From Thermoplasmata archaeon (GTDB lineage Archaea; Thermoplasmatota; Thermoplasmata; GCA-020350865): 64,000 bases of DNA. Location of the stretch: contig CP070751.1 in NCBI GenBank assembly GCA_020348445.1, positions 4,070,164 to 4,134,163 on the forward strand, read 5' to 3'. The notes beneath the pieces were generated by a model. That model was not told the DNA's origin. It worked only from the letters and a program-made list of their open reading frames with translations, and did no database searches. This document shows, piece after piece, positions 1 to 64,000 of the stretch (its first letter is position 1; every line of letters starts with the position of its first letter). Position numbers and translations under genes: made by a program.

Positions 1-738
1 ACAAGTGCCATGCTCAGAAGAATCGAGGATCAAAATCCCGATTTATCTAAAATAAAAGACTTTAGGGTGAGACTTGCCAAATTGGATGATGTAAAGGCCA
101 AAAGGGAAATTGAAGAGGCTCTTGTTCAGGCACAGAAGCTGAATGCCGAGGTCAAGATTTTCAAGGAGCGCTATTTTAAAGTCTATGAGGCTATTAGTGC
201 CCTAAAAAAGGTGGTGGCGGATGTGGAGGTTCTGGGTGCGAACATCGATGCCCAATCCAAATTGGATGAAGCAATGGCATTATTATCCAGTCAAAAATTC
301 AAAACTGCACGCAAATTAGCCTTTGAGAGCACAAAGGAGATATCAGACTTCTTGTCAAAATACAGGGATGCAAAATATCACGTTGATATGGCCCAGGAAA
401 AGGTACTGGAGGTAAAAGGATGGGGTTTTTCGGCTTTTGATGCTGAGAAGACCTTAAATTCCTCAAAGGAGGCACTAAATGAAAACCGCTTTGAGGAGGC
501 CATTGAAAGATCAAAGGAAGCAAAAGAGAAGGCAAGTACCATCAGAGAGAGGCATGCTCACTCCCTCGAATTGATACATTCTGCAAGGGATGAGATTGCG
601 AAAATAAAGACAAAAGGTGCAGATATAACAGAATATGAGGATATTATCAACAAGGCCGAGGATGAGTTCAATCGCGGCGATTATGGGGCTTCAGACGAGA
701 AGATCAAAGGTTTTTTTGAAATGATAATAAAACAATGA
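1..738 (+). CDS. C-terminal part of an alpha-helical/coiled-coil repeat protein (5' truncated by the window)
   Basis: ORF 10..738; the frame is open back to position 1 (aca agt gcc atg). Amphipathic helical repeats (A..A....LDEA..AL....F..A); no catalytic motif seen. Confidence 0.6.
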   Translation, partial: TSAMLRRIEDQNPDLSKIKDFRVRLAKLDDVKAKREIEEALVQAQKLNAEVKIFKERYFKVYEAISALKKVVADVEVLGANIDAQSKLDEAMALLSSQKFKTARKLAFESTKEISDFLSKYRDAKYHVDMAQEKVLEVKGWGFSAFDAEKTLNSSKEALNENRFEEAIERSKEAKEKASTIRERHAHSLELIHSARDEIAKIKTKGADITEYEDIINKAEDEFNRGDYGASDEKIKGFFEMIIKQ

Positions 739-797
739 TTAATTGAATAATTATCAAAAAGGATACCAAATTGTTCGTGTTTTTGTTGGTGTATAAG

Positions 798-829
798 ATG
801 GTTATAACCATATAATCCTTATATATAAG
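798..829. promoter_or_regulatory. Two perfect palindromes in the promoter region of the pilus locus
   Basis: ATGGTTATAACCAT (798-811, 14 bp) and CTTATATATAAG (818-829, 12 bp, also TATA-like), about 100 nt upstream of the ATG at 926. Confidence 0.35.
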
Positions 830-925
830 ATTATTAATAAGCCAATCTAGCAATCTTATTATGCAATCCAAAAATTTACCAAGTGTTGGCAAAGAATATT
901 AAATATCAAAAGAGGAGGCCCCAGG

Positions 926-3900
926 ATGAGAGAAAAGGTAAGAAGAAAGGTAAGAAAGAAGATAGTGTGGGATGATAAAGGTGTATCCGAGATAATCGCA
1001 GACATCTTGATATTGTCCATTACAGTTGTCTTGTTTGCGGTTATATTCGCGTTCGTTTATAGCTTACCCGCCCCAAATGAGTCAACGTATGCGGATTTGG
1101 ATGCCAGCGTTATTTTGGATCCCACGGGTGGGAGAATCAATATTACCCATAATAGTGGAGAGGACTTGGCTGAAGCTAATACGGTTATAATTTTATACAA
1201 AAACGCTGGAAGACCAGGTGAAGTGATAAGAGAACTACACTTAAGAAGTCCAACGGGTGACGCGGACAATCCAGCTAGTAAAGGCGGTTATGGCCTTGAA
1301 GTTGACGATATCTGGTCGCCTGGGGAAATATGGACTTACTATTTTGGAGGGGTAAAATCAACTGATATTTTAGAAGTAAGGGTAGTGGATACTAGATTTG
1401 ATAACCTCGTTATGTCAGGCTTGCTCCTTGGCGGTGGTGCAAACGATGCTCCAATAATTATGGAAAGATGGTACGATCCAGATCCTGCAGCCAATGCGAC
1501 AATGCTTAATCTTTATGTCTATGTCAGGGACCCTGACGGTTTTGGTGACATCAGCGCACCCGGGGCCATTTCCGCGGATGTCAGCCACTTGAGCTCAAAC
1601 CAAACGATCTATGATTTCTACGAGGTGAGTCATACCCCTGATACAGGTCTTTTTAAAGCGAACTTCACCATGGACAAAGGCCAGGGAACCTATCTGGTTA
1701 CCATAAAAGCAGAGGATAACTCTGGACTTGTGGATAGGGCACGAATGGTTATACGTGTGACCTATACTGTTTTGAATTCACCGAGGATTATGGAAAGGTA
1801 TACCATTCCGGCAGTGGGTGTAAATGGGTCAGACATCACGGTCTACGCCAAGGTGCAAGATGTAGATGGTTATGATAACATAGACTACGTTACAGTCGAT
1901 ATCGGACCTTTAGAGAATCCCAATGGTTCATCTAATGTCGTAAATATGATGGATCCAGAAAGGGATGGTACATTCGAGTACTCCACAGTTGCTTATGTGC
2001 CAATAGGCGATCAGTACAGATTGAATTTCACTGCAATGGACATCACCCAATTGGAGGACTCGGCTCACCTGAACGTTTCTGTGTCCAAGTTCAGACCCGT
2101 TATCTCAAGGACATGGACTGTGCCAGTCATTGGACGAGACCAAGAGATGTTAACAATATCTGCCGAGGTTTTCGATTATGATGGCTACAGCGATATATCA
2201 GAAGTTATGGTGAATGCAACAAATCTTGATCCCTCCTTGGGATGGGAAAGCATGACTGATCCTGAGCAGGACGGTATATTCGAATACAATCTAACCATAG
2301 ACATCGGTTGGGGAGGCAATAAGACCGTCGACTTTCTGGCGAGGGACATAATCGGAAACGAGGTCACTGCACAGATGAAGGTCTTCATTTCAACAAGAAA
2401 TCCACCAGTCATTTTGGAGAGATGGACAGATCCCCACTTCCCCGATAACAATTCATATGTAAGGATCTTTGCAAGGGTAATGGATCCTGACGGTTATGAG
2501 GACATCAACGCAACAGGCGCAGTTAGGGTGAATATTGCGGAGTTGGACAGGAGCTTGAGCTTCTCAGATGGTTGGATTAATATGACAGATTCGAACTGGG
2601 ATGGTAATTTCATAACATCTTATTTGGTAGACCAGGAGTCAGGCACTTACCAGATTTATTTCCATGTCACGGATTTGGGAGGCAATCAAGCAAACGCCAC
2701 ATTGAACGTCACGATACTGCCATACAGACCAAGGTTTTTAAATATCTGGACCAATCCGCAAGTTGGAAGGAATGGGAGTCAAATCCAGATATTTGCCAAT
2801 GTGATGGATCCCAATGGTTATGCAGACATTGCAAATGTGACCGTTGATATAGTTCAACTGAATGAATCATACAGTCCCCTTTCATCTTATTGGGTGAACA
2901 TGACTGATTACAATCAAAACGGCACTTTTGCGTATGAGATGATGATAAATGTCAGCGAAACAGACCTTTACAACCTCAACTTCACTGTTATGGACAGTGA
3001 TGGGAACCCGGCCACCACAAGCCATCTGCTTTTGGTTACATCCTATAAACCAACGATTGTAGATGCATGGTACTCTCCAAAGCCTGCCGTAAACGGGTCC
3101 AATGTTACGATCTTCGCATGGGTAAAGGATGATGACGGTATCGACGACATCACATCAGTTATCCTCAACGTCAGCGAACTGAATACCAACTTCACCTGGG
3201 TCAATATGACTGATCCCGATGAAAACGGCATATATGAGAATCTAACATTGATCAACGCCATAAACGTTACTGGACAATACAATGTGACCATAGTCGTATT
3301 TGATACCACTGGCAATTCATACAACAAGTCTTTCAAAATTGAGATTGCCACGATAGGAGACGCACCTGAGGAGGAAAATCCCACTGTCTTTGGCATGGCG
3401 AATCCAAATGCTGCTGGTGGAGGAAGCTATGTTTATTTCTCTGCATATGCAAGAAACGGATCCGCACCTGGGGAGAAAATATCCTCGGTTATTTTCCAAT
3501 GGGAAGGTATTTGGTATACCATGACCCGGATTTTCGAAAATTATTTCAGATATTCTGGTTCATTTATGGCTCCTTTATGGGGTGAAACGAAGTCTGTTCC
3601 GGTGAGTGTGCAGGCACTTAATTCTTCAGGGGGTGTAGTTGCCACAGATACCATCAACCTGCTGGTTTTATACGATGAGACTGGCGGCGAGGTAAGAAAG
3701 GCAACAGCACTTCAAAAGATGGTGGCTTGGATTGCGCACGATCAGGGTTTCGTTATCACAAATAACAAGACCTCGAATAAGACGGTTCAGGTTTTCGAGA
3801 TGTTCGATGATAAGGATAAATTCTGTCATATAAAAATCGGGAGCAATACAATAACTAACACCGAGAAAGCCAACATAATCAGGATAACCAGCAGAGTGAC

Positions 3901-5800
3901 AGGTGAAATCATTGGCCCGCCATATATACCAGACGATCTGAAATTCGAGTATGACGGTGTCATGGCAGGATATTGGTTCTTCAATTTATCCTTCCCTACG
4001 GAGCTGCTGTTCGATTACATTGAGGACAATCCGGCCAAATTCCCGCCAGGTACCAATGCGGAGTATTTCGATGTATATATGTACATCAAGGATACGACAG
4101 ATGATTACTTTATGACCGAATCTTGGATAGTGGTGACAGACAGTCATATACCAGATTTCTATCCGTATCTGGAATTCTTCGACGATCCCGATTACATACC
4201 AGGTGTACCCATAGCCGACACAAACGGTGATAAGATACCTGATGATGGGGTAATTGGACCTAAGGATGATTACTTTACATTCCAAAATACTGATGTGGTT
4301 TACGTTTGGATTGTGACCGATACCACAGATTCAATTGGCTCTGTTACCTTTACCAATTTGGAGATCCAGGACTTCTGGGGTAACCACGTGGTTTCCAATC
4401 CTCCAGACCAGGGTGCTGTGGGGCCTATTTCTACGTATACAACGGGTGGCAAGACTCATTACATCGTTGCTGTGAATCTCCTTCTAGCTGACAAAGACCC
4501 GTGGCTCATGGGCAAAGTGGCGTATACAGTTATTATCAAGGACTTCAAGGAGCTTGGTGGGGATGGTGAGGAATTCTCTTACCTCGCTAAGCAGATAATA
4601 ATTGATTCACCTTCGTCAATAATGGATATAGTGAGCGGGCATGAATATGCAGGAAAAGGCACATACAGTGACAAAGTCCATGGTCATTTCTATGAGAACC
4701 AGAACGGGTATTTTGATAAATATATATATGCAAAAGTGGGGGGGACTACAGGTCAATCAGATTACATAGGAAATATTTGGAGTGTGGCATTCGAGGATCT
4801 CGATCAGGATACTGATAGAGAGATTGTTACAGGCAGGGCAGGTGAAAGCAAACCGACTCTCTCGATTTGGGAGAATTTTGGTGGTGGGCACTTCGAGGAA
4901 ATAGAAATCGACCATCTCACTGATGAAATATACTCCGTTGCAACAGGTCAGGTCAACGAGGTCGGTTGGGATAAACCGTACGATATCGTTATTGGCACAG
5001 ATGGTGGAGAGGTAATCTATTACCAAAATGACGGAACCTGGGATCAGACCCTGCCCCATGTAGCATCAGGGATCGGTGCAGTTCCAATTGGTCATGGGAT
5101 TGAAATCGGTGATTTGGATAACGACGGGGATGGAGACGTTGTCGTAGTTACAACAAATGGCTTATATGTTTTTGAGAACGATGCTGGTACTTGGGATGAG
5201 GCATATACTCATAGCCTCGGTGGAGATGATGGAACCAGTGTAGCAATCGGTTTTCTACAGGAAGATTATGACACTGGTGCAACTGAGGACCTATATCCTG
5301 ATATTGTTGTAGGTACCGACAGTGGTGATGTGTGGCGATTCTTAAACGATGACGATGTCTTAACGGATTGGAGCGCAGACACAATTGATACCAATATCGA
5401 TTCATTTAATGCATATGTGGATATAGGTAATATCAATGGTTTGCGTTTCCTGGATGTCGCAGTTGGCTGTGGTGATAGTGTGGTATATTACAATAACTTA
5501 GATGGTGGGACAACTTGGGGAACTCAGAAAACTGTAGCGATCGTACCCCATACCAAAGCATTATCTATCACGGCATTAAGAGTTGGAAACATAGACGGTG
5601 CCATCGAGGATGATATAGTAATCTCTACAACCAAAGAGGGGAAAGAGGGAAGCGCTATAGATGGAGGCTTCATCAATTACTATAGGAACCTTGGCAGAGG
5701 TTCCAAATGGATGAAGTTTGAAGTTGATAACATGAATAGAATGAATGGTTTCATGCACATTTTCACAATCGAGATAGGAGACGCGGATTTAGGCTCGTAG
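926..5800 (+). CDS. Giant type IV pilin-like adhesin (class III signal peptide, six Ig-like repeats, C-terminal FG-GAP-like propeller)
   Basis: N-terminus KKIVWDDKG^VSEIIADILILSITVVLFAVIFAFV is an archaeal class III signal. Six repeats of about 110 aa (P.I...WT.P.....G..I.I.A.V.D.DG..DI). C-terminal D.DND/DGDGDVVV FG-GAP-like motifs. First gene of the pilus cluster. Confidence 0.85.
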   Translation: MREKVRRKVRKKIVWDDKGVSEIIADILILSITVVLFAVIFAFVYSLPAPNESTYADLDASVILDPTGGRINITHNSGEDLAEANTVIILYKNAGRPGEVIRELHLRSPTGDADNPASKGGYGLEVDDIWSPGEIWTYYFGGVKSTDILEVRVVDTRFDNLVMSGLLLGGGANDAPIIMERWYDPDPAANATMLNLYVYVRDPDGFGDISAPGAISADVSHLSSNQTIYDFYEVSHTPDTGLFKANFTMDKGQGTYLVTIKAEDNSGLVDRARMVIRVTYTVLNSPRIMERYTIPAVGVNGSDITVYAKVQDVDGYDNIDYVTVDIGPLENPNGSSNVVNMMDPERDGTFEYSTVAYVPIGDQYRLNFTAMDITQLEDSAHLNVSVSKFRPVISRTWTVPVIGRDQEMLTISAEVFDYDGYSDISEVMVNATNLDPSLGWESMTDPEQDGIFEYNLTIDIGWGGNKTVDFLARDIIGNEVTAQMKVFISTRNPPVILERWTDPHFPDNNSYVRIFARVMDPDGYEDINATGAVRVNIAELDRSLSFSDGWINMTDSNWDGNFITSYLVDQESGTYQIYFHVTDLGGNQANATLNVTILPYRPRFLNIWTNPQVGRNGSQIQIFANVMDPNGYADIANVTVDIVQLNESYSPLSSYWVNMTDYNQNGTFAYEMMINVSETDLYNLNFTVMDSDGNPATTSHLLLVTSYKPTIVDAWYSPKPAVNGSNVTIFAWVKDDDGIDDITSVILNVSELNTNFTWVNMTDPDENGIYENLTLINAINVTGQYNVTIVVFDTTGNSYNKSFKIEIATIGDAPEEENPTVFGMANPNAAGGGSYVYFSAYARNGSAPGEKISSVIFQWEGIWYTMTRIFENYFRYSGSFMAPLWGETKSVPVSVQALNSSGGVVATDTINLLVLYDETGGEVRKATALQKMVAWIAHDQGFVITNNKTSNKTVQVFEMFDDKDKFCHIKIGSNTITNTEKANIIRITSRVTGEIIGPPYIPDDLKFEYDGVMAGYWFFNLSFPTELLFDYIEDNPAKFPPGTNAEYFDVYMYIKDTTDDYFMTESWIVVTDSHIPDFYPYLEFFDDPDYIPGVPIADTNGDKIPDDGVIGPKDDYFTFQNTDVVYVWIVTDTTDSIGSVTFTNLEIQDFWGNHVVSNPPDQGAVGPISTYTTGGKTHYIVAVNLLLADKDPWLMGKVAYTVIIKDFKELGGDGEEFSYLAKQIIIDSPSSIMDIVSGHEYAGKGTYSDKVHGHFYENQNGYFDKYIYAKVGGTTGQSDYIGNIWSVAFEDLDQDTDREIVTGRAGESKPTLSIWENFGGGHFEEIEIDHLTDEIYSVATGQVNEVGWDKPYDIVIGTDGGEVIYYQNDGTWDQTLPHVASGIGAVPIGHGIEIGDLDNDGDGDVVVVTTNGLYVFENDAGTWDEAYTHSLGGDDGTSVAIGFLQEDYDTGATEDLYPDIVVGTDSGDVWRFLNDDDVLTDWSADTIDTNIDSFNAYVDIGNINGLRFLDVAVGCGDSVVYYNNLDGGTTWGTQKTVAIVPHTKALSITALRVGNIDGAIEDDIVISTTKEGKEGSAIDGGFINYYRNLGRGSKWMKFEVDNMNRMNGFMHIFTIEIGDADLGS

Positions 5801-5988
5801 GGACAATTCAGAGAAAATCAACCATCCAGATAAACTAATCGACAATTATATATACAATATTACCTATCAATGAAGAGGAAAAATCAAGAAGACCTTTATG
5901 TCGATCATGGAATCAAAAGCCAAAAGAACTAGTTCTCGCCAGGGTTGCACTTAATTGGGTAGGAAAAAAATTCAAAGGAGATGAGACT

Positions 5989-6843
5989 ATAAGGCGATTT
6001 AAAGAGGATTCTAATGCAGTTGCGGCAGTAATCGGTACCATAATGGCATTGATGGTCTTTTTGGCATTCTTCTCGTTTCTGATCTTGTACTGGATACCGG
6101 TTATGATGGAAGATAATGAAGAAAGCCATATGAGGGACGTCAAAGGTCAATTCAGTAAATTGAAAGAAACCGTGGATGAACAGATATCCCTGGACAACAG
6201 GGATGAAACAAGGGATACCACCATCGCGCTTGGCGCGGACGGAGTTCCCCCTTTCGAGAAAGAAACCCAGAGCCAACTTTCTCTTCAACTCAATTCGGAG
6301 TTCTTCAACTACTCATTTCAAGACAGCGGCGATGATATATACGAGAACTCGTCAGGCAGCATAGACCTATATGCACTCAACAGATTTTACGTACAGCAGA
6401 GACTGGTTTACGAAAATGGGGCAGTTCTCATAGTCCAATCGAAGGGCCAGATAGTGTATAATGAACCAGAATTTCATGTTGAAAAACATGGAGATGAAGT
6501 TAAATTATCATCAACTTTGATTTCGCTTTATCACGATTCAGACGACAGAATTACTGGGACACGTCCTGAGAAGGTGAGTACCAGGTTATGGTATACGGAC
6601 AGGTGGGTTTACACGAACCTATCTGACCCAAATAGGGTGGTTACCCTCACCATCAAAACCAGATATTCATCTGCCTGGGAAACCTATTACGACACAACAT
6701 TCAGAAATGCAGGATTGGTGAATGGAGAGGATTACAATATTACCGCAGTATCCGGGGGGATTCGGATCACTATAGACAGGGTATTTGAATTTTCACTTAC
6801 CCACGCCTTTATTGAGGCTTACATAGGAAGGCAGGCTAAATAA
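5989..6843 (+). CDS. Archaeal pilin-like protein with class III signal peptide (start upstream of the track's 6043)
   Basis: The frame upstream of 6043 reads IRRFKEDSNA^VAAVIGTIMALMVFLAFFSFL, a class III signal. No ATG/GTG/TTG in frame back to the stop at 5836; ATA at 5989 follows GGAGATGA. Start uncertain (see findings). Confidence 0.7.
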   Translation: MRRFKEDSNAVAAVIGTIMALMVFLAFFSFLILYWIPVMMEDNEESHMRDVKGQFSKLKETVDEQISLDNRDETRDTTIALGADGVPPFEKETQSQLSLQLNSEFFNYSFQDSGDDIYENSSGSIDLYALNRFYVQQRLVYENGAVLIVQSKGQIVYNEPEFHVEKHGDEVKLSSTLISLYHDSDDRITGTRPEKVSTRLWYTDRWVYTNLSDPNRVVTLTIKTRYSSAWETYYDTTFRNAGLVNGEDYNITAVSGGIRITIDRVFEFSLTHAFIEAYIGRQAK

Positions 6844-6879
6844 TATATATATTTAAACCACATTAATTAGGGGAATTAC

Positions 6880-8637
6880 ATGGCTGAGAAAACTGCGTTT
6901 GAAATACCTGGAGAGGGAGAAAAGAGATCTCGAGAAAGAGTTGGACCGCCCAAGTTCAGGGATAAGTACCGGGCTCTCTTTGCCAAACGATTTTATAAAC
7001 AGCCACTAAGGGTGAGGGTGGCCGAGGGGATGAGGCAGGAAAAAGAAGTTGAGAGGGGGTCCATGCTAACAGAGATACCTGTGATTAAGGATCCCAATAT
7101 CGAAGAAATAGAATACTACCCTGTGACAGAACCTTACAGTTACGTGAGAATTCTTTACAACGAAGCAAAAAGCGAGTACATTTTTGAGGGAATCGAGCCC
7201 CAACTCACCGTGAGGGAAAAAGAGATCATGCAATACCTGAAAGATACTTTGAGATTGACAATGGGCTATGATTGGGAGGAGATGAGCGAGAAAGACAGAA
7301 AGGAATACCTTGAGGAGAACCTCAATGCTTTGATCAGGAGTAGGGGCCTGAAAATGAATCCATTGACGGAGGATAAGCTTCGTTACTACATCATTAGAGA
7401 TTTCGTGGGATACGGCTCAATTGATATCCTCATTCAGGATATAAATGTGGAGGACACCTCATGTGATGGCATAGATGTCCCCATATTCATTTTCCACAGG
7501 AAATACGAATCCATCAAGACTTCCTTGGTTTTCTCTGATGAGGATGAACTGAACTCATTTGTGATTTTGTTGGGACAAAGATGCGGAAAACAAGTTTCTG
7601 TTTCTCAACCGATATTGGATGGGACAAGCATCGAAGGTCACAGGATTCAGGCGACCTACTCAAAGGAAGTGACAACCCGTGGGGCGTCGTTTACCATTAG
7701 ACGTTTTAAGGAAAAGCCCTTTACACCCGTTGATCTTCTGGATTTCCACAGCGCTTCACCGGAAATGGTTGCATATCTTTGGATTGCCGTTGAGCATGGG
7801 GAATCCATGATAATCGCAGGGGGAACAGCCAGTGGAAAGACCGCTACCCTCAATGCTATAATGCTGTTCATTCCACCCACGGCAAAAATAGTGAGCATAG
7901 AGGATACAAGGGAGATCAACCTCCCCCATGAGAATTGGATACCGGGCGTAACAAGGACCGGGGCAGGAGACATAGGTGCGGACGGCAAAGCTGCCGGTGG
8001 AGTGGATATGTACGATTTGGTCAGAGCGGCTTTAAGGCAAAGACCCAACTACATCATGGTGGGAGAGGTTAGAGGAAAGGAAACATACACCATGTTTCAG
8101 GCCATGGCAACAGGCCACACGACATATGCCACCATGCATGCAGATTCCGTGAAGAGCATGGTTCACAGGCTCGAAAACCCACCGATCTCATGTCCAAGGA
8201 TTCTTTTATCGGCGTTGAATAACGTGATAATCCAAAAACATGCTAGAGTAGGTTCAAGCGTGGTTCGACGGATTATGGATATGGTAGAAATAGTTGGATT
8301 TGAGCCTGAGACCAACGAATTAATTACAAATACGGTTTTCGAATGGGATCAGGCCACTGATTCATTCTTATACAAAGGCCACAGCTTCCTGTACGATAAA
8401 ATTCAAGAGATGAAGGGATTAACATCCGATGAGATGAGGGAAGAGGTTGAGAGGAGAATCGAAATCATAAATTATATGATCAGGAAACACATGACAGATT
8501 TTCGGGATGTAGGCACAATGGTTTCCTCCTACTATAAAGAGCCTGAGATTGCATATGAAAATATCAAGAAGGAAATTCAAAAGATGGATCGTCTCGAAGC
8601 CCAAAGGGAGGCCGTACGAGCTAAAAAGAAAAGGTGA
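6880..8637 (+). CDS. Type II/IV secretion (VirB11/TadA/FlaI-like) pilus assembly ATPase
   Basis: Walker A GGTASGKT, Asp box SIEDTRE, Walker B RQRPNYIMVGEVRG, His box TMHADS. Confidence 0.93.
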   Translation: MAEKTAFEIPGEGEKRSRERVGPPKFRDKYRALFAKRFYKQPLRVRVAEGMRQEKEVERGSMLTEIPVIKDPNIEEIEYYPVTEPYSYVRILYNEAKSEYIFEGIEPQLTVREKEIMQYLKDTLRLTMGYDWEEMSEKDRKEYLEENLNALIRSRGLKMNPLTEDKLRYYIIRDFVGYGSIDILIQDINVEDTSCDGIDVPIFIFHRKYESIKTSLVFSDEDELNSFVILLGQRCGKQVSVSQPILDGTSIEGHRIQATYSKEVTTRGASFTIRRFKEKPFTPVDLLDFHSASPEMVAYLWIAVEHGESMIIAGGTASGKTATLNAIMLFIPPTAKIVSIEDTREINLPHENWIPGVTRTGAGDIGADGKAAGGVDMYDLVRAALRQRPNYIMVGEVRGKETYTMFQAMATGHTTYATMHADSVKSMVHRLENPPISCPRILLSALNNVIIQKHARVGSSVVRRIMDMVEIVGFEPETNELITNTVFEWDQATDSFLYKGHSFLYDKIQEMKGLTSDEMREEVERRIEIINYMIRKHMTDFRDVGTMVSSYYKEPEIAYENIKKEIQKMDRLEAQREAVRAKKKR

Positions 8638-8643
8638 GTTTTC

Positions 8644-9660
8644 ATGTCGCCTGAAGTGAGAGATGCATTTAAGTCCCTGGAAACCTCGAAAAGAGGTATG
8701 ATAGTCACAAAGAAGCATGAGGAGGATTATGACGAGGCTTTTGGTCCGCATCTTGTCAAGCTACCCAAAGGTGCGGCAGTTGAGCAGATAAAACTGACTC
8801 CCTATCAACAGTTCTGCTGGAGAACCATAGGCAACTTCGTGAAAAGGCGTGATAAAACAAATCCCAAGCTTGAGGAGAACCTTCAAGCTGCCCATATGAG
8901 AATCAGGCCCGATGAGTACGTGGCCATAGTCCTAATGACCACGATACTCACATTTGTAGCCATGTTGGTTGTGGGAATAGTTCTCGGAGCGATATTCTGG
9001 CTCATTGAGTGGGGTCCTTGGGGTTTTGTTATTGGTGCGATGATGGTCATTTTTGTCCCGATTCTAGTCTACTTTGGTATGATGTCCACTCCAGGCAGCA
9101 AGGCCAAGGCAAGGGCAAAGGACATAGACCGCAGGATCTCAAGTGCAATGAGCTTTATCTCCGCAATGGCATCCGCCAACGTCAATGTCGATGTTATCTT
9201 TAAGGAACTGTCCAAACAGCCAATATATGGTGAAATCCAGAAAGAAGCCGAGTGGATCACACGGGATACAGAACTTTTGGGTCAAGATATACTCTCGGCC
9301 ATCAAAACAGCCTCGATTAGAACCCCCTCTGAGAAATTTCAGGACTTTCTCCAGGGTGTGGTAACCACCTCCAGCTCTGGTGGAGAGCTGAAGCCGTTTT
9401 TCCTGATAAAGGCCAAGCAGTACGAAGACGAGAGAAGATTGGACCTTCGGGCGAGAATCGAAACACTGGGTATGCTTGCCGAGAGCTTCGTCACAGTTGG
9501 CGTGGCTTTTCCATTGTTCTTGGTTGTTATGATGTCCATTATGGCTTTAGTGGGCAGCAATCCTGATTTCATAGTAATGCTTCTTTATGTGGTTTGTTTT
9601 GGAATGATCCCGGGGACCCAGGTGGGATTCATTGTAGGGATATCATCAATGAGCGAATAG
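8644..9660 (+). CDS. Type II secretion system F family (TadB/TadC/FlaJ-like) membrane platform protein
   Basis: Multiple TM segments; YGEI.KE..WI.RD.ELLG.D...A......PS..F..FLQG motif; directly follows the ATPase. Confidence 0.9.
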   Translation: MSPEVRDAFKSLETSKRGMIVTKKHEEDYDEAFGPHLVKLPKGAAVEQIKLTPYQQFCWRTIGNFVKRRDKTNPKLEENLQAAHMRIRPDEYVAIVLMTTILTFVAMLVVGIVLGAIFWLIEWGPWGFVIGAMMVIFVPILVYFGMMSTPGSKAKARAKDIDRRISSAMSFISAMASANVNVDVIFKELSKQPIYGEIQKEAEWITRDTELLGQDILSAIKTASIRTPSEKFQDFLQGVVTTSSSGGELKPFFLIKAKQYEDERRLDLRARIETLGMLAESFVTVGVAFPLFLVVMMSIMALVGSNPDFIVMLLYVVCFGMIPGTQVGFIVGISSMSE

Positions 9661-9670
9661 AGGAATTCAC

Positions 9671-10825
9671 ATGGCACAAGAAGCGGGAAAGGACAAGGTA
9701 AAAAAAATTAAGGCAATAAAAGAGACTAATTGGCTTGCTATCACCGTTGCGATAGCCGTAGTTATATCAATAATTTTCGTGATACTCGCTTTTCTCTCTC
9801 AGGTGGGCACCATCGATTTTGAAGGTGAAGCGGAGGTGGTCTTTGATCCAGATGGAAATCCTGTGGGTGCCATAGGTGTCAGTGATATACAGGTATTGGA
9901 GAAAGAGGGTGACACCATTACCTACTATTTCATAACTGACTCCATCTCAGAATCGGAGGCCGATGAATTTTTAGATCAGGAGGGTTACGAAAAAAGAAGC
10001 CTTGGAATCGATAGGGGATACGAACTGGGTAAACCGCCGGCGAGTCCTATGCGCGTTGACGGCGATATGATGAACTTCGTAATCTTGGCTATGATACCCC
10101 CTTGTGCCATTCCCGGCGTCTATATCATGCGACGTGACAGGAACATAAAGCAAATCGAAGATCGTCTTCCAGATTTCCTAAGGGATGTGGCGGAGGCGGG
10201 AAGATTCGGTATGACCTTGGCAGACGCCATTGTGGTTGCATCTGGAGGCAGATATGGTAAACTCACGCCAGAAATTAAAAAGATGGCTGCCCGGATTGAC
10301 TGGGGAGTGCCTGCAAACGAGGCCATCAGGCTGTTTTCAGAAAAAGTAAAAACCCCGCTGGTGAACAGGGTATGTGCAATTATAATGAAGTCCAATGATG
10401 CCGGAGGAAACGTGGCCGATGTTCTGACACTGGTTGCTAACGATACAAAACAGGTCCAACTCATGGAAAAGGAGCGAAAACTTTCTATGAGCACCTATAT
10501 TGCCGTTATTTACATTTCGTTCTTTGTATTCCTTTTCACCATCCTCATCCTGAACGCTACCTTCCTTCCCCAGATGAGACAGGCAGGTGAAGAAACTCAA
10601 GAGCTGGTTGGGAGTGGAGGAGGTGGAGGAACGGTTCAGATCATCCAATCCCAAGCCATATCTGCCATTCAATTTACATATCTAATTGCCTCCCTAGCCC
10701 ATGCTGTGGGCGATGGTTTAATAGCAGGAAGCCTTTCAACGGGCAAGATCAAAAACGGTTTGGTACATAGCTTTATTTTGCTCGTTTGTGCTTTCATGAT
10801 GCTCAGATTGTTGGCATATTTATAA
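9671..10825 (+). CDS. Second T2SS-F family (TadC-like) membrane protein
   Basis: LPDFLRDVAEAGRFGMTLADAI...YGKLTPEIKKM...IDWG motif; TM segments; about 90-aa hydrophilic loop after TM1. Confidence 0.9.
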   Translation: MAQEAGKDKVKKIKAIKETNWLAITVAIAVVISIIFVILAFLSQVGTIDFEGEAEVVFDPDGNPVGAIGVSDIQVLEKEGDTITYYFITDSISESEADEFLDQEGYEKRSLGIDRGYELGKPPASPMRVDGDMMNFVILAMIPPCAIPGVYIMRRDRNIKQIEDRLPDFLRDVAEAGRFGMTLADAIVVASGGRYGKLTPEIKKMAARIDWGVPANEAIRLFSEKVKTPLVNRVCAIIMKSNDAGGNVADVLTLVANDTKQVQLMEKERKLSMSTYIAVIYISFFVFLFTILILNATFLPQMRQAGEETQELVGSGGGGGTVQIIQSQAISAIQFTYLIASLAHAVGDGLIAGSLSTGKIKNGLVHSFILLVCAFMMLRLLAYL

Positions 10826-10846
10826 TTTGATTAGGAGTGGATTCAA

Positions 10847-12700
10847 ATGGCATCACAACCTTCAGCAAAAGTTGAATCAATTTCTGAAATTGACCAGCAA
10901 ATAGTGGCCATCGAAGAGCGGAAAGCCGAAATCGAGGACCAGAAAGCTCGGTTGGATGAGGAGGAGAGAGAACTTGAAGAGATAGAAGAAGAGCTATCGA
11001 AAATGAGGAAGTTCTTCAAGAGGGTGAAAATCGGATACCGTACCTTCTTTGTAAGGAGGTTCTCGGCACCTCGAAGGATAATGACAACCAGCTCCGGGGC
11101 AGGAGGTCTAAAAGGTGATTTGGCCAAGAAGATAACACCTGTACCAAAGATCGTGGAGAAACATGTTGATGAGATAGAGATCGATACTGTTGAAGATCCA
11201 TATTCTTATGTACGAATCAGGTACGACAACCAAACCGACGAATATCTCTATGAGGTAATAGAGCCCCCGCTTTCAAAGGATGAGGAAAATGTCTTGGAGC
11301 TTCTCAAGGAAGGATTAATCGATACTGTACAACTAATCCCGGACAGAACCATTGATATCTCAGAGAAGTACCTTCGAAAAACCGTTGATGGCCTCCTACA
11401 CGGTATGGATTTGAGATTGAACCCACTGTCAAAGGAAAGGATTTTCTACTACATAAGAAGGGACTTTATGGGATATGGTCCCATCCAGACGATGATGATC
11501 GAGTACCAGGTGGAGGATATCTCATGTGATGGTGTGGGTGTACCCATCTTCATATATCATAGGAAGTACGGTTCCATCAGGTCCAATATCAAGTTCAATT
11601 CAGCTACTGAGCTTGATGGTTTCGTGGTCTGGATGGCACAGAAGTGTGGAAAGCATATAAGTGTGGCAAGTCCCATGCTGGACGCAACTGTTCCCGATGG
11701 TTCGAGATTGCAGGAAACCTTAAGCACTCATGTCACGAAGAAGGGATCCTCCTTTACCATCAGGAGGTTCAGAGAGAATCCTTTTACCTTCGTTGATTTG
11801 ATAAAATTCAAGACCATGTCCACAGAGATGGTGGTCTATCTTTGGCTGGCCATCGAGCATGGACAATCCATGCTGATTTGCGGTGGAACGGCAAGTGGAA
11901 AGACCACCACATTGAACGCGATTTTACTTTTCATTCCTCCCCAGATGAAGATCGTGACAATCGAGGATACAAGGGAGCTGAACCTACCCCATGAAAATTG
12001 GGTGCCTACATTGACTAGAAGCGGTTTTGGAGCAAAGAGCCCCATTACTGGCAAGGCACCTGGTGAGATCGACATGTTCGATTTGTTGACCATGGGTCTT
12101 AGGCAGAGACCTCAGTATCTGATGGTGGGTGAGGTGCGAGGTGCTGAGGCGTACACAGTTTTCCAGGCCATGGCCACAGGTAAAGCCTCTTATACGACAT
12201 TTCATGCAGAATCCACCCAGGCTATGGTTCACAGGATGGAGAATCCCCCAATCAATCTCCCGAGAGCGCTGATCACGGCTTTGGATTTGGTGCTTCTTCA
12301 GGCTCAGGTTAAGGTGGGCACGAAGATGACAAGAAGGGTTAAGGGTCTGACTGAGATAGTAGGTTTGGATCCCGAGACAAACGAGCTCATTACAAATACC
12401 GCCTATTCTTGGAATCCTGCAGACGATACTTTCAACTACAGTGGTCACAGCTATATTTACGAGAAGGTGCAGGCTCAAAAGAACTGGTCGCTACGGGAAG
12501 TGGAACGAGAAGTTAAGCGCAGGATCGACCTTATTGCTTACATGCAAAAGATTGGTGTTAGTAACTATATGGATGTCTCCAGGATCATCTCAGCATATTA
12601 CAAGGATCCAGAGAAGGTCGTCAAGAAAGCCAGGGATGAATTAAGAGAGGGAGCAGCAGATCCACGAATGGCTCGTAGACCTGGAAGAAAGGTAGCGTAA
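10847..12700 (+). CDS. Second type II/IV secretion ATPase (paralog of 6880..8637)
   Basis: GGTASGKTT, TIEDTRE, RQRPQYLMVGEVRG, TFHAES; N-terminal coiled coil (EERKAEIEDQKARLDEEERELEE). Confidence 0.93.
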   Translation: MASQPSAKVESISEIDQQIVAIEERKAEIEDQKARLDEEERELEEIEEELSKMRKFFKRVKIGYRTFFVRRFSAPRRIMTTSSGAGGLKGDLAKKITPVPKIVEKHVDEIEIDTVEDPYSYVRIRYDNQTDEYLYEVIEPPLSKDEENVLELLKEGLIDTVQLIPDRTIDISEKYLRKTVDGLLHGMDLRLNPLSKERIFYYIRRDFMGYGPIQTMMIEYQVEDISCDGVGVPIFIYHRKYGSIRSNIKFNSATELDGFVVWMAQKCGKHISVASPMLDATVPDGSRLQETLSTHVTKKGSSFTIRRFRENPFTFVDLIKFKTMSTEMVVYLWLAIEHGQSMLICGGTASGKTTTLNAILLFIPPQMKIVTIEDTRELNLPHENWVPTLTRSGFGAKSPITGKAPGEIDMFDLLTMGLRQRPQYLMVGEVRGAEAYTVFQAMATGKASYTTFHAESTQAMVHRMENPPINLPRALITALDLVLLQAQVKVGTKMTRRVKGLTEIVGLDPETNELITNTAYSWNPADDTFNYSGHSYIYEKVQAQKNWSLREVEREVKRRIDLIAYMQKIGVSNYMDVSRIISAYYKDPEKVVKKARDELREGAADPRMARRPGRKVA

Positions 12701-12706
12701 ACTAAC

Positions 12707-12748
12707 TTTTTTTTCACAATTTTTTTTTGTTATTATTTTTTTTATTTT
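12707..12748 (+). terminator. Oligo-T archaeal terminator of the pilus operon
   Basis: T8, T9 and T8 runs immediately after the TAA at 12700. Confidence 0.65.
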
Positions 12749-12772
12749 ATTAAGGGCCAATGCGTTTATTAA

Positions 12773-13216
12773 GGGGCCGCCGAGCCCTGAGGTTTAAGAA
12801 ACAATTATTTTACATTTATAACCGAAGGGCCAAGGCTAATAAGAAGATTCAATTGCCGAGCCATTAAGCTTAAGACATAATTGAATTAGAATTATAACTT
12901 AATGGCAAGGCAACTAAGAAATTTGAATTGTCGGGTCTTTCAGCTTAAGAACCGATTTTTATGTAATTATAACTGAAAGACAAGGCTATGTATAAATGGG
13001 GCCGCCGAGCCCTGAGGATTAAGACACCATTGTATTACAATTATAACCGAGGGGCCAAGGCGTATAAAATGGGGCGGTCGAGTCTTTCAGCTTAAGAACC
13101 AATTCTTATATAATTATAACTGAAAGACAAGGCTATGTATAAATGGGGCCGCCGAGCCCTGAGGATTAAGACACCATTGTATTACAATTATAACCGAGGG
13201 GCCAAGGCGGCCCCAC
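12773..13216. repeat. Tandem array of six 57-58 bp hairpin units (period 73-76 bp) abutting the tRNA-Pro 3' end
   Basis: Units start at 12779, 12855, 12930, 13004, 13077 and 13151. Consensus GYCGR-[9-nt arm]-nTTAAGA-N15-wTTATAA-[complementary arm]-(C)AAGGC. 12964-13061 is identical to 13111-13208. Confidence 0.92.
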
Positions 13217-13241
13217 GTATTAATTTAATATAAAATTTAAG

Positions 13242-13371
13242 TGGGGCCGCCGAGATTTGAACTCGGGTATCCAGCATTTCGTATCATTTTCGAAACCGAG
13301 TTATTTTCCGGGAACTCGGTACTCAACGAAACCCCAAGCTGAGAGGATTGTCCAAGCTACCCTACGGCCCC
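13242..13371 (-). tRNA. tRNA-Pro(GGG) with a 55-nt intron at 37/38 (intron 13277-13331)
   Basis: Reverse complement folds as GGGGCCG/CGGCCCC-A acceptor stem, D-loop AGCTTGGACA, anticodon stem TCAGC/GCTGG with loop TT-GGG-G|T, T-arm CCGAG-TTCAAAT-CTCGG. Relaxed bulge-helix-bulge at the intron ends. Confidence 0.9.
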
Positions 13372-13403
13372 AGTGGGGATATGGGCATGGAATAGAATGA
13401 AGG

Positions 13404-13417
13404 TTTATACCTTTTTT
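13404..13417 (-). promoter_or_regulatory. BRE/TATA promoter of tRNA-Pro
   Basis: Minus strand reads AAAAAAGG-TATAAA about 33 nt upstream of the mature tRNA 5' end. Confidence 0.5.
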
Positions 13418-13468
13418 GATTGATGGTGATTTAGAAAAGAGCAATTAGTATGTAGATATCATTTTATT

Positions 13469-14242
13469 TTATAGGTCAAGCCATCGTGTAAACTTCCTCT
13501 CATTAATCACGACATCGTCCTCTCCAACCATGTCAAAGGGATTCTCCAGATGATCCTGAATGTTATCCAGGGAAACCAGGATAATGCTGAAAAGAACAGG
13601 CATTACAAAGAACATGGCAAGGGGAATATCCCTTGATAAGTTGGCGAAATAAGGTCCATAGAAGATGGGTAGGATGTAGGTGAAGATCTTGCTGTAGGCC
13701 CTGAGGGTTATCGGGGTGCGGTATTGATATATATGTTTCATGCTCTCAAAAGACTCCAGCATCTTGCTTAAAAACTGATTGGTTCTCGATACTCCTCCTG
13801 GGGGCATGCCGCGGTTACCACTTTCCTTGATAAAAAGTGATAGCTCAGAGAACTTGGAATAGATAAATCTCTCCTCTGCTGCACTTTTCTCTGGTTCCTT
13901 CATGAACATCTGGCGAAGTCCTCCAAGAAGTTCTCTTAATATACGTTTTAGCTTCCTTTGATATTTAGCTTCTGAGTTGGGGACCCAGTCTCTTGAGGCA
14001 AAGTAAATAGCCCTACCATATGCCTTGAGGGAACCGTAATAATTAAGGGACCTTTCCCTGCGTGTATATGCCGTGCTTATGGAGAAAACTATGGGAAAGA
14101 CGACGGCTATACCGATTAAAGTAAGGGGAAAATCGGCATATATCTCATAATGCATGCATAAGAATGTGGAGATAACAGACAAAATCGCTACTGCAATGGT
14201 ATTTGGAGTGAGTATCAATATAATACTTTTTATGATCCTCAT
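13469..14242 (-). CDS. Bestrophin-like (UPF0187) membrane channel protein
   Basis: TM segments; VVFPIVFSISTAYTRR and LDNIQDHLENPFD..GEDD resemble the bestrophin I...IE.PFG signature. Confidence 0.7.
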   Translation of the reverse strand: MRIIKSIILILTPNTIAVAILSVISTFLCMHYEIYADFPLTLIGIAVVFPIVFSISTAYTRRERSLNYYGSLKAYGRAIYFASRDWVPNSEAKYQRKLKRILRELLGGLRQMFMKEPEKSAAEERFIYSKFSELSLFIKESGNRGMPPGGVSRTNQFLSKMLESFESMKHIYQYRTPITLRAYSKIFTYILPIFYGPYFANLSRDIPLAMFFVMPVLFSIILVSLDNIQDHLENPFDMVGEDDVVINERKFTRWLDL

Positions 14243-14401
14243 ATTTCTGAAATATCCATCTTATATATTATAGTTTGTTATAATCGCTGAAAAACGATAA
14301 TAAAGCAACAATGTATTCTTTCAAGTAATATTATATACTAAAGTCTCTATAAACAAACAATACAATAACTAAGCATTTGGCGAGGAGACGAATCTAGCGA
14401 A

Positions 14402-14905
14402 ATGATCAAGGATTGCGGTGTGCAGATGCTCGATTATGAAGATATAAAACATATATCAAAAATATTATCTCGGATAGCGTTGGTTGGCACAATTATCTCC
14501 ATTGTCATATTCCTCGTGACAAATATTTTGTTTTTATTGATAATTGGCATATTGATAAGTTTTGAGCCCTTGATGTCATTATGGATCCGTATTATTCTAT
14601 TTCCAGATTCAGAATATGTTTTTATTTCGTTTGAAGATTTTAAATTATTTTCTAAGATCTTAATTTGGGTTGCGATAGTGGGAACCATATCTTCAATTAT
14701 CATATTCCTTCCTTCGGGTCAGTATGATTGGATGGCATTGATGATAGGAATTAGTATCGCACCGTTTCTAGTCGCTGTTGCCTTCTTTATATCCTGGGAT
14801 CCTTTTTTGTTCTATAAATTCTTTATAAAGGAAAAACGTGAGGAAAGTGTGGCAATCAGAGTGGAAAAGTATCGTCTTCAAAAGCAGAAGAGATGGCGTA
14901 AATGA
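14402..14905 (+). CDS. Hypothetical membrane protein with an internal duplication
   Basis: Two similar halves: EDIKHISKILSRIALVGTIISIVIFL and EDFKLFSKILIWVAIVGTISSIIIFL. Confidence 0.55.
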   Translation: MIKDCGVQMLDYEDIKHISKILSRIALVGTIISIVIFLVTNILFLLIIGILISFEPLMSLWIRIILFPDSEYVFISFEDFKLFSKILIWVAIVGTISSIIIFLPSGQYDWMALMIGISIAPFLVAVAFFISWDPFLFYKFFIKEKREESVAIRVEKYRLQKQKRWRK

Positions 14906-14937
14906 TTTGATTATTCAAATATCTACGGTAATAGCTC

Positions 14938-15281
14938 ATGAAAAATAGAACCCTGAAAATCATGATGGGAGGAGGAATTACTCTTATTATTTTAGCGGGC
15001 GCAAGCGGAGGTCCTGCAATAATTCTCTTACCATTATTGATTATAGGTTTGGTATTGATGGTGGTTTCCCTTTGGATCATCCTAATCGGGTTTAACAAGG
15101 TGATATTTTTAGCGGGTACCATTATCGGGGTTATTGGTTTACCTTAGCATTCTTCTAGGGCAATGAATACAGTTGCACGGCAATCATTATCATTGGTTTA
15201 GGAGTTATCATCGGATGCATAGCAATACTTGTTGGTTATTCAAATATCGGGGATACTACTGGGTGGGACAAGGATCTCTGA
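14938..15281 (+). pseudogene. Probable disrupted small membrane protein
   Basis: The 69-aa hydrophobic ORF stops at 15147. Hydrophobic coding continues in another frame (LAFF*GNEYSCTAIIIIGLGVIIGCIAILVGYSNIG...KDL*, TGA 15279-15281), implying a frameshift plus an internal stop. Confidence 0.45.
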
Positions 15282-15370
15282 CTGTTTTTTTATAATGGGG
15301 GAGTAATTTGTTCACATAAAGTTAAATAAGGGGCTAAAACTATGAGGTATTAAATCCATTGATTTAAAGG

Positions 15371-15868
15371 GTGTTTGTTATGTTATATTGGAACAGGTGC
15401 GTAATCAAAGACATAGAAACTGATCCCAAAATTCCGGGATCTGAAGAATATTTCAATGTCGATTTTTTAGATTTTAAACCCCATTTTAATTTTAAGGTTT
15501 ATGCTAGATCTTGTAACAAGTTTGAGGATGCAAGTGGTTGTTTTGATTATAAGCGATTCAAACCGGGAACCGAGATCGTTGTTAGATTAGCTGGAGAGCT
15601 TCACATGTACAGAGCACTTAAACTAGAGAAAGTGGATAAAAACAAACATTGGGAAGAAGGGTTTGTTACCATGATCAACTCAAATGGTGATAAGAATTAT
15701 TTTCTAAGAGGGTATGTAATAGGAAGAAATCCTGAGGATTATGGGAGGGAAGGTAGGGTGATGAAAGCCAATAACTTATATGTTTATTTCACCGATATAA
15801 ATAACAAAACAAAAAAAGGTGATAATGTTCTTATTTCACTTACTGGTATCCTTGATTTAAAAGAATAA
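15371..15868 (+). CDS. Hypothetical protein
   Basis: 165-aa ORF (ATG at 15380 is an alternative start). Two halves end in similar K.G..(I/V).(V/I).L.G.L strands, possibly a tandem beta-barrel. Confidence 0.55.
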   Translation: MFVMLYWNRCVIKDIETDPKIPGSEEYFNVDFLDFKPHFNFKVYARSCNKFEDASGCFDYKRFKPGTEIVVRLAGELHMYRALKLEKVDKNKHWEEGFVTMINSNGDKNYFLRGYVIGRNPEDYGREGRVMKANNLYVYFTDINNKTKKGDNVLISLTGILDLKE

Positions 15869-16002
15869 CTTCAGATGTACAATTCAAAGAGAGATAACAA
15901 TAAAGCTTTAAATTTATCAGGGGACGGGGGATCATTTGAATAGTAAAATTTGTTGAGTAGGTATGTGAAATCCTAATAGGATAACATAAAAGAAAATAAT
16001 GG

Positions 16003-16935
16003 ATGGTGTCTATTGTGAATCGAGACAGGATCATTAAGATAATTAAGCTGGGAAGAATCCATTTCGTGGTAGGTGGTTTTTTACTCTATTGTCTTGGGGC
16101 GCTGTATGCCATGGTAACAGGTACTGACTATTCATTGCTTAGATTTATTTTGGGGTACGCTGTTTTGTTTCCTGCCCATCTCTCTGTCTCGTATAGCAAT
16201 GATTACTTCGATTACAAGGCTGACAAATATAACAGGTCCACAATGTTTTCTGGTGGAAGTGGTATACTTGTTAATTATCCCGAATTAAGGAAAGTTGCCC
16301 GAAATTTTTCCCTTTTTCTGATTTTTTTATCCATTATCTTGGCTTTGTTTTTCTTAATGGTATTTTCTTTCCCATTGATCTTTTTAGCATTTGTTATTTT
16401 TGGCAATCTTTTAGGATGGTTCTATTCAGCTCCTCCAGTTAGGCTGGTTTACCGCAAAATGGGAGAATTGGCTACAGTTCTCACGGCGGGGATATTACTC
16501 CCTGGGATGGGCTATTTTGTTATGAAGGGCGCATTCGATATTTCTTTTCTCATATTTGCCCTTCCACTGATGCTTTATAGTATGTTCTTCATTCTCAGTG
16601 TAGAGATGCCTGATATGGAGGGTGACATCTTAGGTAATAAACAGACCATGATTGTTCGAAAGGGTCGCGCCTTTGGTTTTACAGTGATGGCTTTATGTCT
16701 CATTTTATGCACATTCTATTATATCATAATGGCCATGCTGGTTCCCGCGACCACGAGCATTGGATTTTTTGTAATTGGTTTGCTTTCCATTTTACCCCTT
16801 TATATCGGTCTTGTGGGATTAATAAAAAGACCAAATGAACAAAGAGTGGCTTCAAAACTAACAAATAAAGGGGTTGCATCCCTTTTCTTATTTGTCTTTT
16901 TTGTAGATATTTATTATTTAACCCTACTGTTATAA
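16003..16935 (+). CDS. UbiA/MenA-family prenyltransferase
   Basis: SNDYFDYKAD and EMPDMEGD Asp-rich motifs, SGGSG, WFYSAPP; 8-9 TM segments. Confidence 0.85.
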   Translation: MVSIVNRDRIIKIIKLGRIHFVVGGFLLYCLGALYAMVTGTDYSLLRFILGYAVLFPAHLSVSYSNDYFDYKADKYNRSTMFSGGSGILVNYPELRKVARNFSLFLIFLSIILALFFLMVFSFPLIFLAFVIFGNLLGWFYSAPPVRLVYRKMGELATVLTAGILLPGMGYFVMKGAFDISFLIFALPLMLYSMFFILSVEMPDMEGDILGNKQTMIVRKGRAFGFTVMALCLILCTFYYIIMAMLVPATTSIGFFVIGLLSILPLYIGLVGLIKRPNEQRVASKLTNKGVASLFLFVFFVDIYYLTLLL

Positions 16936-16991
16936 TATATTCATTTAATTAGTAATTTATAAGAAATAATATAATACCTATGTATTTACTC

Positions 16992-17423
16992 TTAATCGGG
17001 TACATTATATTTTTTATTAGCATAGAGAAAACCGAAGTTGATTGCCCTTTCTTTTGTGGCTTTCATATGATGGTGACCATGGGCGTTTAATATTCCTTTC
17101 ATATAGGCACTTTTAGGTATATATTTAATCTTTATTCGCCTGTGAAAAAAGATATCGTGAACCATAAAATAACCAATACCGTATGCTATAATCCCTATAC
17201 CAATCCAGAAATAGATATTAAAGCCCGAGAGAATTCCATATAAAATAAAAATGAATGCTAGGACACTGAAGAATAGAGAGAAGATGTCATTTTTCTGCAA
17301 TCTATGTTCCTTGGGTCTATGATGGTCCTCATGGAGCACCCAAAGAAAACCGTGAATTACAAATTTGTACAGGAAGCAGACAAATAATTCCATGAATAGG
17401 AACACCACGATTACTGTGATCAT
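16992..17423 (-). CDS. crtZ: Beta-carotene hydroxylase (fatty acid hydroxylase superfamily)
   Basis: His boxes HGFLWVLHEDHH, QKNDIF, Y..VHD.FFHRR, AH.HHH. Confidence 0.85.
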   Translation of the reverse strand: MITVIVVFLFMELFVCFLYKFVIHGFLWVLHEDHHRPKEHRLQKNDIFSLFFSVLAFIFILYGILSGFNIYFWIGIGIIAYGIGYFMVHDIFFHRRIKIKYIPKSAYMKGILNAHGHHHMKATKERAINFGFLYANKKYNVPD

Positions 17424-17684
17424 ATAGATTGTCAGTGTAAATACATCTATATTCAGTCAACCAAGGGTAAAGTGCATCAATTATTAAAGGCTCTTTATTA
17501 CTTCAAATAAAAGTGACAACGGGCATAAAATCGATCCTGACCCGCAATTATTTAATAAAGTATAGTGTTTGTATTTCAGCTCTTAACCTAAATCTATTTT
17601 AACAATGTTGGTATATTCCTTAAAAAGCTTAATTGCTTATCATTTATCCTATTATAATCAATAAATCACAAGGAGATTAAACCC

Positions 17685-18362
17685 ATGATAAACTACTTGA
17701 TAATCAACGTCCTCATCATAATATTTCCATTATTGTTTTCCTTTGAAAAGAGAATCAGTTATTACAAACATTTCAAGCCGCTTTTTATTTCAATACTGAT
17801 TGTGGGAGGCTGTTACATAATATGGGATGCAGTTGCAACTTCCCGCGGGGACTGGTGGTTCAACCACGATTACGTTATGGATTTCGATATAGTGGGGCTG
17901 CCAATTGAGGAAATAATGTTCTTTGTGACGGCACCTTATTCATGTATATTTATCTACGAGTCGCTTCTATATTTTTTAAACGATAGGCAATTTAATTATG
18001 ATACGAGAGTCTTTATTGTTCCATCATTAATTTTTATTGTGGCAGGTAGCATGTTCTACTATCAGAACTACACCGCAACTGTACTTTTCTCCTGCGCTCT
18101 GTTTTTCTTTTTAGCTATGCTCGCATATCCAAATATGCTGAAGTCAGTTATCTACTGGCTTTACATAATCATTGTATTCATACCCTTTTTCATCATGAAT
18201 TACCTACTAACATCAATCCCAATAGTGCTTTACAATTCAGAAGCCATTTGGAACATTAGAATAACCACGATTCCCGCTGAGGATTTCTTTTACAACTTCG
18301 CAATGCTCTCTTTTTACCTAATGGTATATCTGTTTTTCAAAGGTAGAGTTGCTAAAAATTAA
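17685..18362 (+). CDS. crtY: Lycopene cyclase domain protein (fused CrtYc/Yd type)
   Basis: Two membrane lycopene-cyclase repeats, GLPIEEIMFF and TIPAEDFFYNF; YIIWDAVA...GDWWFN. Confidence 0.85.
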   Translation: MINYLIINVLIIIFPLLFSFEKRISYYKHFKPLFISILIVGGCYIIWDAVATSRGDWWFNHDYVMDFDIVGLPIEEIMFFVTAPYSCIFIYESLLYFLNDRQFNYDTRVFIVPSLIFIVAGSMFYYQNYTATVLFSCALFFFLAMLAYPNMLKSVIYWLYIIIVFIPFFIMNYLLTSIPIVLYNSEAIWNIRITTIPAEDFFYNFAMLSFYLMVYLFFKGRVAKN

Positions 18363-18454
18363 TTATCTCATTAATGTGCTTATATGCTATACAAAGTTAC
18401 CCTACACAGTTACAACGTAAACATTTTATATACATCTTTTATTTACCCTCCTTA

Positions 18455-19945
18455 ATGCATAGAGGGGAGGTAATAATCATAGGGGCCGGCTTTTCCGGCC
18501 TAGCCACCGCAGCCCTCCTAGCAAAACAGGGATTTACCGTCACGGTGGTGGAGAAGAATGAACAGCCAGGGGGCAGAGCCTCTGTATGGAAGGAAGGTGG
18601 CTTTACCTTCGATATGGGCCCATCTTGGTACCTAATGCCGGATGTCTTTGAAAGGTTCTTTTCAGAATTTAACAAGAAACCAGATGATCTCATGGAACTG
18701 GTACAGCTCAATCCATCGTACCGTGTGTTCTTCGGTCCGAATGACACCCTGGATATTTCAGCAGATCTCAACGAGAACCTTGCCACTTTCGATGAAATGG
18801 AGGAAAACGGTGCCGAGAAGATGAAGAAATACCTGGAAAGTGCAAAATATCAGTACGATGTGGCTATGAACCAGTTCATCTACAAGGATTATGTACATCT
18901 CACAGACTTCTTTAATCGCAAGCTCGTTGTTGAGGGTACCAAGCTGCACATATTCGACAAGCTGGATCATTATGCTCAACGCTTCTTCGAAAATCCAAGG
19001 ATAAGGAAGATTCTCGAGTATAACATCGTGTTTCTCGGCGGCACCCCTTACAACACTCCTGCACTTTATGCTCTTATGTCCCATGTTGATTTCAACCTTG
19101 GTGTGTGGTATCCAATGGGGGGCTTGGGAAAGCTGGTGGAGGCAATTTACGACCTAGATCTATCCCAGGGTGTTAATTTCAGGTTCAACGAGGCTGTGAC
19201 TAAGATAGAAGTTGATGAGAAGATTGCAAGGAAGGTGGTGACCGAAAAGGACACCCTCAATGCTGATATAGTTGTAGTGAATGCCGATTATGCCTATGCA
19301 GAAACCCATCTGATTCCCAAAAAGAACCAAACCTATCCTAGGAAGTACTGGGATGGCAAGGCCATTGCGCCCTCATCACTGCTGTTCTTTTTAGGATTGA
19401 ATAAAAAGCTTGACAATCTGATTCATCATAACCTTTATTTCCACCCTAAATGGGAGAAACATTTTGATACCATCTTTAAGAAGCCTTCTTGGCCCAACGA
19501 GCCTTCATACTATGTTTCTTGCACATCCAAGACAGATTCAACAGTTGCCCCCAAAGGTGGAGAGAATATCTTTATTTTAGTTCCTATTGCGCCCGGTCTT
19601 GAGGATACTGAGAAGATAAGAGAGAATTATTACAATAAAATTATAGGGCATCTGGAAAATCTAATAGGGGAAAACATAAGGGATGCAGTTGTGGTTAAGA
19701 GGTCTTTTGCCCATAATGATTTTTCTAACCGATATAATGCCTATCAGGGAACGGCTCTTGGGTTCGCCCATACGTTGCGGCAGACCGCAATATTCAGGCC
19801 AAGACATAAGAGCAAGAAGGTGAAGAATCTGTATTATACTGGTCATTACACACATCCTGGGATCGGCGTTCCCATGGTGATAATTTCATCTCAAATAGTA
19901 AGCGAAGAGATAGGTAGGTATCATGCCAAACAGAACCATATATAG
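18455..19945 (+). CDS. crtI: Phytoene desaturase
   Basis: VIIIGAGFSGLATA FAD motif, GFTFDMGPSWY, C-terminal LYYTGHYTHPGIGVPMV. Start moved from 18374 to ATG 18455, which follows a TTTATATA box. Confidence 0.92.
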   Translation: MHRGEVIIIGAGFSGLATAALLAKQGFTVTVVEKNEQPGGRASVWKEGGFTFDMGPSWYLMPDVFERFFSEFNKKPDDLMELVQLNPSYRVFFGPNDTLDISADLNENLATFDEMEENGAEKMKKYLESAKYQYDVAMNQFIYKDYVHLTDFFNRKLVVEGTKLHIFDKLDHYAQRFFENPRIRKILEYNIVFLGGTPYNTPALYALMSHVDFNLGVWYPMGGLGKLVEAIYDLDLSQGVNFRFNEAVTKIEVDEKIARKVVTEKDTLNADIVVVNADYAYAETHLIPKKNQTYPRKYWDGKAIAPSSLLFFLGLNKKLDNLIHHNLYFHPKWEKHFDTIFKKPSWPNEPSYYVSCTSKTDSTVAPKGGENIFILVPIAPGLEDTEKIRENYYNKIIGHLENLIGENIRDAVVVKRSFAHNDFSNRYNAYQGTALGFAHTLRQTAIFRPRHKSKKVKNLYYTGHYTHPGIGVPMVIISSQIVSEEIGRYHAKQNHI

Positions 19946-20747
19946 GATTTTTAAAAAAGGCAGCAGGACGTACTTCTACAACAGTATCTTCTTTCCAAAA
20001 GAAAAGAGAGAGGAGGTCTTTGTGCTATACAGCTTTGTACGCAAGGCGGACAACATGGTGGATTCCTTTCCGCAGAGAATCGATGAATTCTACAAATTAA
20101 AAAGGGATTATAAGAGGGCCAGGGCAGGTGAGGTTACTGGGGACATCGTGGTGGATTCCTTTTCCGAGCTTGTGGACAAAAAGAACTTCGAAGAAAAATG
20201 GGTTACTTCATTTCTGGAATCAATGGAGATGGATCTGACCAATAACAAGTATGAAGATTTTTGTGAGTTGGATAAGTACATTTTCGGCTCGGCAGAGGTC
20301 ATAGGACTTTTTATGGCTAGGATTCTGGATCTTAGAGATGAGGCATTGCCTCATGCCAGGATACTAGGAAAAGCCATGCAGTATATCAATTTCATAAGGG
20401 ATATACCCGAGGATCTGACTCTAAATCGAAGGTACATACCACTTTCGGAGCTTAGGAAAAAGGGTCTTTATTCATTGGAATATGATGAAGTGATGTTGAA
20501 CACAAGCGGTTTTAAGGATCTTGTAAGGGATCAGATCGATATATACTATGGCTGGCAAAATTATGCAGAGAGAGGCTTCAAATATATACCAAAGCGGCTG
20601 CTAATCCCCATAAAGAACGCCTCTGAGATGTACAAATGGACTGGCAAGATCATATACAGGGACCCAATGGTCGTATTTAAGAAGAAGGTCAAACCCTCAA
20701 AAACAAGAATAGTCCTTAATATAGGCTATAATACAATAACAGCGTAA
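19923..20747 (+). CDS. crtB: Phytoene/squalene synthase
   Basis: LYSFVRKADNMVD, SMEMDL, GSAEVIG, LGKAMQYINFIRDIPED..L.R.Y.P; overlaps the crtI stop. Confidence 0.92.
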   Translation: MPNRTIYRIFKKGSRTYFYNSIFFPKEKREEVFVLYSFVRKADNMVDSFPQRIDEFYKLKRDYKRARAGEVTGDIVVDSFSELVDKKNFEEKWVTSFLESMEMDLTNNKYEDFCELDKYIFGSAEVIGLFMARILDLRDEALPHARILGKAMQYINFIRDIPEDLTLNRRYIPLSELRKKGLYSLEYDEVMLNTSGFKDLVRDQIDIYYGWQNYAERGFKYIPKRLLIPIKNASEMYKWTGKIIYRDPMVVFKKKVKPSKTRIVLNIGYNTITA

Positions 20748-20873
20748 TTTAAATTCTAATCAATTCTTTCTATATATAAAAATGAACCTCTAATATCAAA
20801 AGGCAATAACATTTAATATACATTAAACTGCAAAGAATTATAGGCCTGTAAATCATTTGCAGGGAGAATATGT

Positions 20874-21848
20874 ATGCAATCCTTCGAAAAACCCATTCTG
20901 GTGTGCAGCCGATGCCTAGGTTTTGATAACTGTCGCTTCAATGGTCAGATATTATACAACGATCTCGTTAACAGTTTAAAGCCATATGTGGAATTTAAAA
21001 CACCCTGCCCTGAGACGGATATCGGTCTGGGTGTTCCCAGATATCCTGTGAGAATTATCCAGGATAAAGGTCAAAATACAATGTTTCAACCGTCAACAAA
21101 ATCAGATTTTACAGGGAAGATGAATTCCTTTGTCAAAGAATATCTAAATAATTTAAATGCGGTTGATGGCTTTATTTTGAAATCCAAATCACCATCCTGT
21201 GGTATTGGCGATGTCAAGGTTTATAAGGATGTAGACAACCCTGCAAATTTTTCAAAGGGCGACGGCCTTTTTGGTGGCGAGGTTAAAAGAAGATTTTCAG
21301 GCAAAGCTGTGGAAGACGAGATGAGGCTTTCCAATCCCAGGATCCTGGACCATTTTTTAAAAAAGATATTTACCCTTGCTGCATTCAGAAAGGTAAAAAA
21401 GGCAAATAATATAAAGGCACTAATCGAATTGCAGACAAAAAACAAGCTTCTTTACATGTCTTACAACCAAAAGGAATTGAAGAATCTGGGTAATATCGTT
21501 GCTAGCCACAAAAAGAAAGATAAGGGAGAAATCCTAGAAAAATACGAGAATCATCTGGATATTGCGCTGGCCAGAGGACCAACATATAAATCAAACATCA
21601 ACGTGCTTCATCATGCTCTCGGGTATGTATCAGAGAATATATCAAGGGAGGAAAAGACCTTTTTTTTAGATACAATACAGATGTACAAGGAGGATCGAGC
21701 TCCATTCGAATCCTGCCTCTCTCTCATTTACTCATGGGTGCTAAGATTCGATGTGGAATATTTAAAAAATCAGACATTGTTCCATCCCTATCCTGATGAG
21801 CTTCGAAAGGGATTCGAGCCTGATCGCAGGAGGGAATTCTGGGGATGA
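20874..21848 (+). CDS. DUF523/DUF1722 (YbgA/YbbK-like) protein
   Basis: SRCLG...CRFNG, CPE..IGLGVPR, FILKSKSPSCG, G.GLF, C-terminal YL..Q..F.PYP..L. Confidence 0.85.
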   Translation: MQSFEKPILVCSRCLGFDNCRFNGQILYNDLVNSLKPYVEFKTPCPETDIGLGVPRYPVRIIQDKGQNTMFQPSTKSDFTGKMNSFVKEYLNNLNAVDGFILKSKSPSCGIGDVKVYKDVDNPANFSKGDGLFGGEVKRRFSGKAVEDEMRLSNPRILDHFLKKIFTLAAFRKVKKANNIKALIELQTKNKLLYMSYNQKELKNLGNIVASHKKKDKGEILEKYENHLDIALARGPTYKSNINVLHHALGYVSENISREEKTFFLDTIQMYKEDRAPFESCLSLIYSWVLRFDVEYLKNQTLFHPYPDELRKGFEPDRRREFWG

Positions 21849-22747
21849 GGATAGGATACCCTTGCATTAACAGAAGCATTGGATGTAAGAGCAGCAAGAC
21901 CTTCAGGCTTAATAGCTATTCAGAAACCAGACTCAGGGAAATCGTGAATAACAATCTAAAATGTCTGATGAAAATATTGAAATACAACAAGAAAAACCAT
22001 ATGCTCTTCTTTCGCATCACCTCTGATCTTGTTCCCTTTGCCTCTCATCCTGTATGTGAATTTGACTGGCAAGGGTATTTCTCCAACGAATTTGGGTCCA
22101 TAGGTGATTATGTGCGGGAAAATGATATGAGAATATCCATGCACCCTGACCAGTTTAACGTGCTCAATTCAAAAAGAAAGGATGTGGTTGAAAACAGTGT
22201 AAGAGAGCTTATTTATCATGCAGAGGTTCTCGATACAATGGGCCTCGACAGAACCCACAAGATACAGATTCATGTAGGGGGGATGTACAGGGATAAGAAA
22301 GGGAGCATGGCCAGATTCCAAAAAAGGTACAAAAGCCTGGATATTAGGATTAAAAAAAGACTCGTGATAGAAAATGATCATGGCATGTACAATACATCGG
22401 ATTGCCTTGATATAAGTGCAAAGACTGGTATACCGGTTTTATTTGATTTTTTTCATGAGAGTCTAAATCCATCTGGTATGAGTTTAAAAAAATCTCTTAA
22501 ACTTATAGAGGGTACCTGGAAAAGAGTTGATGGAATACCCATGGTGGACTACAGCCATCATCATTCAAATCCCGCTTCAAAGAAGCATGCCGAAACCATT
22601 AAAATCCGTGACTTTCATAAATTCCTTGTTTATACGAGACCCTATGACATGGACATCATGCTTGAGATAAAGGACAAGGAGAAAAGCGCAATTCGGGCCG
22701 TTGAATTGGCAAGAAAGGACAGCAGATTTTTAATTGTCCATAGGTGA
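21845..22747 (+). CDS. uvsE: UV DNA damage endonuclease
   Basis: RIGYPCIN, FFRITSDLVPFASHP, RISMHPDQF.VLNS, IHVGG, LVIEND, D.FH, DIMLEIKDKE. Confidence 0.92.
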   Translation: MRIGYPCINRSIGCKSSKTFRLNSYSETRLREIVNNNLKCLMKILKYNKKNHMLFFRITSDLVPFASHPVCEFDWQGYFSNEFGSIGDYVRENDMRISMHPDQFNVLNSKRKDVVENSVRELIYHAEVLDTMGLDRTHKIQIHVGGMYRDKKGSMARFQKRYKSLDIRIKKRLVIENDHGMYNTSDCLDISAKTGIPVLFDFFHESLNPSGMSLKKSLKLIEGTWKRVDGIPMVDYSHHHSNPASKKHAETIKIRDFHKFLVYTRPYDMDIMLEIKDKEKSAIRAVELARKDSRFLIVHR

Positions 22748-23202
22748 TATATATGGAAATAGATAAAATACTTGAGGATATAAGGGATCTTTTTAAATCC
22801 CAGAGATTTGCAGTTGTGGCGACCTCCAATGGGGGGCATCCTTACACGAATATAGTGTCCTTTTCATATTCAGAGGACCTAAAGTCCATACTTTTTGTGA
22901 CAAAAAGAAACACGAGGAAGTTCAGGAACATAAGCAGTGAGCCAAGAACCTCTGTATTGGTGGACAACAGGAAAAACAGTCCTTCGGATCTTGCTGAAGC
23001 TTGTTTTGTTACCATCCTAGGTAAATCCAAAGAAGTTCAATTGGATAAAGATGAAAAAATTAAAAAGTTCCTTAATTTACATCCCTATATGAGTGATTTT
23101 ACCAACGAACCTGATTGTGCTATTATTGAGCTGGTAGTTGACAGGTTTTTGTTTGTCAGGAATTTTCAGGATGTAGTGGAAATTGAAGCAGAGCAAATGT
23201 AA
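22744..23202 (+). CDS. Pyridoxamine 5'-phosphate oxidase-like FMN-binding protein
   Basis: FAVVAT...G.PY...V.F, T...TRK..NI...P..S.L.DNR split-barrel pattern. Confidence 0.8.
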   Translation: MIYMEIDKILEDIRDLFKSQRFAVVATSNGGHPYTNIVSFSYSEDLKSILFVTKRNTRKFRNISSEPRTSVLVDNRKNSPSDLAEACFVTILGKSKEVQLDKDEKIKKFLNLHPYMSDFTNEPDCAIIELVVDRFLFVRNFQDVVEIEAEQM

Positions 23203-23397
23203 GTTACACCTCTTAATTTCCCAAAAAAAAGACGTGATAAATTACCAGTTTGTAGAATAATAAATATTATATATCATCTCCAATTATGGATCATTATTTC
23301 CTTATCCACCACAACCTGATACCACATTTTCCCAAAATACTTATAGAATTAAGTCTTTGCCTATACTATATTTGTGACGATATTTTAGAGGGATAGC

Positions 23398-24567
23398 ATG
23401 CCTAGAATCGATGAGAAAAAACTAATTAATATGATAAAGGAAAAAGGACAATCCTGGAAGGCAGGCAGGACATCACTTTCAGAGCTTCCTTTCGAGGAGC
23501 AGAAAAAGCGCCTAGGACTCGCCGTAAAAAAAGAAGATTTGGAAAAGATGCGTCTGGAAATCAAGGCGGCTGTTAAGGCTTTCTCGTTTCCACAGGAATG
23601 GGATTGGAGAAATGCACGCGGGAAAAACTGGACCACATCCATAAAGGACCAATCCTCCTGTGGATCATGCGTTTCATTTGCCGTTTGTGCAGTTATGGAA
23701 TCCATGATGAAGATCGAGGAGGATAAACATGATTTGAGCATAGACCTCTCTGAAGCGCATCTCTTCTTCTGTGGATGTGGAAGATGCTGCAATACCGGCT
23801 GGACCTTTGAGCCCGCACTCGATTATGCCAAAGGCGACGGCATATCTGATGAAGCATGCTTCCCCTATAGGGCCACAGATACCAACTGTAACGAAAGATG
23901 CAGTGATTGGGATAAGAGATCCTCGAAAATAACAGAATGGAAGAAGATAACAAATGTGAGCGAGAGAAAGAACGTGCTCTCAAGTGTAGGACCGCTTGTG
24001 GGAGGAATGGCTGTATATGAGGATTTCTTTTCCTACCGAGGCGGAGTTTACAGGCACGTTACTGGAGATTTTGCTGGATATCATGCAATTGCAATCGTGG
24101 GATTCAGCGAGAGCGAGCAGTGTTGGATCTGCAAAAACAGTTGGGGTTCTGGCTGGGGTGAGAACGGCTGGTTCAAGATAGGTTATGGTGAATGCGATAT
24201 TGATACTACATTCCCAATGTACAGCGTCACGGGGATCGTTCCTGCACCTCCGCAACCTCCACAACCTGAATGTCTCATAGCCACTGCGGCTTATGGTTCT
24301 GTATTGTCACCTGAAGTTCAGTTTTTAAGGGACGTGAGGGACAACATCGTAAGAAAAACAGAGAAGGGAAACAAGTTCATGGACGACGCAGAATACGTCT
24401 ACTACAAATTCAGCCCTCAGGTCGTTTACCACATGAAAAGGAGTAAAAACTTTAAAAAGTTTGTTCGTTGGACAGTGGTTGCCCCCTTCGTCTATTCTGT
24501 GTACGGGATTATGAGGGTATTAGTGGATGACGAGAGGTTGGACAAATACAACCTTGATGAAACATGA
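23398..24567 (+). CDS. Papain-family (C1A) cysteine protease with a C-terminal CFI-box-CTERM-like domain
   Basis: QSSCGSC (oxyanion Gln and catalytic Cys), HAIAIVG (His), KNSWG..WGE.G (Asn); PAPPQPPQP linker then CLIATAAYGS...EVQFLRDVRD. Confidence 0.9.
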   Translation: MPRIDEKKLINMIKEKGQSWKAGRTSLSELPFEEQKKRLGLAVKKEDLEKMRLEIKAAVKAFSFPQEWDWRNARGKNWTTSIKDQSSCGSCVSFAVCAVMESMMKIEEDKHDLSIDLSEAHLFFCGCGRCCNTGWTFEPALDYAKGDGISDEACFPYRATDTNCNERCSDWDKRSSKITEWKKITNVSERKNVLSSVGPLVGGMAVYEDFFSYRGGVYRHVTGDFAGYHAIAIVGFSESEQCWICKNSWGSGWGENGWFKIGYGECDIDTTFPMYSVTGIVPAPPQPPQPECLIATAAYGSVLSPEVQFLRDVRDNIVRKTEKGNKFMDDAEYVYYKFSPQVVYHMKRSKNFKKFVRWTVVAPFVYSVYGIMRVLVDDERLDKYNLDET

Positions 24568-24889
24568 AGAAAAGAATTTTGGTGATCATCTGAAAATTTT
24601 ATCTGAGGACGAAGAGTCCATAGAAATAGCCTGTAGCGAGGAATTCACAATCACTTTGGATTCAAATCCAACCACAGGATATGTTTGGAAGGCGGAATTC
24701 GATGGGAATTATATTGAGCTCCTTGGAAAAACGTTTGAGCAACGATCAAGTGGGATCGGCTCAGGGGGAAAGGAGAATTTCCAATTTAAGGGGGTGAAAG
24801 ATGGCGAGACAAGTATTAAAATGATATGCAAAAGAACCTGGGAAGATGAACCCATAAAGACAAAATCATTCCTGGTGAGTATTAAGTAG
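24557..24889 (+). CDS. Protease inhibitor I42 (chagasin/ICP) family protein
   Basis: F.I.L.SNPTTGYVW, G.GG.E.F.F, KRTWE loops. Start at ATG 24557 overlapping the protease stop (track gave 24527). Confidence 0.88.
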   Translation: MKHEEKNFGDHLKILSEDEESIEIACSEEFTITLDSNPTTGYVWKAEFDGNYIELLGKTFEQRSSGIGSGGKENFQFKGVKDGETSIKMICKRTWEDEPIKTKSFLVSIK

Positions 24890-25081
24890 ATGAAAGGGGG
24901 TCGAAACTGGGGGTTTATATATTTTTTGCAAAAAATAGCTTTTATTTATACCATTTTATTAAACTCAGCGAAATTAAAACTCGAATATCGCAGATAACAT
25001 GTAAGAGCTATCTATTAACCAATAAATTTAAATACGTGAAAATAATTATGGTCAGGTCACCTTAAGTGTTATGGAAATAAT

Positions 25082-25307
25082 GGGCCCGTAGCTCAGCTAG
25101 GTAGAATATTATGATAAAATGGAAAAGTGTGAGCCATGAATATATTCCTAGAAAGAGCATCTGGCTTTTAACTGAACAATCTGGCGGTATAGAAAGTAGT
25201 AAGGACTAACAGCCGAGACCGGGTTTTTCGGCAGGAAACCAGGTGGTCGGGGGTTCGAAAAGTCTCGCCCCGATTGGAGCGGGAACTCGAAATTCCCCTC
25301 GGGCCCG
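25082..25307 (+). tRNA. tRNA-Lys(UUU) with three introns: 25103-25153 (20/21), 25171-25237 (37/38), 25260-25293 (59/60)
   Basis: Removing the three segments gives a 74-nt cloverleaf: GGGCCCG TA GCTC AGCTAGGTA GAGC A TCTGG CTTTTAA CCAGG TGGTC GGGGG TTCGAAT CCCCT CGGGCCC G. BHB-type structures at all three junctions. Confidence 0.88.
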
Positions 25308-25448
25308 TTTCCAAAATTCGCTGAGACGAAAGGACATGTGGTAGGAAAAGGTGTGGTGAGAAAATAGAAGTATGGTTTTGAAAAAGAGTCATGATAACAA
25401 GATTGAAAAAACGTGGGCAGATCGATTACAAAAATAGGGGGCTTGCTA

Positions 25449-25709
25449 ATGGTAGATGTCAATGTTATGTTACATGAATTGGTACCCGAGCACACACTTC
25501 TTTCTGAAGAAGAAGCTAAGAAGGTTTTAGAAGGTTTAAAGATCAAAGTGGATCAGCTTCCCAAAATAAGAAAGGACGATCCAGTTCTTAAGATTTTGGA
25601 GATGGTGGAGGGTGAAATTACGGAAGGGCGTATCATAAAGGTCACGAGGAGGAGCGAATCTGCAGGTGTGAGTGTAGTATACAGAATGGTTGTAGAGAGG
25701 GTGAAGTAA
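25449..25709 (+). CDS. rpoH: DNA-directed RNA polymerase subunit H (Rpo5)
   Basis: HELVPEH..L, QLPKI...DP, G..IK.TR.S...G....YR.V; ATG 25449 preferred over GTG 25413. Confidence 0.95.
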   Translation: MVDVNVMLHELVPEHTLLSEEEAKKVLEGLKIKVDQLPKIRKDDPVLKILEMVEGEITEGRIIKVTRRSESAGVSVVYRMVVERVK

Positions 25710-28700
25710 ATGCGCGAGTTAGTGGAGGCTTTTTTTAGGGAAAGAAGTATTGTGAACCATCATATCGCATCTTATAATGACTTTTTGCCCACCCCTGATA
25801 ACTTGAACAGCGGGATGCAGCGTTTGGTGGATAATATCAGGATAGGAGAGAGCGAAGATGGAAGGGGAATCATAAGACTCGAGGTGGACAAGACCAGCGG
25901 TGAAACAATCGAGATTCGAGTTGGAAGACTTAGGAATCCAAAGACAGGTGCAATCGAGCGGAATGCAAAGCCCACGGTATTTGTGGATATTCCCAAGGTA
26001 AAAGAGGCAAATGGAGCAACCCATCCCCTCACACCAATGGAAGCAAGGTTAAGAAACCTGAACTACGAGGCTCCAATATATCTTGAGTGCACAGTTGTCG
26101 AAAACGGTGTGGACAAGGAACCTGAGAGGGTTCATATCGGGAACCTACCCGTCATGGTGAAATCAAAGAAATGCAACATACACAGGGACAACATAGATAG
26201 CGAAGTTGAGCTTGCGGACGAGGAATACATAAAGCATCTGATTGGGGTTGGAGAAGATCCCTTGGATCCTGGCGGTTATTTCATAATCGGTGGAACCGAG
26301 AGGGCATTAATCTCATTGGAAGATTTAGCACCCAATAGGGTGATGGTGGAGTACAACGAGCGGTACGGACATAGGATGGAGGTGGCCAAGGTCTTTTCCC
26401 AGAGAGAGGGATATCGCGCCCTGACCTTGGTTGAGAAAAAGAGAGATGGAATGCTCATGGTCTCTGTACCAGCTGCCTCTGGTCAAATACCATTGGTTGT
26501 TCTAATGAAGGCTCTGGATATGGAAAGTGACGAAACAATTTTCGAGTCAATAGTAAGCGATCCCGAGATGGCGAACATCGTTTATGCCAATATCGAGGAG
26601 ATCCAGAACAAGAAATCCTATCCACCCAATGGGATTTTTACAACAGAGGATTCCATCCTTTACCTTGAAAAGAAGTTTGCTACCGGGCAGGCCAAGGAGT
26701 ACAGGGTCAAGAAAGTTGCATCCATTCTTGACCGTTCTCTTCTCCCTCATCTTGGTGATAGACCTGAGGACAGGCTCAAGAAGGCCATATTCCTTGGCAG
26801 GATAGCACGCACGGTTTTAGAGCTCTCGCTTGGAAAGAGAGAACCTGACGACAAGGATCACTATGCCAACAAGCGCCTGAAACTGTCTGGTAATCTCATG
26901 GAGGATCTATACAGGGTATCCTTCACAAATCTGATGAAGGATCTGAAGTATCAACTGGAAAGGAGCTTTTTAAGAAAGAAAGAGTTTAAAATCGCCTCAG
27001 CGATCAGGCCTGATCTATTATCCCAGAGACTGCTTCATGCCCTGGCAACTGGAAATTGGGTGGGCGGTAGGGCCGGAGTATCCCAGCTTTTGGACAGAAC
27101 CTGCAATATGAGCACCTTAAGTCATCTTCGGCGTGTGACATCACCTTTAACAAGAAGCCAACCTCATTTTGAGGCAAGGGACCTGCATCCCACTCAATGG
27201 GGAAGGCTTTGCCCCAACGAGACGCCGGAAGGCCAGAATTGCGGCCTGGTAAAGAACTGTACCCTCATAGTTGATGTTTCAGAGGGATTTCTTGAAGAGG
27301 AAATCAAGATGTTGCTTGCCGATTTCGGACTGAAGAAGGTGAGGGGCGAAAGGACAAAGGAAACCAGGGTTTATGTCAACGGTAATCTTGTTGGGCTTTA
27401 CGACAAACCAGAGGAACTGGTTCAGGAGGTTCGGGGAAAAAGAAGAATAGGGGCACTTTCCCACGAAGTGAACATCAGATACGATGAAAAGATGAACGAG
27501 ATTCTCATAAACTCCGACGAGGGAAGGCTTAGAAGACCTCTTCTGGTGGTTGAAAGCGGAAGGGTGCTTTTATCAAGAAAACACGTGGAGGGTTTGCATA
27601 CAGGAAAACTCAGAATAATCGACCTGATAAGAGACGGGATAATAGAGTGGATCGATGCCGAGGAAGAGGAGGACACATACATCGCGGTTTCAGCCTTTAA
27701 ACCCCCTAGTAAATGTGTCAAATGTGGTGCACATATATCAGAAAAGGACTTTATTTGGGTCAATATCGGAACCACTGATAAAAATGTAAAGCTTGAGTGT
27801 AATGTTTGCCACGATCAATTCGAGGTGGACAGTCTGCTCTCACCCGAGCACACCCATCTTGAAATCGATCCCATGGTGATCCTGGGTGCATGTACCAACC
27901 TCATTCCATACCCTGAGCACAATTCCTCTCCGAGAAATACAATGGGAGCCGGAATGGCCAAGCAATCTTTGGGATTGGGATCATCCAATTACAGGATATC
28001 CCCTGACACTAGGGGACACTTGCTGCATTATCCAGAGAGGCCCTTGGTTCAGACCAAGGCCATGGAGTACGTGAATTTCAACAAGAGACCTGCGGGCCAG
28101 AACTTTGTCGTGGCCGTGCTCTCTTACGAGGGGTATAATATGGAAGATGCCTTGGTTTTCAATAAAGCTTCCATAGAAAGAGGATTGGGGCATTCAACGT
28201 TCATGCGAACATACAGAGCAGAAGAAAGACGCTATCCTGGTGGACAGGAGGATCATTTTGAAATCCCAAGTCCAGATGTACGGGGTGCAAGAACCGATAT
28301 CTCTTACAACAACCTAGGCGATGACGGGCTAATTTCCCCTGAGGTTTATGTTGAAGGGGGGGATGTTCTTATCGGTAAAACCTCACCGCCGCGATTTTTG
28401 GAGGAGCAGCAGGATTTCCTCACACCTCAGAAGAGGAGAGAGACATCGGTTACGGTGAGACATGGCGAACATGGCTATGTGGATTCAGTAATGCTCACCG
28501 AGTCCGAGAATGGAAGCAGATTGGTCAAAGTCAAGGTTCGTGACCCACGATTCCCTGAGCTTGGAGATAAATTCGCGTCCAGACACGGTCAAAAAGGAGT
28601 CATAGGTCTTGTAGAACCTCAAGAGAACATGCCCTTTACAGCGAGCGGGATCACTCCTGATCTAATAATAAATCCCCATGCGATCCCTTCCAGAATGACT

Positions 28701-29303
28701 GTGGCACATGTTCTGGAGATGATCGGCGGTAAAGTTGGGGCAATGGAGGGGAGATTTGTGGACGGGACGGCCTTTTCCGGTGAGAGCGAGGAGGCCTTAA
28801 GACAGGGATTGATTTTTGCAGGTTTTAAGGACAATGGCAAGGAAGTCATGTACGATGGCAACACTGGTAGGATCATAGAAGCTGAGATTTTTGTTGGTGT
28901 GATATATTATCAAAAGCTCCATCATATGGTGGCAGGAAAGCACCATGTACGTTCACGGGGCCCAGTTCAGATTCTAACCCGTCAACCCACTGAAGGTAGG
29001 GCAAGGCAGGGGGGTCTGAGATTCGGTGAGATGGAGAGAGATTGTTTAATAGGTCACGGCGCTGCCATGGTGATCAAAGATCGACTCCTTGACGAGTCAG
29101 ATGGTACAGTCCAACATGTTTGCGGCAATACGGAATGTGGGCACATCGCATTGGCGGATAGGCAGGGCGCTCTCCGCTGTCCTGTTTGCGGGAACAACGC
29201 CAGTATCCATCCAATTCAAACGAGCTACGCGTTCAAGTTGCTTTTGGACGAGCTTCTTTCACTTGGTGTGGCCATGAGGCTTCAATTGGAGGATTTAAGA
29301 TGA
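25710..29303 (+). CDS. rpoB: DNA-directed RNA polymerase subunit B (Rpo2, unsplit)
   Basis: [28 protein letters not shown]-terminal Zn ribbon; extra CVKC...CNVC insertion near aa 670-700. Confidence 0.98.
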
Positions 29304-29488
29304 GCAAATTCAAAGCTACCCACAATTCGAGCAGGCGAGGCCCGAGTTTTTGGATGGCCGAAACTTTTTGCGAGGGTCGAGCCAGCGCAGAATCGACAAA
29401 ATTTCCGAAGAATTTTGGCGAGAAGTGCGGAGCTTTACGATGCACTGAAATGTGTCAAAAAGTTTTGGAATTGGAGGATTTAAGATGA
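29284..29488. mobile_element. 165-bp structured insert (29304-29468) flanked by 20-bp direct repeats at the rpoB/rpoA' junction; MITE/REP-like, origin unknown
   Basis: AATTGGAGGATTTAAGATGA at 29284-29303 and 29469-29488. The insert has an outer stem CCGAAACTTTTTG/CAAAAAGTTTTGG and several inner hairpins. Confidence 0.7.
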
Positions 29489-32247
29489 TAGGAAGAGGAG
29501 TTTCTAAAAGGATCAAGAGCATCAAGTTCGCGTTTCTTTCACCTGAGGAGATGAGGAGACTATCAGCCACCAAGATAATAACAGCCGATACCTACGACGA
29601 TGACGGTTTTCCTATAGATATGGGGCTTATGGACCCCCATCTAGGTGTTATCGAGCCAGGCCTTCGTTGCAAAACATGCGGTAAAAAGGTCGACGATTGT
29701 CCAGGTCATTTCGGACATATCGATTTGGCCATGCCGGTAATTCATGTGGGCTATGTCAAGGATATCAAGAACCTTCTGAAGGCAACATGCAGGGAATGTG
29801 GAAAACTACTTTTAACTGATGCCCAGGCCAAGGAATACAAGAAGGATATGGATAGAATAGGCGATTCCGGCGGAGATTTTCTGGATGTGATGCTGGTTAC
29901 AAAAGAGACAGCAAAGGATGCTAGCAAAAGACAGTCCTGTCCACATTGTAAGGCTGTCCAGAGAAAGATCACCTTGGACAAACCCACCACATTCAGGGAG
30001 GATGGACATAAGCTCACCCCCAAGGAGGTAAGAGAGAGATTGGAAAAAATCCCAGATGAGGACCTTATTCCGCTGGGTATCCATCCCGGTATCGCAAGGC
30101 CTGAATGGATGGTTCTCACCGCGCTTTTGGTTCCACCTGTTACTGTAAGACCCTCGATAACACTGGAGTCGGGTGACAGATCAGAGGATGATCTCACACA
30201 CAAACTCGTGGATGTGCTCAGAATCAATCAGCGGCTTCGAGAAAACAGGGATGCAGGTGCACCTCAGCTGATCGTAGAGGATCTATGGGAACTTTTACAG
30301 TACCACGTTACGACTTATTTCGACAATCAAACATCAGGTATACCTCCTGCAAGGCACCGCTCTGGAAGACCGCTAAAAACCCTGGCACAGCGGTTAAAAG
30401 GCAAAGAAGGGCGGTTCAGATCCAACCTCTCGGGTAAGAGGGTGAACTTCTCGGCAAGAACAGTGATATCACCTGACCCGTTGCTTTCCATAAACGAGGT
30501 TGGAATACCTGTGGAGACTGCAAAGGAGCTCACTGTTCCAATTAGGGTTACATCTTACAATATAGATACCATAAAGGAACTCATCCGAAACACCGTAAAT
30601 CCCCCTGAGGACCTATTCTATAGTGCAGGTGTTAATTACGTGATAAGGCCCGATAATAGGCGAGTCAAGGTAACAGAGAAGAACGCAGAAACATTGGCTG
30701 AATCAATTGATATTGGATACACGGTGGAGAGGCAGCTTGTGGATGGCGACATAGTGCTCTTCAACAGACAGCCATCTTTGCATAGAATGTCCATGATGGC
30801 CCATGAAGTCAGGGTGATGCCATATAAGACATTCAGATTCAACCTCGCCGTATGTCCCCCTTACAACGCCGATTTCGATGGAGATGAAATGAATTTACAT
30901 GTGCTCCAAAGCGAGGAGGCCAGGGTGGAGGCTAAGGTGCTCATGAGGGTTCAAGAACATATTATATCCCCAAGGTTCGGCGGACCAGTAATCGGAGCAA
31001 TACATGATTATGTAACAGGTTCATTTTTACTTACGTTCAGGGATTCTAAGTTCACAAGAGAGCAGGTAATAAAGATACTTGCCAGGCTGGATTACGAAGA
31101 TTTGCCCCCCTCCCGTGTGGAGGATGGCATTGAGTACTGGTTGGGAAAAGAGCTCTTCAACCTTGCTCTTCCAAAGGATCTGAATATTGAGTTTAAAGCA
31201 TCCATATGTCAGCATTGTGATGACTGCAAAAAGAAGGAATGCGATGTCGATGCCTTTGTTCATATCAAGGATGGAAAGATAAGTTGCGGTACCATAGATG
31301 AAAAGGCAGTTGGTGCGTTCAAGGGTCGAATTCTCGATAAGGTGGCAAGGGATTACGGCTCTGATAGGGCAAGGGAATTCATTGATACCATTACAAAGCT
31401 GGCCCTGGGTGCAATAATGGTAAGAGGTTTCACCACAGGAATAGATGATGAGGATATACCCAATGAAGCCAAGATACAGATCGAGGACCTTCTGAAGAAC
31501 GCCAAACGCGAGGTGGATGAGCTTGTTTCGGCGTACAGGGAAGGTATCTTGGAGCAGATGCCAGGGCGAAGCTTGGAGGAGACCCTGGAAGTGGAGGTCA
31601 TGAAGGTACTTGGACGAGCAAGAGACACAGCTGGTCAAATTGCAGGAAAACATCTTGGTTTGGAAAATTCTGCAGTTATCATGGCGAAATCAGGGGCCAG
31701 GGGTTCAATGCTGAACCTAAGCCAGATGGCTGGATCTATCGGCCAGCAGGCGGTTCGAGGAGAGAGGATCGCCAGGGGATACTGGGGCAGGACACTGCCC
31801 CATTTTAGAAAGAACGACTTGGGTGCGGAGGCCAAAGGTTTCGTGGAATCAAGCTATAAAAGTGGTCTTGCTCCAACCGAGTATTTCTTCCATAGTATGG
31901 GAGGGAGAGAAGGTCTTGTGGATACCGCGGTGAGAACATCGCGTTCAGGGTACATGCAGAGGAGATTGATCAATGCACTGGAGGATCTGAAAGTCAAGCA
32001 GGATGGTACCGTCAGAAATACCGCCGATACCATAATCCAGTTCAAATATGGAGAGGATGGTGTGGATCCATCAAGGAGTATCAGAGGGGATGCTATTGAC
32101 ATGGATGACATTCTTCTGGAGGTTCTTGGGGAGAGGTACTGGGGATTGTACACCGGCGAGAGGGAGAAAGCCCTGGCCAGCTATGGAACGCAGGAGAAGG
32201 ACATGCTCAGCATTTCGTTTGAAGAAGAAGAGGTAGAGGAGGAATAG
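29485..32247 (+). CDS. rpoA1: DNA-directed RNA polymerase subunit A' (Rpo1N)
   Basis: Catalytic YNADFDGDEMN, CPGHFGHI, NRQPSLH. Start is ATG 29485 after GGAGG (MIGRGVSKRIKSIKF), not 29452. Confidence 0.98.
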   Translation: MIGRGVSKRIKSIKFAFLSPEEMRRLSATKIITADTYDDDGFPIDMGLMDPHLGVIEPGLRCKTCGKKVDDCPGHFGHIDLAMPVIHVGYVKDIKNLLKATCRECGKLLLTDAQAKEYKKDMDRIGDSGGDFLDVMLVTKETAKDASKRQSCPHCKAVQRKITLDKPTTFREDGHKLTPKEVRERLEKIPDEDLIPLGIHPGIARPEWMVLTALLVPPVTVRPSITLESGDRSEDDLTHKLVDVLRINQRLRENRDAGAPQLIVEDLWELLQYHVTTYFDNQTSGIPPARHRSGRPLKTLAQRLKGKEGRFRSNLSGKRVNFSARTVISPDPLLSINEVGIPVETAKELTVPIRVTSYNIDTIKELIRNTVNPPEDLFYSAGVNYVIRPDNRRVKVTEKNAETLAESIDIGYTVERQLVDGDIVLFNRQPSLHRMSMMAHEVRVMPYKTFRFNLAVCPPYNADFDGDEMNLHVLQSEEARVEAKVLMRVQEHIISPRFGGPVIGAIHDYVTGSFLLTFRDSKFTREQVIKILARLDYEDLPPSRVEDGIEYWLGKELFNLALPKDLNIEFKASICQHCDDCKKKECDVDAFVHIKDGKISCGTIDEKAVGAFKGRILDKVARDYGSDRAREFIDTITKLALGAIMVRGFTTGIDDEDIPNEAKIQIEDLLKNAKREVDELVSAYREGILEQMPGRSLEETLEVEVMKVLGRARDTAGQIAGKHLGLENSAVIMAKSGARGSMLNLSQMAGSIGQQAVRGERIARGYWGRTLPHFRKNDLGAEAKGFVESSYKSGLAPTEYFFHSMGGREGLVDTAVRTSRSGYMQRRLINALEDLKVKQDGTVRNTADTIIQFKYGEDGVDPSRSIRGDAIDMDDILLEVLGERYWGLYTGEREKALASYGTQEKDMLSISFEEEEVEEE

Positions 32248-32250
32248 AAC

Positions 32251-33726
32251 TTGGCAAAAGCGGCAACTATTAAGGCTCTCACGGATCGTGGGATTGCAAA
32301 AAAAGATGCAATTGTTCTGGCTGAAGAGGGGTACACCCTTGGTTCTTTAAAGAAGGCTGATTTTTCGAAACTCAAGAAGTTATTCTCTGAAAAGAAAGCC
32401 AATCTGATTTTAAAGAAAGTTGGTGTCGAAATTACAAAACCAAAGAAGAAAGATAAAGAAAAGAGCAAAAAGAAAGTTGAGAAAGAAAAGAAGAAAAAAG
32501 GCAAAAAAGCGGGAAAGAAACCGAAAATTGAGATAGTCGTACCCCAAAAAATTCCTCCGTTGAATGATACAGAGAAAATGATATACGATGGCGCTACTAA
32601 GCTGCATATAGATTTACCCATGAAAATCATCTCTGCCATAGCTGAAAGGATAGAGGGAAAGAAACTCACGAGCAAGGAGATATCCAATATCATCAAAAAG
32701 GCGTATGAACGTTATCAGGAGCACATAGTTGATGCCCACGAATCGGCAGGTATAATTGCGGCACAGTCCATAGGTGAACCCGGGACACAGATGACCATGA
32801 GGACATTTCACTATGCGGGTGTTGCTGAGATCAATGTTACACTAGGTCTTCCAAGATTAATCGAGATCGTGGATGCGAGAAGGGTACCCAGTACCCCGAT
32901 GATGGAAATATATCTCGATGAAACTGTGAAATATGATAGAGACGAGGTTCGAAAAATCGCGTCCAATATCGAGATCACCAAGATCGTGGACATCGCCTCA
33001 ATAGAGACCGATATGGTGAATCTACAGGTTGTGATTCACACAGATCCAAAGAAGCTCGAGAAGAAAGAGCTGTCATTGGAGGATATCGACGCAAAACTCG
33101 GAAAGTTGAGGGAGGCGAAGGGTAATTTCACATGCGAGGGCGATAAGTTCATGGTGCGCTGCGATGAGTCCTCATACAAAAAGCTGCAGAGAATTTCAGA
33201 GGCTGTAAGGGACCTGAAAATAAAAGGCATCGATGGGGTCGAAAGAGCGATTATCCGGAAGACTGGGGAGGAATACGTGATATACACCGCAGGCTCGAAC
33301 CTGCCAAAGGTGATGCAGTTGGCTCATGTGGATATTTCCAGAACAGTGACCAACAGTATATCGGAAATTTACAATGTGCTGGGAATTGAAGCGGCGAGAA
33401 ACGCGATTATAAGGGAGGCGAGTAAGACACTGGAGGAACAGGGATTGACAGTTGATAAAAGACATATCATGCTTGTTTCTGATATCATGACAAATGACGG
33501 TGATGTGAAGGCGATAGGCAGACACGGTATTTCCGGAAGAAAGTCCAGTGTGCTTGCACGTGCCGCATTCGAAATCACATCCACCCACCTGCTTAGAGCG
33601 GGTATGACAGGGGAGATCGATACACTGGATGGGGTTGCAGAGAACATTATTGTTGGTCAACCTGTCACCTTAGGTACCGGGGCCGTGAACCTGATTTACA
33701 CGCCTGTAAAGAAGAAACCCAAGTAA
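32251..33726 (+). CDS. rpoA2: DNA-directed RNA polymerase subunit A'' (Rpo1C) with an N-terminal extension
   Basis: [38 protein letters not shown]; about 150-aa N-terminal extension with a Lys-rich linker; TTG start. Confidence 0.96.
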
Positions 33727-33786
33727 TAGGGGAGAGCCAGGTAAAAAATTTAAAATACTTCTTTGTGAATTTCTGGATGGATAAAT

Positions 33787-34077
33787 ATGGATATAAACAA
33801 AGCATTGAAGACGGCGGTTACCACAGGTAAAGTACTTTTTGGCTTCGAGCAAACTGAAAAAGCTGTCAAGGCAGGAAAGGCGAAATTGATCATAATATCT
33901 TCGAACTGCCCCGAAAAACATGTGGTATTGATTGATGAGTACAAGAATGTTCCATCTCATCGGTTTGGCGGCACCAACATCGAGTTGGGCTCAGCTTGTG
34001 GAAAGCCATTTTCGATTTCCATACTTTCTGTATTAAATGAAGGTGAATCGGAAATACTAGCACTGGGGCAGAAATAA
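33787..34077 (+). CDS. rpl30e: 50S ribosomal protein L30e
   Basis: TGKV..G......A...GKAKLIII..NCP, ELG..CGKPF.IS; conserved position after rpoA''. Confidence 0.95.
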   Translation: MDINKALKTAVTTGKVLFGFEQTEKAVKAGKAKLIIISSNCPEKHVVLIDEYKNVPSHRFGGTNIELGSACGKPFSISILSVLNEGESEILALGQK

Positions 34078-34502
34078 TGACCAATATAACCCTAAATGGA
34101 GACGCACTTCGCGCAATATCAGCATTTGAAAGGGTAACAAAAACCGTTGTAAAGGATTGTATAGACACCCCCGATAAACTTGTTTTTATCGTGGCAAGAG
34201 GGCAGATAGGTGCCGCGATAGGTAAGAAGGGTGAGAATGTAAAACGTCTTTATGAGATGTTTAAGAAGAACTTAGATGTAATCGAGTACTCCGACGATGC
34301 CGAAAAATTCATTAGAAACATCTTCCACAACTATAAGATCAAGGGTGTTGTAATAGAAAGGCGCGGAAATAAACTACACGCAACTGTGAGCGTGGAGAGC
34401 AAGGATAAGGGAAAGATCATAGGTAAGGACGGGAGGAATCTGAAGCTCGCAAGGGATATACTAAGCAGGCACACCGATATCGAAAGTTTGAGTATAGATT
34501 AG
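34077..34502 (+). CDS. nusA: Archaeal NusA (two KH domains)
   Basis: AIGKKGENV and IIGKDGRNL KH motifs; conserved operon position. Confidence 0.95.
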   Translation: MTNITLNGDALRAISAFERVTKTVVKDCIDTPDKLVFIVARGQIGAAIGKKGENVKRLYEMFKKNLDVIEYSDDAEKFIRNIFHNYKIKGVVIERRGNKLHATVSVESKDKGKIIGKDGRNLKLARDILSRHTDIESLSID

Positions 34503-34513
34503 ATCGATTTTTT

Positions 34514-35692
34514 TTATCCTCTTAATTCATCTAGATATCCACATTTTCCAGTTTCCAAGAATTCCTCTATAAGTTCTTTTGTGTTTTTCCCGATACCTTT
34601 TATCCCGCCCAGCCTTCCTTGACCGTATATATCCTCGATTTTTTCATCCATATCCTCTATTGTCTGGGCCAATCTTCGAAAAGCCTCGGCTCTGTATCTT
34701 TCACCATCAAGGCTAAGAAAATACGCACAGAGAAAGAGCATGGTAGAGACTTCGAGGTTCTTACTCAATTTCATATCCGGGATATACCTGGGTATGTAAT
34801 TTTGAATGTCATTTTCTTTACACAGTATCTTTATTTTTTGGTAGAGATCCTTTAAGTACTTTCCATCCGGCTCATATCCCTTCCTATATAATACCTTGTA
34901 TTTCTCAACAAGCTCAGGATAATGTATTTTTAAGGTCTCGTAAAATCTTTCTGCTTGCAAATCTCGCATGGTCATGGAAGCAGCCAAAATATATTTTGCA
35001 CCCTTTTTTCTTGATGCTTTTATTGTTTCTTCCAACTGCTTTTTAGAATCAGAGATATAAGGCAAGACGGGCATAAATATAATACCTGTTAAGATTCCGC
35101 AATCTGCTATTTTTTTCATGGCATCCAGTCTTCTTTTAGGAGTTGCTGCTATCGGTTCAAATTCCGCGGTAATTTTCTTATCAACGCATGAGAGAGAAAA
35201 GGATACATTGGACCATGTAGTATCGTTAATTTTTTTTAGTAAATCCAAATCCCTTAAAACCAGATCAGATTTGGTCATCACAAATGTTGGCACTTCGTAC
35301 TCCAAAAATAATTTGAGGATACCTCTTGTCAGTTTGTATTTTCTTTCTGCAGGCTGGTAGGCATCTGAAATACCGCTTGAGATGGCAATAACAGGTTTTA
35401 CCTTTATGATGCCCCCCTCTGTTTTCATTCCAAAATCAGTAAGTGTCTTTTGCTTGGGAAATAGTCTATCAAGTTCCTTTCTTAGAATTTCTTGGGAATT
35501 GATCTTGACATGGATGATATTATCAAAATCCTCTGAGGCATGGTACTTCTTGCTCCTCCCGTCACAGTAATTGCATCCGTGCTCACAGGCACGGTACGGT
35601 GAGACAGAGCCTGATTCCCAAAACCAATTGTCCACGTATTTGTGCATTCTTAGCATGGTCTTGCATTTGTATTCCTTGTATATGGCCGCCAT
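34514..35692 (-). CDS. SPL-like radical SAM protein with a C-terminal helix-hairpin-helix (PolX 8-kDa-like) domain
   Basis: SPYRACEHGCNYC, SDAYQPAE.KY.LTR, TKSDLVLRD; C-terminus AEAFRRLAQTIE...IKGIGKNT...IEEFLETG. Confidence 0.8.
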   Translation of the reverse strand: MAAIYKEYKCKTMLRMHKYVDNWFWESGSVSPYRACEHGCNYCDGRSKKYHASEDFDNIIHVKINSQEILRKELDRLFPKQKTLTDFGMKTEGGIIKVKPVIAISSGISDAYQPAERKYKLTRGILKLFLEYEVPTFVMTKSDLVLRDLDLLKKINDTTWSNVSFSLSCVDKKITAEFEPIAATPKRRLDAMKKIADCGILTGIIFMPVLPYISDSKKQLEETIKASRKKGAKYILAASMTMRDLQAERFYETLKIHYPELVEKYKVLYRKGYEPDGKYLKDLYQKIKILCKENDIQNYIPRYIPDMKLSKNLEVSTMLFLCAYFLSLDGERYRAEAFRRLAQTIEDMDEKIEDIYGQGRLGGIKGIGKNTKELIEEFLETGKCGYLDELRG

Positions 35693-35702
35693 CTAAAAGC
35701 AC

Positions 35703-36719
35703 CTAAACCAACCTCAACAGATCCCCTTGGGTTTTGGCAATGTTTTCTGTTGCAAGTGCATACTGCCAATGATCTTTGCATTCACAGTGAAGTTCTTCTA
35801 TGTGATTGATATCCTGAGTCAGTGAAAATTCCCTTATTGCCTCCAATATATTCTTATCACATTTTCCGCAGTTATGTGCTCCTTTTTTCGTTCCTCCTGC
35901 TGTTGGGGATGACATCAGCCTATTTCCTTGGAGTTTGCTTGTGTTTTTCAGAACCTCCAAAACAGACCAAAGCCAGGGCGGCCTGTACTCTCTGTTTCTC
36001 CAAAGTCTTTCAACGAGTGTGAATTTCTGAATATTAATGGGATTGAATGAGATGGTCTGGGTATATTTTGAGATTTTCTCTGCCGAGCTTATAGTATCCT
36101 CTATTGCCTCCTTCTCGGTGAGAAACGGCGGTTTTATCAGAAGATATGTTTTAACACCAATGCCCAGGTCATTGATCGTTGTTGCCGCTTTTACATAGTC
36201 ATCCAGTTTAAATCCCTTGTTTATCGAATTCTCTAAAACAAAATCATTTGCAGATTCAAGACCCATGGCAATCTCGATTTTATTAATGCCTTTTAGCCTC
36301 TCTGTCTTTACAAACTCGGGCCTTGTTTCAACTATGACCTTCTCGGTTTTTTCTTGAAGTACATTTAATATTTTATCCTGTACAGAGACAGGGATCTCCT
36401 CTTCATCAAAAAAGCTTCCAGATGTGTATATCTTGACTATTTTTTCACCTGAATATTTTTTCATTGCCTCTTGAAACTGATATATTAGGTCTTCTTCCCC
36501 AACACTCTCTCTCGCAGAATCGTTTATGTATCCGCACATTGAGCACCCGCTTGAAAGACCCCAGGCACATCCTCTTGTTCGTAAGATCATTACAAAGGAA
36601 TCTACAATTTCGGAACCCAGTACATCCTTTTCTTTCCAGCAGCTAATATATTTTTTTAGATCATTTGGTCTGGGACGCTTTTGTCTTGCAGATTTTACTG
36701 CTTCGTTCAGTTCTATCAT
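35703..36719 (-). CDS. Archaeosine biosynthesis radical SAM protein RaSEA
   Basis: ILRTRGC.W....GCSMCGY, KIYTSGSFFD, ETRPEF, YLLIKPPFLTE, YRPPWLWS, GAHNCGKCD. Confidence 0.88.
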   Translation of the reverse strand: MIELNEAVKSARQKRPRPNDLKKYISCWKEKDVLGSEIVDSFVMILRTRGCAWGLSSGCSMCGYINDSARESVGEEDLIYQFQEAMKKYSGEKIVKIYTSGSFFDEEEIPVSVQDKILNVLQEKTEKVIVETRPEFVKTERLKGINKIEIAMGLESANDFVLENSINKGFKLDDYVKAATTINDLGIGVKTYLLIKPPFLTEKEAIEDTISSAEKISKYTQTISFNPINIQKFTLVERLWRNREYRPPWLWSVLEVLKNTSKLQGNRLMSSPTAGGTKKGAHNCGKCDKNILEAIREFSLTQDINHIEELHCECKDHWQYALATENIAKTQGDLLRLV

Positions 36720-36724
36720 GCTAT

Positions 36725-37243
36725 TCAGCCCAGCATTTTCTTGTATTCCTTGGCCTTTTTTAAAACCCTCGTATGATAGCCTCTTACCCTTTCGAAGTCC
36801 TCATCGGTTGCTGGCCTTAAAACCTTGCCTGGCGAGCCTATGAAAATCGACCTTGGAGGAATGATCTTTCCTTCTGGCACAAGTGAAGCAGCACCGATAA
36901 TAGAGCCTTCACCTACAACTGCACCATCCAAAACGATGGCACCTATACCTACCATTGATTCCTTCAATATTTTACAACCATGTAGTATTGCTCCGTGGGC
37001 AACAAGGGTTCCTTCCTCTATGATAAGCTCGAATTCTCTAGGTGCCTCTAAAAACGTATTCTCCAGGATGGCAACTTCATTTTCCAATGTAATTTTATTT
37101 TCATCTGCCCTCAGAATAGAGCCGGTCCAGATGCTGGTGTTTTTTCCTATTTGCACATCTCCTACGATTTTTGCAGAAGAATCGATATAGGCTGAAGAGT
37201 GAATTTTCGGAGTTTTTCCCCCAAACGAAACTATGTTGCTCAT
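36725..37243 (-). CDS. Gamma-class carbonic anhydrase / hexapeptide-repeat protein
   Basis: P.IH..AYI...A.IVGDV.IG, HGAILHGC, VGIGAIVLDGA, G.P.KV.R. Confidence 0.85.
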   Translation of the reverse strand: MSNIVSFGGKTPKIHSSAYIDSSAKIVGDVQIGKNTSIWTGSILRADENKITLENEVAILENTFLEAPREFELIIEEGTLVAHGAILHGCKILKESMVGIGAIVLDGAVVGEGSIIGAASLVPEGKIIPPRSIFIGSPGKVLRPATDEDFERVRGYHTRVLKKAKEYKKMLG

Positions 37244-37426
37244 GATAACACCCTCAACGCAATATGCTTCATGGTTTTTGAATGTTTGCGAAAAGAAAAT
37301 ACCAAATGGAATTCATTAGTCATATCTGCCCTTGGATACTTAAAAGGGAGAAGGTCATCCTTAAACCCATTTTCCGCAAAATTATTAAGTAATCAGAAAT
37401 CCCTTTATCATCCATGGGCGAGATAT

Positions 37427-40400
37427 ATGAATAAGAAGATTACTGTTATGGTGATCACAATCCTTTTAATGATGGTTCCAAGCCTATGCTTTACTCCTTT
37501 GTTTAATCACAATCCTGTTGAACAGTACATTCCAAATGCGGTTGATCCTGAGTTACATTTGGAAAATAGCGAATCACCTTCTTCTATTACATCCAAAACC
37601 AGAAGCGGCGGTGTAAATTTCACTAACGTGACAGATGAGGTGGGTCTTTCAGGTGTCAGGGGTGATTCATATGCCTGGGGCGACTACAACAACGATGGCT
37701 ACCAGGACCTCCTTGTGAAGGGTAGCAGGTTATTTGAGAACAACGGTCCCCCCCATTGGGATTTTAAGGAAGTCACAGCTCAAGTTGGTTTAGAGGGAAG
37801 CGGATATGCTGTGTGGGGCGATTACAACAATGACGGTTATCTGGATTTCTATGCAGTGGGTCATCCATATGAATACTGGGATTGCCTCTGGAGGAACAGT
37901 GGTCCTCCTGATTATTCTTTTATCAACGTTACAGAGGATGCAGGCAACCTAGACGACGGCATGCCCGGCCTTGCGGCAGGCTGGGCAGATTATGACAGAG
38001 ACGGTTTTATAGATTTATATATCGTGAACTGGAGGGATGCTGATGATATCAGGTATCCAGATGTTCTTTATCACAACAATGGTGACGGCACATTCATCGA
38101 TGTAACCGTCGATGCCGGGGTTTACGAGGGCGATAATCCTTTTGCAGGAATGGGTGTTAACTGGGGTGATTACAACAACGATGGCTGGCCAGACATCTAC
38201 GTCTCCAACTATCTTGTGACTCCCAATTATCTTTACGAGAACAACCAGGACGGAACCTTTTCAGAGGTTGCACATGAGAAAAACGCCGCAGGTTTGGCTC
38301 CTGCCGGGGGATATTACGGACACACAGCAGGCTCATCATGGGCCGATTATGATCATGACGGGGATCTGGATATGTGGGTAAGCAACCTGGCCCATACCAC
38401 GGACCCAAGGGGTTTTTACACTGACTATTCCCAGATGCTGCGCAATGATGGACCGGATCAGGGATATGCCTTCACAGATGTCAGGGATGATACAGGGATC
38501 GAGAAAAAACCTTATATGAGCGAAGACGAGCTGCATTTTGGCATTGCCTGGGGTGATTACGATAACGACGGCGATTATGATATGTTCATACCCCAGATAA
38601 AGAACTATGTGGATTACGCATTTTCATTCTTTTTTGAGAACAACGGAGACGGGACTTTCACTGATGTAAGCGACGATGTGGGTGTAAAGGTATGGGACAG
38701 CGACGGAGCCTGCTGGGTAGACTATAATAACGACGGCTATATCGATTTGATAACAGAAGGCAAGTATCATTACGAAAACGGTAAATACGAGGTGAGGTTG
38801 TTTAAAAACAACGGTGAGGCGCAAAACAATTGGCTGGATGTGCAGCTTGTTGCCAATGAGAGCAATTTTGCTTCAATTGGTGCAAGAATCAAGGTCAGCG
38901 CAAATGGAATCACGCAGATGAAGGAACTGGAGGGTGGAACAGCAGGACATTCATATCAACATTCTCTGGCTCAGCATTTTGGATTTGGGGATTATTCAGG
39001 TGATGTTGATATTGAAATCTGGTGGCCTTCAGGTGAAGAGAGGATATTAAATGATGTACCTACTAACCAGAGGATAATTGTGAGTGCCTGCGAATATGAC
39101 CCGGTATTATTTGAGGTAACGAGCTCAGATAGAGAGCCGTATGAGGAGGATATTGTGACGGTTTATGCCACTATCCAGAATGCTGGAAGATATGACATCG
39201 AATCTCTTTTCGTAAAATTCTACGACGGTGATGTTAATACCGTTCCCATTGGTACCCAAGAGTTAAATGATCTTTCTCCATTGGAAAAAAGATTTGTACA
39301 GATTGAATGGGACACCACCAAAAAACAGGGAAGCCACAAAATTACAGTTCAAATTGAAGATATTGATTTAAGGGATGATAATACAGTAAATAACTTTGGC
39401 ACCATCGATATAAAGGTATTAAAACGTATACCGGATCTTATGGTATCCTCTATTGAGTTTTCAGATTCATCTCCTTTTGAGGGGGACACAATAACGATAA
39501 CAGCCCATATACAGAACCTTGGAAACAGAGAGGCCAATTCAGCAACAATAACTTTCTTTGATGGAGACATCTATACTTTTCCAATTGGTATTAAGTATAT
39601 AATCGACGTACCAGCAGAAAGCGATAAAATTACTCATATTGAATGGGATACGACTGATAAGAAGGGGAGTCATATAATCACGATTCTAATCGATGATGTT
39701 GTGCCCGAGGAGGAGGAAACTGAAAATAACATGGAAAGTAAAAATATTGAAGTAAGGGAATACGAAGAGCCTCCACATCAACCCCCAAAGGACCCGAACA
39801 ATGCTCCTTTTATCACCGAGTTTACTTGCGAGCCCTCAAACATTTTAGTAGGAGGAAGTTGTACACTGACAGTCTATGCTGAAGATTTGGATGGCGACTT
39901 TTTAACGTACGACTACCAAGCAACAGATGGAATCATATCAGGATATGGGAATGTGGTTTTGTGGTATGCCCCAGATGAAAAAGGCACTTACGAGATCACA
40001 GTCGTTGTAAAGGATACAAAGGATGCAGAGGACACAGAGAGTGTATCAGTTGAGGTCAAAATAAATAGTCCTCCCCATATCAAGACCTTTTTGGGTTCTT
40101 CTGATGTTGTTTCCAACAACGGGATCGACGCGGTGTTGTTCACCGCTGAAATAGAGGACGAAAATGGATTGCAGGACATAGATAATGTTAGGATAGATCT
40201 AAGTGAGATAGGCGGAAGTCCCAGGCAAAAGATGTACGATGATGGGAGTCACAAAGATGAGGAACCTGAAGATGGTATATATTCGTTTGAAGCAGTGATT
40301 CCCCAAAGTGTGGAGCCTGGGGAAAAGACGATTAGAATCACGGTCAAGGATGAATCTGGGAGAGAAATAACTCAGGATGTTATTATCACCGTAATTTCGG

Positions 40401-40528
40401 AGGAAAAAGATGAAAGCGAACGTACCTCTGAGGTTCCCATTTTTTTCACCTTCATCATCTTCTTGGCGGTCATTTTAACAATAATTGCCACTTTGGCCTT
40501 TATTTTTCAAAGGAAAAAGAGGAAATAA
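37427..40528 (+). CDS. Secreted membrane-anchored FG-GAP/ASPIC-UnbV (CRTAC1-like) protein with CARDB and Ig domains
   Basis: Signal peptide from ATG 37427; repeated WGDYNNDG..DL; GARI.V...G..Q..E..GG ASPIC-UnbV motif; two PDL...I.FS/ATIQN.G CARDB domains; C-terminal TM plus KKRK. Confidence 0.85.
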   Translation: MNKKITVMVITILLMMVPSLCFTPLFNHNPVEQYIPNAVDPELHLENSESPSSITSKTRSGGVNFTNVTDEVGLSGVRGDSYAWGDYNNDGYQDLLVKGSRLFENNGPPHWDFKEVTAQVGLEGSGYAVWGDYNNDGYLDFYAVGHPYEYWDCLWRNSGPPDYSFINVTEDAGNLDDGMPGLAAGWADYDRDGFIDLYIVNWRDADDIRYPDVLYHNNGDGTFIDVTVDAGVYEGDNPFAGMGVNWGDYNNDGWPDIYVSNYLVTPNYLYENNQDGTFSEVAHEKNAAGLAPAGGYYGHTAGSSWADYDHDGDLDMWVSNLAHTTDPRGFYTDYSQMLRNDGPDQGYAFTDVRDDTGIEKKPYMSEDELHFGIAWGDYDNDGDYDMFIPQIKNYVDYAFSFFFENNGDGTFTDVSDDVGVKVWDSDGACWVDYNNDGYIDLITEGKYHYENGKYEVRLFKNNGEAQNNWLDVQLVANESNFASIGARIKVSANGITQMKELEGGTAGHSYQHSLAQHFGFGDYSGDVDIEIWWPSGEERILNDVPTNQRIIVSACEYDPVLFEVTSSDREPYEEDIVTVYATIQNAGRYDIESLFVKFYDGDVNTVPIGTQELNDLSPLEKRFVQIEWDTTKKQGSHKITVQIEDIDLRDDNTVNNFGTIDIKVLKRIPDLMVSSIEFSDSSPFEGDTITITAHIQNLGNREANSATITFFDGDIYTFPIGIKYIIDVPAESDKITHIEWDTTDKKGSHIITILIDDVVPEEEETENNMESKNIEVREYEEPPHQPPKDPNNAPFITEFTCEPSNILVGGSCTLTVYAEDLDGDFLTYDYQATDGIISGYGNVVLWYAPDEKGTYEITVVVKDTKDAEDTESVSVEVKINSPPHIKTFLGSSDVVSNNGIDAVLFTAEIEDENGLQDIDNVRIDLSEIGGSPRQKMYDDGSHKDEEPEDGIYSFEAVIPQSVEPGEKTIRITVKDESGREITQDVIITVISEEKDESERTSEVPIFFTFIIFLAVILTIIATLAFIFQRKKRK

Positions 40529-40671
40529 AGACAAGACTTCGTTTTAATAAAGGAGAATTACCTTTGATAATACCTAATGGCAGGTTTAAGGCATATATAC
40601 GGCGGATTTGAACTGTATCGGGTAGGATACATTCACCTTTCCTTTAAGCACAACCTTGATATACAGAAATA

Positions 40672-42126
40672 ATGTTTTATGATTCTATGATGCCCTTAAA
40701 AGAGGTTAACGTACTTGACATAAACTCGGAACACCTTGGTGTGCCAACGTTCCAGCTCATGGAGAATGCTGGGAAGGGCACAGCAGAAACCGCACTTGCA
40801 CAATTTCAAATCGAGAATAAGAATGTTGTTATAATATGCGGCCCTGGAAACAACGGTGGTGATGGATATGTCACAGCAAGGTATCTTTCAGAGAAAAGCA
40901 AAGTTAAAGTGATTCTGTTAAAGCCTGAAAGCAAGATTCGCTCGAAGATATCAAGGACAAATTATGACAAGATAAAGGATACAATCGAGATAGTCGATGC
41001 AACTTCTCTGGAAAAAGACATCGAAGGTGCAGAGCTTGTCATAGATGCCATGCTGGGAATAGGCATTTTTGGGGAGGTGAGAGAGCCGTACCTGTCCTGC
41101 ATAAGAACCATTAACAAATCCAATGTCCAGGTATTGTCTGTAGATGTGCCAAGTGGCCTGGGAACAAAGGATGCCATACATCCAGAAATGACAGTCACTT
41201 TTCATGATGTTAAGAAAGGAATGACAAAAGAGAACTCGGGTGATATTGTGGTAGTTGATATTGGTATACCCAAGGAGGCTGAGAAATTTCTCGGCCCTGG
41301 AGAGTATGTGTATTTTCCAAAACCAAAAGAGGATTCCCATAAGGGAGACAATGGCAGACTCTTGATCGTTGGGGGAGGACCATATACAGGAGCCCCGGCT
41401 CTTGCTGGTTTGGCTGCATACCGCATGGGTGTTGATCTTGTTCATATCGCCACCCCAAAAAAGACCTACCAGGTGATTGCTTCCTATTCACCTAATTTCA
41501 TAGTTCATAGGCTAAGTGGAGATATATTCACCTCTGAAGATATGACAATTTTAAATGACTGGATAGATAAAATAGATGCCATTGTAATTGGTTGCGGCCT
41601 CGGGGATCACCCCGATACACAAAACGCGGTCTTGGAGTTTATCAAGGAATGCCAAAAACCTTTGGTCATAGACGCCGATGCCATAAAACCTGTTGCAGGG
41701 GAACTAGGGGTTCTGAAAGATCGGGATGGAGTATTGACCCCTCACGCTGGAGAGTTCAAAATACTAAGTGGAAAAAATGTCGAGCCAGACATCGAATCCA
41801 GAGCTGAACAGGTGAAGTTATTTGCCAATGAATCAGGATTCACAATTTTAATGAAAGGGGCGATCGATATAATCTCAGATGGCGAGAATGTGAAACTGAA
41901 CAAGACAGGCAATTGCGCCATGACGGTAGGGGGAACAGGAGATGTGTTGGCAGGTTGTGTGGGTGCCATGCTTTCGAAGGGCGTATCCCCTTTCAACTCG
42001 GCAAGAATCGCTGCCTTCACAAACGGCACTGCAGGGGATTTGGCATTCAAGGATCTGGGCTACTCCATGATGGCCACTGATATAATTGAAAAGATACCAA
42101 TTGTCGTGAAATCGTTTTTAAGATGA
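40672..42126 (+). CDS. nnr: Bifunctional NAD(P)H-hydrate epimerase/dehydratase (YjeF)
   Basis: LMENAG, CGPGNNGGDG, DVPSG, HKGDNG..LIVGG, DADA, LTPH.GEF, GGTGDVLAG. Confidence 0.93.
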   Translation: MFYDSMMPLKEVNVLDINSEHLGVPTFQLMENAGKGTAETALAQFQIENKNVVIICGPGNNGGDGYVTARYLSEKSKVKVILLKPESKIRSKISRTNYDKIKDTIEIVDATSLEKDIEGAELVIDAMLGIGIFGEVREPYLSCIRTINKSNVQVLSVDVPSGLGTKDAIHPEMTVTFHDVKKGMTKENSGDIVVVDIGIPKEAEKFLGPGEYVYFPKPKEDSHKGDNGRLLIVGGGPYTGAPALAGLAAYRMGVDLVHIATPKKTYQVIASYSPNFIVHRLSGDIFTSEDMTILNDWIDKIDAIVIGCGLGDHPDTQNAVLEFIKECQKPLVIDADAIKPVAGELGVLKDRDGVLTPHAGEFKILSGKNVEPDIESRAEQVKLFANESGFTILMKGAIDIISDGENVKLNKTGNCAMTVGGTGDVLAGCVGAMLSKGVSPFNSARIAAFTNGTAGDLAFKDLGYSMMATDIIEKIPIVVKSFLR

Positions 42127-42281
42127 TTTTTGTCAGTCTAATTTGGATATTTCCTCTTTACTGGCTGTATCTTATTAAAGATGGCGGGAGAAATGGAAAG
42201 GGGGACATTTTTCTATTGCTTAATTCAAATAACCTAACAACTTTAATATGTCCCTACCCATTACCCCCTTCTCGTGATAAT

Positions 42282-43541
42282 ATGCCAAAGCCCGCACTGT
42301 CTAAGATAGTGGAAGAGCAGATCAAAAAACCCTCTCCAATAAGGCAGATCATGAAGATGGCGGAGCGTAAAAATATCATCAACATGGGCCTTGACCCCGA
42401 TGATGTCATATCATTCGGCGGGGGATGGGTTAACCACGAAGCACCTGAAGAGTTTCGGAAAAGTTACATCCAGGTATGCAGCGACAAGAAGGAGTTTCAT
42501 AAAAGCGGAGCTTACAGCGCCACACCCGGTGACAGTGACCTGAGGGATTTGATAGCAAATTATGAAAAGGAAATATTTGGAATAAAAGATTTGACTTGCG
42601 ACAATGTAATAATTGGGCAGAGCAGCACCCAGGTCACCCACGATACCTTCATATGTCTTGCAGATCCAGGGGATGCGATTTTACTTTTAGATCCAACTTA
42701 CGCCAATTATCCTGGACAAATGGATTTTGCACTTCCAAATTCCAAGATCCTCCATTTGCAGGTCCTTGATCCTGCGACATGGACCTATCTACCAGATGTA
42801 AACAAGACCATAGAGGATTTCAAGAGCATCTTCTCAGAGCATAAGCCAAAACTGGTGCTAATTCCATCACCAGATAATCCCTCAAGCAAGATGATACATC
42901 CCGAGTTGTTGAGTACAATGCGGGATGTAACAAAGGAGGCAGGTTCATTTCTGTTAATTGACCATGCCTATAAAACCCAGTATTTTGGAGACTCACCCCC
43001 AAAGTACTTCTCTTGGTCTCCTTCTGAGCATGAGAACCTCGTCACATTGCATTCCAATTCCAAGTGGGCAAGGGGTTTGGGCAGGAGGCTCGGATGGGTC
43101 GAGGCCGCAGAGCATGTGATAGATGGCATGGAGCGCATACAGCAGTGCAGTATCCTATGTCCCGACTCTTTGCATCAGATGGCAATGAAAGCCTATCTTT
43201 CCAAGGCCCTTGAGGATGGAACCCTGAAGCAGTATGTGGAGGAGGTTAGAAGATCCTATGAGGAAGCAGCCAATACAACAATTTCCGCAATTGACCATCA
43301 TCTTGGAAAACCGAGATTGGAACCTGACGGCGGCCTTTACACTGTAATGCATGTAGGCGAGGATTCTGATGAGTTCGTATTGAGGGTTTTAAAGAATACT
43401 GGCGTGCTTTTCATACCTGGCAAGGGTTTTGGGGAGTCTCTTAAAAATGGAGTCAGGATATCATATGGACCCTGGGTCGGGAATCACGAGAAGATAAAAG
43501 AAGGTATGGAGAGGGTTGGTAAGTACTTGGGTAAGAATTGA
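42282..43541 (+). CDS. PLP-dependent aminotransferase class I/II
   Basis: SPDNPS, DHAY, SNSKWARGLGRRLGW (PLP lysine); ATG 42282 preferred over 42123. Confidence 0.85.
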   Translation: MPKPALSKIVEEQIKKPSPIRQIMKMAERKNIINMGLDPDDVISFGGGWVNHEAPEEFRKSYIQVCSDKKEFHKSGAYSATPGDSDLRDLIANYEKEIFGIKDLTCDNVIIGQSSTQVTHDTFICLADPGDAILLLDPTYANYPGQMDFALPNSKILHLQVLDPATWTYLPDVNKTIEDFKSIFSEHKPKLVLIPSPDNPSSKMIHPELLSTMRDVTKEAGSFLLIDHAYKTQYFGDSPPKYFSWSPSEHENLVTLHSNSKWARGLGRRLGWVEAAEHVIDGMERIQQCSILCPDSLHQMAMKAYLSKALEDGTLKQYVEEVRRSYEEAANTTISAIDHHLGKPRLEPDGGLYTVMHVGEDSDEFVLRVLKNTGVLFIPGKGFGESLKNGVRISYGPWVGNHEKIKEGMERVGKYLGKN

Positions 43542-43594
43542 AGGTTTGAAATAATTGATAAAGATGTAATTACCTTGATATTCCCCTGAGACAT

Positions 43595-44791
43595 TCAGCT
43601 TAAGACAGCTACAGTATCGGACTTGGTATTGATTTCACCATGTTGATCCGTTACTGTCAGACTAATCCCGTAATAACCAGGATTACTAAATGTATAAGTT
43701 GTTTTTTCATTTGTATCGGAGTGTACCATGACACCTGGTTTCTCTGCACTTGAACTAAGAGTGATAAGCCAATAGTATTCTAAATCCCCCTCATCCTCAG
43801 AACTACTGCCATCAAAATCTATCTCCTCATTTAAGTCTATGTTACCATCTTCATTTCCGGGAGGTGGATCATCGATTGTGTATTTTGCTTTTGGAGGGGC
43901 ATTTATTAACAATTTCTTCTCAACAGTGTAGCTGGCATAGTTTGACGAGCTTTTGATAGCATTGTTTTCTATATCGATAGAAACTGTATAATTACCACTT
44001 TTTGCATAGGTTAATGTTGTGGAGTACAGCGCATTTTCCGGGGTCTCCCATTCTCCTATACCTGATGTGATAGATAATGATTCAGATGTATTTGCGATAC
44101 TGGAAATCCTGATCTCTGCATCTTTAGGCTGTGCATTGTCCTCACCGCCTACTCCAACGTTAAGTGTGAACTGCGGCTGCCCACCAACGATAACATTATC
44201 GGTATTGGTTAGGGTAATGTACTTCAATACCCAATCAATTTTATAAGTGGCCTCACCTGAAACACCCTCATATTCCACGAAGATTTTATACTCGCCGTTG
44301 TCCACAACAAATTCATTGTAGTCAATAGTTATGGCAGCCGAATTACCGGTTATCTTCCAGTTATTGTTGGAATAAACCTCATCGATGCCGAATTTTATGG
44401 TTATTTTAGCTTTTCCTGAGCTTTCAGTTGCACTGTCAGAACTGATGTAAGCATTCAATACCAACCCATCTGATCCAGTTTGCGGATTGATTGCGATGTC
44501 TGTAGGTGCCCGCGGCAGAAAGATAAATATTACAATGCTCGCGATGATAACAAGAATTACCACGGTAACTATTATCAGGCCTTTCTTTACCCCAGGCTTC
44601 GGTTTCTTTGATGGAGGTGGAGCCGCTGCCACCTGCGGTGGTTCCTCGGGAGGCATTTCTTCTGCTACTTCTACTACCTCTCCCTCATATATTTCATCTT
44701 CAAAGTCATCTTCATAATCTTCTTCAAACTCATCATCATCATAATCCAATCGTACATCCAAAGTATCACCCCATTTTGGGCTGGGATTCAA
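43595..44791 (-). CDS. Single-pass membrane protein with an acidic N-tail and a C-terminal PKD domain
   Basis: D/E-rich N-terminus, Pro/Lys linker, TM segment, C-terminal FDGSSS.D....Y.W...Y.ISLTVTD PKD motif. Start may be a TTG near 44761. Confidence 0.7.
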   Translation of the reverse strand: MNPSPKWGDTLDVRLDYDDDEFEEDYEDDFEDEIYEGEVVEVAEEMPPEEPPQVAAAPPPSKKPKPGVKKGLIIVTVVILVIIASIVIFIFLPRAPTDIAINPQTGSDGLVLNAYISSDSATESSGKAKITIKFGIDEVYSNNNWKITGNSAAITIDYNEFVVDNGEYKIFVEYEGVSGEATYKIDWVLKYITLTNTDNVIVGGQPQFTLNVGVGGEDNAQPKDAEIRISSIANTSESLSITSGIGEWETPENALYSTTLTYAKSGNYTVSIDIENNAIKSSSNYASYTVEKKLLINAPPKAKYTIDDPPPGNEDGNIDLNEEIDFDGSSSEDEGDLEYYWLITLSSSAEKPGVMVHSDTNEKTTYTFSNPGYYGISLTVTDQHGEINTKSDTVAVLS

Positions 44792-44811
44792 AGGCTAGTT
44801 ATGGCCTTTCA

Positions 44812-45729
44812 TCACTTTCTTGATCGAAAAGCAGTTAATTCCTTTGTATCTCGCCTTCTCTTTACAATCACAGCCATGAATGCAAGTGCTAAAACCGCAA
44901 ATACAGGCTCAAAACCTGGGATGTATATCCCTCTGACTCTAATGAAAATCGGATATTCCTCGAAAACCGATTCATCGGGAGATGAAGTTGAAATCACCCT
45001 AAGCTGTACGGTCTCAACCTTGTCCGTCCAGATGGTCCAATCGTGGGGTAATGTGATAGGGAGACTGAATATCTTGGGTTCCAGTCTCGGTATCGTGGTT
45101 TTTGGCAACAGGGGGATGGTCCAACCTTTGTCAGAAAATTTTTCGAGGTTCACAATCTCCCATCTAATTTCATCTTCGAAGTTGCCGGTGTTCTCCACCC
45201 TGATACTGAAGACGGCTTGGGTCCCAGGGCCAGTCTCGATCAAGGGCATTTCGGAGAATATTGTAAGCCTCTGGAACTGCGTTACTATGACCTGCCCCTC
45301 TCCAGGTATGCATTGTCCTGATGTTGCACCCTGGTTCCAGGTTCCATCAACCCTGAATTTTATAGGCTGTCTAACTGTTAGAAGGGGCACCGTTACATCT
45401 AAAACAAATTGCTGTTCAGTATCACCAGCTCCTTGAAATATCATACCTGCTGGTGATAGGGATGCTGCTGCTCCAGGAACAGAGGCACTCAAAGATACCA
45501 TGAGAGGAATCGCTGTGTTGATATTGGTTAAACTCACAGTACCTGTAAATGAAACCACTCCTGTGGAGCCTGGTGAAACATCAACTTCTTTGGTAGCTGG
45601 GGGGTTAATAATGATCTCAACTTGGGTTATAATATCTGCTTCTGCTGGCTCCGGTACGACAAAAAACATCATACTAGGAAGCAACATGAAGATAACTAGA
45701 CCTATTCGCAATGCTCTTCTAGAGATCAT
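44812..45729 (-). CDS. Secreted Ig-fold surface protein with a PGF-CTERM-like anchor (choice-of-anchor T-like)
   Basis: Signal peptide from ATG 45729 (MISRRALRIGLVIF); VDVSPG..G.V.F.G.V; C-terminal IPGFEP-TM-KRRR. Confidence 0.7.
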   Translation of the reverse strand: MISRRALRIGLVIFMLLPSMMFFVVPEPAEADIITQVEIIINPPATKEVDVSPGSTGVVSFTGTVSLTNINTAIPLMVSLSASVPGAAASLSPAGMIFQGAGDTEQQFVLDVTVPLLTVRQPIKFRVDGTWNQGATSGQCIPGEGQVIVTQFQRLTIFSEMPLIETGPGTQAVFSIRVENTGNFEDEIRWEIVNLEKFSDKGWTIPLLPKTTIPRLEPKIFSLPITLPHDWTIWTDKVETVQLRVISTSSPDESVFEEYPIFIRVRGIYIPGFEPVFAVLALAFMAVIVKRRRDTKELTAFRSRK

Positions 45730-46033
45730 TTTATGCACCTCAACAGAATGCGGTAAAGTTTTTTTCCCTATATAATTGTTTTTGTTTTTAGAAGGGTGCT
45801 TTCGGGCCGATTTCGGAGGATTTTGGGATATTGCAGTATCATGCATTCCTTTCACCTCATTAAAAGGTTATATCGCCTAAGTATATTAAGGAGTTTGGTG
45901 AAGTTTTTTGACTATTTTATATATATATGTATTGTTTTATTTCGATTATGCCCTGTAAAATCCCGGTTCCACCCCGATAAGGGTCCAATAAAAAACCTAT
46001 TAACTCAATACCGTTATTTCGGTTCGTGGTCTT

Positions 46034-47347
46034 ATGGACTACCCAAAGAAAGTCGCCAAATTGCTTAAAGAATCAGAAATTGAGGTGGGAGACATAATTA
46101 CAATAAGCTCCGAAAAGGGAGTTTACAAGGGTATTTTGATGCCCCATCATGAAGCGAGTTGCGAGGATATATTGACAATAAAACTCGATAATGGCTACAA
46201 TATCGGGATCTCAGTCAATGATGAAAGTAGAATCTTTTTGGTGGAAAGGGCTGCGAAATTAGTTGGAAAAGAAAATAAGTTAGATTTCGATGAGAGCAAA
46301 CCACAGATAACTGTTTTGGGCACAGGGGGCACCATAGCTAGTTATATTGATTATAGGACAGGTGCTGTGCATCCAGCATTGAACACCGAGGACTTGGCCT
46401 ATTCTGTACCTGAACTGGCTGAAATATGCAACATCAAGGCAAAGGTACTTTTCAGCATGTTCAGCGAGGATTTAACTTTAGAACACTGGCAGAAACTGGC
46501 AAAGGAAGCGGCCTTAGAGCTTAATTCAGGGGCAGAAGGTGTTATCGTGGCACACGGAACAGATACCATGGGATACACTTCCTCTGCACTCTCATTCATG
46601 CTGAGAAATCTCACGAGTCCTGTGATTCTAATTGGATCGCAGAGGTCCAGTGATAGACCTTCTACCGATTCCAGACTCAATTTGATTTCTGCGGCGCAAC
46701 TTGCAGTTAATTCGGATCTGGGGGAAGTGGTGGTTATGATGCATGGCAATACCTCAGATTCACACGTTGTGATACACCGAGGAACCAAGGTAAGAAAGAT
46801 GCATGCAAGCAGAAGGGGTGCCTTTTGCAGTATCAATGAAAAACCTTTGGGGACAGTAAAAGAAGGAATAATAGAAATATCTGGGTCCTATAGAAAAAGG
46901 GGGAAAGATAGTGTAGAAGTGCTTGAAAAAATGGAAGAAAAAGTTTGTCTTATATACACTTATCCAGGCATAAAAGCCGCCCTAATCGATTATTTGGCTG
47001 AAAAAAATATGGGCATCGTTATAGCTGGAACAGGCCTTGGACACGCGGCTAATCAGATGATTGAGAGCATAAGAAATGCAATATCAAATGGTGTTTATGT
47101 TGTCATGACCTCCCAATGCTTCTATGGTAGGGTGAACATGAATGTTTATTCCACAGGGAGGGATTTAATGAGGGTGGGAGTGATTTCTGGGGAGGATATG
47201 CTGCCCGAGACAGCCTTCGTGAAGTTGATGTGGGTTTTGGGCCAAACCCAGGATCCTGAGGAGGTAAAGGCTCTTATCACAACCAATCTAGTGGGCGAAA
47301 TCGGGGTAAAAAGGGAGCTTTCTGGCCCCTTTCAAAGCTATGTTTAA
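46034..47347 (+). CDS. gatD: Glu-tRNA(Gln) amidotransferase subunit D
   Basis: GILMP, KLDNGYNIG, GTGGTIAS.IDYRTGAV, HGTDTM, GSQRSSDRPS.D. Confidence 0.95.
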   Translation: MDYPKKVAKLLKESEIEVGDIITISSEKGVYKGILMPHHEASCEDILTIKLDNGYNIGISVNDESRIFLVERAAKLVGKENKLDFDESKPQITVLGTGGTIASYIDYRTGAVHPALNTEDLAYSVPELAEICNIKAKVLFSMFSEDLTLEHWQKLAKEAALELNSGAEGVIVAHGTDTMGYTSSALSFMLRNLTSPVILIGSQRSSDRPSTDSRLNLISAAQLAVNSDLGEVVVMMHGNTSDSHVVIHRGTKVRKMHASRRGAFCSINEKPLGTVKEGIIEISGSYRKRGKDSVEVLEKMEEKVCLIYTYPGIKAALIDYLAEKNMGIVIAGTGLGHAANQMIESIRNAISNGVYVVMTSQCFYGRVNMNVYSTGRDLMRVGVISGEDMLPETAFVKLMWVLGQTQDPEEVKALITTNLVGEIGVKRELSGPFQSYV

Positions 47348-47619
47348 TTTTTTATTGATGTTCCATGGGGGGATTCTATGCATTATACCTTCATACTCCG
47401 CCAAATTGGTTGGTTAATTGGATTTTAAACATGATATTTCGATATAATTTAAGAAAAATACTTATATCATTTATTTTATAATTACAACCTCCATACCATT
47501 TGCTTAACATGAAAATTATCGACGAGTCCATTGCAAAAGGATTATATACCTGGATAGGCTTATTAAGGATTAAACCGGCTCAGAACTTACATTTAACCCC
47601 TTCAAACTGGTGATTAGAA

Positions 47620-47961
47620 ATGGTAGAAAACCATGCAGAAAGGAATCAAGAAGATCAGAGGAGTCCTGAAGAAATACTGATGCAATCCAAATACAAAGCG
47701 CACCGCCCTATGACGCCTGTTGAGGCCTCTGATGAGATTATATCGATATTTTGTGAGCTTCATGGAGGTATGGAGGCGGCAATGCCAATGATCGCCTACC
47801 AATTCAGGAAGGCGAATGTTGATTTTACAAATCCCTCGAAGGAAGGATTGAAGAAGGTGGCCGAGGGGCTCGTCAAGGTAACTGAATTTCTAAAAGGAAA
47901 GTCCATAGCAGAAAAAGAGGAGAAGCGTTTCAATCATGTAATAAAGATGATATCCATTTAA
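47620..47961 (+). CDS. Small helical hypothetical protein
   Basis: 113-aa ORF just upstream of and co-oriented with the large surface protein; no motif recognised. Confidence 0.6.
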   Translation: MVENHAERNQEDQRSPEEILMQSKYKAHRPMTPVEASDEIISIFCELHGGMEAAMPMIAYQFRKANVDFTNPSKEGLKKVAEGLVKVTEFLKGKSIAEKEEKRFNHVIKMISI

Positions 47962-47974
47962 GACAGCTTTAGAA

Positions 47975-50900
47975 TTGAATAAAAATAAACCTGATTGTGG
48001 TGAGAATCCAAGCAAACCATCAACAGTGGTATCAATGAGCAGAAAAAAAAAGTTACAGAATCTCGTGGTTTGGACCCTTGTTTTTTCATTATTTATACAA
48101 CTAACCTTGTTTTTTGAAGACTCTCAGATAATGGTTTCTGCTGGCGAGCCCGATATAATTGACAACGGCGACTACACCATGAGTGCAATATGGGATTTTG
48201 ATGATATAACTAAATTCAACCTCGATAATCTGACAATGAAACCCGGCTCCGTGGATCTCACATTAGACACATTTTGGTGGAATCAAACAACTTATGAAGA
48301 CTTCAGTTCAGGTATTAATATAAGTACCAATTTAACACTCTCAGGGGATATTACTCTGGCAGAGGAGATGAAGGGCGTGAATCTCATTCAAACCGGGGAT
48401 TTCTCTTCGAGTCTGGACTGGGACTTTAAGTCCGGAGCAAACATAACATCCAGTTACAATGGCAAGCGGGAAAACGCAAGACTGAGTTATAGTTATTTTA
48501 CTGGACCCAATACAGCATACCTGGTTCCAGTAGTTGGAGAAGATGATGGGATTGCAAGGGGTTGGCAAGGTATAGGCAATTGGATAATAGATGACACATC
48601 TTCATTCACAAGTGTCGGATTGATTTGGGAGGGCTTGTATTGGGTGAATGAAAGGTCGTTCTTCTACTTCAACTTAAACAGCATACCAAAAAAAGCCACA
48701 ATTGATAATGTTGTATTCTATGCCAGGATCCAGAAAGATTCTGATGATACCGACCACCTCATTGATATAGTTTCTTTAGAACAGGAAAGAGCCGATCATG
48801 ATACCCCCCGCTCTCTTTTTGATGACTGTGGGGATGGTACTATCTATGTAAATGATAGCGACTCGTTAAAGAAAGATGCACCGAATGTATACCATGAATG
48901 GGATCTAAATGCAGCAAAATCTGATTTGAAGGACAATTTGTTAAATAAAGGCTGGTTTGGAATCGGTATCTACGAGGAAGGGAACAACAGCGATAGGGCG
49001 CTTCTTAAATCAGTGGAAACTGATGTTCCACCTACACCTACACCACCTCAGCTTAATGTTTCTTACACAGTAACAGGTCCAGTTACTTTTGATGACACGG
49101 CTTACATCAATCAAACGTTTTACAAGCCAAATGTGACCCCCAACACCGCAGAGGCAGTCAATTTGAGTTTCGATTATAATATTGAGAAATTCCAAAATTG
49201 TACCGCAGAACTTTCTGTGATAATCGATGGTAATACCGTCTGGAACTACCCGATTTTCGATACTACCTCCGAAAAAATATACGTGAATGCCGGCCAGATC
49301 ATGACAGAGGCGAGGAACTATGACATAAGCCTTCAGCTGCATATGGATGTTTTATCGGCAACGAGCGTGGAATGTGTTGCAGAATTCGACAACGTTACCA
49401 TCACAACCCTGGGATATTCCGACTTCGGCACCTATACCTCACAAATTTATGAAACTGGCTCTGAGGTATTCTGGGATGAGATCAGTTGGAATTATTACCT
49501 TCCAGTTGATACAGACCTTACAATACGAACACGAAGCTCAATGGATAATTCCACATGGAGTGATTGGTCATATGAATATACAAATTCAGATGGAGAACAG
49601 ATCGCGCATAGTATTGGTAAGTTTATCCAGGTTGAGGTCAATCTAAGCACCACGAATTATACGAAGACACCATTTCTTTTTACAATTAACATATCCTACT
49701 CGAAACACCCCGTTAAAGGAACAATTGAAATGAAGGATGATTTAGTGGAAAATAATGTGCGAGATTGGGGTACCTTCAAGTGGGATGACCAATTAAATGG
49801 ACAGAATATATCCCACGAATATTCTACAGATGGTGGCAACTTTTGGTCTCAAGTTCCTTTTAATGGGGATATGTCCACAGCAGATATTGTTCCCGGAAAG
49901 ATCAGGCTACGAGCTCATTTCACAACCGAAGATACAACGAAAACCCCTTCTTTACAGAAGTGGAACTTAACATACAAGGTCAGTGCCTTGGCAAACCTGT
50001 TCGATAAATTGGATCCAGAATGGGGTTATAGAAATGAATGGTACAATTTCTCTGTGAGATATACTGATCCCGATAATGATCCCCCTGCGAGCCTCACATT
50101 GAATATCACGAACGGGACATCATATGTGGGCAATTGGGATATGCTTCCTTATGAGTTGAATGAAAGTGATTTAGATTATACTGATGGAAAATGGTATTAT
50201 TTCAACAGAACAGGATTTAAAAGAGGGACCAATTATACGTTCCATTTTGCTGCAGAAGATCCCTTCGGCACGTGGACCGAAAGTGAGTCAAGGAATCGCC
50301 CATTGATTTTAAATTCAGAGCCCAAGATATTAACGAGTAACGTTCTTGGTGCAGATGAGGGTGAGCCATATATAGTGGATTATGAAGCAGAGGACCTTGA
50401 GGATCTGGAAAATCTGACCTGGTCATTAGAAACAAATACTTCATCATGGCTTGAAATAGGGCCTGTAAATGGAACTCTTTATGGTACACCTCCAGGCGGA
50501 ACCAGGGGCGAGTTTTGGATAAATATCACTGTCTCAGATGGATACGGGGGTTTTGCTAATACCAACTTTACCTTGATTGTGGGGGATAGGATACCACCTG
50601 TTGCAGATGCCGGCAAAGATGGTGTTGCTTACGAAGATGTGCCCTATTTTTTCGACGGAACGAACTCCTCGGACAACTCCGGCGTATTATATTATACCTG
50701 GCTTTTCGAAGAGGATAGCATAGGCTATGAAGGAAAACCCACATATACATTCACCCAAAAGGGTCATTACAAGGTGATTTTAATAGTAAAAGATCCGTTA
50801 AACAACGATGACATGGATTACGTCAACATTACCGTATATAACACACCTCCTACTGCTGTCGCAGGGGGCGATAAAATCGTAGACGAGGGACAAACCGTGC

Positions 50901-52882
50901 AATTTGACGGAAGCAATTCAGACGACACCGTATCCGACATCGAGACATTGATATATCTGTGGGACTTTGACAATGACACCATCTTTGATGACGGAGTGGG
51001 AGAAAATCCGACATATACTTGGTACGATGAAGAGATATTGACGGCAAGCCTTAAGGTTATAGACGATAGTGGCGATTTTGACACAGATAATTTCACAGTG
51101 GAAGTGCAAAATGTCGATCCTTCAGTTAACCTTGAAAAGGAATCCTACACAGTTGAAAAAGGAACTGAGGTAATCCTAATCGCCTACGCCTCTGATCCTG
51201 GATTGGACAGCCTAGAATTTCGATGGGACTGGGAAAATGATGGTACATATGATACAGATTGGTCTTCTGAGTGGGTGGTGAGGCATGCATGGCCTACAGT
51301 CGGTACCTACACACTGAAAGTTCAGGTTAGGGATAATGATGGCGGATTCGGAATTGACACCGCTAGTATGGATATTACAAAACGAAAGGTCCCCCCTGTT
51401 ATTAAAAACCTGGGTACAAGAAAGGTTCGTTATGCAACACCATATGAGATCGATCTTACCACTTACATCACAGATGATGACACACCACTTTCGGAGCTCA
51501 ATATATCGACAGATGATGAGCAGCATATTTCTGTAAGTGGCCTTAAGATTTATCTTAATTATCCAATAGAAATGGTCAACCAGGTAGCAACTCCGGAGAT
51601 CTTCGTAACAGATGGAACATTCATCGATAGCGAGATCTTGACGGTGGATATCACTACCAATTACCCACCGAGACTAATTGATACGGCAGCTGATGTGGAA
51701 TTTTATGAAGATGGTGAACTTACGGATGTTTTCAATCTTAACGATAAATTTGATGATGAGGACGGAGATCCTCTATCTTTCGAAATATTCAGCGACGACC
51801 CAAATATAATTATTACAATCGATAGCAATGGAATGGTATCATTTAGTGCCAAACGCGATTGGGCAGGAAACGGTACCGTGAGGTTCCTGGCAAGAGACCC
51901 AAGTGGTGCATTTGCTGAGCTCGGCTTATTTGTAACAGTGGTACCTGTGAACGATCCACCCATGATAATAAACCAATTAGGATTTACTACCTTGGACAAA
52001 GGTGAGAATTGGACCATTAATTTGGCTAAATATTTCTATGATGTTGATAGTGAGGACCTTATTTTCACGTGTAATAAACCTGAAATCATAATCGATCAAC
52101 TGAATTTAACTGCCACATGGGTGCCTGGCACTAAAAAGGAGCTAACGGGGGTTGTTATCACGGCCGATGATGGGGAACATACTGTTTCCCTCGATCCAAT
52201 TGATATTAAGGTGTACGAACCTGAACCCTTTAACTGGTTCCTGGTAATACTGCCCTTTATTTTAGGCCTTCTGGTCTTTGCAGTCTACAGGGAGCTTCGT
52301 TACAGATATAATATAGAAGAGGTTTTCCTTGTGGACAATGCCGGTGTTCTGTTGGTGCATCTCTCAAGAGGCGAGTCCAAGGCTATAGACGCAAAACTCG
52401 TCTCAGGAATGCTTACAGCCGTTCAAGAATTTGTAAAGGACTCTTTTATGGGAAATGAGGATTTAGAGGATATAAAGCTCGACGAAGGAGCCCTTGGCAA
52501 GCTTGAATATGGGGATTTTCAGATAGTAATAGAGAGAGGGGAATTCACATTTCTTTCAGCTGTTATTTCTGGCTATGACAACAAGAGGCTGCGAAAAAGG
52601 ATGAAGGATGTGGTTACGAGATTCGAGGCAGAATATTCAGATGTACTGGCTGACTGGGATGGAGATATGGCAAAATTCGAGGGTGGTGAAATCATCGTAG
52701 GGAAGCTGCTGAAGCAACCCTCAGCAGGGGAAGAGATACCAGATGAGACAATAGATGAAGAAGAGGCAGAAACAGGTGAAGATATCAATAATATCGAAGA
52801 GGAGTTACCTCATGATGATTTTGGAGAGGTACCCTCTTATTACGAAGAAACCGATGATGCAAAAAAACCTCCGCCAGGGTAG
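47975..52882 (+). CDS. Large surface protein (Ig/PKD repeats), single TM, cytoplasmic longin/roadblock-like domain and acidic tail
   Basis: Signal peptide; PVADAG/FDG..S.D PKD repeats; TM WFLVILPFILGLLVFAVY; then IEEVFLVDNAGVLL.H...LVSGMLTAVQEFVKDSF...LEYGDFQIVIERG...F...Y...L..WDG. Start may be ATG 48036. Confidence 0.8.
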   Translation: MNKNKPDCGENPSKPSTVVSMSRKKKLQNLVVWTLVFSLFIQLTLFFEDSQIMVSAGEPDIIDNGDYTMSAIWDFDDITKFNLDNLTMKPGSVDLTLDTFWWNQTTYEDFSSGINISTNLTLSGDITLAEEMKGVNLIQTGDFSSSLDWDFKSGANITSSYNGKRENARLSYSYFTGPNTAYLVPVVGEDDGIARGWQGIGNWIIDDTSSFTSVGLIWEGLYWVNERSFFYFNLNSIPKKATIDNVVFYARIQKDSDDTDHLIDIVSLEQERADHDTPRSLFDDCGDGTIYVNDSDSLKKDAPNVYHEWDLNAAKSDLKDNLLNKGWFGIGIYEEGNNSDRALLKSVETDVPPTPTPPQLNVSYTVTGPVTFDDTAYINQTFYKPNVTPNTAEAVNLSFDYNIEKFQNCTAELSVIIDGNTVWNYPIFDTTSEKIYVNAGQIMTEARNYDISLQLHMDVLSATSVECVAEFDNVTITTLGYSDFGTYTSQIYETGSEVFWDEISWNYYLPVDTDLTIRTRSSMDNSTWSDWSYEYTNSDGEQIAHSIGKFIQVEVNLSTTNYTKTPFLFTINISYSKHPVKGTIEMKDDLVENNVRDWGTFKWDDQLNGQNISHEYSTDGGNFWSQVPFNGDMSTADIVPGKIRLRAHFTTEDTTKTPSLQKWNLTYKVSALANLFDKLDPEWGYRNEWYNFSVRYTDPDNDPPASLTLNITNGTSYVGNWDMLPYELNESDLDYTDGKWYYFNRTGFKRGTNYTFHFAAEDPFGTWTESESRNRPLILNSEPKILTSNVLGADEGEPYIVDYEAEDLEDLENLTWSLETNTSSWLEIGPVNGTLYGTPPGGTRGEFWINITVSDGYGGFANTNFTLIVGDRIPPVADAGKDGVAYEDVPYFFDGTNSSDNSGVLYYTWLFEEDSIGYEGKPTYTFTQKGHYKVILIVKDPLNNDDMDYVNITVYNTPPTAVAGGDKIVDEGQTVQFDGSNSDDTVSDIETLIYLWDFDNDTIFDDGVGENPTYTWYDEEILTASLKVIDDSGDFDTDNFTVEVQNVDPSVNLEKESYTVEKGTEVILIAYASDPGLDSLEFRWDWENDGTYDTDWSSEWVVRHAWPTVGTYTLKVQVRDNDGGFGIDTASMDITKRKVPPVIKNLGTRKVRYATPYEIDLTTYITDDDTPLSELNISTDDEQHISVSGLKIYLNYPIEMVNQVATPEIFVTDGTFIDSEILTVDITTNYPPRLIDTAADVEFYEDGELTDVFNLNDKFDDEDGDPLSFEIFSDDPNIIITIDSNGMVSFSAKRDWAGNGTVRFLARDPSGAFAELGLFVTVVPVNDPPMIINQLGFTTLDKGENWTINLAKYFYDVDSEDLIFTCNKPEIIIDQLNLTATWVPGTKKELTGVVITADDGEHTVSLDPIDIKVYEPEPFNWFLVILPFILGLLVFAVYRELRYRYNIEEVFLVDNAGVLLVHLSRGESKAIDAKLVSGMLTAVQEFVKDSFMGNEDLEDIKLDEGALGKLEYGDFQIVIERGEFTFLSAVISGYDNKRLRKRMKDVVTRFEAEYSDVLADWDGDMAKFEGGEIIVGKLLKQPSAGEEIPDETIDEEEAETGEDINNIEEELPHDDFGEVPSYYEETDDAKKPPPG

Positions 52883-53002
52883 ATTGCGATGATAAAAATA
52901 ATAGCTACAAAAATGATTTATAATCATACTTCGCTACATCTCAAACTCAAAACACAACTGATATGAACAAGAATTTGATTACGTTTGAATGAGGAACCAT
53001 AA

Positions 53003-53551
53003 ATGGAAAGAAAACGATTTCAGAGAAAGATATGCCTTTTAGGCGATGGTGCTGTTGGGAAGACGAGTTTGATTAGAAAGTATGTCCTCGATAAATTCGA
53101 TGATAAGTACCTCCCAACCATAGGAACAAAGGTTTCTAGAAAAGAGGTGGTTATTCCCTTCCAAAAGGAAGAGGTTGTTGTGGATCTGACAATGATAATC
53201 TGGGATATCGTGGGTCAAAAGGCATATCAAAAGCTGCGTAAGATGTACTATCAAGGTGCAAATGGTGCTTTGGTGGTGTGCGATGTTACGAGAAAGGACA
53301 CACTGGAGAGTATGAGGGAATGGACAGAATCTCTGTTTAAAGAGGCAAGTCCTGTGCCTGTTCTGTTTTTGGCTAATAAATCGGATTTAATACACAAAGC
53401 CGAGTTCAAACCCACTAATCTTGAGACCATTGCGGCCGAATTCAAAGCTCCCTACTTTTACACGAGCGCAAAGAGCGGTGCAAATGTGAACAGAGCCTTT
53501 TTTAGGCTTGGTGAATTGATGATATATCCGGTAATAAGGAGTAAGCGTTGA
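53003..53551 (+). CDS. Rab-like small GTPase
   Basis: G1 GDGAVGKTS, G2 PTIG, G3 WDIVGQ, G4 NKSD, G5 TSAK; no C-terminal prenylation motif. Confidence 0.93.
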   Translation: MERKRFQRKICLLGDGAVGKTSLIRKYVLDKFDDKYLPTIGTKVSRKEVVIPFQKEEVVVDLTMIIWDIVGQKAYQKLRKMYYQGANGALVVCDVTRKDTLESMREWTESLFKEASPVPVLFLANKSDLIHKAEFKPTNLETIAAEFKAPYFYTSAKSGANVNRAFFRLGELMIYPVIRSKR

Positions 53552-53569
53552 TGCAAAGGTGAAATCTAA

Positions 53570-54052
53570 ATGGAAGACACAAATTCACAAGGAGATAGTC
53601 AAGTCAATCATCCCGTGGCATTTTTCTTGATGCCAATAGATATATTGAAGGGGGTACACGAGGAGCTATCTGAGATATTGGGTCCTGATGTCGCATCTAA
53701 GGTCATCTACAACTGCGGCGTTCGAAGCGGGAAGAACATCGTAAAAGACATGAACATCAATTTTCCAGATCTAAAAACGCTCTGCACCACACTGCCTGAG
53801 CTGTGGCTTCAGATGGGGATGGGTGTTTTCACAATTGAAAAGTTGGACGAAAAGGATATTGTGCTTAAATGCAAGGAATCAAACGAGGCCATTGCCCTTG
53901 GTTACACAGGAAGGATATCATGCGATCTAACGTCCGGCTATCTTGCGGGTATGATATCCACGATTTTTAATAAAGAATTCACATGTGAAGAAAGGAAATG
54001 CACATCTAAAGGGGATTCGTTCTGTGTTTTCGAGCTTTTCCTTTCAAAGTGA
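53570..54052 (+). CDS. V4R domain protein
   Basis: GMG.F.I, C......GYLAG.....F......EE.KC...GD..C.F. Confidence 0.88.
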   Translation: MEDTNSQGDSQVNHPVAFFLMPIDILKGVHEELSEILGPDVASKVIYNCGVRSGKNIVKDMNINFPDLKTLCTTLPELWLQMGMGVFTIEKLDEKDIVLKCKESNEAIALGYTGRISCDLTSGYLAGMISTIFNKEFTCEERKCTSKGDSFCVFELFLSK

Positions 54053-54164
54053 ACATTTTTCCTTCAACAAAAAAGGTTATGAACACGTAATCCGATTACC
54101 CATCCCAATGGTGAGGATTGCATCCTGTACCGTGAATTGATCCTCTTTTTTCGGGGGGTAGGCT

Positions 54165-55127
54165 ATGGCAGTCTACGATGAAGAATTAATCGAATCTTTG
54201 GCAGAAAAAGCTAAAATTATCCGAAAACATGTTGTAAAGATGGTGTACAATGCGGGGTCAGGCCATCCAGGAGGCTCCCTTTCAGCTGTGGATATACTAA
54301 CGGCCTTGTATTTTCACAAATTCCTCGATTCAGGTTGTAAAAAAGGGGAGCGGGAGCCAATAATGAACCATGATCCAAAGAATCCAAAATGGGAGGATAG
54401 AGACAGATTCATACTCAGCAAAGGCCACGCCGCTCCTTCATTGTATGCCGTTTTAGCTGAATGCGGATACTTCGACAGAAAACCACTTCTTGCGTTTCTA
54501 AAGGATAAAAACGGTGAAATGTACGAGAATGTGAAGAAAGACAAGATTTTCGGAAAAGAGATGCTGATGAACTTGAGGAAGCTTGGATTTCCATTACAGG
54601 GCCATCCTGACATGAACAAAACCCCTGGTGTTGAAGCATCTACAGGATCCGAAGGTCAGGGTCTTTCCATTGGATGCGGCCAGGCATTAGCTGCGAAACT
54701 TGATAGGAAGCTCTATCATATCTTCGTCATGATCGGAGATGGGGAGATGGACTGCGGCCAGATATGGGAAGCGGCAATGTCTGCATCCCACTTTAAATTG
54801 GACAATTTGATCGCCATCATAGACAGAAACAAATTACAGCTTGACGGCCCTACCGAGCAGATAATGTCCCTAGAACCGATTTCTGATAAGTGGCAGGCAT
54901 TTGGATGGCATGTGATGGAAATAGATGGTCATAATTTTAAGGAGATTCTCACTGCCTTGGACTCCGCCAAGGAGGTAAAGGGTAAACCCACTCTTATCGT
55001 GGCTCATACTGTAAAGGGTAAGGGTGTATCATTTATGGAAGGGGCAGTGGGTTTCCATGGAAAAGCCCCGAATGAGGAGCAGTTTGAGCAGGCGATGTCC
55101 GAGTTAGGAGGGGAAAACGATGCCTGA
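54165..55127 (+). CDS. tktA: Transketolase, N-terminal subunit
   Basis: [29 protein letters not shown] motif, HTVKGKG..F.E....HGK.P. Confidence 0.92.
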
Positions 55128-56229
55128 AATGAAGATGGAAAGCCAGAGAATGGCTTTTGCGCATGCTCTGGTTGAGCTGGGACGGGAAAGGAGCGACATC
55201 GTTGCTCTAAACGCTGATCTGTCATCCTCCACTAAGACCATCGAATTCGCCAAAGAGTTTCCTGAAAGGCATTATAATTTCGGAATTGCCGAGCAGAACA
55301 TGATGAGCACGGCAGCAGGACTGGCTGCAGCTGGAAAAACAGTTTTCGTCAGCACGTTTGCTGTCTTTGGAACGGGGAGGGTGTACGATCAGATCAGACA
55401 ATCCATCGCTTATCCAAAACTGAATGTGAAGATAGTGGTAACGCATGCTGGAATCACAGTTGGCGGAGATGGGGCAACGCATCAGATCACAGAGGACATT
55501 GCCTTGATGATGGTTCTTCCCAATATGACGGTAATAGTCCCAGCTGATGCCCAGGAAACCTCAAAAGCGATAAAGGCTGCTGCAGAATATGATGGCCCTG
55601 TATGTGTCAGACTGGGAAGGGCCGATGTTCCCACCATCACTTCCGATAAGGATCCGTTCGAAATAGGCAAGGCCACCATCTTAAGAAAAGGCAAGGATGT
55701 CACCCTTATTGGCACAGGCATTATGGTATCTGTTTGTCTTGATGCTGCAGAAGTTCTCAAAAAGGAAGGAGTGGACGCGAGAGTAATAAACATGAGTACT
55801 ATAAAGCCAATTGATGAGGAGACATTGAAGGAAGCAGCCTTCCAAACAGGGGCCATTGTCACGGCAGAGGAGCATAACGTGGAGATGGGTATGGGAACAG
55901 CTATTTCAATGGTAATGGCAGAAAAAAAGCATGTTCCAATGAAGCGGGTGGGCATTCCCGATGTCTTTGGCGAATCTGGAAGTTCTGATGAACTCATGGA
56001 AAAATACGGTTTGACAGTAAAGAATATCGTAAGTGCAGCTCATGATGTTTTAAGGAGAAAGGACAAACTGGGTAGACTTCAGCGGGTAAGTAAAAAGCTG
56101 ATCAAGGGTGACAGAAAAAAGAACAGAAAAAAGGATACAAAGAAGGCCACCAAAAAAGCCACGAAAAAGGCAGAAAAAAAGACAAAGACACAGAAGAAAA
56201 AGGATCAAAAGAAGAAAAAGAAGAGGTGA
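55120..56229 (+). CDS. tktB: Transketolase, C-terminal subunit, with a Lys-rich tail
   Basis: [30 protein letters not shown]; about 45-aa Lys-rich C-terminal extension. Confidence 0.92.
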
Positions 56230-56235
56230 ATTCTC

Positions 56236-56886
56236 ATGAAGATATTTTTGGATACCGCCAATGTCGAGCATATTAGAGAGGCCAACAGCTGGGGAATCAT
56301 AGACGGAGTTACCACTAATCCCACACTCATTGCCAAGGAGGGAAGGGATTTTCGTGAGGTAGTAAAAGAGATATGCGAAATCGTTGACGGTCCCATTTCA
56401 GCAGAAGTTGTGAGCATGAAATCCGATGAAATGGTGCCGGAAGCTCAGGATCTTGTCAAGATTCACAAGAATATCATAATCAAGGTTCCCATGATGCCTG
56501 AGGGTTTGAAAACCATCAAAAGATTGAAGGAGCTGAACATCAAGACAAATGCCACATTGGTGTTTTCCCCGAACCAGGCTCTTTTGGCTGCCAAGGCGGG
56601 AGCAACTTATGTCAGTCCATTTATTGGAAGGCTCGACGACATCGGGCATGTGGGTATGGACATAATAAGGGATATTATGATAATATTTGAGAATTACAAA
56701 TTCGAGACCCAGGTGATAGTGGCCAGCATCAGACATCCCATTCATGTTATCGATGCTGCAATTGCGGGAGCGCATGTTGCCACTGTTCCCTGGCCTGTTT
56801 TGCAGAAGATGGTCAAGCATTCTCTTACCGATGTAGGTATTCAGAGATTTTTAGATGATTGGGAGAAGGTGCCGAAGTCGAAGTAA
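56236..56886 (+). CDS. tal: Transaldolase / fructose-6-phosphate aldolase family protein
   Basis: IFLDTAN, GVTTNP.LI, IKVP (Schiff-base Lys), [18 protein letters not shown]. Confidence 0.92.
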
Positions 56887-57053
56887 AAAAACAGCAGCCA
56901 GTCATGTAAATTCTTGATTTTAAATAACACCATATTGTGTCTTCTACTCAATGCCCTCCTCCTAACCCTCTCCACCCGCCCTATGTTTTTCCATAAAGAT
57001 AGATTTGTTCTTAAACAGATAGTGATAACGCTAATTTTTATAGCACAGTACTC

Positions 57054-57324
57054 CTTTAGCCCCTCAGTGGTAAAGCTGAGGTAGCTAAGCCAGGTGGCTC
57101 GTGGTCTCCCTTTGGTCGCCCACTACACCTATCTGGTCCGCTGATACAATGCCTTGGTGGTCCAGCTAGGTCCCCGTGTGACCTTCGTTCCCCACTCGCC
57201 CTGGGCTTATCTCCCTCTATGCTATAATTCGCTTAATGCTGAGGTAGATAAGCCAGATCCCGTGGTGACCTTCGGTCTCCACTTACCCTGGGCTTATCTC
57301 CCTCTATGCTATACGTCACTCAAA
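57054..57324 (+). repeat. Three degenerate 76-87 bp units upstream of tRNA-Ser, each containing a 20-nt tRNA 5'-end copy
   Basis: tRNA-like 20-mers at 57075 (19/20 to the tRNA-Ser 5' end), 57151 (13/20) and 57238 (17/20). 28-bp exact repeat CCCTGGGCTTATCTCCCTCTATGCTATA at 57199 and 57286. Confidence 0.85.
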
Positions 57325-57435
57325 GCCGAGGTAGCTAAGCCAGGCTTAAGGCGGCAGGCTCGAGCGTTTTCCTAAGGAAAACCAAGGAACCTGTTGGTGC
57401 TTTGCACCGCGGGAGTTCGAATCTCCCCCTCGGCG
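57325..57435 (+). tRNA. tRNA-Ser(CGA) with a 24-nt intron at 37/38 (57365-57388)
   Basis: GCCGAGG/CCTCGGC-G acceptor; anticodon stem GCAGG/CCTGT with loop CT-CGA-G|A; long variable arm TGGTGC-TTT-GCACCG; T-arm GGGAG-TTCGAAT-CTCCC; intron hairpin GTTTTCC/GGAAAAC with BHB-like junctions. Confidence 0.92.
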
Positions 57436-57458
57436 CTTTTAATTATTTTACAATTGTA

Positions 57459-57549
57459 GCCGAGGGTTTAAAGTGATGTTAATTTATAGGAGATTCAAGC
57501 CAGTTACCGTAAGCGAAGCGAATGGTGACGGTGGTTCGAATCTCCCCCT
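57459..57549 (+). repeat. Hairpin ending in a 16-bp duplicate of the tRNA-Ser T-arm/3' segment
   Basis: GTTCGAATCTCCCCCT at 57415-57430 and 57534-57549; stem GGAGATTCAAGCCA/TGGTTCGAATCTCC; GCCGAGGG at 57459 is the inverted copy of the tRNA 3' strand. Confidence 0.8.
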
Positions 57550-57626
57550 TTAATAAATAGATTTTATAAAATTAATACCGAAAATATTATTAGCCCGCTA
57601 ATAGATATATGTTCTGGTGATAATTG

Positions 57627-57872
57627 ATGAACATAAGTGTCGAGGTAACTGGAAATCTCCTGGAATATCTCGATAAAAAGGTCCAGAAGGGTTTTTATAA
57701 GAGCCGTAGTGAAGTGGTGAGGGAAGCTATCCGCTGGATGATACAAAGGGATCTTCAGGAACAGATGGAAGCTAAGGGTTTAACAATGGACGAACTTGAG
57801 AAACTTCGAGGGGAGGTTTCTGGTGAAGTCATTAAAAAGAAGTTCGGGAAAAAGCTTAAAGATAATAGTTGA
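57627..57872 (+). CDS. Ribbon-helix-helix (CopG/ParD-like) antitoxin
   Basis: MNISVEV...L..YLD..V..G.YKSRSEVVREAIR; GGTGA RBS before ATG 57627. Confidence 0.85.
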   Translation: MNISVEVTGNLLEYLDKKVQKGFYKSRSEVVREAIRWMIQRDLQEQMEAKGLTMDELEKLRGEVSGEVIKKKFGKKLKDNS

Positions 57873-58293
57873 TACCAACATTATATTTTCAGCAATTTTA
57901 TTTCCAGAGGGTAATGAGAATAGACTTTTTACATTAGCTGATGAGGGAAAGCTGGAAATTATTATCTGCGATTACGTTTTGGATGAGACTATTGCTGTTT
58001 TGAAGAGAAAAGACATAGATCCAAACCTTATGTTGGATTTCCTAGATACATTTAGGAACATCCAGATAATCGACATCTCGGAACCAGAAGACGAGGAGAT
58101 TCTGAGAGCGGTAAAAGTTGTAACCGACGAAAAAGACCGCCCTGTTTTTATATTTGCTCGTAGAATGATTTACGATGATGAAAATGTTTACCTTGTATCA
58201 GGTGATAAGGATCTCAGAACTGGGATGGTGAAGAAGGATTTAAAGGGTCGATCAATCACCACAGGGGAATTGTTAAAAAAGATTGGGAATTGA
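57796..58293 (+). CDS. PIN-domain (VapC-like) toxin; true start uncertain
   Basis: IIVDTNIIFSA, ETIAVL, D.KD.P, LVSGDKDL acidic PIN residues; overlaps the RHH gene. No in-frame ATG near IIVDTN. Confidence 0.82.
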   Translation: MRNFEGRFLVKSLKRSSGKSLKIIVDTNIIFSAILFPEGNENRLFTLADEGKLEIIICDYVLDETIAVLKRKDIDPNLMLDFLDTFRNIQIIDISEPEDEEILRAVKVVTDEKDRPVFIFARRMIYDDENVYLVSGDKDLRTGMVKKDLKGRSITTGELLKKIGN

Positions 58294-58419
58294 GTTTTGT
58301 AAAAAAGCATCCTATTTTTAACTCTAAATAATGAAAATAATAATACAATTCCAAAAGACTTAAAACATTTCAAATCAATGGTAAGGTTGTATTGTCGGGC
58401 AAAGAAGGGGCAGTATAAA

Positions 58420-60606
58420 ATGAGAAAGATAGGGCATATCTTGATTATTCTAATGCTTGTTCTCAGTGGATTTGTTTTTGAACTATCGATCGAGCCAATA
58501 AAGGTTAGTGCTTACACACCCCATGATCCGATATATATTGATGGAAATGACGATTTCGCAACTCAGGCTGTTGCCGAGGATTGGTTGGGGGATGGAACTG
58601 AAGGGAATCCATATATTATTGAGGGGTATGAGATCGATACTGCTTACGCTAATGGGATTGAAATAAGGTCATCAAATGTATATTTTATAATAAGAAATAC
58701 CTCTATTTCAAGGAATTATGGGGTTTATAATTATTTTAGTGGAATATATTTTTATTCTGTTTCGAATGGAATGATAGAAAATTGCACCCTTAAAAAAAAC
58801 TATTATGGTATCTATATAAATACATCCAGTGAAATCAAAATCACAGGTAATAATATTTCCTATAATGGGGCAAGTGGATTACGTATTGGAAATTCCAATA
58901 ATAATAATATCGTTGCTAACAGAATTATTGAAAACCTAAATGGTATATATCTTGACTTTTCTCGTAAAAATAACATTTCGGATAACTATTTTTTATTTAA
59001 TTGGTTTAACCATGGTATATATTTTCTTTATTCAATCCAAAATATTGTTATTAATAACACATTGAATGATAATGGAATATTTATTGAAGGGGAAATTCAT
59101 GAACATTGGGGTACAAATAATATCGATTCCTCAAATACAGTCGAGGGAAAGCCATTATTTTTCTGGAAAAATCAAACTTCAGGTATAATTCCTTCAAGTG
59201 CAGGTCAGGTTATTCTCATAAATTGTACAAACATCGTAATAGAAAGCCTAGATATTAGATATGCTTCCGTCGGTATTCACATAGTATTTTCTTCTAATTG
59301 TTCTATTACTAATAATTCAGTTATCTACAACAATGCTTATGGTATTTGTCTTTATCAGTCAAATGGTAATTATATCTCAAACAACAACGCAAGCCACAAC
59401 TTTATTCATGGAATCTACCTTGATAATTGTCACGAAAATACCATTGTGAATAACGATGCTAATTCCAACTCGAGAACTGGTATTTATCTTAATTCTTCCA
59501 ATCAGAACAACATATCTGGTAACTCATTTTCCAGCAGAACAATGATATACTTCGGTAAAGGTATACAATTAACAAACTCAAACGAGAATATAATCCAAGA
59601 AAACAATATTATACGCCATGAATATGGAATTCATTTACAACACTCAACGAAAAATATCATCTTAAAAAATGATTTGTTAAATGGCTCAAGTAAAGGAATA
59701 TATCTCAATCATTCTAATTGGAATAATCTTATTGATAACGATATCGTTGATTTCAAATGGGGGGGCTTCTTATTCGAATACTCGAATAGCAACAATATTA
59801 CCGGTAACTCCTTTTCAAATAGCCATATTGGGATCTATCTTACAGAATCTAATGGTAACAATATAACAAAAAATATAGTAATTTCTAATGATGGGAATGG
59901 TATGCACTTATATTACTCCAATTGGAACAATATTACAGCCAATATTGTATGTTCGAATACCCAAAGTGCTATGGGAATCGTACATGGTAGTAATAATAAT
60001 GTCTCGAACAATAACTTCTCTAATAATGTTCAAGGAGGTCTTTACCTATTTAGTTCCACTGATAACTATTTCAATGGAAATATTATATCTGATAATAGAA
60101 AATCTGGAATGAGTTTTTATGATTCATCAAACCATAACTTCATTATTGGAAACACTATTTCAACAAATGGATGTGGAATATTTCTTATGGATTCTATGGG
60201 TAATGTTTTCCATCACAATAATATCGTCGACAATACTTACCAGTTGAACCAAACAAATAATCTTATAAATATATGGGACGACGGCAACGGCGAAGGAAAC
60301 TACTGGAGCGATTACAGGGGAGTTGATAAGGATGGTGATGGTGTAGGTGACACGAAATTACCACATCAGGGAGTGGATCATTATCCTCTCACGGATAGAA
60401 GGGAAAGTAAAGAGGATTTTATTTTTTCTGAGTTATGGCTTGTTTTTCTATTTATCCTCTTGATAATCATTATATGTGCTCTATTTACCTGGAAGATGAG
60501 TAAAAAGAAGCCAGAAATGGGACCACCTTTTGAAGGAGAACACAAGGAGCATCAAACTGGGGTGGAGGACCTAGAAGAGGAAAATTCCCTTAACGAAAAG
60601 GAATGA
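58420..60606 (+). CDS. Secreted right-handed beta-helix (NosD/CASH-like) protein, membrane anchored
   Basis: Signal peptide from ATG 58420; repeated GI.L..S.NN.I..N; GNYWSDY.G.D.DGDG.GD; C-terminal TM. Confidence 0.85.
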   Translation: MRKIGHILIILMLVLSGFVFELSIEPIKVSAYTPHDPIYIDGNDDFATQAVAEDWLGDGTEGNPYIIEGYEIDTAYANGIEIRSSNVYFIIRNTSISRNYGVYNYFSGIYFYSVSNGMIENCTLKKNYYGIYINTSSEIKITGNNISYNGASGLRIGNSNNNNIVANRIIENLNGIYLDFSRKNNISDNYFLFNWFNHGIYFLYSIQNIVINNTLNDNGIFIEGEIHEHWGTNNIDSSNTVEGKPLFFWKNQTSGIIPSSAGQVILINCTNIVIESLDIRYASVGIHIVFSSNCSITNNSVIYNNAYGICLYQSNGNYISNNNASHNFIHGIYLDNCHENTIVNNDANSNSRTGIYLNSSNQNNISGNSFSSRTMIYFGKGIQLTNSNENIIQENNIIRHEYGIHLQHSTKNIILKNDLLNGSSKGIYLNHSNWNNLIDNDIVDFKWGGFLFEYSNSNNITGNSFSNSHIGIYLTESNGNNITKNIVISNDGNGMHLYYSNWNNITANIVCSNTQSAMGIVHGSNNNVSNNNFSNNVQGGLYLFSSTDNYFNGNIISDNRKSGMSFYDSSNHNFIIGNTISTNGCGIFLMDSMGNVFHHNNIVDNTYQLNQTNNLINIWDDGNGEGNYWSDYRGVDKDGDGVGDTKLPHQGVDHYPLTDRRESKEDFIFSELWLVFLFILLIIIICALFTWKMSKKKPEMGPPFEGEHKEHQTGVEDLEEENSLNEKE

Positions 60607-60610
60607 TATA

Positions 60611-62518
60611 ATGAGGCGTATTGGACATTTGATTGTGATATTGGCGGTGGTGGGAAGTGGATTTGGAGGATTATTGACAATTACTCCAGAACAGGTGAGC
60701 GCATACACCCCTCATGACCCCATTTTTATCGATGGAGATGACGATTTTGCCACTCAAGCAGCAAGTGAAGGTTGGCCTGGGGATGGGACTGAGGGGAATC
60801 CATATATTATTGAGGGGTATGAGATCGATACTGCTTCTGCTAATGGTATTGAAATAAACTCGACAAGAGTCCATTTTATTATTAGAGATTCCCGAATTTT
60901 TAATATAACAGCAGAATATAATTTATTTGATGGAATTTTCCTACAAAATGTGACGAATGGTAAAATAACCAACTGTACCATTGAAAATAATTCATTTGGG
61001 ATAAGTGCCTATTTATCCAGTAGAAACACTATAATAAATAACACTATTTTGAACAATTATGAGGGTATATCACTCAGCGCATCTAACAATAATAACATTA
61101 CCACCAATAAACTTTATTCAAACTCTTATGGAGGTATCTATCTTTCGAATTCCGTTGATGAAAACATAACTGGCAACATAATGATTAAAAATGGAATCTT
61201 CATTTGGGGTAGTTCACTGGAAACTTGGAATAGCCATAATATAGATTTATCTAATACTGTAAACGGTAAGCCAGTATATTACTGGAAGAATCAAATTGGA
61301 GAATCTATCCTATCAGACCCAGGACAGATAATCTTAGCAAACTGTTCTAGTGTCAAAATAGAGAATCAAAATATCAGTTATAGTACTGTAGGAATTTTAA
61401 TTGGCTTTTCTTCAAACAATAAAATTATTAATAACAATGTTTCAGAAAATTGGTGTGGAATATATCTTTACTCCTCTCACAACAACAACATCACCAATAA
61501 TACTGCATATGCTAATAACTATGGAATCCAGCTCGATTTTTCTCATAGAAATATAATTGAAGATAACAATCTTATCGAAAATGGGTATGGAATACGCCTA
61601 AATAGTGATTCAAATGAGAACAATATTGTTGATAACCTCGCTTATTTGAGCATTTGTGGAATCTTTTTGAGTGGTTCCAACAATAATAACATCACTAGAA
61701 ATGAAATCCACTCCAGTGATCGAAATGGAATTGAACTCCATTTTTCTAGACAAAATAATGTAATTGCCAACAACGTGTCTCATACTAACCGGGCTGCCAT
61801 TTCCACTTTATGTTCCTATAATAATATTATAACGGATAATGCAGTTTCGAATAACGATATGGGTTTATATATCGATTCTTCAAAGGAGAACAGAATTATA
61901 AGTAATACAATTTCTAATAACGATTCGGGAATATATTTATATCTAGCTTCTAATAACAACATCACAGACAATAATTGTTCATCAAATACACATGCCGGGA
62001 TCAAAATTTGGACTTCATATACCAACCACATCACTAATAATAATGTTTATAACAATAACATAGGCATTGATCTCCATGGTTCTCATACTAATACCTTCAC
62101 TTATAATACCATTTTATCCAACAAATATTGTGGTTTAAATATCGGTTATTCTGATCGTAATATCTTCCACCACAACAATATAAATAATCAAAATCAGCTG
62201 TATCAATATGATAGTTCCAACACCTGGGATGACGGCTTTGGTGAAGGCAACTACTGGAGCGATTACAATGGTGTTGATAAAGACGGCGATGGGGTGGGAG
62301 ATACAGATCTTCCGCATCAGGGAGTGGACTACTATCCTCTCACAGATAGAAGGGAAGATAAAGAAGAATCATCTGTGCCTTGGATCCTGTTATTGATATG
62401 GCTGGTAGTATTAACGATAATTATAATCCTAATTTTGTTGATAAGGAAAAGAAAACCAACCAAAACCCCTCCCGAATCAGAATCCCAAATAAACCTCCCA
62501 ATCCAACCGAAATTTTAA
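60611..62518 (+). CDS. Second NosD/CASH-like beta-helix protein (tandem paralog)
   Basis: Same architecture ([15 protein letters not shown]...GNYWSDY); a 43-bp DNA stretch is identical to the upstream paralog. Confidence 0.85.
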
Positions 62519-62597
62519 TTTACACCTACAACATAACACCCGAAAGCCGATTTACGGCACAACATCCACGAATAATCTGGAGATGGAGGTTTTAGAA

Positions 62598-63764
62598 ATG
62601 AAACACAAAGGCAGCCACCTTTTTACATCCGAATCTGTGACAGAAGGCCATCCAGACAAGATGGCGGACCAGATATCAGATGCTATACTGGATGCAATTC
62701 TAAAGGACGATCCAAAGGGCCGTGTGGCCTGTGAAACAATGTGCACCACAGGTATGGTCATGGTAGCCGGAGAGATCACCACAGAGACCTACGTGGACAT
62801 TCCCAAGGTGGTAAGAGAGACCATCAGGGAAATCGGATACGACGACCCTAGGATGGGCTTCGACTGGGAAAGCTGCGCCATTGTAACATCCATTGACGAG
62901 CAGTCTCCTGACATTGCAATGGGTGTAAATGACACTCCAGATCACGAGCAGGGCGCAGGAGATCAGGGTCTAATGTTCGGCTACGCCTCCAATGAAACAA
63001 ACGTTCTAATGCCCTTGCCAATAACCCTAGCACACAGGCTCACCATGAAGCTTGCCGAGGTCAGAAAAAAAGGAATAATCGATTACATTGGTCCAGATGG
63101 CAAGTCCCAAGTTACGGTGGAGTACTCCGAGGGTGTCCCATCGAGAGTGGATGCAGTTGTCATTGCTTCCCAACACAAAGAGGGAATTACACATGATCAA
63201 ATCAAATCAGAGCTAGTTGAAAAAGTGATCAAGGATGTCGTCCCCCCAGAGATGCTGGATTCCGATACCAAATTCCATGTTAACGAAACAGGATCATTTA
63301 TCTTAGGCGGCCCCCATGCTGACTGCGGCCTTACCGGGAGAAAAATCATCGTGGATACATACGGTGGAGTGGGAAGCCACGGCGGAGGATGTTTTTCTGG
63401 AAAAGACCCCTCCAAGGTGGATCGTTCTGCCTCATACGCGGCAAGACACATAGCAAAAAATGTTGTTGCAGCAGAACTTGCTGACAAATGTGAAATCCAG
63501 GTTGCCTACGCAATTGGTGTTCCAAAGCCCCTTTCCATAATGGTTGACACATTCGGCACAAATAAAATAGACGAGGATAAAATCGAGGAATTGGTGGAAA
63601 AGAACTTTGACATGAGGCCAAGGATGATAATAAACAGGCTCGATCTCTTAAGGCCTATTTACAAGAAGACAGCAGCATACGGTCATTTTGGAAGGGAAGA
63701 TCCAGATTTCACATGGGAAAAAACGGACATGGCAGATACACTGAAAAAGGAAGCTGGTCTTTAG
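62598..63764 (+). CDS. metK: S-adenosylmethionine synthetase, bacterial/eukaryal type
   Basis: [63 protein letters not shown]; GGAGGT RBS before ATG 62598. Confidence 0.95.
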
Positions 63765-63775
63765 GATTTATAATT

Positions 63776-64000
63776 TTATTTCTTTCCAAAATTGTATCCT
63801 TTTTCAAAGGCATCTTCATTTAGTTTTTCAGTACCCTTTGGAACCGAGGAGAGAATGGCGTTCTTCATGGCATCGTAGCTTACCGCTTCTGTGACTGCGG
63901 AGAAGAATCCCAGCATCACAATATTTGCCACGATTTTCCTGCCCAGCTCCTCTGCCAATCTTGTGGCAGGAATCTTAAACACCTTCCACTTGTTTTTTTC
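63776..64000 (-). CDS. 2-oxoacid:ferredoxin oxidoreductase gamma subunit, C-terminal part (truncated by the window)
   Basis: IPAT.LAEELG.KIVANIVMLG...N..AFEKGY pattern. Confidence 0.8.
   Translation of the reverse strand, partial: EKNKWKVFKIPATRLAEELGRKIVANIVMLGFFSAVTEAVSYDAMKNAILSSVPKGTEKLNEDAFEKGYNFGKK

Follow-up and report, generated by a model that had tools for sequence, protein, structure and literature searches.

Fold-back DNA modules anchored at tRNA 3' ends in a genus of Thermoplasmata archaea: an apparently undescribed family and its possible role as folded single-strand recombination sites

Introduction

Elements that integrate at tRNA genes, and their satellites (cis-mobilizable elements and tycheposons among them), are kilobases long, and each integrase serves one or few tRNAs. 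The REP, BIME and REPIN palindromes are mobilised by RAYT transposases, which are Y1 HUH enzymes, and the PATEs by IS200/IS605. Sites that fold as single strands are represented by integron attC, which occurs in Archaea too (PMC9668308), and by the folded attP(+) of the CTX phage, in which two inverted copies of the target lie about 90 nt apart and the exchange of a single strand is completed by replication (PMC3089051, PMC3442271). Integration of CTX by one strand exchange regenerates the target, permitting tandem arrays, and the element has no integrase of its own (PMC3089051, PMC3442271).

Here we describe an array of short hairpins behind a tRNA-Pro gene, found in a 64,000-nt stretch of the genome of a Thermoplasmata archaeon (contig CP070751.1; hereafter the window). 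The array consists of six stacked, cargo-less copies of a genus-specific fold-back module anchored at tRNA 3' ends, and about 60 such small DNA modules make up a family that has apparently not been described before and that was found in a single genus of sediment archaea. Neither Rfam nor the literature searched describes short repeats whose arms are re-tailored to the tRNA gene that precedes them. New here are the statistics on strand bias, the fixed boundary of the direct copy at tRNA position 61, the history of the tRNA-Pro array among species, the insertions of cargo behind tRNA-Val and tRNA-Lys, and the model of a folded single-strand site.

Results

The array behind tRNA-Pro(GGG)

Six tandem hairpin units of 57-72 bp each were read from the + strand of the window at 12773-13216, 24 nt from the 3' end of a tRNA-Pro(GGG) gene that sits on the - strand (Table 1). 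Every unit is a 9-nt arm pair enclosing a 29-nt loop, which starts with nTTAAGA and ends with TTATAA; three arm alleles occur in the array, and within each allele the two arms match each other. Tandem Repeats Finder detected periods of 73-76 nt and of 147 nt, the second being 96% matched and corresponding to the re-duplication of U3-U4 as U5-U6, and the covariance model R1 recovered all six units with 62-71 bits (E 1e-12 to 1e-14). The direct copy of the tRNA end is perfect in U1, U4 and U6. A first-pass annotation of the window had described these hairpins, their dimensions and period, the three arm alleles with G-T wobbles and tandem G-A pairs, the tRNA-end copies, the inverted repeats at the ends of U6, the re-duplication, the distal remnant and the lack of an enzyme gene nearby, and each of these features was recovered.

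The only complete module of the array has an outer stem that equals the end of tRNA-Pro, with a direct-copy arm at 13145-13156 (12-13 nt) that begins at the first base after the T-loop and an 11-nt inverted-copy arm at 13206-13216. This outer stem is missing from the other five of the six units (U1-U5), in which the inverted copy is shortened to 3 nt and 9-18 nt of filler take the place of the spacer. The first unit carries a perfect 12-nt copy of the tRNA end at 12773-12784, a 9-bp stem with tandem G-A pairs and the 29-nt loop; its stem type, or a similar loop, is also present in units of the congener loci L009 and L122, and U1 is the oldest unit of the array, common to two other species. The stem of U2 is perfectly Watson-Crick and its tRNA-end copy is down to 6 nt; unit 3 of L009 resembles it, with a compensatory change from A-T to T-A between the two. 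U4 displays a T-G wobble and tandem G-A pairs in its stem next to a perfect 12-nt copy of the tRNA end, and U5 has a stem identical to that of U3, from which it differs at 3 loop positions. The U0 remnant matches the 3' arm plus tail of U1 with a single mismatch. The array has been enlarged by local events, the 147-bp re-duplication among them.

The tRNA-Pro gene is intact, and its positions 61-74 are the sequence copied into the units. Plain ARAGORN misses the gene because of a 55-nt intron (13276-13330); with introns allowed, a gene is placed at the same coordinates and mis-typed. Rfam tmRNA models match the - strand at 13239-13371 and 13202-13266 below threshold, and these matches reflect the acceptor/T-arm end of the tRNA. 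The spacer between U6 and the tRNA is conserved in sequence among different tRNA loci and, read on the tRNA strand, includes the oligo-T tract behind the tRNA. The array is flanked by genes for a PilB-like secretion ATPase (10847-12700, + strand) and a bestrophin-like protein.

The second tRNA of the window (57325-57435), which contains an intron and is typed by ARAGORN as Pro(CGG), is followed by another type of module (tRNA and module together, 57325-57560), in which an AT-rich spacer, an 8-nt inverted copy of the acceptor end, a 21-nt loop, an inverted T-arm-like piece and a direct T-arm copy succeed each other. The same layout was found behind two other tRNAs of the genome.

Table 1. Position of the array units, their neighbors and the subfamily lacking tRNA arms (window coordinates, except for the last two rows; G000 is the window genome)
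Feature	Position	Strand	Basis
tRNA-Pro(GGG)	13241..13371	-	ARAGORN after intron removal
AT-rich spacer, 24 nt, between U6 and the tRNA	13217..13240		Compared with spacers at other loci
U0 remnant, 3' end of an older truncated unit at the far array end	12752..12763	+	Sequence reading
U1	12773..12836	+	R1, 63.7 bits
U2, second stem allele	12855..12911	+	R1, 69.9 bits
U3, third stem allele, degenerate tRNA-end copy	12930..12986	+	R1, 67.6 bits
U4, first stem allele	12998..13061	+	R1, 62.3 bits
U5, recent duplicate of U3	13071..13134	+	R1, 70.7 bits
U6, duplicate of U4, only complete module in the array	13145..13216	+	Sequence reading, R1 match
14-copy subfamily, starts in G000	70968, 395469, 924506, 1385692, 2191871, 2621044, 2970084, 3219244, 3451784, 3486798, 3916066, 4029829, 4053244, 4552685		
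14-copy subfamily, further loci	L108:1-89, L146:465-640, L155:970-1026		

Module architecture and distribution in the genome

The window genome is a single closed contig of 5.16 Mb with 41.5% GC. The loop pattern occurs 20 times in it, against one occurrence of the reversed control, and R1, which was built from 25 units, identifies 60 copies when matches are counted at E < 0.01. More than half of them (36 of 60) lie within 450 nt 3' of 22 tRNA genes, a zone that makes up about 0.4% of the genome, and 33 of these 36 are antisense to the tRNA; in the three that are on the same strand as the tRNA the arms are normal and the core alone is flipped. Four further copies are followed by tRNA-like ends that ARAGORN does not call. 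The first-pass annotation had placed the origin of the units at tRNA-Pro specifically, a claim that was not supported, the same module being present behind at least 22 different tRNA genes with its arm sequences re-tailored to the local tRNA at each, and a single sequence-specific target therefore cannot explain it.

A full module, on the strand that is antisense to the tRNA, begins with a copy of tRNA positions 61-74, followed by 2-3 unpaired purines and by the 9-bp stem with its 29-nt loop; then come 2-3 unpaired bases, the complement of the copy, the conserved 24-nt AT-rich spacer and the tRNA itself. On the tRNA strand, the distances from the end of the tRNA are constant among loci, being about 25 nt to the start of the inverted copy and 84-86 nt to that of the direct copy, which in most loci opens with the base that immediately follows the T-loop.

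Another organization is represented by a subfamily of 14 of the 60 copies (Table 1), which are not beside tRNAs and have no tRNA arms while keeping the core hairpin. Members of this subfamily carry a second covarying hairpin after the core and then a purine-rich tail with repeated GGAGG-like motifs. The subfamily occurs in congeners too, and one metagenome contig has it in the same orientation as a 16S rRNA gene located about 130 nt upstream. Rfam searches of the window, the array and this subfamily, at gathering and at permissive thresholds, returned nothing relevant: over the array there were sub-threshold chance matches only, and in the window only the tRNA at 57325-57435 passes the gathering threshold, so that the match to a described Rfam family against which the first-pass annotation had set its interpretation was not obtained. 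In a separate region of the genome (G000:C1:4640570-4643566), about 25 tRNA genes are packed on one strand within 3 kb and have no modules; this cluster may be a virus or mobile-element tRNA array.

Covariation of the stem and strand of folding

Covariation of the hairpins, proposed earlier from the six array units, was confirmed across the 25 units of the model, in which the inner stem is 93.8% paired and both sides vary at eight of the nine pairs. When the 3' partner was slid by 1-3 columns as a control, pairing of the tested structure fell from 85% to 31-40%. Wobble pairs are distributed one-sidedly: G-T outnumbers A-C in the inner stems by about 37 to 5 overall, with counts of about 20 and 3 in the window genome and of 17 and 2 in its four congeners (binomial p 7e-4). 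Likewise, tandem sheared G-A pairs, which one widespread allele has, are found in at least 14 units and on the antisense strand only; on the opposite strand they would become pyrimidine mismatches, and in other copies they are replaced by two Watson-Crick pairs. The one-sided G-T and tandem G-A pairs therefore identify the + strand, antisense to the tRNA, as the strand that folds, as the first-pass annotation had maintained. Taken together, the excess of G-T over A-C, the G-A pairs and the covariation show a bias in folding, not recombination. In terms of predicted energy for the whole array, the + strand (-139.8 kcal/mol, z -5.8 against shuffles) is only slightly ahead of the - strand (-136.3 kcal/mol, z -5.5). 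A putative apical helix inside the loop is only 70% paired and has little covariation. GC skew, used to orient the modules relative to replication, gave no replichore signal.

Several conventional roles and origins were also considered. Inspection by eye revealed none of the boxes, the pocket or the 3-nt bulge of C/D-box, H/ACA and K-turn RNAs. A role as 3'-UTR or convergent terminator was set aside on the mixed orientation of the gene beyond the modules, and an alternative 3' exon on the absence of a bulge-helix-bulge intron motif at the junctions. As for the T-loop as a source of the inner stem, 5 of 7 bases fit for the commonest allele, which is suggestive, and the Pro alleles do not fit.

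Conservation in the genus and history of the array

All four other genomes of the genus contain R1 matches, with 20-41 copies each, and the model matched nothing in 56 genomes that represent 33 other genera of Thermoplasmata. Homologous units, covariation and a match in Rfam were three points on which the first-pass annotation could have been refuted, and on all three the outcome favors a real feature. Among viral contigs the pattern of one allele matched 5 times and that of another never, and none of the 5 matches the R1 model; metagenome contigs gave no match for the common allele and two for the G-A allele, both belonging to the non-tRNA subfamily. Between the window genome and a closed congener (G001), orthologous cores are 71-90% identical, locus-specific loop bases included, and the segment formed by inverted copy, spacer and tRNA end is 57-93% identical, while the 75 nt beyond the module are 45-60% identical against a random expectation of 52 +/- 7%. 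The module of tRNA-Pro(UGG) differs between the same two genomes by several compensatory changes.

The comparison of tRNA-Pro flanks, which the first-pass annotation had called for together with the search for homologous units, gave a number of units that varies between species in the interval between the PilB and tRNA-Pro genes: 6 in the window genome, 3+1 in L009/L121 and 2 in L122. The order in L009/L121 is three full-length units with a 97-nt period, an extra intron-less tRNA-Pro and one more unit. The unit farthest from the tRNA is of the same type in all three species, and those adjoining the tRNA are lineage-specific, which suggests that units are added or turned over on the tRNA side of the array. 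L009 also contains a hybrid unit, one arm of which is Pro-type and the other Trp-type; it is either the product of recombination between modules or an assembly chimera. Adjoining it, at L009:5300-5560, is an intron-containing tRNA-Pro whose T-stem/acceptor 3' end is tRNA-Trp-like and cannot pair with its own 5' end.

Enzymes and insertions at other tRNA genes

The link to casposons and Cas1 put forward in the first-pass annotation was not sustained by a genome-wide search for enzymes. No match to Cas1 (PF01867) was obtained along the whole 5.16-Mb contig, with the same search being positive in 7 of 14 control genomes, and no reverse transcriptase was matched in the closed genome; the casposon reading therefore fails. 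Tyrosine recombinases (PF00589) are represented genome-wide by two short fragments. These C-terminal pieces adjoin tRNA-Leu and tRNA-Met (G000:C1:1864225-1864380 and 2412539-2412649), a pattern expected of an integrase gene split on integration or of decayed elements. For serine recombinases the genome gave only one match, a large serine recombinase that lies about 60 kb from the array (L151:1483-3085). Its gene appears to be split into two overlapping ORFs, one of 309 aa with Resolvase and Recombinase domains and one of 234 aa with a Recombinase domain. The IS200-type transposase Y1_Tnp has five matches in the genome, none with an R1 match near it, and in the two identical copies examined the end hairpins are short and unrelated to the modules. 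No integrase is present in or near the tRNA-Pro array, and CRESS-type Rep (PF02407) has no match in the genome, nor in the control genomes.

Gene-sized insertions were observed behind two other tRNAs. At tRNA-Val (L152:1-4501; G000 1266000-1270500), a 3.8-kb segment with genes for a MacB/FtsX-type permease and an ABC ATPase separates the tRNA from a module; the module at its far end has a 16-17-nt direct copy of the tRNA end, and the segment is framed by direct repeats of at least 100 bp of the tRNA downstream flank and contains no integrase. Behind tRNA-Lys (L153:1-2901; G000 2798100-2801000), a 2.4-kb insert with an AbiEi/AbiEii pair, of the abortive-infection and toxin-antitoxin kind, is bounded by an about 20-nt direct copy of the tRNA-Lys 3' end, likewise with no integrase. 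The 3' ends of tRNAs are active insertion points in the window genome.

Discussion

Direct observations comprise the architecture of the modules, their strand bias, covariation and conservation, the differences in copy number and the gene insertions bounded by tRNA ends. In order to account for them, we tentatively favor the possibility, at somewhat less than even probability, that the modules are folded single-strand recombination sites like the attC of integrons or the attP(+) of the CTX phage. Here we infer recombination as the process, a single-stranded intermediate and an enzyme. When the antisense strand becomes single-stranded, pairing of the two tRNA-end copies would restore a short duplex with the sequence of the tRNA gene end, and a structure-directed recombinase acting in trans could carry out strand exchange between this stem and the gene. 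In this way a module, in some cases together with cargo, would come to lie immediately behind the tRNA, which stays intact, and older modules would be left farther out. Later events would have produced the present array: the copying of U3-U4 to U5-U6, small deletions that shortened the inverted copy and the spacer, and drift of the stems by compensatory changes.

A circle with the order copy, core, complement and spacer, crossing over inside the copy with the tRNA antisense strand, would give exactly the observed order and leave the tRNA intact. In addition, a pairing bias towards one strand is the hallmark of sites acting as folded single strands, the comparisons within the genome and between orthologues indicate that the hairpin is maintained by compensation, the number and type of units at tRNA-Pro vary between species, and the Pro/Trp hybrid unit of L009 points to exchange between modules. 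Nevertheless, none of the PF00589 fragments, the split serine recombinase and the Y1 transposases can be assigned as the recombinase, and with 22 or more different stem sequences the enzyme would have to recognize structure and not sequence. The tRNA-Pro array carries no cargo, a free element of about 100 nt would be very small, and viral contigs gave no real match. Moreover, the conservation of module, loop and spacer far above that of the flanks fits a host function at least equally well, and the 14-copy subfamily retains the core hairpin without any tRNA arms.

The main rival, which we hold somewhat less probable, is that the modules code for small, structured RNAs made from the + strand and hence antisense to the tRNA. 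Such an RNA could form a long hairpin in which the outer stem mimics the acceptor/T-stem end of the neighboring tRNA and the conserved loop binds a protein, and it could be excised by tRNA-processing enzymes or pair with the 3' end of its own tRNA. The folded strand is the + strand and its stem covaries, and cores that are 71-90% identical next to flanks at the random level of 0.52 suggest purifying selection. The well-conserved 14-copy core subfamily away from tRNAs speaks for RNA as well, and its member downstream of the 16S rRNA gene is probably transcribed in that orientation there. At single-unit loci inspected by eye, however, no consistent TATA-like element lies at the right distance upstream (AT-rich stretches are present, but their distance is not constant) and no oligo-T tract follows the units on the + strand; neighboring genes occur in either orientation and no Rfam family matches. 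The tRNA-mimicking outer stem, central to such an RNA, is gone from five of the six array units, and the constant arrangement of inverted plus direct tRNA ends, the hybrid unit and the cargo insertions are left unexplained. With respect to the first-pass annotation, which had offered either sequential insertion of tiny elements or a non-coding RNA, both sequential insertion and a structured RNA are still live, the casposon form of the former being unsupported.

It seems improbable that the modules are a passive by-product of template switching or fold-back repair at heavily transcribed tRNA genes, followed by slippage and unequal crossing-over, with no function and no dedicated enzyme. The order direct-inverted-direct is indeed an outcome of tandem inversion duplications, the 147-bp re-duplication and the shortened junctions are ordinary products of slippage, and about three quarters of the non-cluster tRNA genes are followed by some copy of their own end, with more than one type of module involved. 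Against this, the 29-nt loop and the 24-nt spacer are common to modules behind unrelated tRNAs, the offsets of the inverted and direct copies are constant, and neither the bias of wobbles to one strand nor the compensatory upkeep of the stem and its cross-species conservation amid randomised flanks is expected of neutral debris. Finally, insertion of mini-elements at the tRNA-Pro 3' end by a casposase or Cas1-type integrase, with target duplication giving a CRISPR-like proto-array, can be practically discounted: the direct 12-13-nt tRNA-end copies between units and the apparent growth of the array at its tRNA-adjoining end would suit it, but the single-contig genome has no Cas1 match, the same type of module stands at no fewer than 22 different tRNAs, and the inserted pieces are mutually homologous, not diverse, with an inverted copy left unexplained.

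If the modules are folded recombination sites, one enzyme could target many genomic sites via the copy of the target held in the hairpin, which would explain how cargo such as transporter or abortive-infection genes gathers behind tRNA genes without integrases. A bolder proposal, which we hold unlikely, is that they are the sites of an undescribed, homology-checked insertion system that uses tRNA ends as integron-like landing pads in an archaeal lineage; a hairpin stem that copies its target would let one structure-reading enzyme place DNA behind any tRNA gene undamaged. If, on the other hand, the modules are RNAs, they would constitute a family of acceptor-stem mimics paired one-to-one with tRNAs. 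Either reading bears on how archaeal tRNA genes acquire duplicated ends, chimeric ends and possibly introns.

Comparison with known systems

Casposons need a Cas1-family integrase, whereas the window genome has none (PF01867), and a casposon is a multi-kb element with terminal inverted repeats and one preferred target that is duplicated over about 14-15 bp, in contrast to units of 57-100 bp at 22 or more tRNAs. A CRISPR array has near-identical repeats, unrelated spacers and cas genes; here the cores are homologous, the tRNA end plus hairpin is what repeats, and Cas1 is missing. The REP-type palindromes resemble the modules in being short, abundant, non-coding, strand-biased imperfect hairpins that are sometimes clustered. 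However, unlike the modules, REPs have no tie to tRNA ends and hold no copy of their flank; a cognate Y1 transposase with matching flanking hairpins, which marks REP/RAYT systems, was not found among the Y1 copies examined in the window genome.

With tRNA-integrating elements the modules share the direct tRNA-3' repeats that bound the insert, the pile-up behind one tRNA and the intact tRNA. A direct repeat of the 3' portion of the tRNA, as in an att site, is present in the form of 12-13-nt copies from position 61 beside an undamaged gene, but the integrase expected in the element or the genome is represented by integrase fragments and one split serine recombinase only. Moreover, tRNA-integrating elements have neither an inverted copy nor a fold-back core, and the modules have both.

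Integron attC sites are built along similar lines. Both are imperfect palindromes of 60-140 nt in which an unpaired spacer separates an outer from an inner stem that ends in a variable loop; structure is kept over sequence in either case, one strand is favored for folding, tandem arrays grow beside a fixed site, and cassettes may be empty or carry genes. As in attC, a folded single strand with one strand favored and structure prevailing over sequence is what the modules display, in so far as this refers to a bias in folding only. They differ from attC in lacking the R''/R' core sites (RYYYAAC ... GTTRRRY), with outer stems that are instead tRNA positions 61-74 and locus-specific, and in having no IntI tyrosine recombinase beside the array and, in the tRNA-Pro array, no ORFs between sites; the fixed partner would be the end of the tRNA gene rather than attI. 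In comparison with CTX-type elements, neither a single-stranded replicon nor an Xer-type enzyme was identified in the window genome, and the target is dif for CTX and many different tRNA gene ends for a module of about 100 nt. Nevertheless, in both CTX attP(+) and the modules the target is present as two inverted copies with tens of bases looped out between them, and in single-stranded DNA these copies fold into a stem that mimics the duplex target.

Follow-up and report, generated by a model that had tools for sequence, protein, structure and literature searches.

The window analysed here, a 64,000-nt stretch of DNA from a Thermoplasmata archaeon, holds a tRNA-Pro gene, a tRNA-Ser gene and the rpoB/rpoA′ junction, each of them accompanied by short folding sequences. 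ARAGORN reported no tRNA in the window under default settings and, with introns allowed, recovered both genes under a wrong type. Searches with Rfam covariance models returned, at E ≤ 1, only tRNA and tRNA-like (tmRNA model) matches, which correspond to the two tRNA genes. An earlier note on this DNA had pointed to four structured sites, 3′ of tRNA-Pro, on either side of tRNA-Ser and between rpoB and rpoA′; all four exist, exceed chance expectation and fold strongly.

The tRNA-Pro gene (13242–13371, minus strand) carries a 55-nt intron at the canonical position and is mislabelled by ARAGORN, its anticodon being GGG by our own reading. Between its 3′ end and the first inverted arm is an AT-rich spacer (13216–13241, minus strand), which measures exactly 26 nt at five orthologous loci while its sequence drifts; the T-run inside it is probably the terminator of the tRNA transcript. 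Beyond the spacer lies an array of six fold-back units of 73–76 nt each (12773–13215, minus strand), which we assign to family A: u1 (12773–12849), u2 (12850–12924), u3 (12925–12997), u4 (12998–13070), u5 (13071–13144) and u6 (13145–13215). Each unit contains a 9-bp covarying stem that encloses a 29-nt loop, reading CTTAAGA-N15-ATTATAAC in plus-strand orientation. The tRNA-Pro 3′ end (CTCGGCGGCCCCA, minus strand) is copied exactly in u1, u4 and u6, with two mismatches in u5 and only in part in u2 and u3, and every unit has an inverted copy, partial or full. The 3′-end word GGGGCCGCCGAG, with up to two mismatches, is found nine times in the window against 1.5 expected, a count reached in 0 of 100 shuffles, and six of these nine matches fall in the tRNA-Pro locus. 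The remnant of a decayed seventh family-A unit (12752–12772, minus strand; repeat family D5) reads AAGGGCCAATGC, resembling the unit end AAGGGCCAAGGC.

For comparison we used 41 Thermoplasmata genomes, namely this genome (G000), four congeners (G001–G004) and 36 others. The Pro locus holds 1, 2, 2+1, 3 or 6 units among the genus relatives, counts that may be affected by mis-assembly because G000, G002, G003 and G004 are fragmented MAGs. Units common to G000 and a relative are those far from the tRNA: u1 and u2 match, respectively, the outermost and the tRNA-proximal unit of G002. Outer units at the orthologous Pro loci are decayed. Within G000, u3+u4 and u5+u6 form a plain 147-nt tandem duplication with 97% identity. 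Together these comparisons show that the Pro array differs in unit number among relatives and that part of its growth was by tandem duplication. As a separate observation, the tRNA-Pro body in G002 carries a Trp-like 3′ end.

Between rpoB and rpoA′ lies a structured element of 165 nt that belongs to another family, C (29304–29468, plus strand, sense to the rpo operon; model match 29323–29411). Exact 20-nt copies of AATTGGAGGATTTAAGATGA bound it: the first (29284–29303, plus strand) takes in the final rpoB codons with their TGA stop along with the RBS/ATG motif, and the second (29469–29488, plus strand) provides the RBS and ATG of rpoA′. No inverted arm was evident by eye in this insert, which has an extra internal piece of about 58 nt relative to the G001 copy. 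The junction contains no unit in G002 and G004, one in G000 and G001 and two in G003, and it is compact in five outgroups. Family C also occurs 3′ of tRNA-Thr and tRNA-Gln and at protein-gene ends, and the insert can be accepted as a further structured insertion with a long target copy, as had been proposed. The family-C fold comprises 14 pairs, 7 of them covarying, and members were found in 13 of the 41 genomes, representing 7 genera of the class. They are flanked by direct target copies of 11–45 nt that are identical within a genome and diverged between genomes, i.e., they evolve in concert.

The tRNA-Ser gene (57325–57435, plus strand), with the anticodon CGA by our own reading, likewise contains an intron. 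It is preceded by three leader units of family D (57072–57147, 57148–57234 and 57235–57321, plus strand), one more than originally counted. Each unit runs from a copy of the tRNA-Ser 5′ end (its first ~20 nt) through a small GC hairpin and an inverted copy to a spacer; a 16-mer occurs three times where 0.3 occurrences are expected. About 31 nt upstream of the outermost pseudo-5′ end is a TATA-like box, TAATTTTTATAG (57032–57043, plus strand), which is kept before the orthologous tRNA-Ser gene in G003. The tRNA-Ser orthologues in G001 and G003 have no leader units. The units read GCTGAGG, as does a paralogous tRNA-Ser locus, not the local GCCGAGG, and the best local alignment (69 nt) with a unit of this paralogue at G000:2568447 shows 89% identity. 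Judged by these shared signatures, the leader units were imported from the paralogous tRNA-Ser locus, and movement of units between paralogous tRNA-Ser loci is shown; the arms had been thought to be generated locally, which is not always the case. Downstream, a family-B module (57436–57549, plus strand) follows the gene and consists of a 23-nt spacer, an inverted acceptor piece GCCGAGGG (57459–57466), an AT-rich stretch, an inverted T-arm (57489–57502), a hairpin (57503–57529) and a direct copy of the T-arm (57530–57549).

A census of 62 tRNAs shows that this arrangement at tRNA ends extends across the genome, in support of the earlier note. For 21/62 tRNAs, compared with 7/370 mismatched controls, the own 3′ end (a match of ≥11 of 12 nt) is found again no more than 400 nt downstream, and the own 5′ end recurs upstream for 17/62, compared with 5/370. 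By our own count from lengths, about 27 of the 62 tRNA matches are over-long, in agreement with the description of these tRNAs as intron-rich. A link between introns and repeats was dropped: the longest words shared by introns and their own exons were no better than those shared with the exons of other tRNAs, i.e., the introns carry no self-derived fragments above control level, and the proposal that the same process seeds introns finds no support there.

Family A itself has 65 model matches in G000 and 24–44 in each of the four congeners, including 33 copies in G001 and 24 in G003, and none in the 36 other Thermoplasmata genomes covered by the same model search. When 185,579 species genomes were scanned for the exact pattern, only two of them matched: CP070739.1, which is a Methanomassiliicoccales MAG, and a MAG assigned to Thermoplasmata. 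All 20 family-A loci near a detected tRNA lie on its 3′ side, 18 of them antisense to it; about 14 further twin-hairpin copies are tRNA-free, one of which, an orphan, occupies an intergenic site that is empty in G001–G004. G000 and G001 share many orthologous modules in well-preserved form, and some copies have a flipped loop. The 9-bp stem is paired in 92% of cases and has 69 double-change cells, a value as high being reached in 0 of 500 shuffles. Mismatches on the motif strand comprise 12 G·T and one A·C, and tandem GA/AG pairs occur in nine copies; selection on family A acts on one strand. A comparison of the motif strand with GC skew (24/40) is void, as G000 was put together from 354 contigs with 100-N linkers between them. 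Pairing by the inverted arm extends to the discriminator base, and what is copied takes in DNA of the trailer and no CCA.

We consider that the window holds members of at least four families of gene-less folding repeats, REP/MITE-like non-autonomous mobile or duplicative elements, a reading that we hold with about even confidence. The single system that had been envisaged breaks up into at least four sequence families that differ in range: family A was detected only in the genus, and family C spans seven genera. Families A and C are shown to have conserved, covarying folds. Presence and absence among the congeners show that, within the genus, copies have arrived at sites that did not hold them before, namely the rpoB/rpoA′ junction and the intergenic orphan site; relatives differ in presence and in unit number, thus units were gained since the genus diverged. 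Ordinary tandem duplication accounts for some of the growth of the arrays. On this reading, the repeats, of about 55–165 nt, are inserted right where a gene begins or ends and are accompanied by a spare copy of 12–40 nt of that end, so that the gene remains whole. In families A, B and D an inverted copy of the gene end is present as well and turns the unit into a long hairpin. Insertion would take place at the DNA level, since the copies include untranscribed or unprocessed trailer and lack CCA. A dedicated integrase is the less likely agent, as none was found; replication or recombination by the host is probably used instead, with template switching or with slipped pairing where hairpins and T-runs occur. 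What is propagated or selected may be the single-strand fold. Against the mobile-repeat reading, neither excision products nor an enzyme nor a polymorphism of empty and filled sites inside a single population came to light, the fixed 26-nt spacer and the kept orthologous modules fit a host function better than selfish spread, the fit of the arms to more than 10 different tRNAs is left unexplained, and presence and absence could in part reflect precise loss between direct repeats.

Alternatively, the units may be functional RNA modules kept by the host, in which mimics of the acceptor stem and T-arm serve as antisense partners of the tRNA end or as cis signals for RNase P or tRNase Z cleavage or for termination or insulation of tRNA transcripts, comparable to plant mitochondrial t-elements. 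We regard this as possible but somewhat unlikely. The outer stems do reproduce the tRNA acceptor helix, compensatory stem changes occur at orthologous loci, the G·T/A·C asymmetry and the tandem GA pairs indicate that one strand folds, the spacer keeps its length while drifting in sequence, and t-elements are documented as processing signals (PMC1920247). However, the strand favoured in family A runs antisense to the tRNA, inspection by eye revealed no conserved promoter, and a T-run separates the tRNA from the module. The paired discriminator base, the copied trailer and the lack of CCA point to copying at the DNA level, and loop-flipped and tRNA-free copies, insertion polymorphisms and the decay of outer units are all at odds with modules retained for a function.

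A dedicated trans-acting enzyme, i.e., an integrase, casposase, reverse transcriptase or RNA ligase that actively adds cassettes to the ends of RNA genes and perhaps gives rise to introns, would account for gains that are site-selective and spare the gene, for older units lying distal to the tRNA, and for flanking copies kept identical, as by repeated excision and re-insertion. We nevertheless judge it unlikely, as among the enzymes tested (Cas1, RVT_1, IS1634, Y1) none co-distributes with the repeats. A casposase was rejected, as the search for Cas1 (PF01867) came up empty in all five genus genomes (G000–G004); it gave matches in 12 other genomes of the class. The reverse transcriptase domain RVT_1 was not found in G000–G002, G012, G013, G016, G024, G025, G035 and G036, which include most family-C carriers, and reverse transcription is further disfavoured by copies that lack CCA and contain trailer DNA; a reading of the copies as PBS-like, tRNA-primer sites was likewise discarded, as they lack a complement of CCA unless the gene itself encodes CCA. 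The IS1634-family transposase (NF033559) does not track family C, as it was not found in 10 of its 13 carriers (G000, G001, G003, G012, G013, G016, G024, G025, G035 and G036). Y1_Tnp domains are unspecific, occurring also in 13 of the 36 genomes that lack family A. A RAYT-like Y1 protein of 324 aa (G000:1865749–1866720) has no homologue in G001 and G003 although both carry family A, a patchiness among repeat carriers on which the RAYT idea was abandoned. No family-A-like hairpins were found around the Y1 transposase genes of G000 in four regions, two of which hold a contig join and in which IS ends were not delimited. The variable length of the target copies, from 11 to 45 nt, and the introns without such fragments also argue against a dedicated enzyme.

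Integration of a plasmid or virus classically leaves part of a tRNA 3′ end downstream of the tRNA gene, and the copies seen here match that mark, so the units might be att-site scars of tRNA-targeting integrative elements that were later deleted. This is very improbable: the units are 55–165 nt long with conserved folds and no gene remnants, more than 10 tRNA species are hit at 5′ and 3′ ends alike, and the same element occurs at protein-gene ends. No recombinase genes lie beside the window's sites, the neighbours being T2SS-type ATPase, carotenoid, transaldolase and PIN genes. Fragments of tRNA are treated in PMC9897764. Equally hard to credit is an origin of the units as purely local by-products at each tRNA, through slippage and inverted triplications of the snap-back or template-switch type, with nothing passing from one locus to another. 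The Pro array with its tandem duplication of 147 nt, and a layout of S, inverted S and S resembling tandem inversion duplications, would suit such an origin; the 29-nt loop motif and the family-C core common to unrelated loci and genomes contradict it, as do tRNA-free copies and newly colonised sites, and it could survive only as a route of array expansion after arrival.

Literature searches found no published description of such repeats, and the likeness to known systems is partial in each case. REP, BIME and REPIN sequences are extragenic palindromes mobilised by RAYT (Y1 HUH) transposases; like them, the repeats here are short, gene-less imperfect hairpins clustered after genes, with compensatory stems and one relevant strand, but they have no GTAG-type conserved foot, number tens rather than hundreds of copies, bear arms that copy the neighbouring gene end and are flanked by long target copies, and the RAYT-like gene of G000 is not shared by the repeat carriers G001 and G003. 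Integrative elements that target tRNA genes have integrase-less derivatives (CIMEs), which form accretion arrays. The targeting of a tRNA gene end restored by a duplicated end, the tandem stacking and the att-like copies recall these elements, which differ in measuring kilobases rather than about 100 nt, whereas inverted arms, the lack of a linked integrase and more than 10 tRNA targets at both gene ends set the present units apart. Tandem inversion duplications from snap-back template switching share the direct-inverted-direct arrangement of short local sequence around a palindrome, but the central hairpin core here is a family conserved across loci and genomes. Casposon or CRISPR-type Cas1 integration differs in its fixed-length target copies, compared with 11–45 nt here, and unlike in a CRISPR array, where an identical repeat alternates with unrelated spacers, conserved pieces are here scattered through the unit and it is the paired stems that vary. 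IS1634/IS1549 elements generate long variable direct repeats of 8–514 bp with no accepted mechanism (PMC2266710), which resemble the family-C target copies; the elements here, however, are non-coding and about 90 nt long, no terminal inverted repeats were noticed by eye in aligned copies, and the family transposase was not found in most carriers. Plant mitochondrial t-elements are tRNA-like acceptor/T-arm mimics beside genes and possible RNase P/RNase Z signals (PMC1920247), and such mimics adjoin genes here as well; unlike t-elements, the units here are arrayed and polymorphic in insertion, and in family A it is the strand antisense to the tRNA whose fold is favoured.

If the repeats are indeed mobile, gene-sparing insertions that tailor their arms to the adjacent tRNA would fall outside known schemes of transposition or integration. 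The rpoB/rpoA′ junction, with its zero, one or two units, and the arrays of one to six units would offer natural before-and-after sites for the mechanism. As a tentative and rather doubtful extension, Thermoplasmata may possess an insertion route, whether a new enzyme or a hairpin-driven host pathway, that places structured elements of ~100 nt at gene ends, copies 11–45 nt of target (in some families also inverted) and keeps the copies identical; in this genus, it would have supplied most dispersed tRNA genes with hairpins that mimic the acceptor stem and are perhaps now functional RNAs. The finding would also bear on the origin of fragments and chimeric ends at tRNA genes, as in the Pro/Trp-like case of G002, and the units could prove to be hidden small RNAs or processing signals.

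The earlier note had proposed tRNA-anchored fold-back units at three sites in the window and a fourth structured insertion between rpoB and rpoA', and all four were confirmed: words taken from tRNA ends recur far more often than expected by chance, and the folding energies of all units lie well below those of their shuffles. The window falls within one 133.6-kb contig and runs up to the end of it; the host genome (G000) is a metagenome-assembled genome (MAG), whose 'single contig' of 5.16 Mb consists of 354 contigs joined by 100-N linkers. Both tRNA genes concerned were recovered as Rfam matches, a tRNA-shaped one on the minus strand (13239-13371) that was read from its sequence as tRNA-Pro(GGG), and an intron-bearing one on the plus strand (57325-57435) read as tRNA-Ser(CGA). 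ARAGORN missed both without its intron option and mistyped both with it. On the 3' side of tRNA-Pro, an AT-rich spacer of 26 nt lies directly after the gene, followed by an array of six units of 73-76 nt each (12773-13215; u1 being farthest from the tRNA) and a remnant at 12752-12772. Upstream of tRNA-Ser are three units (57072-57147, 57148-57234 and 57235-57321), each starting with a copy of the first ~20 nt of the tRNA and ending with an inverted copy, and in the 3' module of this gene (57436-57549), inverted pieces of the acceptor and T-arm are combined with a hairpin and a directly oriented copy of the T-arm. The fourth site is a 165-nt insert at the rpoB/rpoA' junction, bounded by exact 20-nt junction copies.

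Right after the tRNA-Ser module (57627-58293), a small ORF and a PIN-domain gene (57796-58293) probably form a VapBC-type toxin-antitoxin pair. Low-complexity tracts that are C-rich on one strand (CCCTCCTCC..CCACCC) and G/A-rich on the opposite one were seen at 56940-56985, at one other locus (L036) and in the tails of orphan copies, i.e., both with tRNA flanks and with tRNA-free twin-hairpin elements. One orphan element carries ATAGGCCACGAYGGNGGGGG in 3-4 tandem copies.

Self-derived fragments in tRNA flanks, suspected from these few loci, proved to be genome-wide in a census that compared the last or first 12 nt of each tRNA with its own flanks and, as a control, with those of other tRNAs. 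The 3' end was found again downstream of its own gene in 21 of 62 tRNAs (7/370 in the control) and the 5' end upstream in 17 of 62 (5/370), and for most of these genes the inverted copy of the 3' end begins 26-28 nt downstream. No such copies were found in a dense block of about 22 clustered tRNA genes outside the window (G000:C1:4640571-4643566), which may be the tRNA array of a mobile element.

The hairpin units at tRNA-Pro belong to a family (A) of which 33 copies were aligned over 52 nt. Their loop frame TTAAG...A.AA is invariant, and pairing in the 9-bp stem reaches 92%, with 69 double-change cells, a level that no shuffle or slide came near. On the strand reading CTTAAGA..ATAAC, G.T pairs outnumber A.C by 12 to 1, and nine copies have tandem GA/AG in place of two pairs; the conserved feature is therefore that one strand folds, whether as RNA or as single-stranded DNA. 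In a few copies the loop is inverted with respect to the stem, a change made at the level of DNA. The family A model matched 65 times in G000 and 24-44 times in each of four congeners, with no matches in 36 other genomes of the class, and an exact 20-base pattern searched in 185,579 species genomes occurred in only two of them, MAGs that bear the labels Methanomassiliicoccales and Thermoplasmata. All 20 loci adjoining a detected tRNA lie on its 3' side, 18 of them antisense. Several apparent orphans actually stand beside intron-split tRNAs overlooked by detectors; truly tRNA-free copies amount to about 14 twin-hairpin elements, one of them in an intergenic position where none of the four congeners has an insert. 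A host function for the units, favored by the strand-specific fold, the spacing fixed at 26 nt and the good preservation of orthologous modules, is a serious rival explanation and is compatible with reading them as repeats that colonize gene ends.

The rpo insert represents another family (C), whose core is shared with elements 3' of tRNA-Thr and tRNA-Gln and with a copy ahead of an mvhD-like gene. At this last locus (G000:C1:2995750-2995950), the opening codons of the gene are duplicated over 39 nt, and the element lies between the two 39-nt copies just upstream of the mvhD/FlpD-like gene (N-terminus ..KILAFLCNWC), and only the copy running on into the gene has the RBS and GTG start. In the consensus fold, GAGCAGG pairs with CCAGCGCAG, leading on to a 7-bp stem of which almost every copy has its own version; covariation is also found in the T-run/A-run pairing. 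Unlike family A, family C extends to 13 of 41 genomes in seven genera, and a single genome can have as many as 27 copies. In distant genomes, direct target copies of 11-45 nt border it once more; a tRNA gene is present at 4 of 20 loci fetched from these, the element abutting its 3' end. One family-C element is nested inside the loop of a family-A core by tRNA-Arg (G001:C1:~199650-200030). At an orthologous insertion in two related genomes (L083 in G024, L089 in G035), the copies on either side match fully inside each genome, at 45/45 and 40/40 positions, and differ at eight sites between the genomes, and the rpo copies follow this pattern too; the direct repeats therefore evolve in concert. 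Slipped pairing stabilized by the element's fold would yield such copies, as would repeated excision and re-insertion.

Orthologous loci document gain and turnover. The rpoB/rpoA' junction is compact, with an ATGA overlap, in two congeners (G002, G004), and five outgroups have a compact junction too. One unit is present in G000 and in G001, and two are present in G003, every filled state having 16-20-nt target copies that preserve the rpoB stop and rpoA' start. The insertion was gained within the genus. Behind the same ATPase gene, two metagenome contigs and three genomes have 1, 2, 2+1, 3 or 6 units at the Pro locus. Units u1 and u2 match the outermost and innermost G002 units, respectively, which places the origin of u3-u6 on the tRNA side; u5 + u6 is a 97% tandem copy of u3 + u4. 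The G002 locus (C34:12300-13520, reverse strand) has two tRNA-Pro genes, one an intron-less Pro(GGG); the other bears an intron and the 3' end of tRNA-Trp (CCAGTGCCCCCA), followed by a unit with a Pro-type far arm, and looks like a chimera from recombination between modules of different tRNAs. Beside tRNA-Pro, ~12 kb of genes (13469-25700; GC partly 0.34-0.35), including UbiA, lycopene cyclase, phytoene desaturase, phytoene synthase, UvdE and a papain-like protease with a chagasin inhibitor, separate it from the rpoH/rpoB block, compared with only ~1 kb in G004, which implies that one lineage has gained this block or the other has lost it. The tRNA-Ser leader units are absent from the G001 and G003 orthologues, and a promoter box is kept ahead of the outermost pseudo-5' end. 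They carry the GCTGAGG of a paralogue and are 89% identical to its unit in a local alignment of 69 nt; the units were therefore imported, and their antisense arms not generated locally as formerly supposed.

None of the candidate enzymes tested co-distributed with the repeats, and a dedicated 'writer', though possible, has no support so far: Cas1 was not found in the genus, nor RVT_1 in G000-G002 or most family-C carriers, nor an IS1634-family transposase in 10 of 13 carriers. Y1 transposases do occur, with no specific link to the repeats, the distribution of a RAYT-like gene is patchy, and neighbors of the window's sites encode no recombinase. The tRNA introns are indeed frequent, as about 27 of 62 matches are over-long (a hand count from match lengths), but their proposed seeding by the same process was not supported, sequence sharing between introns and their own exons being no greater than with the exons of other tRNAs.

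The best account of these repeats is that they constitute several non-autonomous, fold-dependent families that colonize gene ends by a target-duplicating, DNA-level route. Insertion at a gene end would duplicate the target, and arrays would then grow through further insertion beside the tRNA and ordinary tandem duplication.

Follow-up and report, generated by a model that had tools for sequence, protein, structure and literature searches.

The locus at positions 25082-25307 of the window (the whole stretch of DNA analyzed, 64,000 nt long) is very probably a functional tRNA-Lys(UUU) gene interrupted by three introns, judging from its own sequence and from that of its orthologues. It is probably the sole Lys(UUU) gene of the genome, and it is probably essential. 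Multi-intron tRNA genes are treated as a hallmark of lineages with a loop-bearing splicing endonuclease (EndA), namely Crenarchaeota, other TACK archaea, Asgard archaea and ARMAN-2. In a tRNAscan-SE 2.0 census of 217 archaeal genomes, all 16 three-intron genes belonged to Thermoproteales, and Euryarchaeota had no three-intron gene and 7 two-intron genes; the three Methanomassiliicoccales genomes in that census accounted for 6 non-canonical introns and a single gene with two introns (PMC8450103, Table S7). Loop inserts in EndA accompany disrupted tRNA genes (Kaneta et al. 2018, PMC5829648). In the light of these two sources, a tRNA gene with multiple BHB introns was unexpected both in this lineage and with the type of enzyme described below. 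A three-intron, indispensable tRNA gene kept across many Thermoplasmata species with a plain two-unit EndA would be a testable exception to the co-evolution of the enzyme with tRNA disruption.

Structure of the gene and its introns

The gene occupies 226 nt on the + strand and consists of four exons. Exon 1 (25082-25102) comprises the 5' strands of the acceptor stem and the D stem and the D loop through U20. Exon 2 (25154-25170) comprises A21, the 3' strand of the D stem, the 5' strand of the anticodon stem and loop positions C32-A37 with the anticodon UUU. Exon 3 (25238-25259) runs from A38 through the 3' strand of the anticodon stem, the variable loop and the 5' strand of the T stem to T-loop positions 54-59, and exon 4 (25294-25307) contains U60, the 3' strands of the T stem and the acceptor stem, and the discriminator G73, with no CCA encoded at its 3' end. 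The exon junctions were set by the BHB rule, by which every 3-nt bulge is cut behind its second base.

ARAGORN recognized the spliced 74-mer as tRNA-Lys(ttt) and folded it into a normal cloverleaf. The acceptor stem has 7 bp and the D stem 4 bp, with G18G19 in a D loop of 9 nt; the anticodon stem (5 bp) carries the loop CUUUUAA, the variable loop is 5 nt long, and the T stem (5 bp) carries the loop UUCGAAU. The identity of the tRNA was assigned from UUU in a 7-nt loop, G73, the normal arms and the existence of intron-less Lys(UUU) orthologues. Over the 5'-most 26 nt, identity to the genome's own Lys(CUU) gene was 96%. In contrast to the spliced product, the unspliced gene was not detected in genomic DNA by ARAGORN or, at the gathering threshold, by Rfam, and an Rfam search of the 500-nt locus gave only noise at E<=10.

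A sequence-only reading of this DNA had proposed a hidden tRNA-Lys(UUU) with BHB introns at 20/21, 37/38 and 59/60, of a kind that standard scanners often overlook, two thirds of which is intron and whose excision leaves a canonical 74-nt tRNA. The gene and its intron sites were borne out by the letters, the cloverleaf and the intron-less orthologues, and the 74-nt product by ARAGORN; introns make up 152 of the 226 nt (67%), and the gene did escape both ARAGORN and Rfam. An interrupted gene of this kind explains apparent "missing" tRNAs in annotations of MAGs of the clade.

All three introns were also as that reading had described them, apart from one helix. Intron 1 (25103-25153, + strand, 51 nt) lies in the D loop at 20/21. 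Its central helix is CTAG/CTAG with all 4 of 4 pairs formed, its bulges are GT|A and AA|A, and the 6-bp helix GAATAT/ATATTC, which had been called outer, was classed as the inner one. There is no contiguous outer helix: A14 and G15 separate the central helix from the D stem. This puts the 3' site into a 2x3 internal loop next to that stem. The motif is thus a relaxed HBh', which keeps the central helix, a good bulge on the 5' side and a single flanking helix.

Intron 2 (25171-25237, + strand, 67 nt) is at the canonical position 37/38, and its BHB is slightly relaxed, as had been proposed. The central helix CTTT/CAGG forms 3 of 4 pairs, with one U-C mismatch, between bulges TA|A and AA|A; the inner helix CUGAA/UUCGG has 5 bp, and the 7-bp outer helix consists of the anticodon stem plus two more pairs. 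Save for the single mismatch in the central helix the motif is a strict hBHBh', and orthologues of intron 2 have a perfect CTTT/AAAG at this place. Intron 3 (25260-25293, + strand, 34 nt) interrupts the T loop at 59/60 and was confirmed as a perfect BHB, strict hBHBh' in every element: the central helix is TTCG/CGAA, the bulges are AA|A and AT|T, the inner helix is AGT/ACT and the 5-bp T stem serves as the outer helix.

The minimum-energy fold of the precursor contained the acceptor stem together with all three intron helices (z = -3.1 against shuffled sequences). Since the three motifs form side by side in this predicted fold, no fixed order of intron removal would be required. The introns were also inspected by eye for a C/D box guide RNA of the kind found in the tRNA-Trp intron. 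Intron 1 has AUGAUAA only, without CUGA, and intron 2 has CUGA without a C box; this candidate was rejected because a C box (RUGAUGA) and a D box (CUGA) were never paired in one intron. No Rfam family matched inside the introns.

Upstream of the gene, a probable archaeal TATA box, TTTAAATA, was found at 25027-25034 (+ strand), 48-55 nt before the mature 5' end, with a conserved BRE-like GACCAATAA upstream of it. From its match to the archaeal TATA consensus, TTTAAATA is the probable promoter element of the tRNA-Lys gene, and its location is where an archaeal promoter would be expected if the leader is about 20 nt long. The box and the upstream GACCAATAA were invariant in four genomes of the same genus, while the remaining upstream region was 63% identical. 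The terminator is weak, with TTT alone 3' of the gene. Directly downstream are rpoH and rpoB (25413-29303, + strand), which carry the Pfam RNA_pol_Rpb5_C and Rpb2 domains and served as the synteny anchor. Close upstream of the tRNA gene, a gene for a papain-family cysteine protease (PF00112) is directly followed by one for a chagasin-family inhibitor (PF09394), at 23398-24889 on the + strand.

Conservation of the introns and the host lineage

The downstream RpoB was used to fetch 80 related loci, and 30 more loci from relatives added further copies. A tRNA-Lys(UUU) gene was present upstream of rpoH-rpoB in at least 58 of the 80 loci. Intron-less syntenic orthologues differed from the predicted spliced product by only 1 base (L080) or 2 bases (L052 and L072), and the gene at L080:3651-3724 scored 73.5 bits with the Rfam tRNA model. 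Among 74 distinct orthologues, insertions were confined to the three sites seen in the window. With the D-loop, anticodon-loop and T-loop sites written in that order and an intron scored as 1, the occupancy was 111 in 20 genes, 101 in 27, 110 in 3, 100 in 3, 001 in 6 and 000 in 15. This series, in which fixed sites are filled by anything from none to three introns, offers a natural dataset on intron gain, loss and copying.

Pairing in the BHB cores (8 core pairs per motif) was 0.94, 0.86 and 0.89 across the orthologues for introns 1, 2 and 3, respectively, but fell to 0.27-0.62 in a control in which the 3' partner was slid by 1-3 nt. Double compensatory changes were frequent; for intron 1 they included CTAG/CTAG, CCAG/CTGG, GTAG/CTAC and CCCG/CGGG, and the intron strand of its central helix covaried with the D loop. 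The HBh' layout of intron 1 was kept in 35 distinct cores, none of which had a contiguous outer helix.

The same three introns were present in three other genomes of the genus. Within the genus the exons were 98-100% identical, against 63-70% for the introns and 43-63% for the flanks. Exons 1, 2 and 4 were 100% identical in the four genomes and exon 3 was 98% identical; the sole exon change, from G49 to A in exon 3, retains a pair with U65.

RpoB of the window was 72-76% identical to that of Methanomassiliicoccales and Thermoplasmata MAGs, which upholds the Thermoplasmata host suggested by the sequence-only reading. In the RpoB tree the window fell within a clade at the level of Methanomassiliicoccales (local support 87%), which comprised 20 species-level genomes. 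The D-loop intron was found in all 20 of these genomes, and the anticodon-loop intron in 13 of the 20 and in no other clade on the tree. The T-loop intron was more widely spread and had been lost several times; its state changed at least 6 times on the tree. Clades next to this one, such as the Natronoplasma group, had D-loop and T-loop introns as well, and tRNA-Lys(UUU) was intron-less in Poseidoniales, the DHVE2 group and several further clades. Among cultured relatives, a Methanomassiliicoccus species carries the D-loop and T-loop introns. This spread across the RpoB tree indicates that the three-intron state is old and conserved and is no oddity of one MAG. Beyond the census table, nothing was found in the literature on tRNA introns in Methanomassiliicoccales or Thermoplasmata: such introns are not a topic of a comparative-genomics paper on Methanomassiliicoccales, and a 2026 Asgard preprint mentions neither group.

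The splicing enzymes and the relaxed D-loop intron

One EndA locus was found in the genome (C1:548043-549128), and it encodes 362 aa. PF02778 and PF01974 each match twice in this single ORF, which gives two tandem N+C units and the alpha'2 architecture, and the Tyr-His-Lys triad aligns in the C-terminal unit only. The product is predicted to be a homodimer of the alpha'2 type known from A. fulgidus and Thermoplasma. The C-terminal unit is collinear with M. jannaschii EndA (1A79), and the best match in the PDB was 5X89, the fused loop-less M. kandleri enzyme. In the alignment, the CSL/L1, ASL/L2 and L3 inserts were all absent from the EndA of this genome: a gap of 10-11 residues stands at the place of the Crenarchaea-specific loop of A. 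pernix (3P1Z_B) and S. tokodaii (2CV8), and further gaps stand where ARMAN-2 (4FZ2) carries its inserts. A Thermoproteales-type enzyme, (alpha-beta)2 with a CSL bearing a conserved Lys, was thus not what was found in the genome; the gene found is a single two-unit one with a gap at the CSL site. Genes for RtcB and archease were also present.

Of 40 relatives, 39 gave an EndA match. In most cases the match was an ORF of two units and about 350-370 aa, also in genomes in which tRNA-Lys is intron-less. None of 30 aligned EndAs had an insert at the CSL site, and no residue there tracked the intron state. FFGK/R was considered as a determinant at the CSL site and was rejected, as it occurs in a genome with intron-less tRNA-Lys and is missing from some intron-bearing ones.

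The sequence-only reading had been right about the gene, its introns and an intron-rich lineage, but its suggestion of a possible endonuclease of broadened specificity found no support. When EndA was classified, as that reading had advised, the enzyme proved to be alpha'2 from one 362-aa two-unit gene; since this sole EndA found lacks the CSL, ASL and L3 loops, its sequence offers no visible basis for broadened specificity.

For the functional three-intron gene, maturation may be pictured as follows. Transcription from the TATA-box promoter would give a precursor of about 250 nt, from which the alpha'2 EndA would excise the BHB introns at 20/21, 37/38 and 59/60, and RtcB with archease would join the four exons. 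RNase P, 3' trimming and CCA addition would then yield the finished 74-nt tRNA, which would read AAA codons.

One step open to doubt in this scheme is the cutting of the relaxed D-loop site. It is possible, though we hold it to be somewhat unlikely, that this intron needs more than a plain alpha'2 EndA, be it a cryptic determinant in EndA, a second subunit encoded in unassembled DNA, or help from the tRNA body or a cofactor. Efficient cutting of relaxed motifs has been found only with the loop-bearing (alpha-beta)2 and epsilon2 enzymes, and an HBh' D-loop intron was reported to be a poor substrate for both the alpha'2 EndA of A. fulgidus and the loop-less EndA of M. kandleri (Kaneta et al. 2018, PMC5829648). 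Efficient HBh' cleavage is thus tied to the L1, L2 and L3 loops (PMC5829648), all absent here, and intron 1 had no contiguous outer helix in 35 of 35 distinct cores; moreover, the genome is gapped and about 82% complete, which leaves room for a second subunit. On the other hand, a single EndA locus was found, most of the 40 relatives have the same two-unit ORF, and in the 30 aligned enzymes neither an insert nor a residue of the CSL site follows the introns. Slow cleavage may suffice, moreover, since M. kandleri lives with a D-loop intron of a similar kind although its enzyme is loop-less (PMC5829648).

The M. kandleri pre-tRNA-Glu(UUC) is a close euryarchaeal likeness, with an HBh' D-loop intron at 20b/21 (almost the site of intron 1), an intron at 37/38 and a loop-less EndA (PMC5829648). 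However, its EndA is a two-subunit (alpha-beta)2 enzyme rather than the product of a single two-unit gene, and its Glu gene has two introns and is one of few such genes, whereas three introns are conserved here across a clade. Thermoproteales such as Pyrobaculum calidifontis have three-intron genes (Sugahara et al. 2007, cited in PMC9071458; PMC8450103, Table S7). Like the present gene, these hold as many as three BHB introns, in canonical as well as non-canonical positions, are missed by ordinary scanners and contain introns that recur in similar form in different tRNA genes; in contrast to the alpha'2 EndA without a loop found here, the Thermoproteales enzyme is (alpha-beta)2 with the Crenarchaea-specific loop. 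ARMAN-2 (Ca. Micrarchaeum) and Korarchaeum cryptofilum are likewise non-Crenarchaeota with many non-canonical or multiple introns (Fujishima et al. 2011, PMC3239211). The K. cryptofilum EndA also has two units, but its catalytic unit groups with the (alpha-beta)2 enzymes, and ARMAN-2 has a three-unit epsilon2 EndA with the ASL loop that is absent here (PMC3239211). A eukaryotic nuclear tRNA gene with introns in the same three arms is alike in layout, but is processed by the TSEN enzyme and has no evolutionary link to the gene described here.

As a conjecture, and not one that we regard as probable, a large Thermoplasmata clade (Methanomassiliicoccales and neighbours) may have essential tRNA genes, each present as a single copy, that keep relaxed introns in the D loop and the T loop, with a loop-less alpha'2 EndA only. 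Broad specificity of this enzyme family would then come from an undescribed determinant, or else the tRNA body would present the relaxed site as a true bulge, and T-loop introns would seem to have been copied between genes. If this is true, the accepted rule that loop-bearing EndAs alone support heavily disrupted tRNA genes would break.

Gene copy number and other interrupted tRNA genes

AAA accounted for 102 of the 235 Lys codons (43%) in six neighbouring genes, including rpoB and rpoA. By the established decoding rules, the anticodon CUU is not expected to decode AAA. Among Lys genes, ARAGORN found only Lys(CUU) in the whole genome. The sequence-only reading had called for a check that no other Lys(UUU) gene exists, and none was found in the gapped, approximately 82% complete assembly by blastn with the mature sequence, by a scan for the anticodon arm, or by inspection of a 3-kb tRNA cluster, in which the Lys copy (C1:4642408-4642532) has the anticodon CUU; all that these searches brought up were genes of the Lys(CUU) type. 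Nor was there any Lys(UUU)-like gene in two closed chromosomes of relatives (the L005 and L009 records) besides the interrupted one adjoining rpoB. The other strong match in these chromosomes was split after position 38, as with a canonical intron, and we take it to be a putative Lys(CUU) gene.

The 5.16-Mb "single contig" of the assembly is made up of 354 pieces, with a run of exactly 100 N at each of the 353 joins. An estimate puts completeness at 82%, and relatives have genomes of 1-3.7 Mb, so that both the genome size and the completeness figure need caution. With 353 gaps and 82% completeness, a second Lys(UUU) gene might still have escaped the searches. The window, however, sits within a gap-free piece of 133.5 kb.

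These gaps leave a place for a working Lys(UUU) gene in unassembled DNA, with the locus in the window as a decaying or non-functional copy, and the mismatch in the central helix of intron 2 would agree with decay. We judge this very improbable, since the exons are 98-100% conserved across the genus while the introns drift, the promoter box is conserved, the syntenic position is common to the class, and the interrupted gene is the only Lys(UUU) gene in the two closed relative chromosomes. There is next to no chance that three chosen deletions would have given a tRNA-like product from any 226-nt stretch: a loose BHB enumerator combined with ARAGORN did yield many spurious tRNAs from other intron-bearing genes, but here the junctions are fixed independently by intron-less orthologues, covariation and the contrast in conservation between exons and introns, which refute a chance match. 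The results of the enumerator were spurious for two other genes in the window; therefore, enumeration was not taken as evidence for the three-intron tRNA-Lys(UUU) gene, the junctions of which rest on the orthologues.

Two side observations concern Lys(CUU). The 5' end of tRNA-Lys(CUU) is repeated as an 18-nt copy at C1:2800970-2800987, 64 nt upstream of the Lys(CUU) gene, and a similar pair of matches was seen in the same-genus genome G001. The 3-kb cluster (C1:4640570-4643566) holds about 25 tRNA genes on one strand, some with introns and one of them Lys(CUU)-like; this dense cluster may be an array derived from a mobile element or a virus.

Other tRNA genes of the genome were also interrupted. 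About 23 of its 57 Rfam tRNA matches exceeded 90 nt, and a signature scan of the genome found a strict 59/60 T-loop intron in at least 8 tRNA genes, both of which support the view that the lineage is rich in tRNA introns. These genes were Met, Arg(CCG), Gly(CCC), Lys(UUU), Val(CAC), Cys(GCA), Arg(GCG) and Glu(UUC); seven of the positions on C1 are on the + strand (328855, 679454, 2879774, 4095412, 4300987, 5002875 and 5061898) and one is on the - strand (668314). Five of the eight genes had one or two more introns, with three in total in Arg(CCG). Within the window, the count of three intron-bearing tRNA genes with five introns agreed with the sequence-only reading: three introns in Lys(UUU), one of about 55 nt in tRNA-Pro(GGG) (13241-13371, - strand), which ARAGORN miscalled as Phe, and one canonical intron of 24 nt in tRNA-Ser(CGA) (57325-57436, + strand), which has a class-II variable arm and was miscalled as Pro(CGG).

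Intron copying between tRNA genes has been proposed for Thermoproteales. In the present genome, the core of the Lys T-loop intron (25261-25287) was identical at 19 of 22 positions to the T-loop intron of Cys(GCA) (C1:5002886-5002912, L116), and the T-loop introns of Gly(CCC) and Glu(UUC) were about 85% identical. For both pairs, none of 20,000 shuffles equalled the score. Orthologous Lys introns were only 56-66% identical between genomes of the genus, which is below the likeness of the Lys and Cys introns. Comparison of these sequences suggests that T-loop introns may have been copied or converted between tRNA genes, in the Lys/Cys and the Gly/Glu pairs. The Cys introns of the same-genus genomes had the same ends as the Cys intron of the window genome.

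Follow-up and report, generated by a model that had tools for sequence, protein, structure and literature searches.

MITEs and other non-autonomous derivatives of insertion sequences, including the SM elements of Sulfolobus and the PATEs of IS200/IS605, resemble the element family described here in being small, gene-less, multi-copy, and structured, in being present in some relatives and absent from others, and in being flanked by target duplications. Long direct repeats of variable length are known from IS1634 and IS1549, which are related to IS4, measure 1.6–1.9 kb, and carry a DDE transposase and inverted ends. Casposons use a Cas1 casposase, are kilobase-sized with inverted ends, and leave a fixed duplication of 14–15 bp, and casposon family 2 occurs in Aciduliprofundum, which is related to the Thermoplasmata. 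At the level of folded RNA, triple helices formed between an ENE and an A-rich tract are found in MALAT1, MEN-beta, KSHV PAN, and plant and fungal transposon RNAs, and the pseudoknot of telomerase RNA is comparable. Eukaryotic ENE-type elements also ride on transposon transcripts (PMC13541005). Rickettsia palindromic elements (RPEs) share with the present locus the situation of a small mobile element in expressed coding DNA that is read by ribosomes while the host genes are spared, but RPEs insert in frame inside proteins, whereas here a separate bridge ORF lies between two genes.

The locus was analyzed in a window of 64,000 nt, the whole stretch from position 4,070,164 to 4,134,163 of contig CP070751.1 (assembly GCA_020348445.1), to which all coordinates refer. 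In the labels of this analysis, G000 is taken to be the source genome, from an uncultured Thermoplasmata archaeon, and G001–G004 are taken as its congeners. The insert between rpoB and rpoA′ of G000 is a member of a gene-less family of ~92 nt that displays the small size, non-coding character, multiple copies, and insertion polymorphism of MITEs (the rpo site is empty in G002 and G004). The family differs from MITEs, however, in having no terminal inverted repeats and no parent insertion sequence that could be found, in duplications of 14 to ~80 nt rather than fixed and short ones, and in a strand-specific pseudoknot with a probable triple helix instead of a simple hairpin.

The rpoB/rpoA′ junction and its direct repeat

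The boundary between rpoB and rpoA′ is one of the most conserved gene junctions in Archaea. A first-pass annotation of the window had described an exact 20-nt duplication around a 165-nt insert at this boundary, with both genes preserved, and sequence matching at both coordinates bore this out. The sequence AATTGGAGGATTTAAGATGA is present exactly twice (Table 1), with a spacing of 185 nt and 20/20 identity, and the 185 extra bases between the two genes consist of the 165-nt insert and the 20-nt duplicate; a perfect repeat of 20 nt inside 200 nt is far more than chance would produce. In the first copy lie the final 17 coding bases of rpoB plus the stop codon TGA, and both genes are intact, with all seven Rpb2 domains in rpoB and Rpb1 domains 1–5 in rpoA′. 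A stop-free frame of 62 codons from the ATG at 29300, whose TGA (29486–29488) overlaps the ATG of rpoA′, had likewise been proposed and was confirmed on the sequence.

Missing read support had been named at the outset as an observation that would speak against the duplication. Logan contigs from two sediment metagenome runs, probably of the source sample and assembled from short reads, matched 29150–29385, 29356–29489, and 29460–29650 without difference and tile the insert exactly. A look-up of RNA sequencing runs for the region listed none that contains the sequence. Because of these tiling contigs, and because homologous inserts occur at the same point in two independently assembled species (G001 and G003), the insert is not an assembly artifact. 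A likeness of the rpo spacer to rpoB itself (AATTCAAA..GCTAC, ~70 nt upstream) was judged to be due to chance.

Table 1. Coordinates of the genes, repeats, and element parts at the rpo locus, as positions in the window.
Feature	Position	Strand	Basis
rpoB, unsplit RNA polymerase subunit B, 1197 aa	25710–29303	+	ORF; Pfam Rpb2 domains 1–7
Direct repeat copy 1 (target-site duplication), with rpoB end, ribosome-binding site GGAGG, and overlapping stop and start (ATGA)	29284–29303	+	Exact 20/20 repeat; single copy in empty sites of G004 and G002
Bridge ORF of 62 codons, from first ATGA to second; open in all three insert-bearing species; no Pfam match	29300–29488	+	ORF; relatives; Pfam
Variable AT-rich 5′ spacer; 76% identical to G001, unrelated to spacers at other loci	29304–29320	+	Alignment
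Structured core: stem A, GA internal loop, GCAGG/CCAGC, stem C, U-tract, pseudoknot stem B, 3′ A-rich tail; split by nested module	29321–29468	+	Match to covariance model R1; covariation
Stem A 5′ strand, CACAATTC; partner 29390–29393 and 29451–29454	29321–29328	+	8/8 helix 1 pairs change on both sides, 38 copies
Conserved GA of internal loop and GCAGG (partner CCAGC, 29382–29386); loop GA opposite GNA, candidate kink	29329–29335	+	Invariant alignment columns
Stem C 5′ strand; partner 29374–29381	29336–29343	+	7/9 helix 3 pairs change on both sides
U-tract 1, TTTTT preceded by GAG; putative Hoogsteen strand in U.A-U triple helix	29347–29351	+	C tracks A-tract G in parallel register, 15/19 variants
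Stem B 5′ strand in apical loop; partner 29456–29468, pseudoknot	29358–29370	+	Pairing and family covariation
Nested 57-nt mini-module, two hairpins, within stem A 3′ strand	29394–29450	+	Absent from G001 and metagenome strains
Stem B 3′ strand and A-tract, CAAAAAGTTTTGG; precise 3′ end, abuts repeat copy 2	29456–29468	+	3′ end kept to last bases in all copies
Direct repeat copy 2: rpoA′ ribosome-binding site (GGAGG) and ATG, TGA closing the bridge ORF	29469–29488	+	Exact repeat; ORF
rpoA′, RNA polymerase subunit A′, 920 aa, start ATG at 29485	29485–32247	+	ORF; Pfam Rpb1 domains 1–5

The element family, its fold, and its nested modules

Homologues of the insert were sought by BLAST and covariance search, as the first-pass annotation had proposed, which recovered ~40 genus copies and hundreds across the class. 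BLAST of the insert against its own 5.16-Mb genome returned one partial match, behind a tRNA-Thr gene, and revealed neither a near-identical master copy nor a long relative in G000. Further copies, located after tRNA-Gln, in the hdrA-mvhD interval, and within methylase genes, came from profile and pattern searches; plain BLAST being insufficient, the family was delineated with a profile, then a regular expression, and then a covariance model (R1). Matches to R1 at E <= 1 numbered 11, 14, 9, 8, and 6 in the five genus genomes, ~40 of them convincing. A class sample yielded at least 325 matches at E <= 0.001 in 30 of 151 genomes belonging to eight families, with up to at least 26 copies per genome, counts that are lower bounds as 28 candidates were scored per genome. 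Three further compound copies in G000 were found via their nested modules.

Searches of Rfam gave no match for the rpo copy at E <= 10, and six canonical copies searched at E <= 1 returned the neighboring tRNAs alone. A pattern scan of viral contigs produced five matches, approximately the chance expectation, none of which was confirmed by the covariance model. No description of archaeal elements with such repeats, nor of archaeal ENE-like triple helices, was encountered in the incompletely covered literature, and the ~92-nt family, widespread in several Thermoplasmata families, is apparently undescribed.

The insert had been drawn as a multibranch fold in the first-pass annotation. Taken as a whole, the 205-nt fold is energetically unremarkable (z = -1.14), and the structural claims made here therefore rest on covariation, assessed in a model-fitted alignment of 38 copies that leans towards the model. 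In this alignment, 86% of paired cells were compatible with pairing compared with 32–40% when the partner was slid, 16 of the 19 pairs change on both sides, and the covariation score was 0.596 against 0.187 for shuffled data, with none of 500 shuffles scoring as high. Three covarying stems are present in the family, one of them a pseudoknot. Stem A comprises 8 bp, the internal loop sets GA opposite GNA, and GCAGG/CCAGC runs on into stem C, which is capped by an apical loop with the order GAG, U-tract 1, a short turn, U-tract 2, and GAG. Stem B forms between U-tract 2 with its neighbors and the 3′ tail, measures 11–15 bp in intact copies among the 31 scored, has a mean energy of -11.7 kcal/mol compared with -8.0 kcal/mol when paired with the tails of other copies, and shows the compensatory variants CTGAAAC/GTTTTAG, CTATAAC/GTTATAG, and CCTTG/CAAGG.

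A fold was accordingly supported, although with pairings that differ from those drawn. The outer stem CCGAAACTTTTTG/CAAAAAGTTTTGG stands, as it ends at the second repeat, covaries across the family, and is identical with pseudoknot stem B. In place of the hairpin AATTCG..CGAGTT, covariation pairs AATTC (29324–29328, within CACAATTC) with GAATTGTG, which is split into the two segments given in Table 1, and in place of GTCGA/TCGAC it pairs GGGTCGAG with CGAGGCCC, the two strands of stem C. The sequences CAAAATT/AATTTTG and AGTGC/GCACT do form two hairpins, but these belong to a separate nested module that is absent from relatives.

This module splits the 3′ strand of stem A and is missing, as exactly 57 nt, from G001 and two metagenome relatives, the joint 29393>29451 (57 nt skipped) being found in metagenome runs X1 and X3. 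Related modules of ~54 nt lie within the 5′ strand of stem B in at least six other copies, without duplication, and a twin-hairpin module of ~93 nt occurs at one point, between GCCA and GCGGAG, in at least seven copies and also in the rpo copy of a relative. The rpo copy of G000 acquired its 57-nt module later. A hairpin module also adjoins the tRNA-Gln copy of the element.

The two U-tracts are mirror images of each other. In 15 of 19 distinct variants, corresponding to 31 of 35 copies, the position of the single C of U-tract 1 tracks that of the G in the A-tract in parallel register, and the antiparallel reading fits one of 19. U-tract 2, the Watson-Crick strand, tracks the A-tract in antiparallel register in 14 of 19 variants, and in one variant AAAGAAAGAGG is matched by TTTCTTTCTCC. 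None of 10,000 permutations reached the observed match, a result that is no true probability because the copies are related. The register of U-tract 1 and the A-tract is the probable signature of a U.A-U/C+.G-C major-groove triple helix. This arrangement is similar to ENEs in that two U-rich tracts clamp an A-rich 3′ tract in Hoogsteen parallel and Watson-Crick antiparallel registers, and in that a G of the A-tract is matched by the C of each U-tract, a feature shared with the C+.G-C triple of MALAT1. By contrast, ENEs are eukaryotic and viral RNAs with demonstrated stabilizing roles, while this family is archaeal and a putative RNA, and the topology here is a loop-to-tail pseudoknot on a kinked hairpin. 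The long hairpin would have to bend for the tail to reach the apical loop, for which the tandem G.A loop is the obvious candidate.

Pair types in the family included 43 G.U, eight A.C, and 69 G.A/A.G. The excess of G.U over A.C indicates that one strand folds, either as RNA or as single-stranded DNA, between which the pairs do not discriminate. Strand-specific folded ends are a trait of IS200/IS605 elements and their PATEs, which insert 3′ of a fixed tetra- or pentanucleotide and leave the target unduplicated, and from which the family is distinguished by its long duplications, the lack of a fixed junction motif, and the failure of Y1_Tnp to track the element.

Flanking repeats, empty sites, and candidate movers

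Direct repeats of local sequence flank ~25 of the 38 genus copies and several copies in distant families. Their lengths range from 14 to ~80 nt, with near-perfect repeats of 20, 21, 24, 33, 35, 39, 40, 54, and 74 nt, and older repeats, of up to ~80 nt, have diverged. Identities within the genus are 20/20 at rpo, 32/33 at tRNA-Gln, 38/39 at mvhD, and 51/54 and 34/35 for copies in G001, and in other families 24/24, 40/40, and 72/74. The second repeat begins 0–9 nt past the 3′ end of the element and the first ends 0–27 nt before stem A, the filler at both junctions being unconserved and mostly AT-rich. The duplicated sequence comes from the 3′ ends of tRNA genes, where the element occurs in both orientations, from the end of rpoB, from the final ~70 nt of a methylase gene, from the first 37–60 nt of mvhD paralogues (element antisense), or from plain intergenic DNA. 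The rpo case is an ordinary member of the family whose 20 nt happen to span the needs of both genes, and insertions elsewhere within such genes would presumably be lost.

No terminal inverted repeats were found, the left end being variable and AT-rich and the right end ..AAAAAGTTTTGG or ..AAAAACGG, which are not complementary to it; the sole inverted pair of the element is stem B, which joins an internal to a terminal segment. A shared target motif was not found at the junctions. Microhomology of the 3′ end of the element with the bases before the repeat was considered and set aside as not general, since it reaches 8 nt in one copy (G035_C11b) and is otherwise 0–2 nt.

rpoA′ was found in 40 relatives and the junction was inspected at 30 loci. 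A single ATGA overlap had been predicted for the empty site and was present in two of the four congeners, G004 and G002, as one CAACTGGAGGAYYTRMGATGA in which the TGA of rpoB overlaps the ATG of rpoA′, while 25 of 25 genomes examined from other families had the ATGA overlap or a short spacer. The remaining congeners carry inserts: G001 has one homologous insert of 108 nt with the junction repeated, and G003 has a tandem pair, made up of a form with a deletion (58 nt) and a full form (109 nt), with the junction present three times and its third copy degenerate. The rpoA′ DNA tree, ((G000,G003),(G001,(G004,G002))), would be compatible with either one gain and one loss or two gains. As the second G003 copy is of another subfamily (stem C CAATGC/GCATTG, like the tRNA-Thr copy), the rpo junction was hit at least twice. 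Metagenome relatives displayed the same insert minus 29394–29450, a spacer of ~20 nt alone between two copies of the ribosome-binding site and ATG, a near-empty site, or a copy carrying the twin-hairpin module. These empty sites, together with the ~40 genus and hundreds of class relatives, most of which have their own repeats of 14 to ~80 nt, agree with the suggestion in the first-pass annotation of a non-autonomous element that makes long target duplications.

Candidate movers were evaluated against the distribution of the element. The precise 3′ end, variable 5′ junction, and variable duplication are those of a SINE-like retroposon, but a search for a reverse transcriptase (RVT_1, PF00078) was negative for G000 and G001, both of them closed genomes, and for three families rich in the element, f9 (0/8 genomes), f10 (0/7), and f21 (0/2). 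Casposons likewise insert at the 3′ ends of tRNA and protein genes and rebuild the interrupted end by duplication, but the family departs from them in the length of its duplications and the absence of inverted ends, and Cas1 (PF01867) was not found in G000 and G001 (closed) or in G012 and G024. IS1634 and IS1549 have in common with the family a very variable duplication of tens of bases or more, but a search for IS4-type DDE genes found none in G012 or G024, despite at least 23 and at least 26 copies of the element, respectively, and gene and element occur without each other. Y1_Tnp was rejected since six of seven f10 genomes and G016 lack it and it is common in families without the element.

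Insertion of a member of the ~92-nt family with duplication of 20 nt of target, combined with a coupled bridge ORF and a single-stranded intermediate, is in our assessment a well-supported explanation of 29304–29488 and probably the correct one. Under this explanation, an element of ~92 nt inserted at the rpo junction and duplicated 20 nt of target, and because the duplication spans the final rpoB codons, GGAGG, and ATGA, the end of rpoB is preserved in copy 1, whereas copy 2 supplies rpoA′ with a ribosome-binding site and a start. The insert would be co-transcribed with the operon, and ribosomes ending rpoB would restart at the first ATGA, read 62 codons, and stop on the second, such that termination-reinitiation coupling to rpoA′ may survive and selection may have kept the frame open. 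The element itself would move via a single-stranded intermediate, RNA or single-stranded DNA, by means of enzymes that it does not encode. The precise 3′ end, junction filler, variable duplications, and strand-specific fold suggest a process closer to target-primed retroposition, or to capture of single-stranded DNA fragments at staggered breaks or replication flaps, than to cut-and-paste. Counted against this explanation are the lack of a linked enzyme and of inverted ends, a duplication too variable for a fixed staggered cut, the short unconserved filler at both junctions, and the high identity of the rpo core between species with no master copy, which is not expected of a decaying selfish insert.

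Alternative readings and the place of the insert in the operon

With the nested module removed, the rpo cores of G000 and G001 are identical at 86 of 91 positions (94.5%), compared with 79.3% for the last 300 nt of rpoB, 84.0% for the first 300 nt of rpoA′, and 76.5% for the 5′ spacer. A core more conserved than its flanking genes would be a sign of constraint on the resident rpo copy, and the non-synonymous core differences point to the nucleic acid rather than a peptide as its object. Because of this conservation between species, a sizeable probability attaches to the second suggestion of the first-pass annotation, a co-opted regulatory RNA, in which what began as a mobile insertion now functions within the operon as a structured RNA between rpoB and rpoA′, although we regard this as tentative. 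Such an RNA could set the B:A′ ratio via partial termination at T5 runs, pause ribosomes at the pseudoknot, or protect the 3′ end of rpoB transcripts in the manner of an ENE and A-tract. This possibility is also favored by orthologous tRNA-Thr copies that are ~86% identical (hand count), by the RNA-like character of the tandem G.A loop, the G.U pairs, and the triple helix, and by the placement of copies on the same strand as the upstream gene in 15 cases and the opposite strand in seven, a weak bias among non-independent copies. It is opposed by the occurrence of copies in both orientations relative to genes, by the two congeners and every other family examined that do without the insert, by the loss of the whole triple-helix part in the first insert of G003 (G003a), and by the core-less and near-empty junctions of metagenome relatives.

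A more far-reaching proposal, somewhat more speculative still, is that the kinked hairpin and triple-helix pseudoknot seal the 3′ end of the element's own RNA, that an RNA or single-stranded DNA copy is the intermediate of a new kind of insertion driven by host enzymes and copying 14–80 nt of the target, and that copies such as the one at rpo are then selected as terminators, stabilizers, or coupling devices.

The bridge frame, of 62 codons in G000 and 43 in G001, is open in both of these genomes and also runs open through the two G003 inserts, of which the first, of 78 nt, leaves ATG to ATG in frame and the second has the frame closing at a TAG one base before the rpoA′ ATG. Its indels are multiples of three, with a gain of 57 nt in G000 and a loss of 51 nt in G003a, and the register used at rpo is free of stops in three of three rpo copies compared with three of 30 copies elsewhere. 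An open frame in three species bounded by coupled start and stop signals is what a real small-protein gene between rpoB and rpoA′ would present, but this is highly improbable given that Pfam returned no match, each of the three core substitutions that separate G000 from G001 inside the ORF is non-synonymous, the length shifts by a 19-codon insertion and a 17-codon deletion, the frame is closed in 27 of 30 copies at other loci, and conservation follows base pairing. What is maintained would seem to be an open path that ribosomes can pass, not a protein. At the hdrA-mvhD junction, an open frame appears, on a reading by eye, to cross the antisense copy and to end at the mvhD start.

Removal from the rpo mRNA of an intron-like sequence, such as a bulge-helix-bulge cut by the archaeal splicing endonuclease, that restores a single ATGA could be scar-less at a duplicated junction and would suit the three methylase genes of G000 whose reading frame the element interrupts, but it merits very little credence because no junction-joining helix exists in the fold or the family structure, direct repeats cannot pair together, and an open frame with multiple-of-three indels would be unnecessary if the sequence were spliced. 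Integration by archaeal integrases does produce direct repeats of the 3′ ends of genes, tRNA genes in particular, and 20–70 nt is within the range of att sites, yet attL/attR scars of a mostly deleted larger integrative element (virus or plasmid) are hardly to be believed in when the repeats that enclose this one conserved 92-nt fold are unrelated across dozens of targets, each of which att would need to match, no long relative was found, and the viral-contig matches went unconfirmed by the model.

On the preferred explanation, an element insertion with target duplication, even the highly conserved rpoB/rpoA′ junction can accommodate a mobile element, since stop, ribosome-binding site, and start are all rebuilt by the duplication and the bridge ORF preserves coupling. 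Copying of 14–80 nt of the target would, if true, let the element settle harmlessly in the ends of essential genes. If the folded molecule is RNA, the family would contain the first ENE-like triple helix outside eukaryotes and their viruses. The long and variable duplications, without inverted ends and without a linked transposase, reverse transcriptase, or Cas1, point to a non-textbook insertion mechanism, and the many natural pairs of filled and empty sites are available for working it out.

Copies at gene junctions and methylase gene ends

The core of the element between rpoB and rpoA' (window 29321-29468) had 94.5% identity with the rpo locus of a genus relative (L012 of G001), the flanking RNA polymerase genes of the two species being 79-84% identical, and a search of the genome found no master copy. 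At the hdrA-mvhD junction, also translationally coupled, the element was antisense and 37-60 nt of the mvhD start were duplicated, and hdrA-mvhD paralogues with the element were identified in the relatives G001, G002, G003, and G004, the stems of these copies being quite different between species. The element also occurred at or near the 3' ends of genes that form a multi-copy N4/N6 DNA methylase family. The final ~70 nt of the methylase genes in G001 and G002 were duplicated behind the element, and in the source genome the frame was broken by the element plus other modules ahead of the WVKK..HEHLFVFRKP end, so that these interrupted copies are either pseudogenes or dependent on removal of the insert.

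Modules inserted within the element

Element copies hosted a distinct family of ~54-57-nt mini-modules with two hairpins (pattern CCGAWGAA .. CGAG .. hairpin) that were inserted without duplication, usually in the T-run of pseudoknot stem B where the pairing was preserved. One further mini-module (G000:C1 4285335) apparently lay outside any main element. At least seven element copies carried a twin-hairpin module of ~93 nt (TGGTGG..CCTCCACTA and GTGGAAAACAT..ATGTTTTCCAC), in each case at the identical position GCCA|GCGGAG, which suggests a site-specific insertion of single-strand type.

Copies behind tRNA genes and tandem arrays

Downstream of the element copy at tRNA-Gln was a second, unlike module of 64 nt, within which the tRNA end recurred in inverted form. 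This module had its own flanking repeat, ~30 nt that comprised the tRNA-Gln end and trailer, such that the tRNA-Gln end was present three times. At two G001 loci downstream of tRNA genes, the 5' and 3' parts of one element were separated by a complete element of a different subfamily and a tRNA-end repeat, an arrangement that would reflect nesting or replacement of copies. In other families, the element formed tandem arrays with periods of ~117-161 nt that could have originated when the flanking repeats underwent unequal crossing-over, or through a rolling-circle step.

Coordinates of element copies and modules in the source genome (G000), genus relatives (G001, G002, G004), and genomes of other families (G016, G071, G124); C, contig; L, extracted locus
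Feature	Location	Locus or strand
Methylase-linked copies	G000:C1 3019120, 1733861, 4960451, 1735900; G001 3209449; G002 C153	
hdrA-mvhD copy	G000:C1 2995795-2995889	L040 1950-2105, minus
Mini-module, rpo copy	window 29394-29450	
Mini-modules elsewhere	G000:C1 1733898-1733971, 1735900-1735973, 5034410-5034482, 3799992-3800065, 4285335-4285402	
Twin-hairpin module	G000:C1 4960514-4960606	
Twin-hairpin module, same point	G000:C1 copies 1735900, 5034410, 3799992; G002 C120, C11; G004 C60	
64-nt module downstream of the tRNA-Gln copy (region)	G000:C1 3896400-3896640	L039, minus
Nested/replaced copies (putative)	G001:C1 1492652-1492744, 1457585-1457730	L076, L078
Tandem arrays	G071 C48 1333-1583; G124 C11 32-283; G016 C101 1914-2122

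Follow-up and report, generated by a model that had tools for sequence, protein, structure and literature searches.

Hairpin-bearing units with partial tRNA copies at tRNA-Ser(CGA) and other tRNA genes of an archaeal genome

Results

The tRNA-Ser(CGA) locus and its upstream array

The window, by which we mean the whole 64,000-nt stretch of DNA analysed here (G000:C1:4070164-4134163), belongs to the 5.16-Mb genome (G000) of an uncultured Thermoplasmata archaeon, assembled as a single contig with a G+C content of 41.5%, and the DNA runs that contain it are sediment metagenomes. An Rfam search identified one tRNA at the locus, which ARAGORN in its default mode did not call. We read this match as a tRNA-Ser(CGA) gene with a mature length of 87 nt and an intron of 24 nt in the anticodon loop, the limits of which (57365-57388) were read off the sequence. 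The transaldolase-like gene upstream adjoins this tRNA only within the genus, as determined by a synteny search. The features of the locus, together with three T-loop insert loci elsewhere in the genome, are collected in Table 1.

Table 1. Positions of the features of the tRNA-Ser(CGA) locus (window coordinates) and of the T-loop insert loci (genome coordinates)
Feature	Position	Strand	Score or evidence
TTTTTATA box, likely promoter for the entire array and the tRNA	57035-57042	+	sequence; CTAATTTTTATAGC conserved in G002 and G003
Weak antisense arm 0, basal leader	57054-57068	+	score 14 against 9.5 ± 2.0 for shuffles, p = 0.04
Fragment 1 (tRNA nt 1-20 copy), same sequence as the tRNA-Ser(UGA) 5' end	57075-57094	+	
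Hairpin 1, degenerate CGTGG..CCAC, orthologue of the sole hairpin of G002	57100-57123	+	
Arm 1 (57128-57141), spacer (57142-57150) and fragment 2 (57151-57170), tRNA-Ser(GGA)-type block	57128-57170	+	
Hairpin 2, partly decayed	57175-57195	+	hairpin model R1, 11.6 bits
Arm 2 (57200-57217), spacer (57218-57237) and fragment 3 (57238-57257)	57200-57257	+	
Hairpin 3, consensus CGTGG..CCAC	57261-57282	+	30.6 bits, E 2e-6, with a hairpin model built from other loci; alignment A1
Arm 3 (57287-57304) and spacer 3 (proximal leader)	57287-57324	+	
tRNA-Ser(CGA) gene with 24-nt intron	57325-57435	+	Rfam RF00005, 38.9 bits
Downstream mirror module: acceptor 5'-strand copy, AT-rich stretch, T-arm antisense, hairpin, tRNA 3'-end copy	57459-57549	+	repeat D3, inverted repeat I4
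T-loop insert locus	G000:C1:2879725-2879848 (L145:126-251)		
T-loop insert locus	G000:C1:~668230-668300 (L122)		
T-loop insert locus	G000:C1:~5100340-5100410 (L146)		

Upstream of the gene are three copies of tRNA nt 1-20, the second of them divergent, which are spaced at 76, 87 and 87 nt up to the tRNA itself. A CGTGG..CCAC hairpin begins 3-5 nt behind each of these 5' fragments, and ahead of each fragment is a stretch that is antisense to approximately nt 4-20. A repeat search of the array returned a tandem unit of 87 nt and a family of 23 nt with three copies; across their 87 nt, units 2 and 3 share 77% identity and a core of 27 nt that is exact. The length of the unit equals that of the mature tRNA both here and at tRNA-Ser(UGA), which we take as a coincidence given that other loci differ. 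An earlier note, prepared from the sequence of the window alone, had described the fragments, their spacing and the hairpin spacers, and all of its coordinates hold.

The same note had proposed that each arm tracks the sequence of the fragment that follows it, and shuffle tests bear this out for two arms. Arm 57128-57141 fits the following fragment with a score of 16 (p = 0.007, compared with p = 0.57 for the preceding fragment) and arm 57200-57217 with a score of 23 (p < 0.001, compared with p = 0.9), whereas arm 0 is weak and arm 57287-57304 fits both of its neighbours. Where neighbouring fragments differ strongly, in the window and in a tRNA-Thr(UGU) array elsewhere in the genome, the arm fits the following fragment with p values of 0.000-0.018 and the preceding one with p values of 0.57-1.0. 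Arm, spacer and following fragment move together between arrays. A stretch similar to arm 0 is also present in the congeners G002 and G003. The palindrome of the arm extends in tRNA-Ala arrays through the linkers beside the preceding hairpin, and the basic object, judged from these sequences, seems to be a palindrome of fragment, hairpin and arm.

The region folds better than shuffled sequences on both strands (z = -4.3 and -4.8). Given that the two strands fold equally well, the symmetry is one of palindromic DNA, and an RNA fold is not thereby shown. The fold prediction pairs the last arm with fragment 3, which acts as a decoy, and leaves the tRNA free; a sequestered tRNA is therefore not what would be expected as the ground state. 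The prediction goes against the leader that sequesters the tRNA, one of the readings of the earlier note.

The TTTTTATA box is the likely promoter of the array plus the tRNA, a function assigned from the sequence. CTAATTTTTATAGC is conserved in G002 and G003 at an equal distance from the first fragment or the tRNA, and in the comparison of congeners the TTTTTATAGC box at tRNA-Ser(CGA) always adjoins the first fragment or the tRNA. The array contains no T-run of more than 3 nt, and no well-placed TATA is found at the proximal copy. The array is thus probably co-transcribed with tRNA-Ser(CGA) as a long leader from the distal promoter, and the previously proposed leader of about 260 nt, counted from the TTTTTATA box, is plausible on these grounds. 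Arm 0 would then probably lie for the most part upstream of the transcription start. An internal TATA-like box behind each hairpin was also considered; it fits some loci (Lys, Ala, Ser-GGA), but not the tRNA-Ser(CGA) array.

Downstream of the gene is a mirror module, the design of which also occurs behind other Ser tRNAs and their orthologues, with compensated inner stems that are conserved in G000 to G004. Elsewhere in the window, positions 12966-13090 and 13241-13371 of the minus strand comprise a tRNA with an intron, for which the ARAGORN call of Phe is doubtful, together with a module behind it. In this module, which is of the downstream type, a duplicate of approximately the last 12 nt of the tRNA comes after an antisense stretch.

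With regard to the assembly, a contig from an independent sample matches positions 56500-57191 exactly. Logan contigs of four DNA runs stop inside exact repeats and leave 57192-57411 unbridged, and for this exact-repeat part the support is the single-contig assembly. A joint at 57095/57190 in run X2 is most plausibly the paralogous tRNA-Ser(UGA) locus aligned to the window.

Mosaic origin of the blocks

A search of the tRNAs of the genome for the 57151 piece gave no match within 3 mismatches. It is closest to the 5' ends and fragments of tRNA-Ser(GGA) (15-16 of 20 positions), with the host tRNA at 13 and all others at no more than 13 of 20. For the arm and spacer of the same block, an independent comparison gave the Ser(GGA) arrays of G000 and G003 as the best matches, and the supposition that this piece derives from another tRNA is therefore upheld. 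The origin of this diverged unit was missed by blastn-short and was detected by ranking of identities. Fragments 1 and 3 are both closer to tRNA-Ser(UGA) than to the host tRNA-Ser(CGA); taken with the 11 nt preceding it, fragment 3 resembles the start of the tRNA-Ser(UGA) gene, a likeness that covers the second half of spacer 57218-57237 (ATTCGCTTAAT). By sequence comparison, then, the array is a mosaic in which block 57128-57170 traces back to an array of the tRNA-Ser(GGA) type and fragments 1 and 3 are of the tRNA-Ser(UGA) type.

A Ser-like block also lies inside a tRNA-Thr array. Non-cognate blocks were found only inside arrays and never adjoining the gene body, as would be expected if the proximal copy must serve as the 5' end of the tRNA.

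Turnover between congeners

The number of units differs between orthologous tRNA genes of congeners. At tRNA-Ser(CGA), which shares its upstream gene among the genomes compared, comparison of the congeners gave three units in G000, one in G002 and none in G003 or G001. tRNA-Ser(GGA) has three units in G000, one in G003 and none in G002 or G004; tRNA-Ser(UGA) has one in G000 and none in G004 or G001; and tRNA-Thr(UGU) has two in G000 and one in G001. In the last case the difference between the two genomes is one clean period of 79 nt directly after the fragment, with the remaining DNA approximately 81-90% identical. In the single Ser(CGA) unit of G002 the duplicated piece reaches as far as nt 24, immediately ahead of the D-stem's 3' strand.

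Units have therefore been either gained or lost between congeners, and frequent deletion between direct repeats could mimic a gain. Repeated insertion or duplication at the 5' end of the tRNA, one of the readings of the earlier note, is borne out by these differences in unit number and by a promoter that stays beside the distal fragment. Another of its readings, a regulatory leader that sequesters the tRNA, fares worse: in G001 and G003 this gene has no units, and the arms, in the Thr(UGU) comparison, carry species-specific mismatches against an unchanged tRNA side in place of compensated pairing. From these sequences, a conserved regulatory leader at tRNA-Ser(CGA) appears unlikely.

The tRNA-Ala arrays persist in G000, G001 and G003 with perfectly conserved fragments, and one orthologous compensatory change was found in a hairpin, with A:T in G000 versus G:C in G001 and G002. 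These two observations hint at constraint rather than junk. In G005, which belongs to another family of the same order, tRNA-Ser(CGA) (L008, G005:C168:1-1942) is accompanied by an inverted copy of nt 1-20 that is perfect at 20 of 20 positions; the copy lies ten nt upstream of the gene, behind a different type of hairpin, and repeats of approximately 150 nt follow. The perfection of this copy suggests that arms arise by copying and not through slow evolution.

A genome-wide family at tRNA loci

About 20 of the roughly 48 chromosomal tRNA genes of G000 carry fragment, hairpin and arm upstream. The 20 loci have 1-3 units each and comprise three Ser, two Thr, three Ala, four Leu and four Gln genes, one each for Lys, Tyr and Phe, and one that is Leu- or Pro-like; two tRNA-Glu genes have decayed versions. 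More than 35 units are present in the genome at these and any further loci, which number at least 20. For Ser(UGA), Thr(UGU), Phe, Ala and Thr(CGU), the modules, upstream and downstream, were re-derived in the genome. Only at genes with units does the proximal leader contain an antisense arm (scores of 12-26, compared with 10.1 ± 2.7 for the cross-control). No hairpin unit was found at any of the approximately 22 tRNAs that are packed into 3 kb of the minus strand at G000:C1:4640570-4643566, a dense cluster that may be of viral or mobile-element origin.

The covariance search for the spacer hairpin (model R1), a check put forward in the earlier note, returned 15 matches in G000 at E < 0.01, all of them at tRNA loci and most of them training sequences. 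Matches outside the training set occur in G001 (at least six), G002, G003, G005 and two genomes of another family, and those inspected adjoin tRNA genes on the 5' or 3' side. Across the class, hairpin matches were obtained in at least 7 of the 151 members searched, under strict filters and with 50 candidates scored per genome. The family thus exists and occurs only at tRNA loci. Rfam contains no family other than tRNA that matches any unit, word searches of the literature found no description of such units, and the family is apparently both fast-changing and undescribed.

The hairpin loops are often of the UUCG or GNRA type, and the inner pairs covary, with 17 double changes compared with 6.2 ± 2.1, a count that is biased by the choice of instances for their pairing. 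Units of tRNA-Ala and tRNA-Gln are able to form a full acceptor-like stem of 6-7 bp. The duplicated stretch ranges from approximately 13 to 65 nt across units, the Phe unit containing an exact repeat of 65 nt, and no terminal inverted repeats were seen. Readings of the hairpin as a C/D-box, H/ACA or k-turn element fit single loci only and were rejected on sequence. At the Leu loci L125-L128 and at L129 the leader units are longer (111-183 nt), with two or three further conserved hairpins between fragment and arm and no match in Rfam.

The arrays were also considered as parts of a split tRNA. A complete tRNA follows the array, fragment copies occur nowhere outside tRNA 5' ends and no partner 3' pieces for the 5' fragments were found, and this candidate was rejected.

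Link to tRNA introns

An insert of approximately 47 nt with the CGTGG..CCAC hairpin is present at one and the same T-loop site in tRNA-Glu(UUC), in a tRNA-Gly that tRNA finders missed and in a displaced 3'-end copy. Its GCC/CCC lead-in is the same as that of the cassette hairpin, as we term the hairpin of the units, so that cassettes and this intron-like insert have a hairpin motif in common. In the predicted fold of the tRNA-Gly, the T-stem is followed by a 3-nt bulge, a 5-bp helix, a 2-nt bulge and an inner helix, an arrangement like a bulge-helix-bulge, and the modelled insert is in this respect intron-like. G004 and G002 share the T-loop insert.

A tRNA-Lys(UUU) at 25083-25311 (+) of the window, missed by default ARAGORN and by the Rfam gathering threshold, apparently has three introns, in the D-arm, the anticodon loop and the T-loop. 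The cassette break point at nt 20-24 falls in the region of the D-arm intron of this tRNA, a coincidence with the break in the D-loop that the earlier note had rightly pointed out.

The leader units themselves do not qualify as archaeal bulge-helix-bulge introns. The motif is absent, the loops beside the hairpin facing each other rather than standing 4 bp apart, and the arm is followed by a spacer and a whole tRNA instead of exon 2. A reading in which the distal fragment serves as exon 1 of a giant or nested intron was rejected as well, given that the ends of such an intron would be identical, not complementary, to the end of the exon.

Search for an associated enzyme

A search of the genome revealed no transposase, recombinase or nuclease that could be linked to the cassettes, and neither Cas1 nor a reverse transcriptase was found. 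The single GIY-YIG match is a frame of 523 aa that is probably a repair protein. An IS200-type element of 661 bp that encodes only a Y1 transposase is present in two identical copies (G000:C1:2860309-2860969 and 3338969-3339629), one of which adjoins a masked N stretch. Its end hairpins are unrelated to the cassette, and derivation of the latter from IS200/IS605 elements (PATE-like) was rejected; none of the five Y1 transposase genes has an R1 match nearby. The cassettes resemble MITEs in being short, gene-less repeats with many copies and with presence and absence differences (0-3 units at orthologous loci), but they have no terminal inverted repeats, no fixed target-site duplication and no known transposase. 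No kb-sized autonomous form consisting of fragment, gene and intact tRNA was found within 8 kb of any tRNA. Assignment to the class of att-site duplications was rejected too: direct repeats are present, but the intervals of 57-67 nt are gene-less, and there is no fragment copy at a distance of 0.6-8 kb from any tRNA.

Discussion

We consider it, on balance, probable that non-coding hairpin cassettes colonise the ends of tRNA genes, regenerate the gene and then spread by duplication and by exchange between loci. A period is made up of the conserved CGTGG..CCAC hairpin, the 5' part of the tRNA in inverted form, a spacer that resembles a leader and, as a direct copy, nt 1 to approximately 20-24. 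Each new period would land directly behind an existing 5' piece and itself end in a 5' piece, so that the copy beside the gene body would always be the working 5' end, whereas older 5' pieces would be displaced upstream and remain at the original promoter. On the D-loop side the cassette would thus come with a duplication of the leader and of nt 1-20/24, the gene being rebuilt downstream and the old 5' piece becoming part of the leader; in loops where the splicing motif forms, it would act as an intron. Arrays would subsequently grow, shrink and swap periods through additions, deletion between direct repeats and exchange between tRNA loci. The arms might form, for instance, by hairpin-primed fold-back synthesis or template switching. 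Each arm would be neutralised in the transcript by a decoy fragment so that the tRNA can fold, and RNase P would remove the co-transcribed array. We infer that the DNA of the cassettes is selfish or duplicative and that they are hairpin mini-elements related to the mobile introns of archaeal tRNA genes. The tailoring of arm and fragment to about 20 different tRNAs is unexplained by this reading.

A version that we regard as very doubtful makes the arm a guide: the cassette or its transcript would pair with the first 20 bases of the tRNA, insert and rebuild the gene, and a variant invokes tRNA-like minihelix RNAs that RNase P and RNase Z would cut from the units and that would act in their own right. 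If the guide version were true, the cassette would be a mobile element that has no genes, tailors itself, bears a guide and is related to archaeal tRNA introns.

The units could also be functional RNA, either structured pre-tRNA leaders or tRNA-like minihelix RNAs, which would be processed by RNase P and RNase Z and would steer tRNA folding or maturation or act alone. Loops of the UUCG or GNRA type with covarying inner pairs, the acceptor-like stems available to tRNA-Ala and tRNA-Gln units, the tRNA-Ala arrays kept with exact fragments in three genomes (G000, G001 and G003), folding far better than that of shuffles and a balance between the numbers of arms and decoy fragments all speak for such a function. 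We nevertheless think it unlikely, given that the same tRNA gene is without units in congeners, that arm mismatches differ by species against an unchanged tRNA side, that both DNA strands fold equally well, that the first arm is probably upstream of the transcription start and that non-cognate units are tolerated in arrays.

The 77% identity of units 2 and 3 and their exact 27-nt core are features that local tandem duplication, by slippage or unequal crossing-over, would produce, and combined with gene conversion among paralogous tRNA genes such duplication would require no mobile element. Direct repeats promote expansion and deletion alike, and the exchange of blocks among Ser arrays could be gene conversion bounded by the common hairpins. 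What this account leaves unexplained, however, is the recurrence of one hairpin motif with a local inverted copy at about 20 unrelated tRNAs, in 3' modules and in T-loops, together with the Ser-like block in a tRNA-Thr array, and we therefore hold it to be quite unlikely. Highly improbable, in our estimate, are scars of serial integration and excision by integrase-type viruses or plasmids with an att site over the 5' part of the tRNA. The tRNA-Thr of Caldiarchaeum subterraneum, in which the break is at nt 24-27 as here, provides a precedent for them (PMC3293823), but the intervals in our arrays are 57-67 nt long and gene-less, no fragment-gene-tRNA arrangement occurs within 8 kb of any tRNA and integration does not make inverted copies. 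Each of about 20 tRNAs would moreover need an element of its own, all of them reduced to the same hairpin.

It is because of the cassettes that genes in these genomes are overlooked or mis-called by tRNA finders. Mobile cassettes would be a new kind of tRNA-targeting mini-element, one that might connect intron gain with gene fragmentation and partial gene duplication; should the cassettes be functional instead, long pre-tRNA leaders with decoys would add a new layer to tRNA maturation.

tRNA genes are classic landing sites of archaeal viruses and plasmids, and in archaea they are often broken by introns or split. Split or permuted archaeal tRNA genes are found in Nanoarchaeum, Caldivirga and Thermofilum. 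As in these, the tRNA pieces of the cassettes adjoin sequences that are complementary to a partner, whereas in contrast to split tRNAs a complete gene is present, there are no orphan 3' pieces and the arm is antisense to the fragment itself rather than to the flank of a partner. Mobile ('transposing') bulge-helix-bulge introns were reportedly found in tRNA genes of Thermoproteales by Fujishima et al. in 2010. The resemblance to them lies in related short inserts at equivalent places of different tRNA genes and in the presence of the cassette hairpin also in a T-loop insert whose fold is like that of a bulge-helix-bulge intron; the leader units differ from them in lacking the motif and in being bypassed by duplication, not by splicing.

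Small hairpin repeats are represented by bacterial repeats of the REP/MITE type and by mitochondrial double-hairpin elements. Repetitive hairpin-forming elements also exist in sponge mitochondria (PMC2800124). Like the REP/MITE repeats, the double-hairpin elements and the sponge elements, the cassettes are gene-less, are tens of bases long with one or two hairpins, multiply and turn over fast. Those elements keep their own sequence wherever they lie, whereas cassettes partly carry the sequence of the neighbouring tRNA and occur only at tRNA genes.

The nearest published case is that of a kb-sized recombinase element which displaced a 5' fragment of tRNA-Thr in Caldiarchaeum (PMC3293823). In the tRNA-Thr-F/tRNA-Thr-II pair of C. 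subterraneum, 1.8 kb of DNA with a recombinase gene separates the restored gene from the 5' fragment (nt 1-27) upstream of it (Sugahara et al. 2012, PMC3293823). There, as in our arrays, a 5' piece that ends in the D-arm is left upstream on the side of the old promoter, an intact gene follows the insert and the state is polymorphic between close relatives. The Caldiarchaeum insert, however, is 1.8 kb in length, codes for a recombinase, is found a single time and comes without an inverted copy, whereas the cassettes are approximately 60 nt in length and gene-less, have a conserved hairpin and an antisense arm, are stacked and reach about half of the tRNA genes. In this lineage the cassettes are a compact and abundant intermediate, in which the local tRNA is copied in both orientations, the gene stays intact and the units turn over between species.
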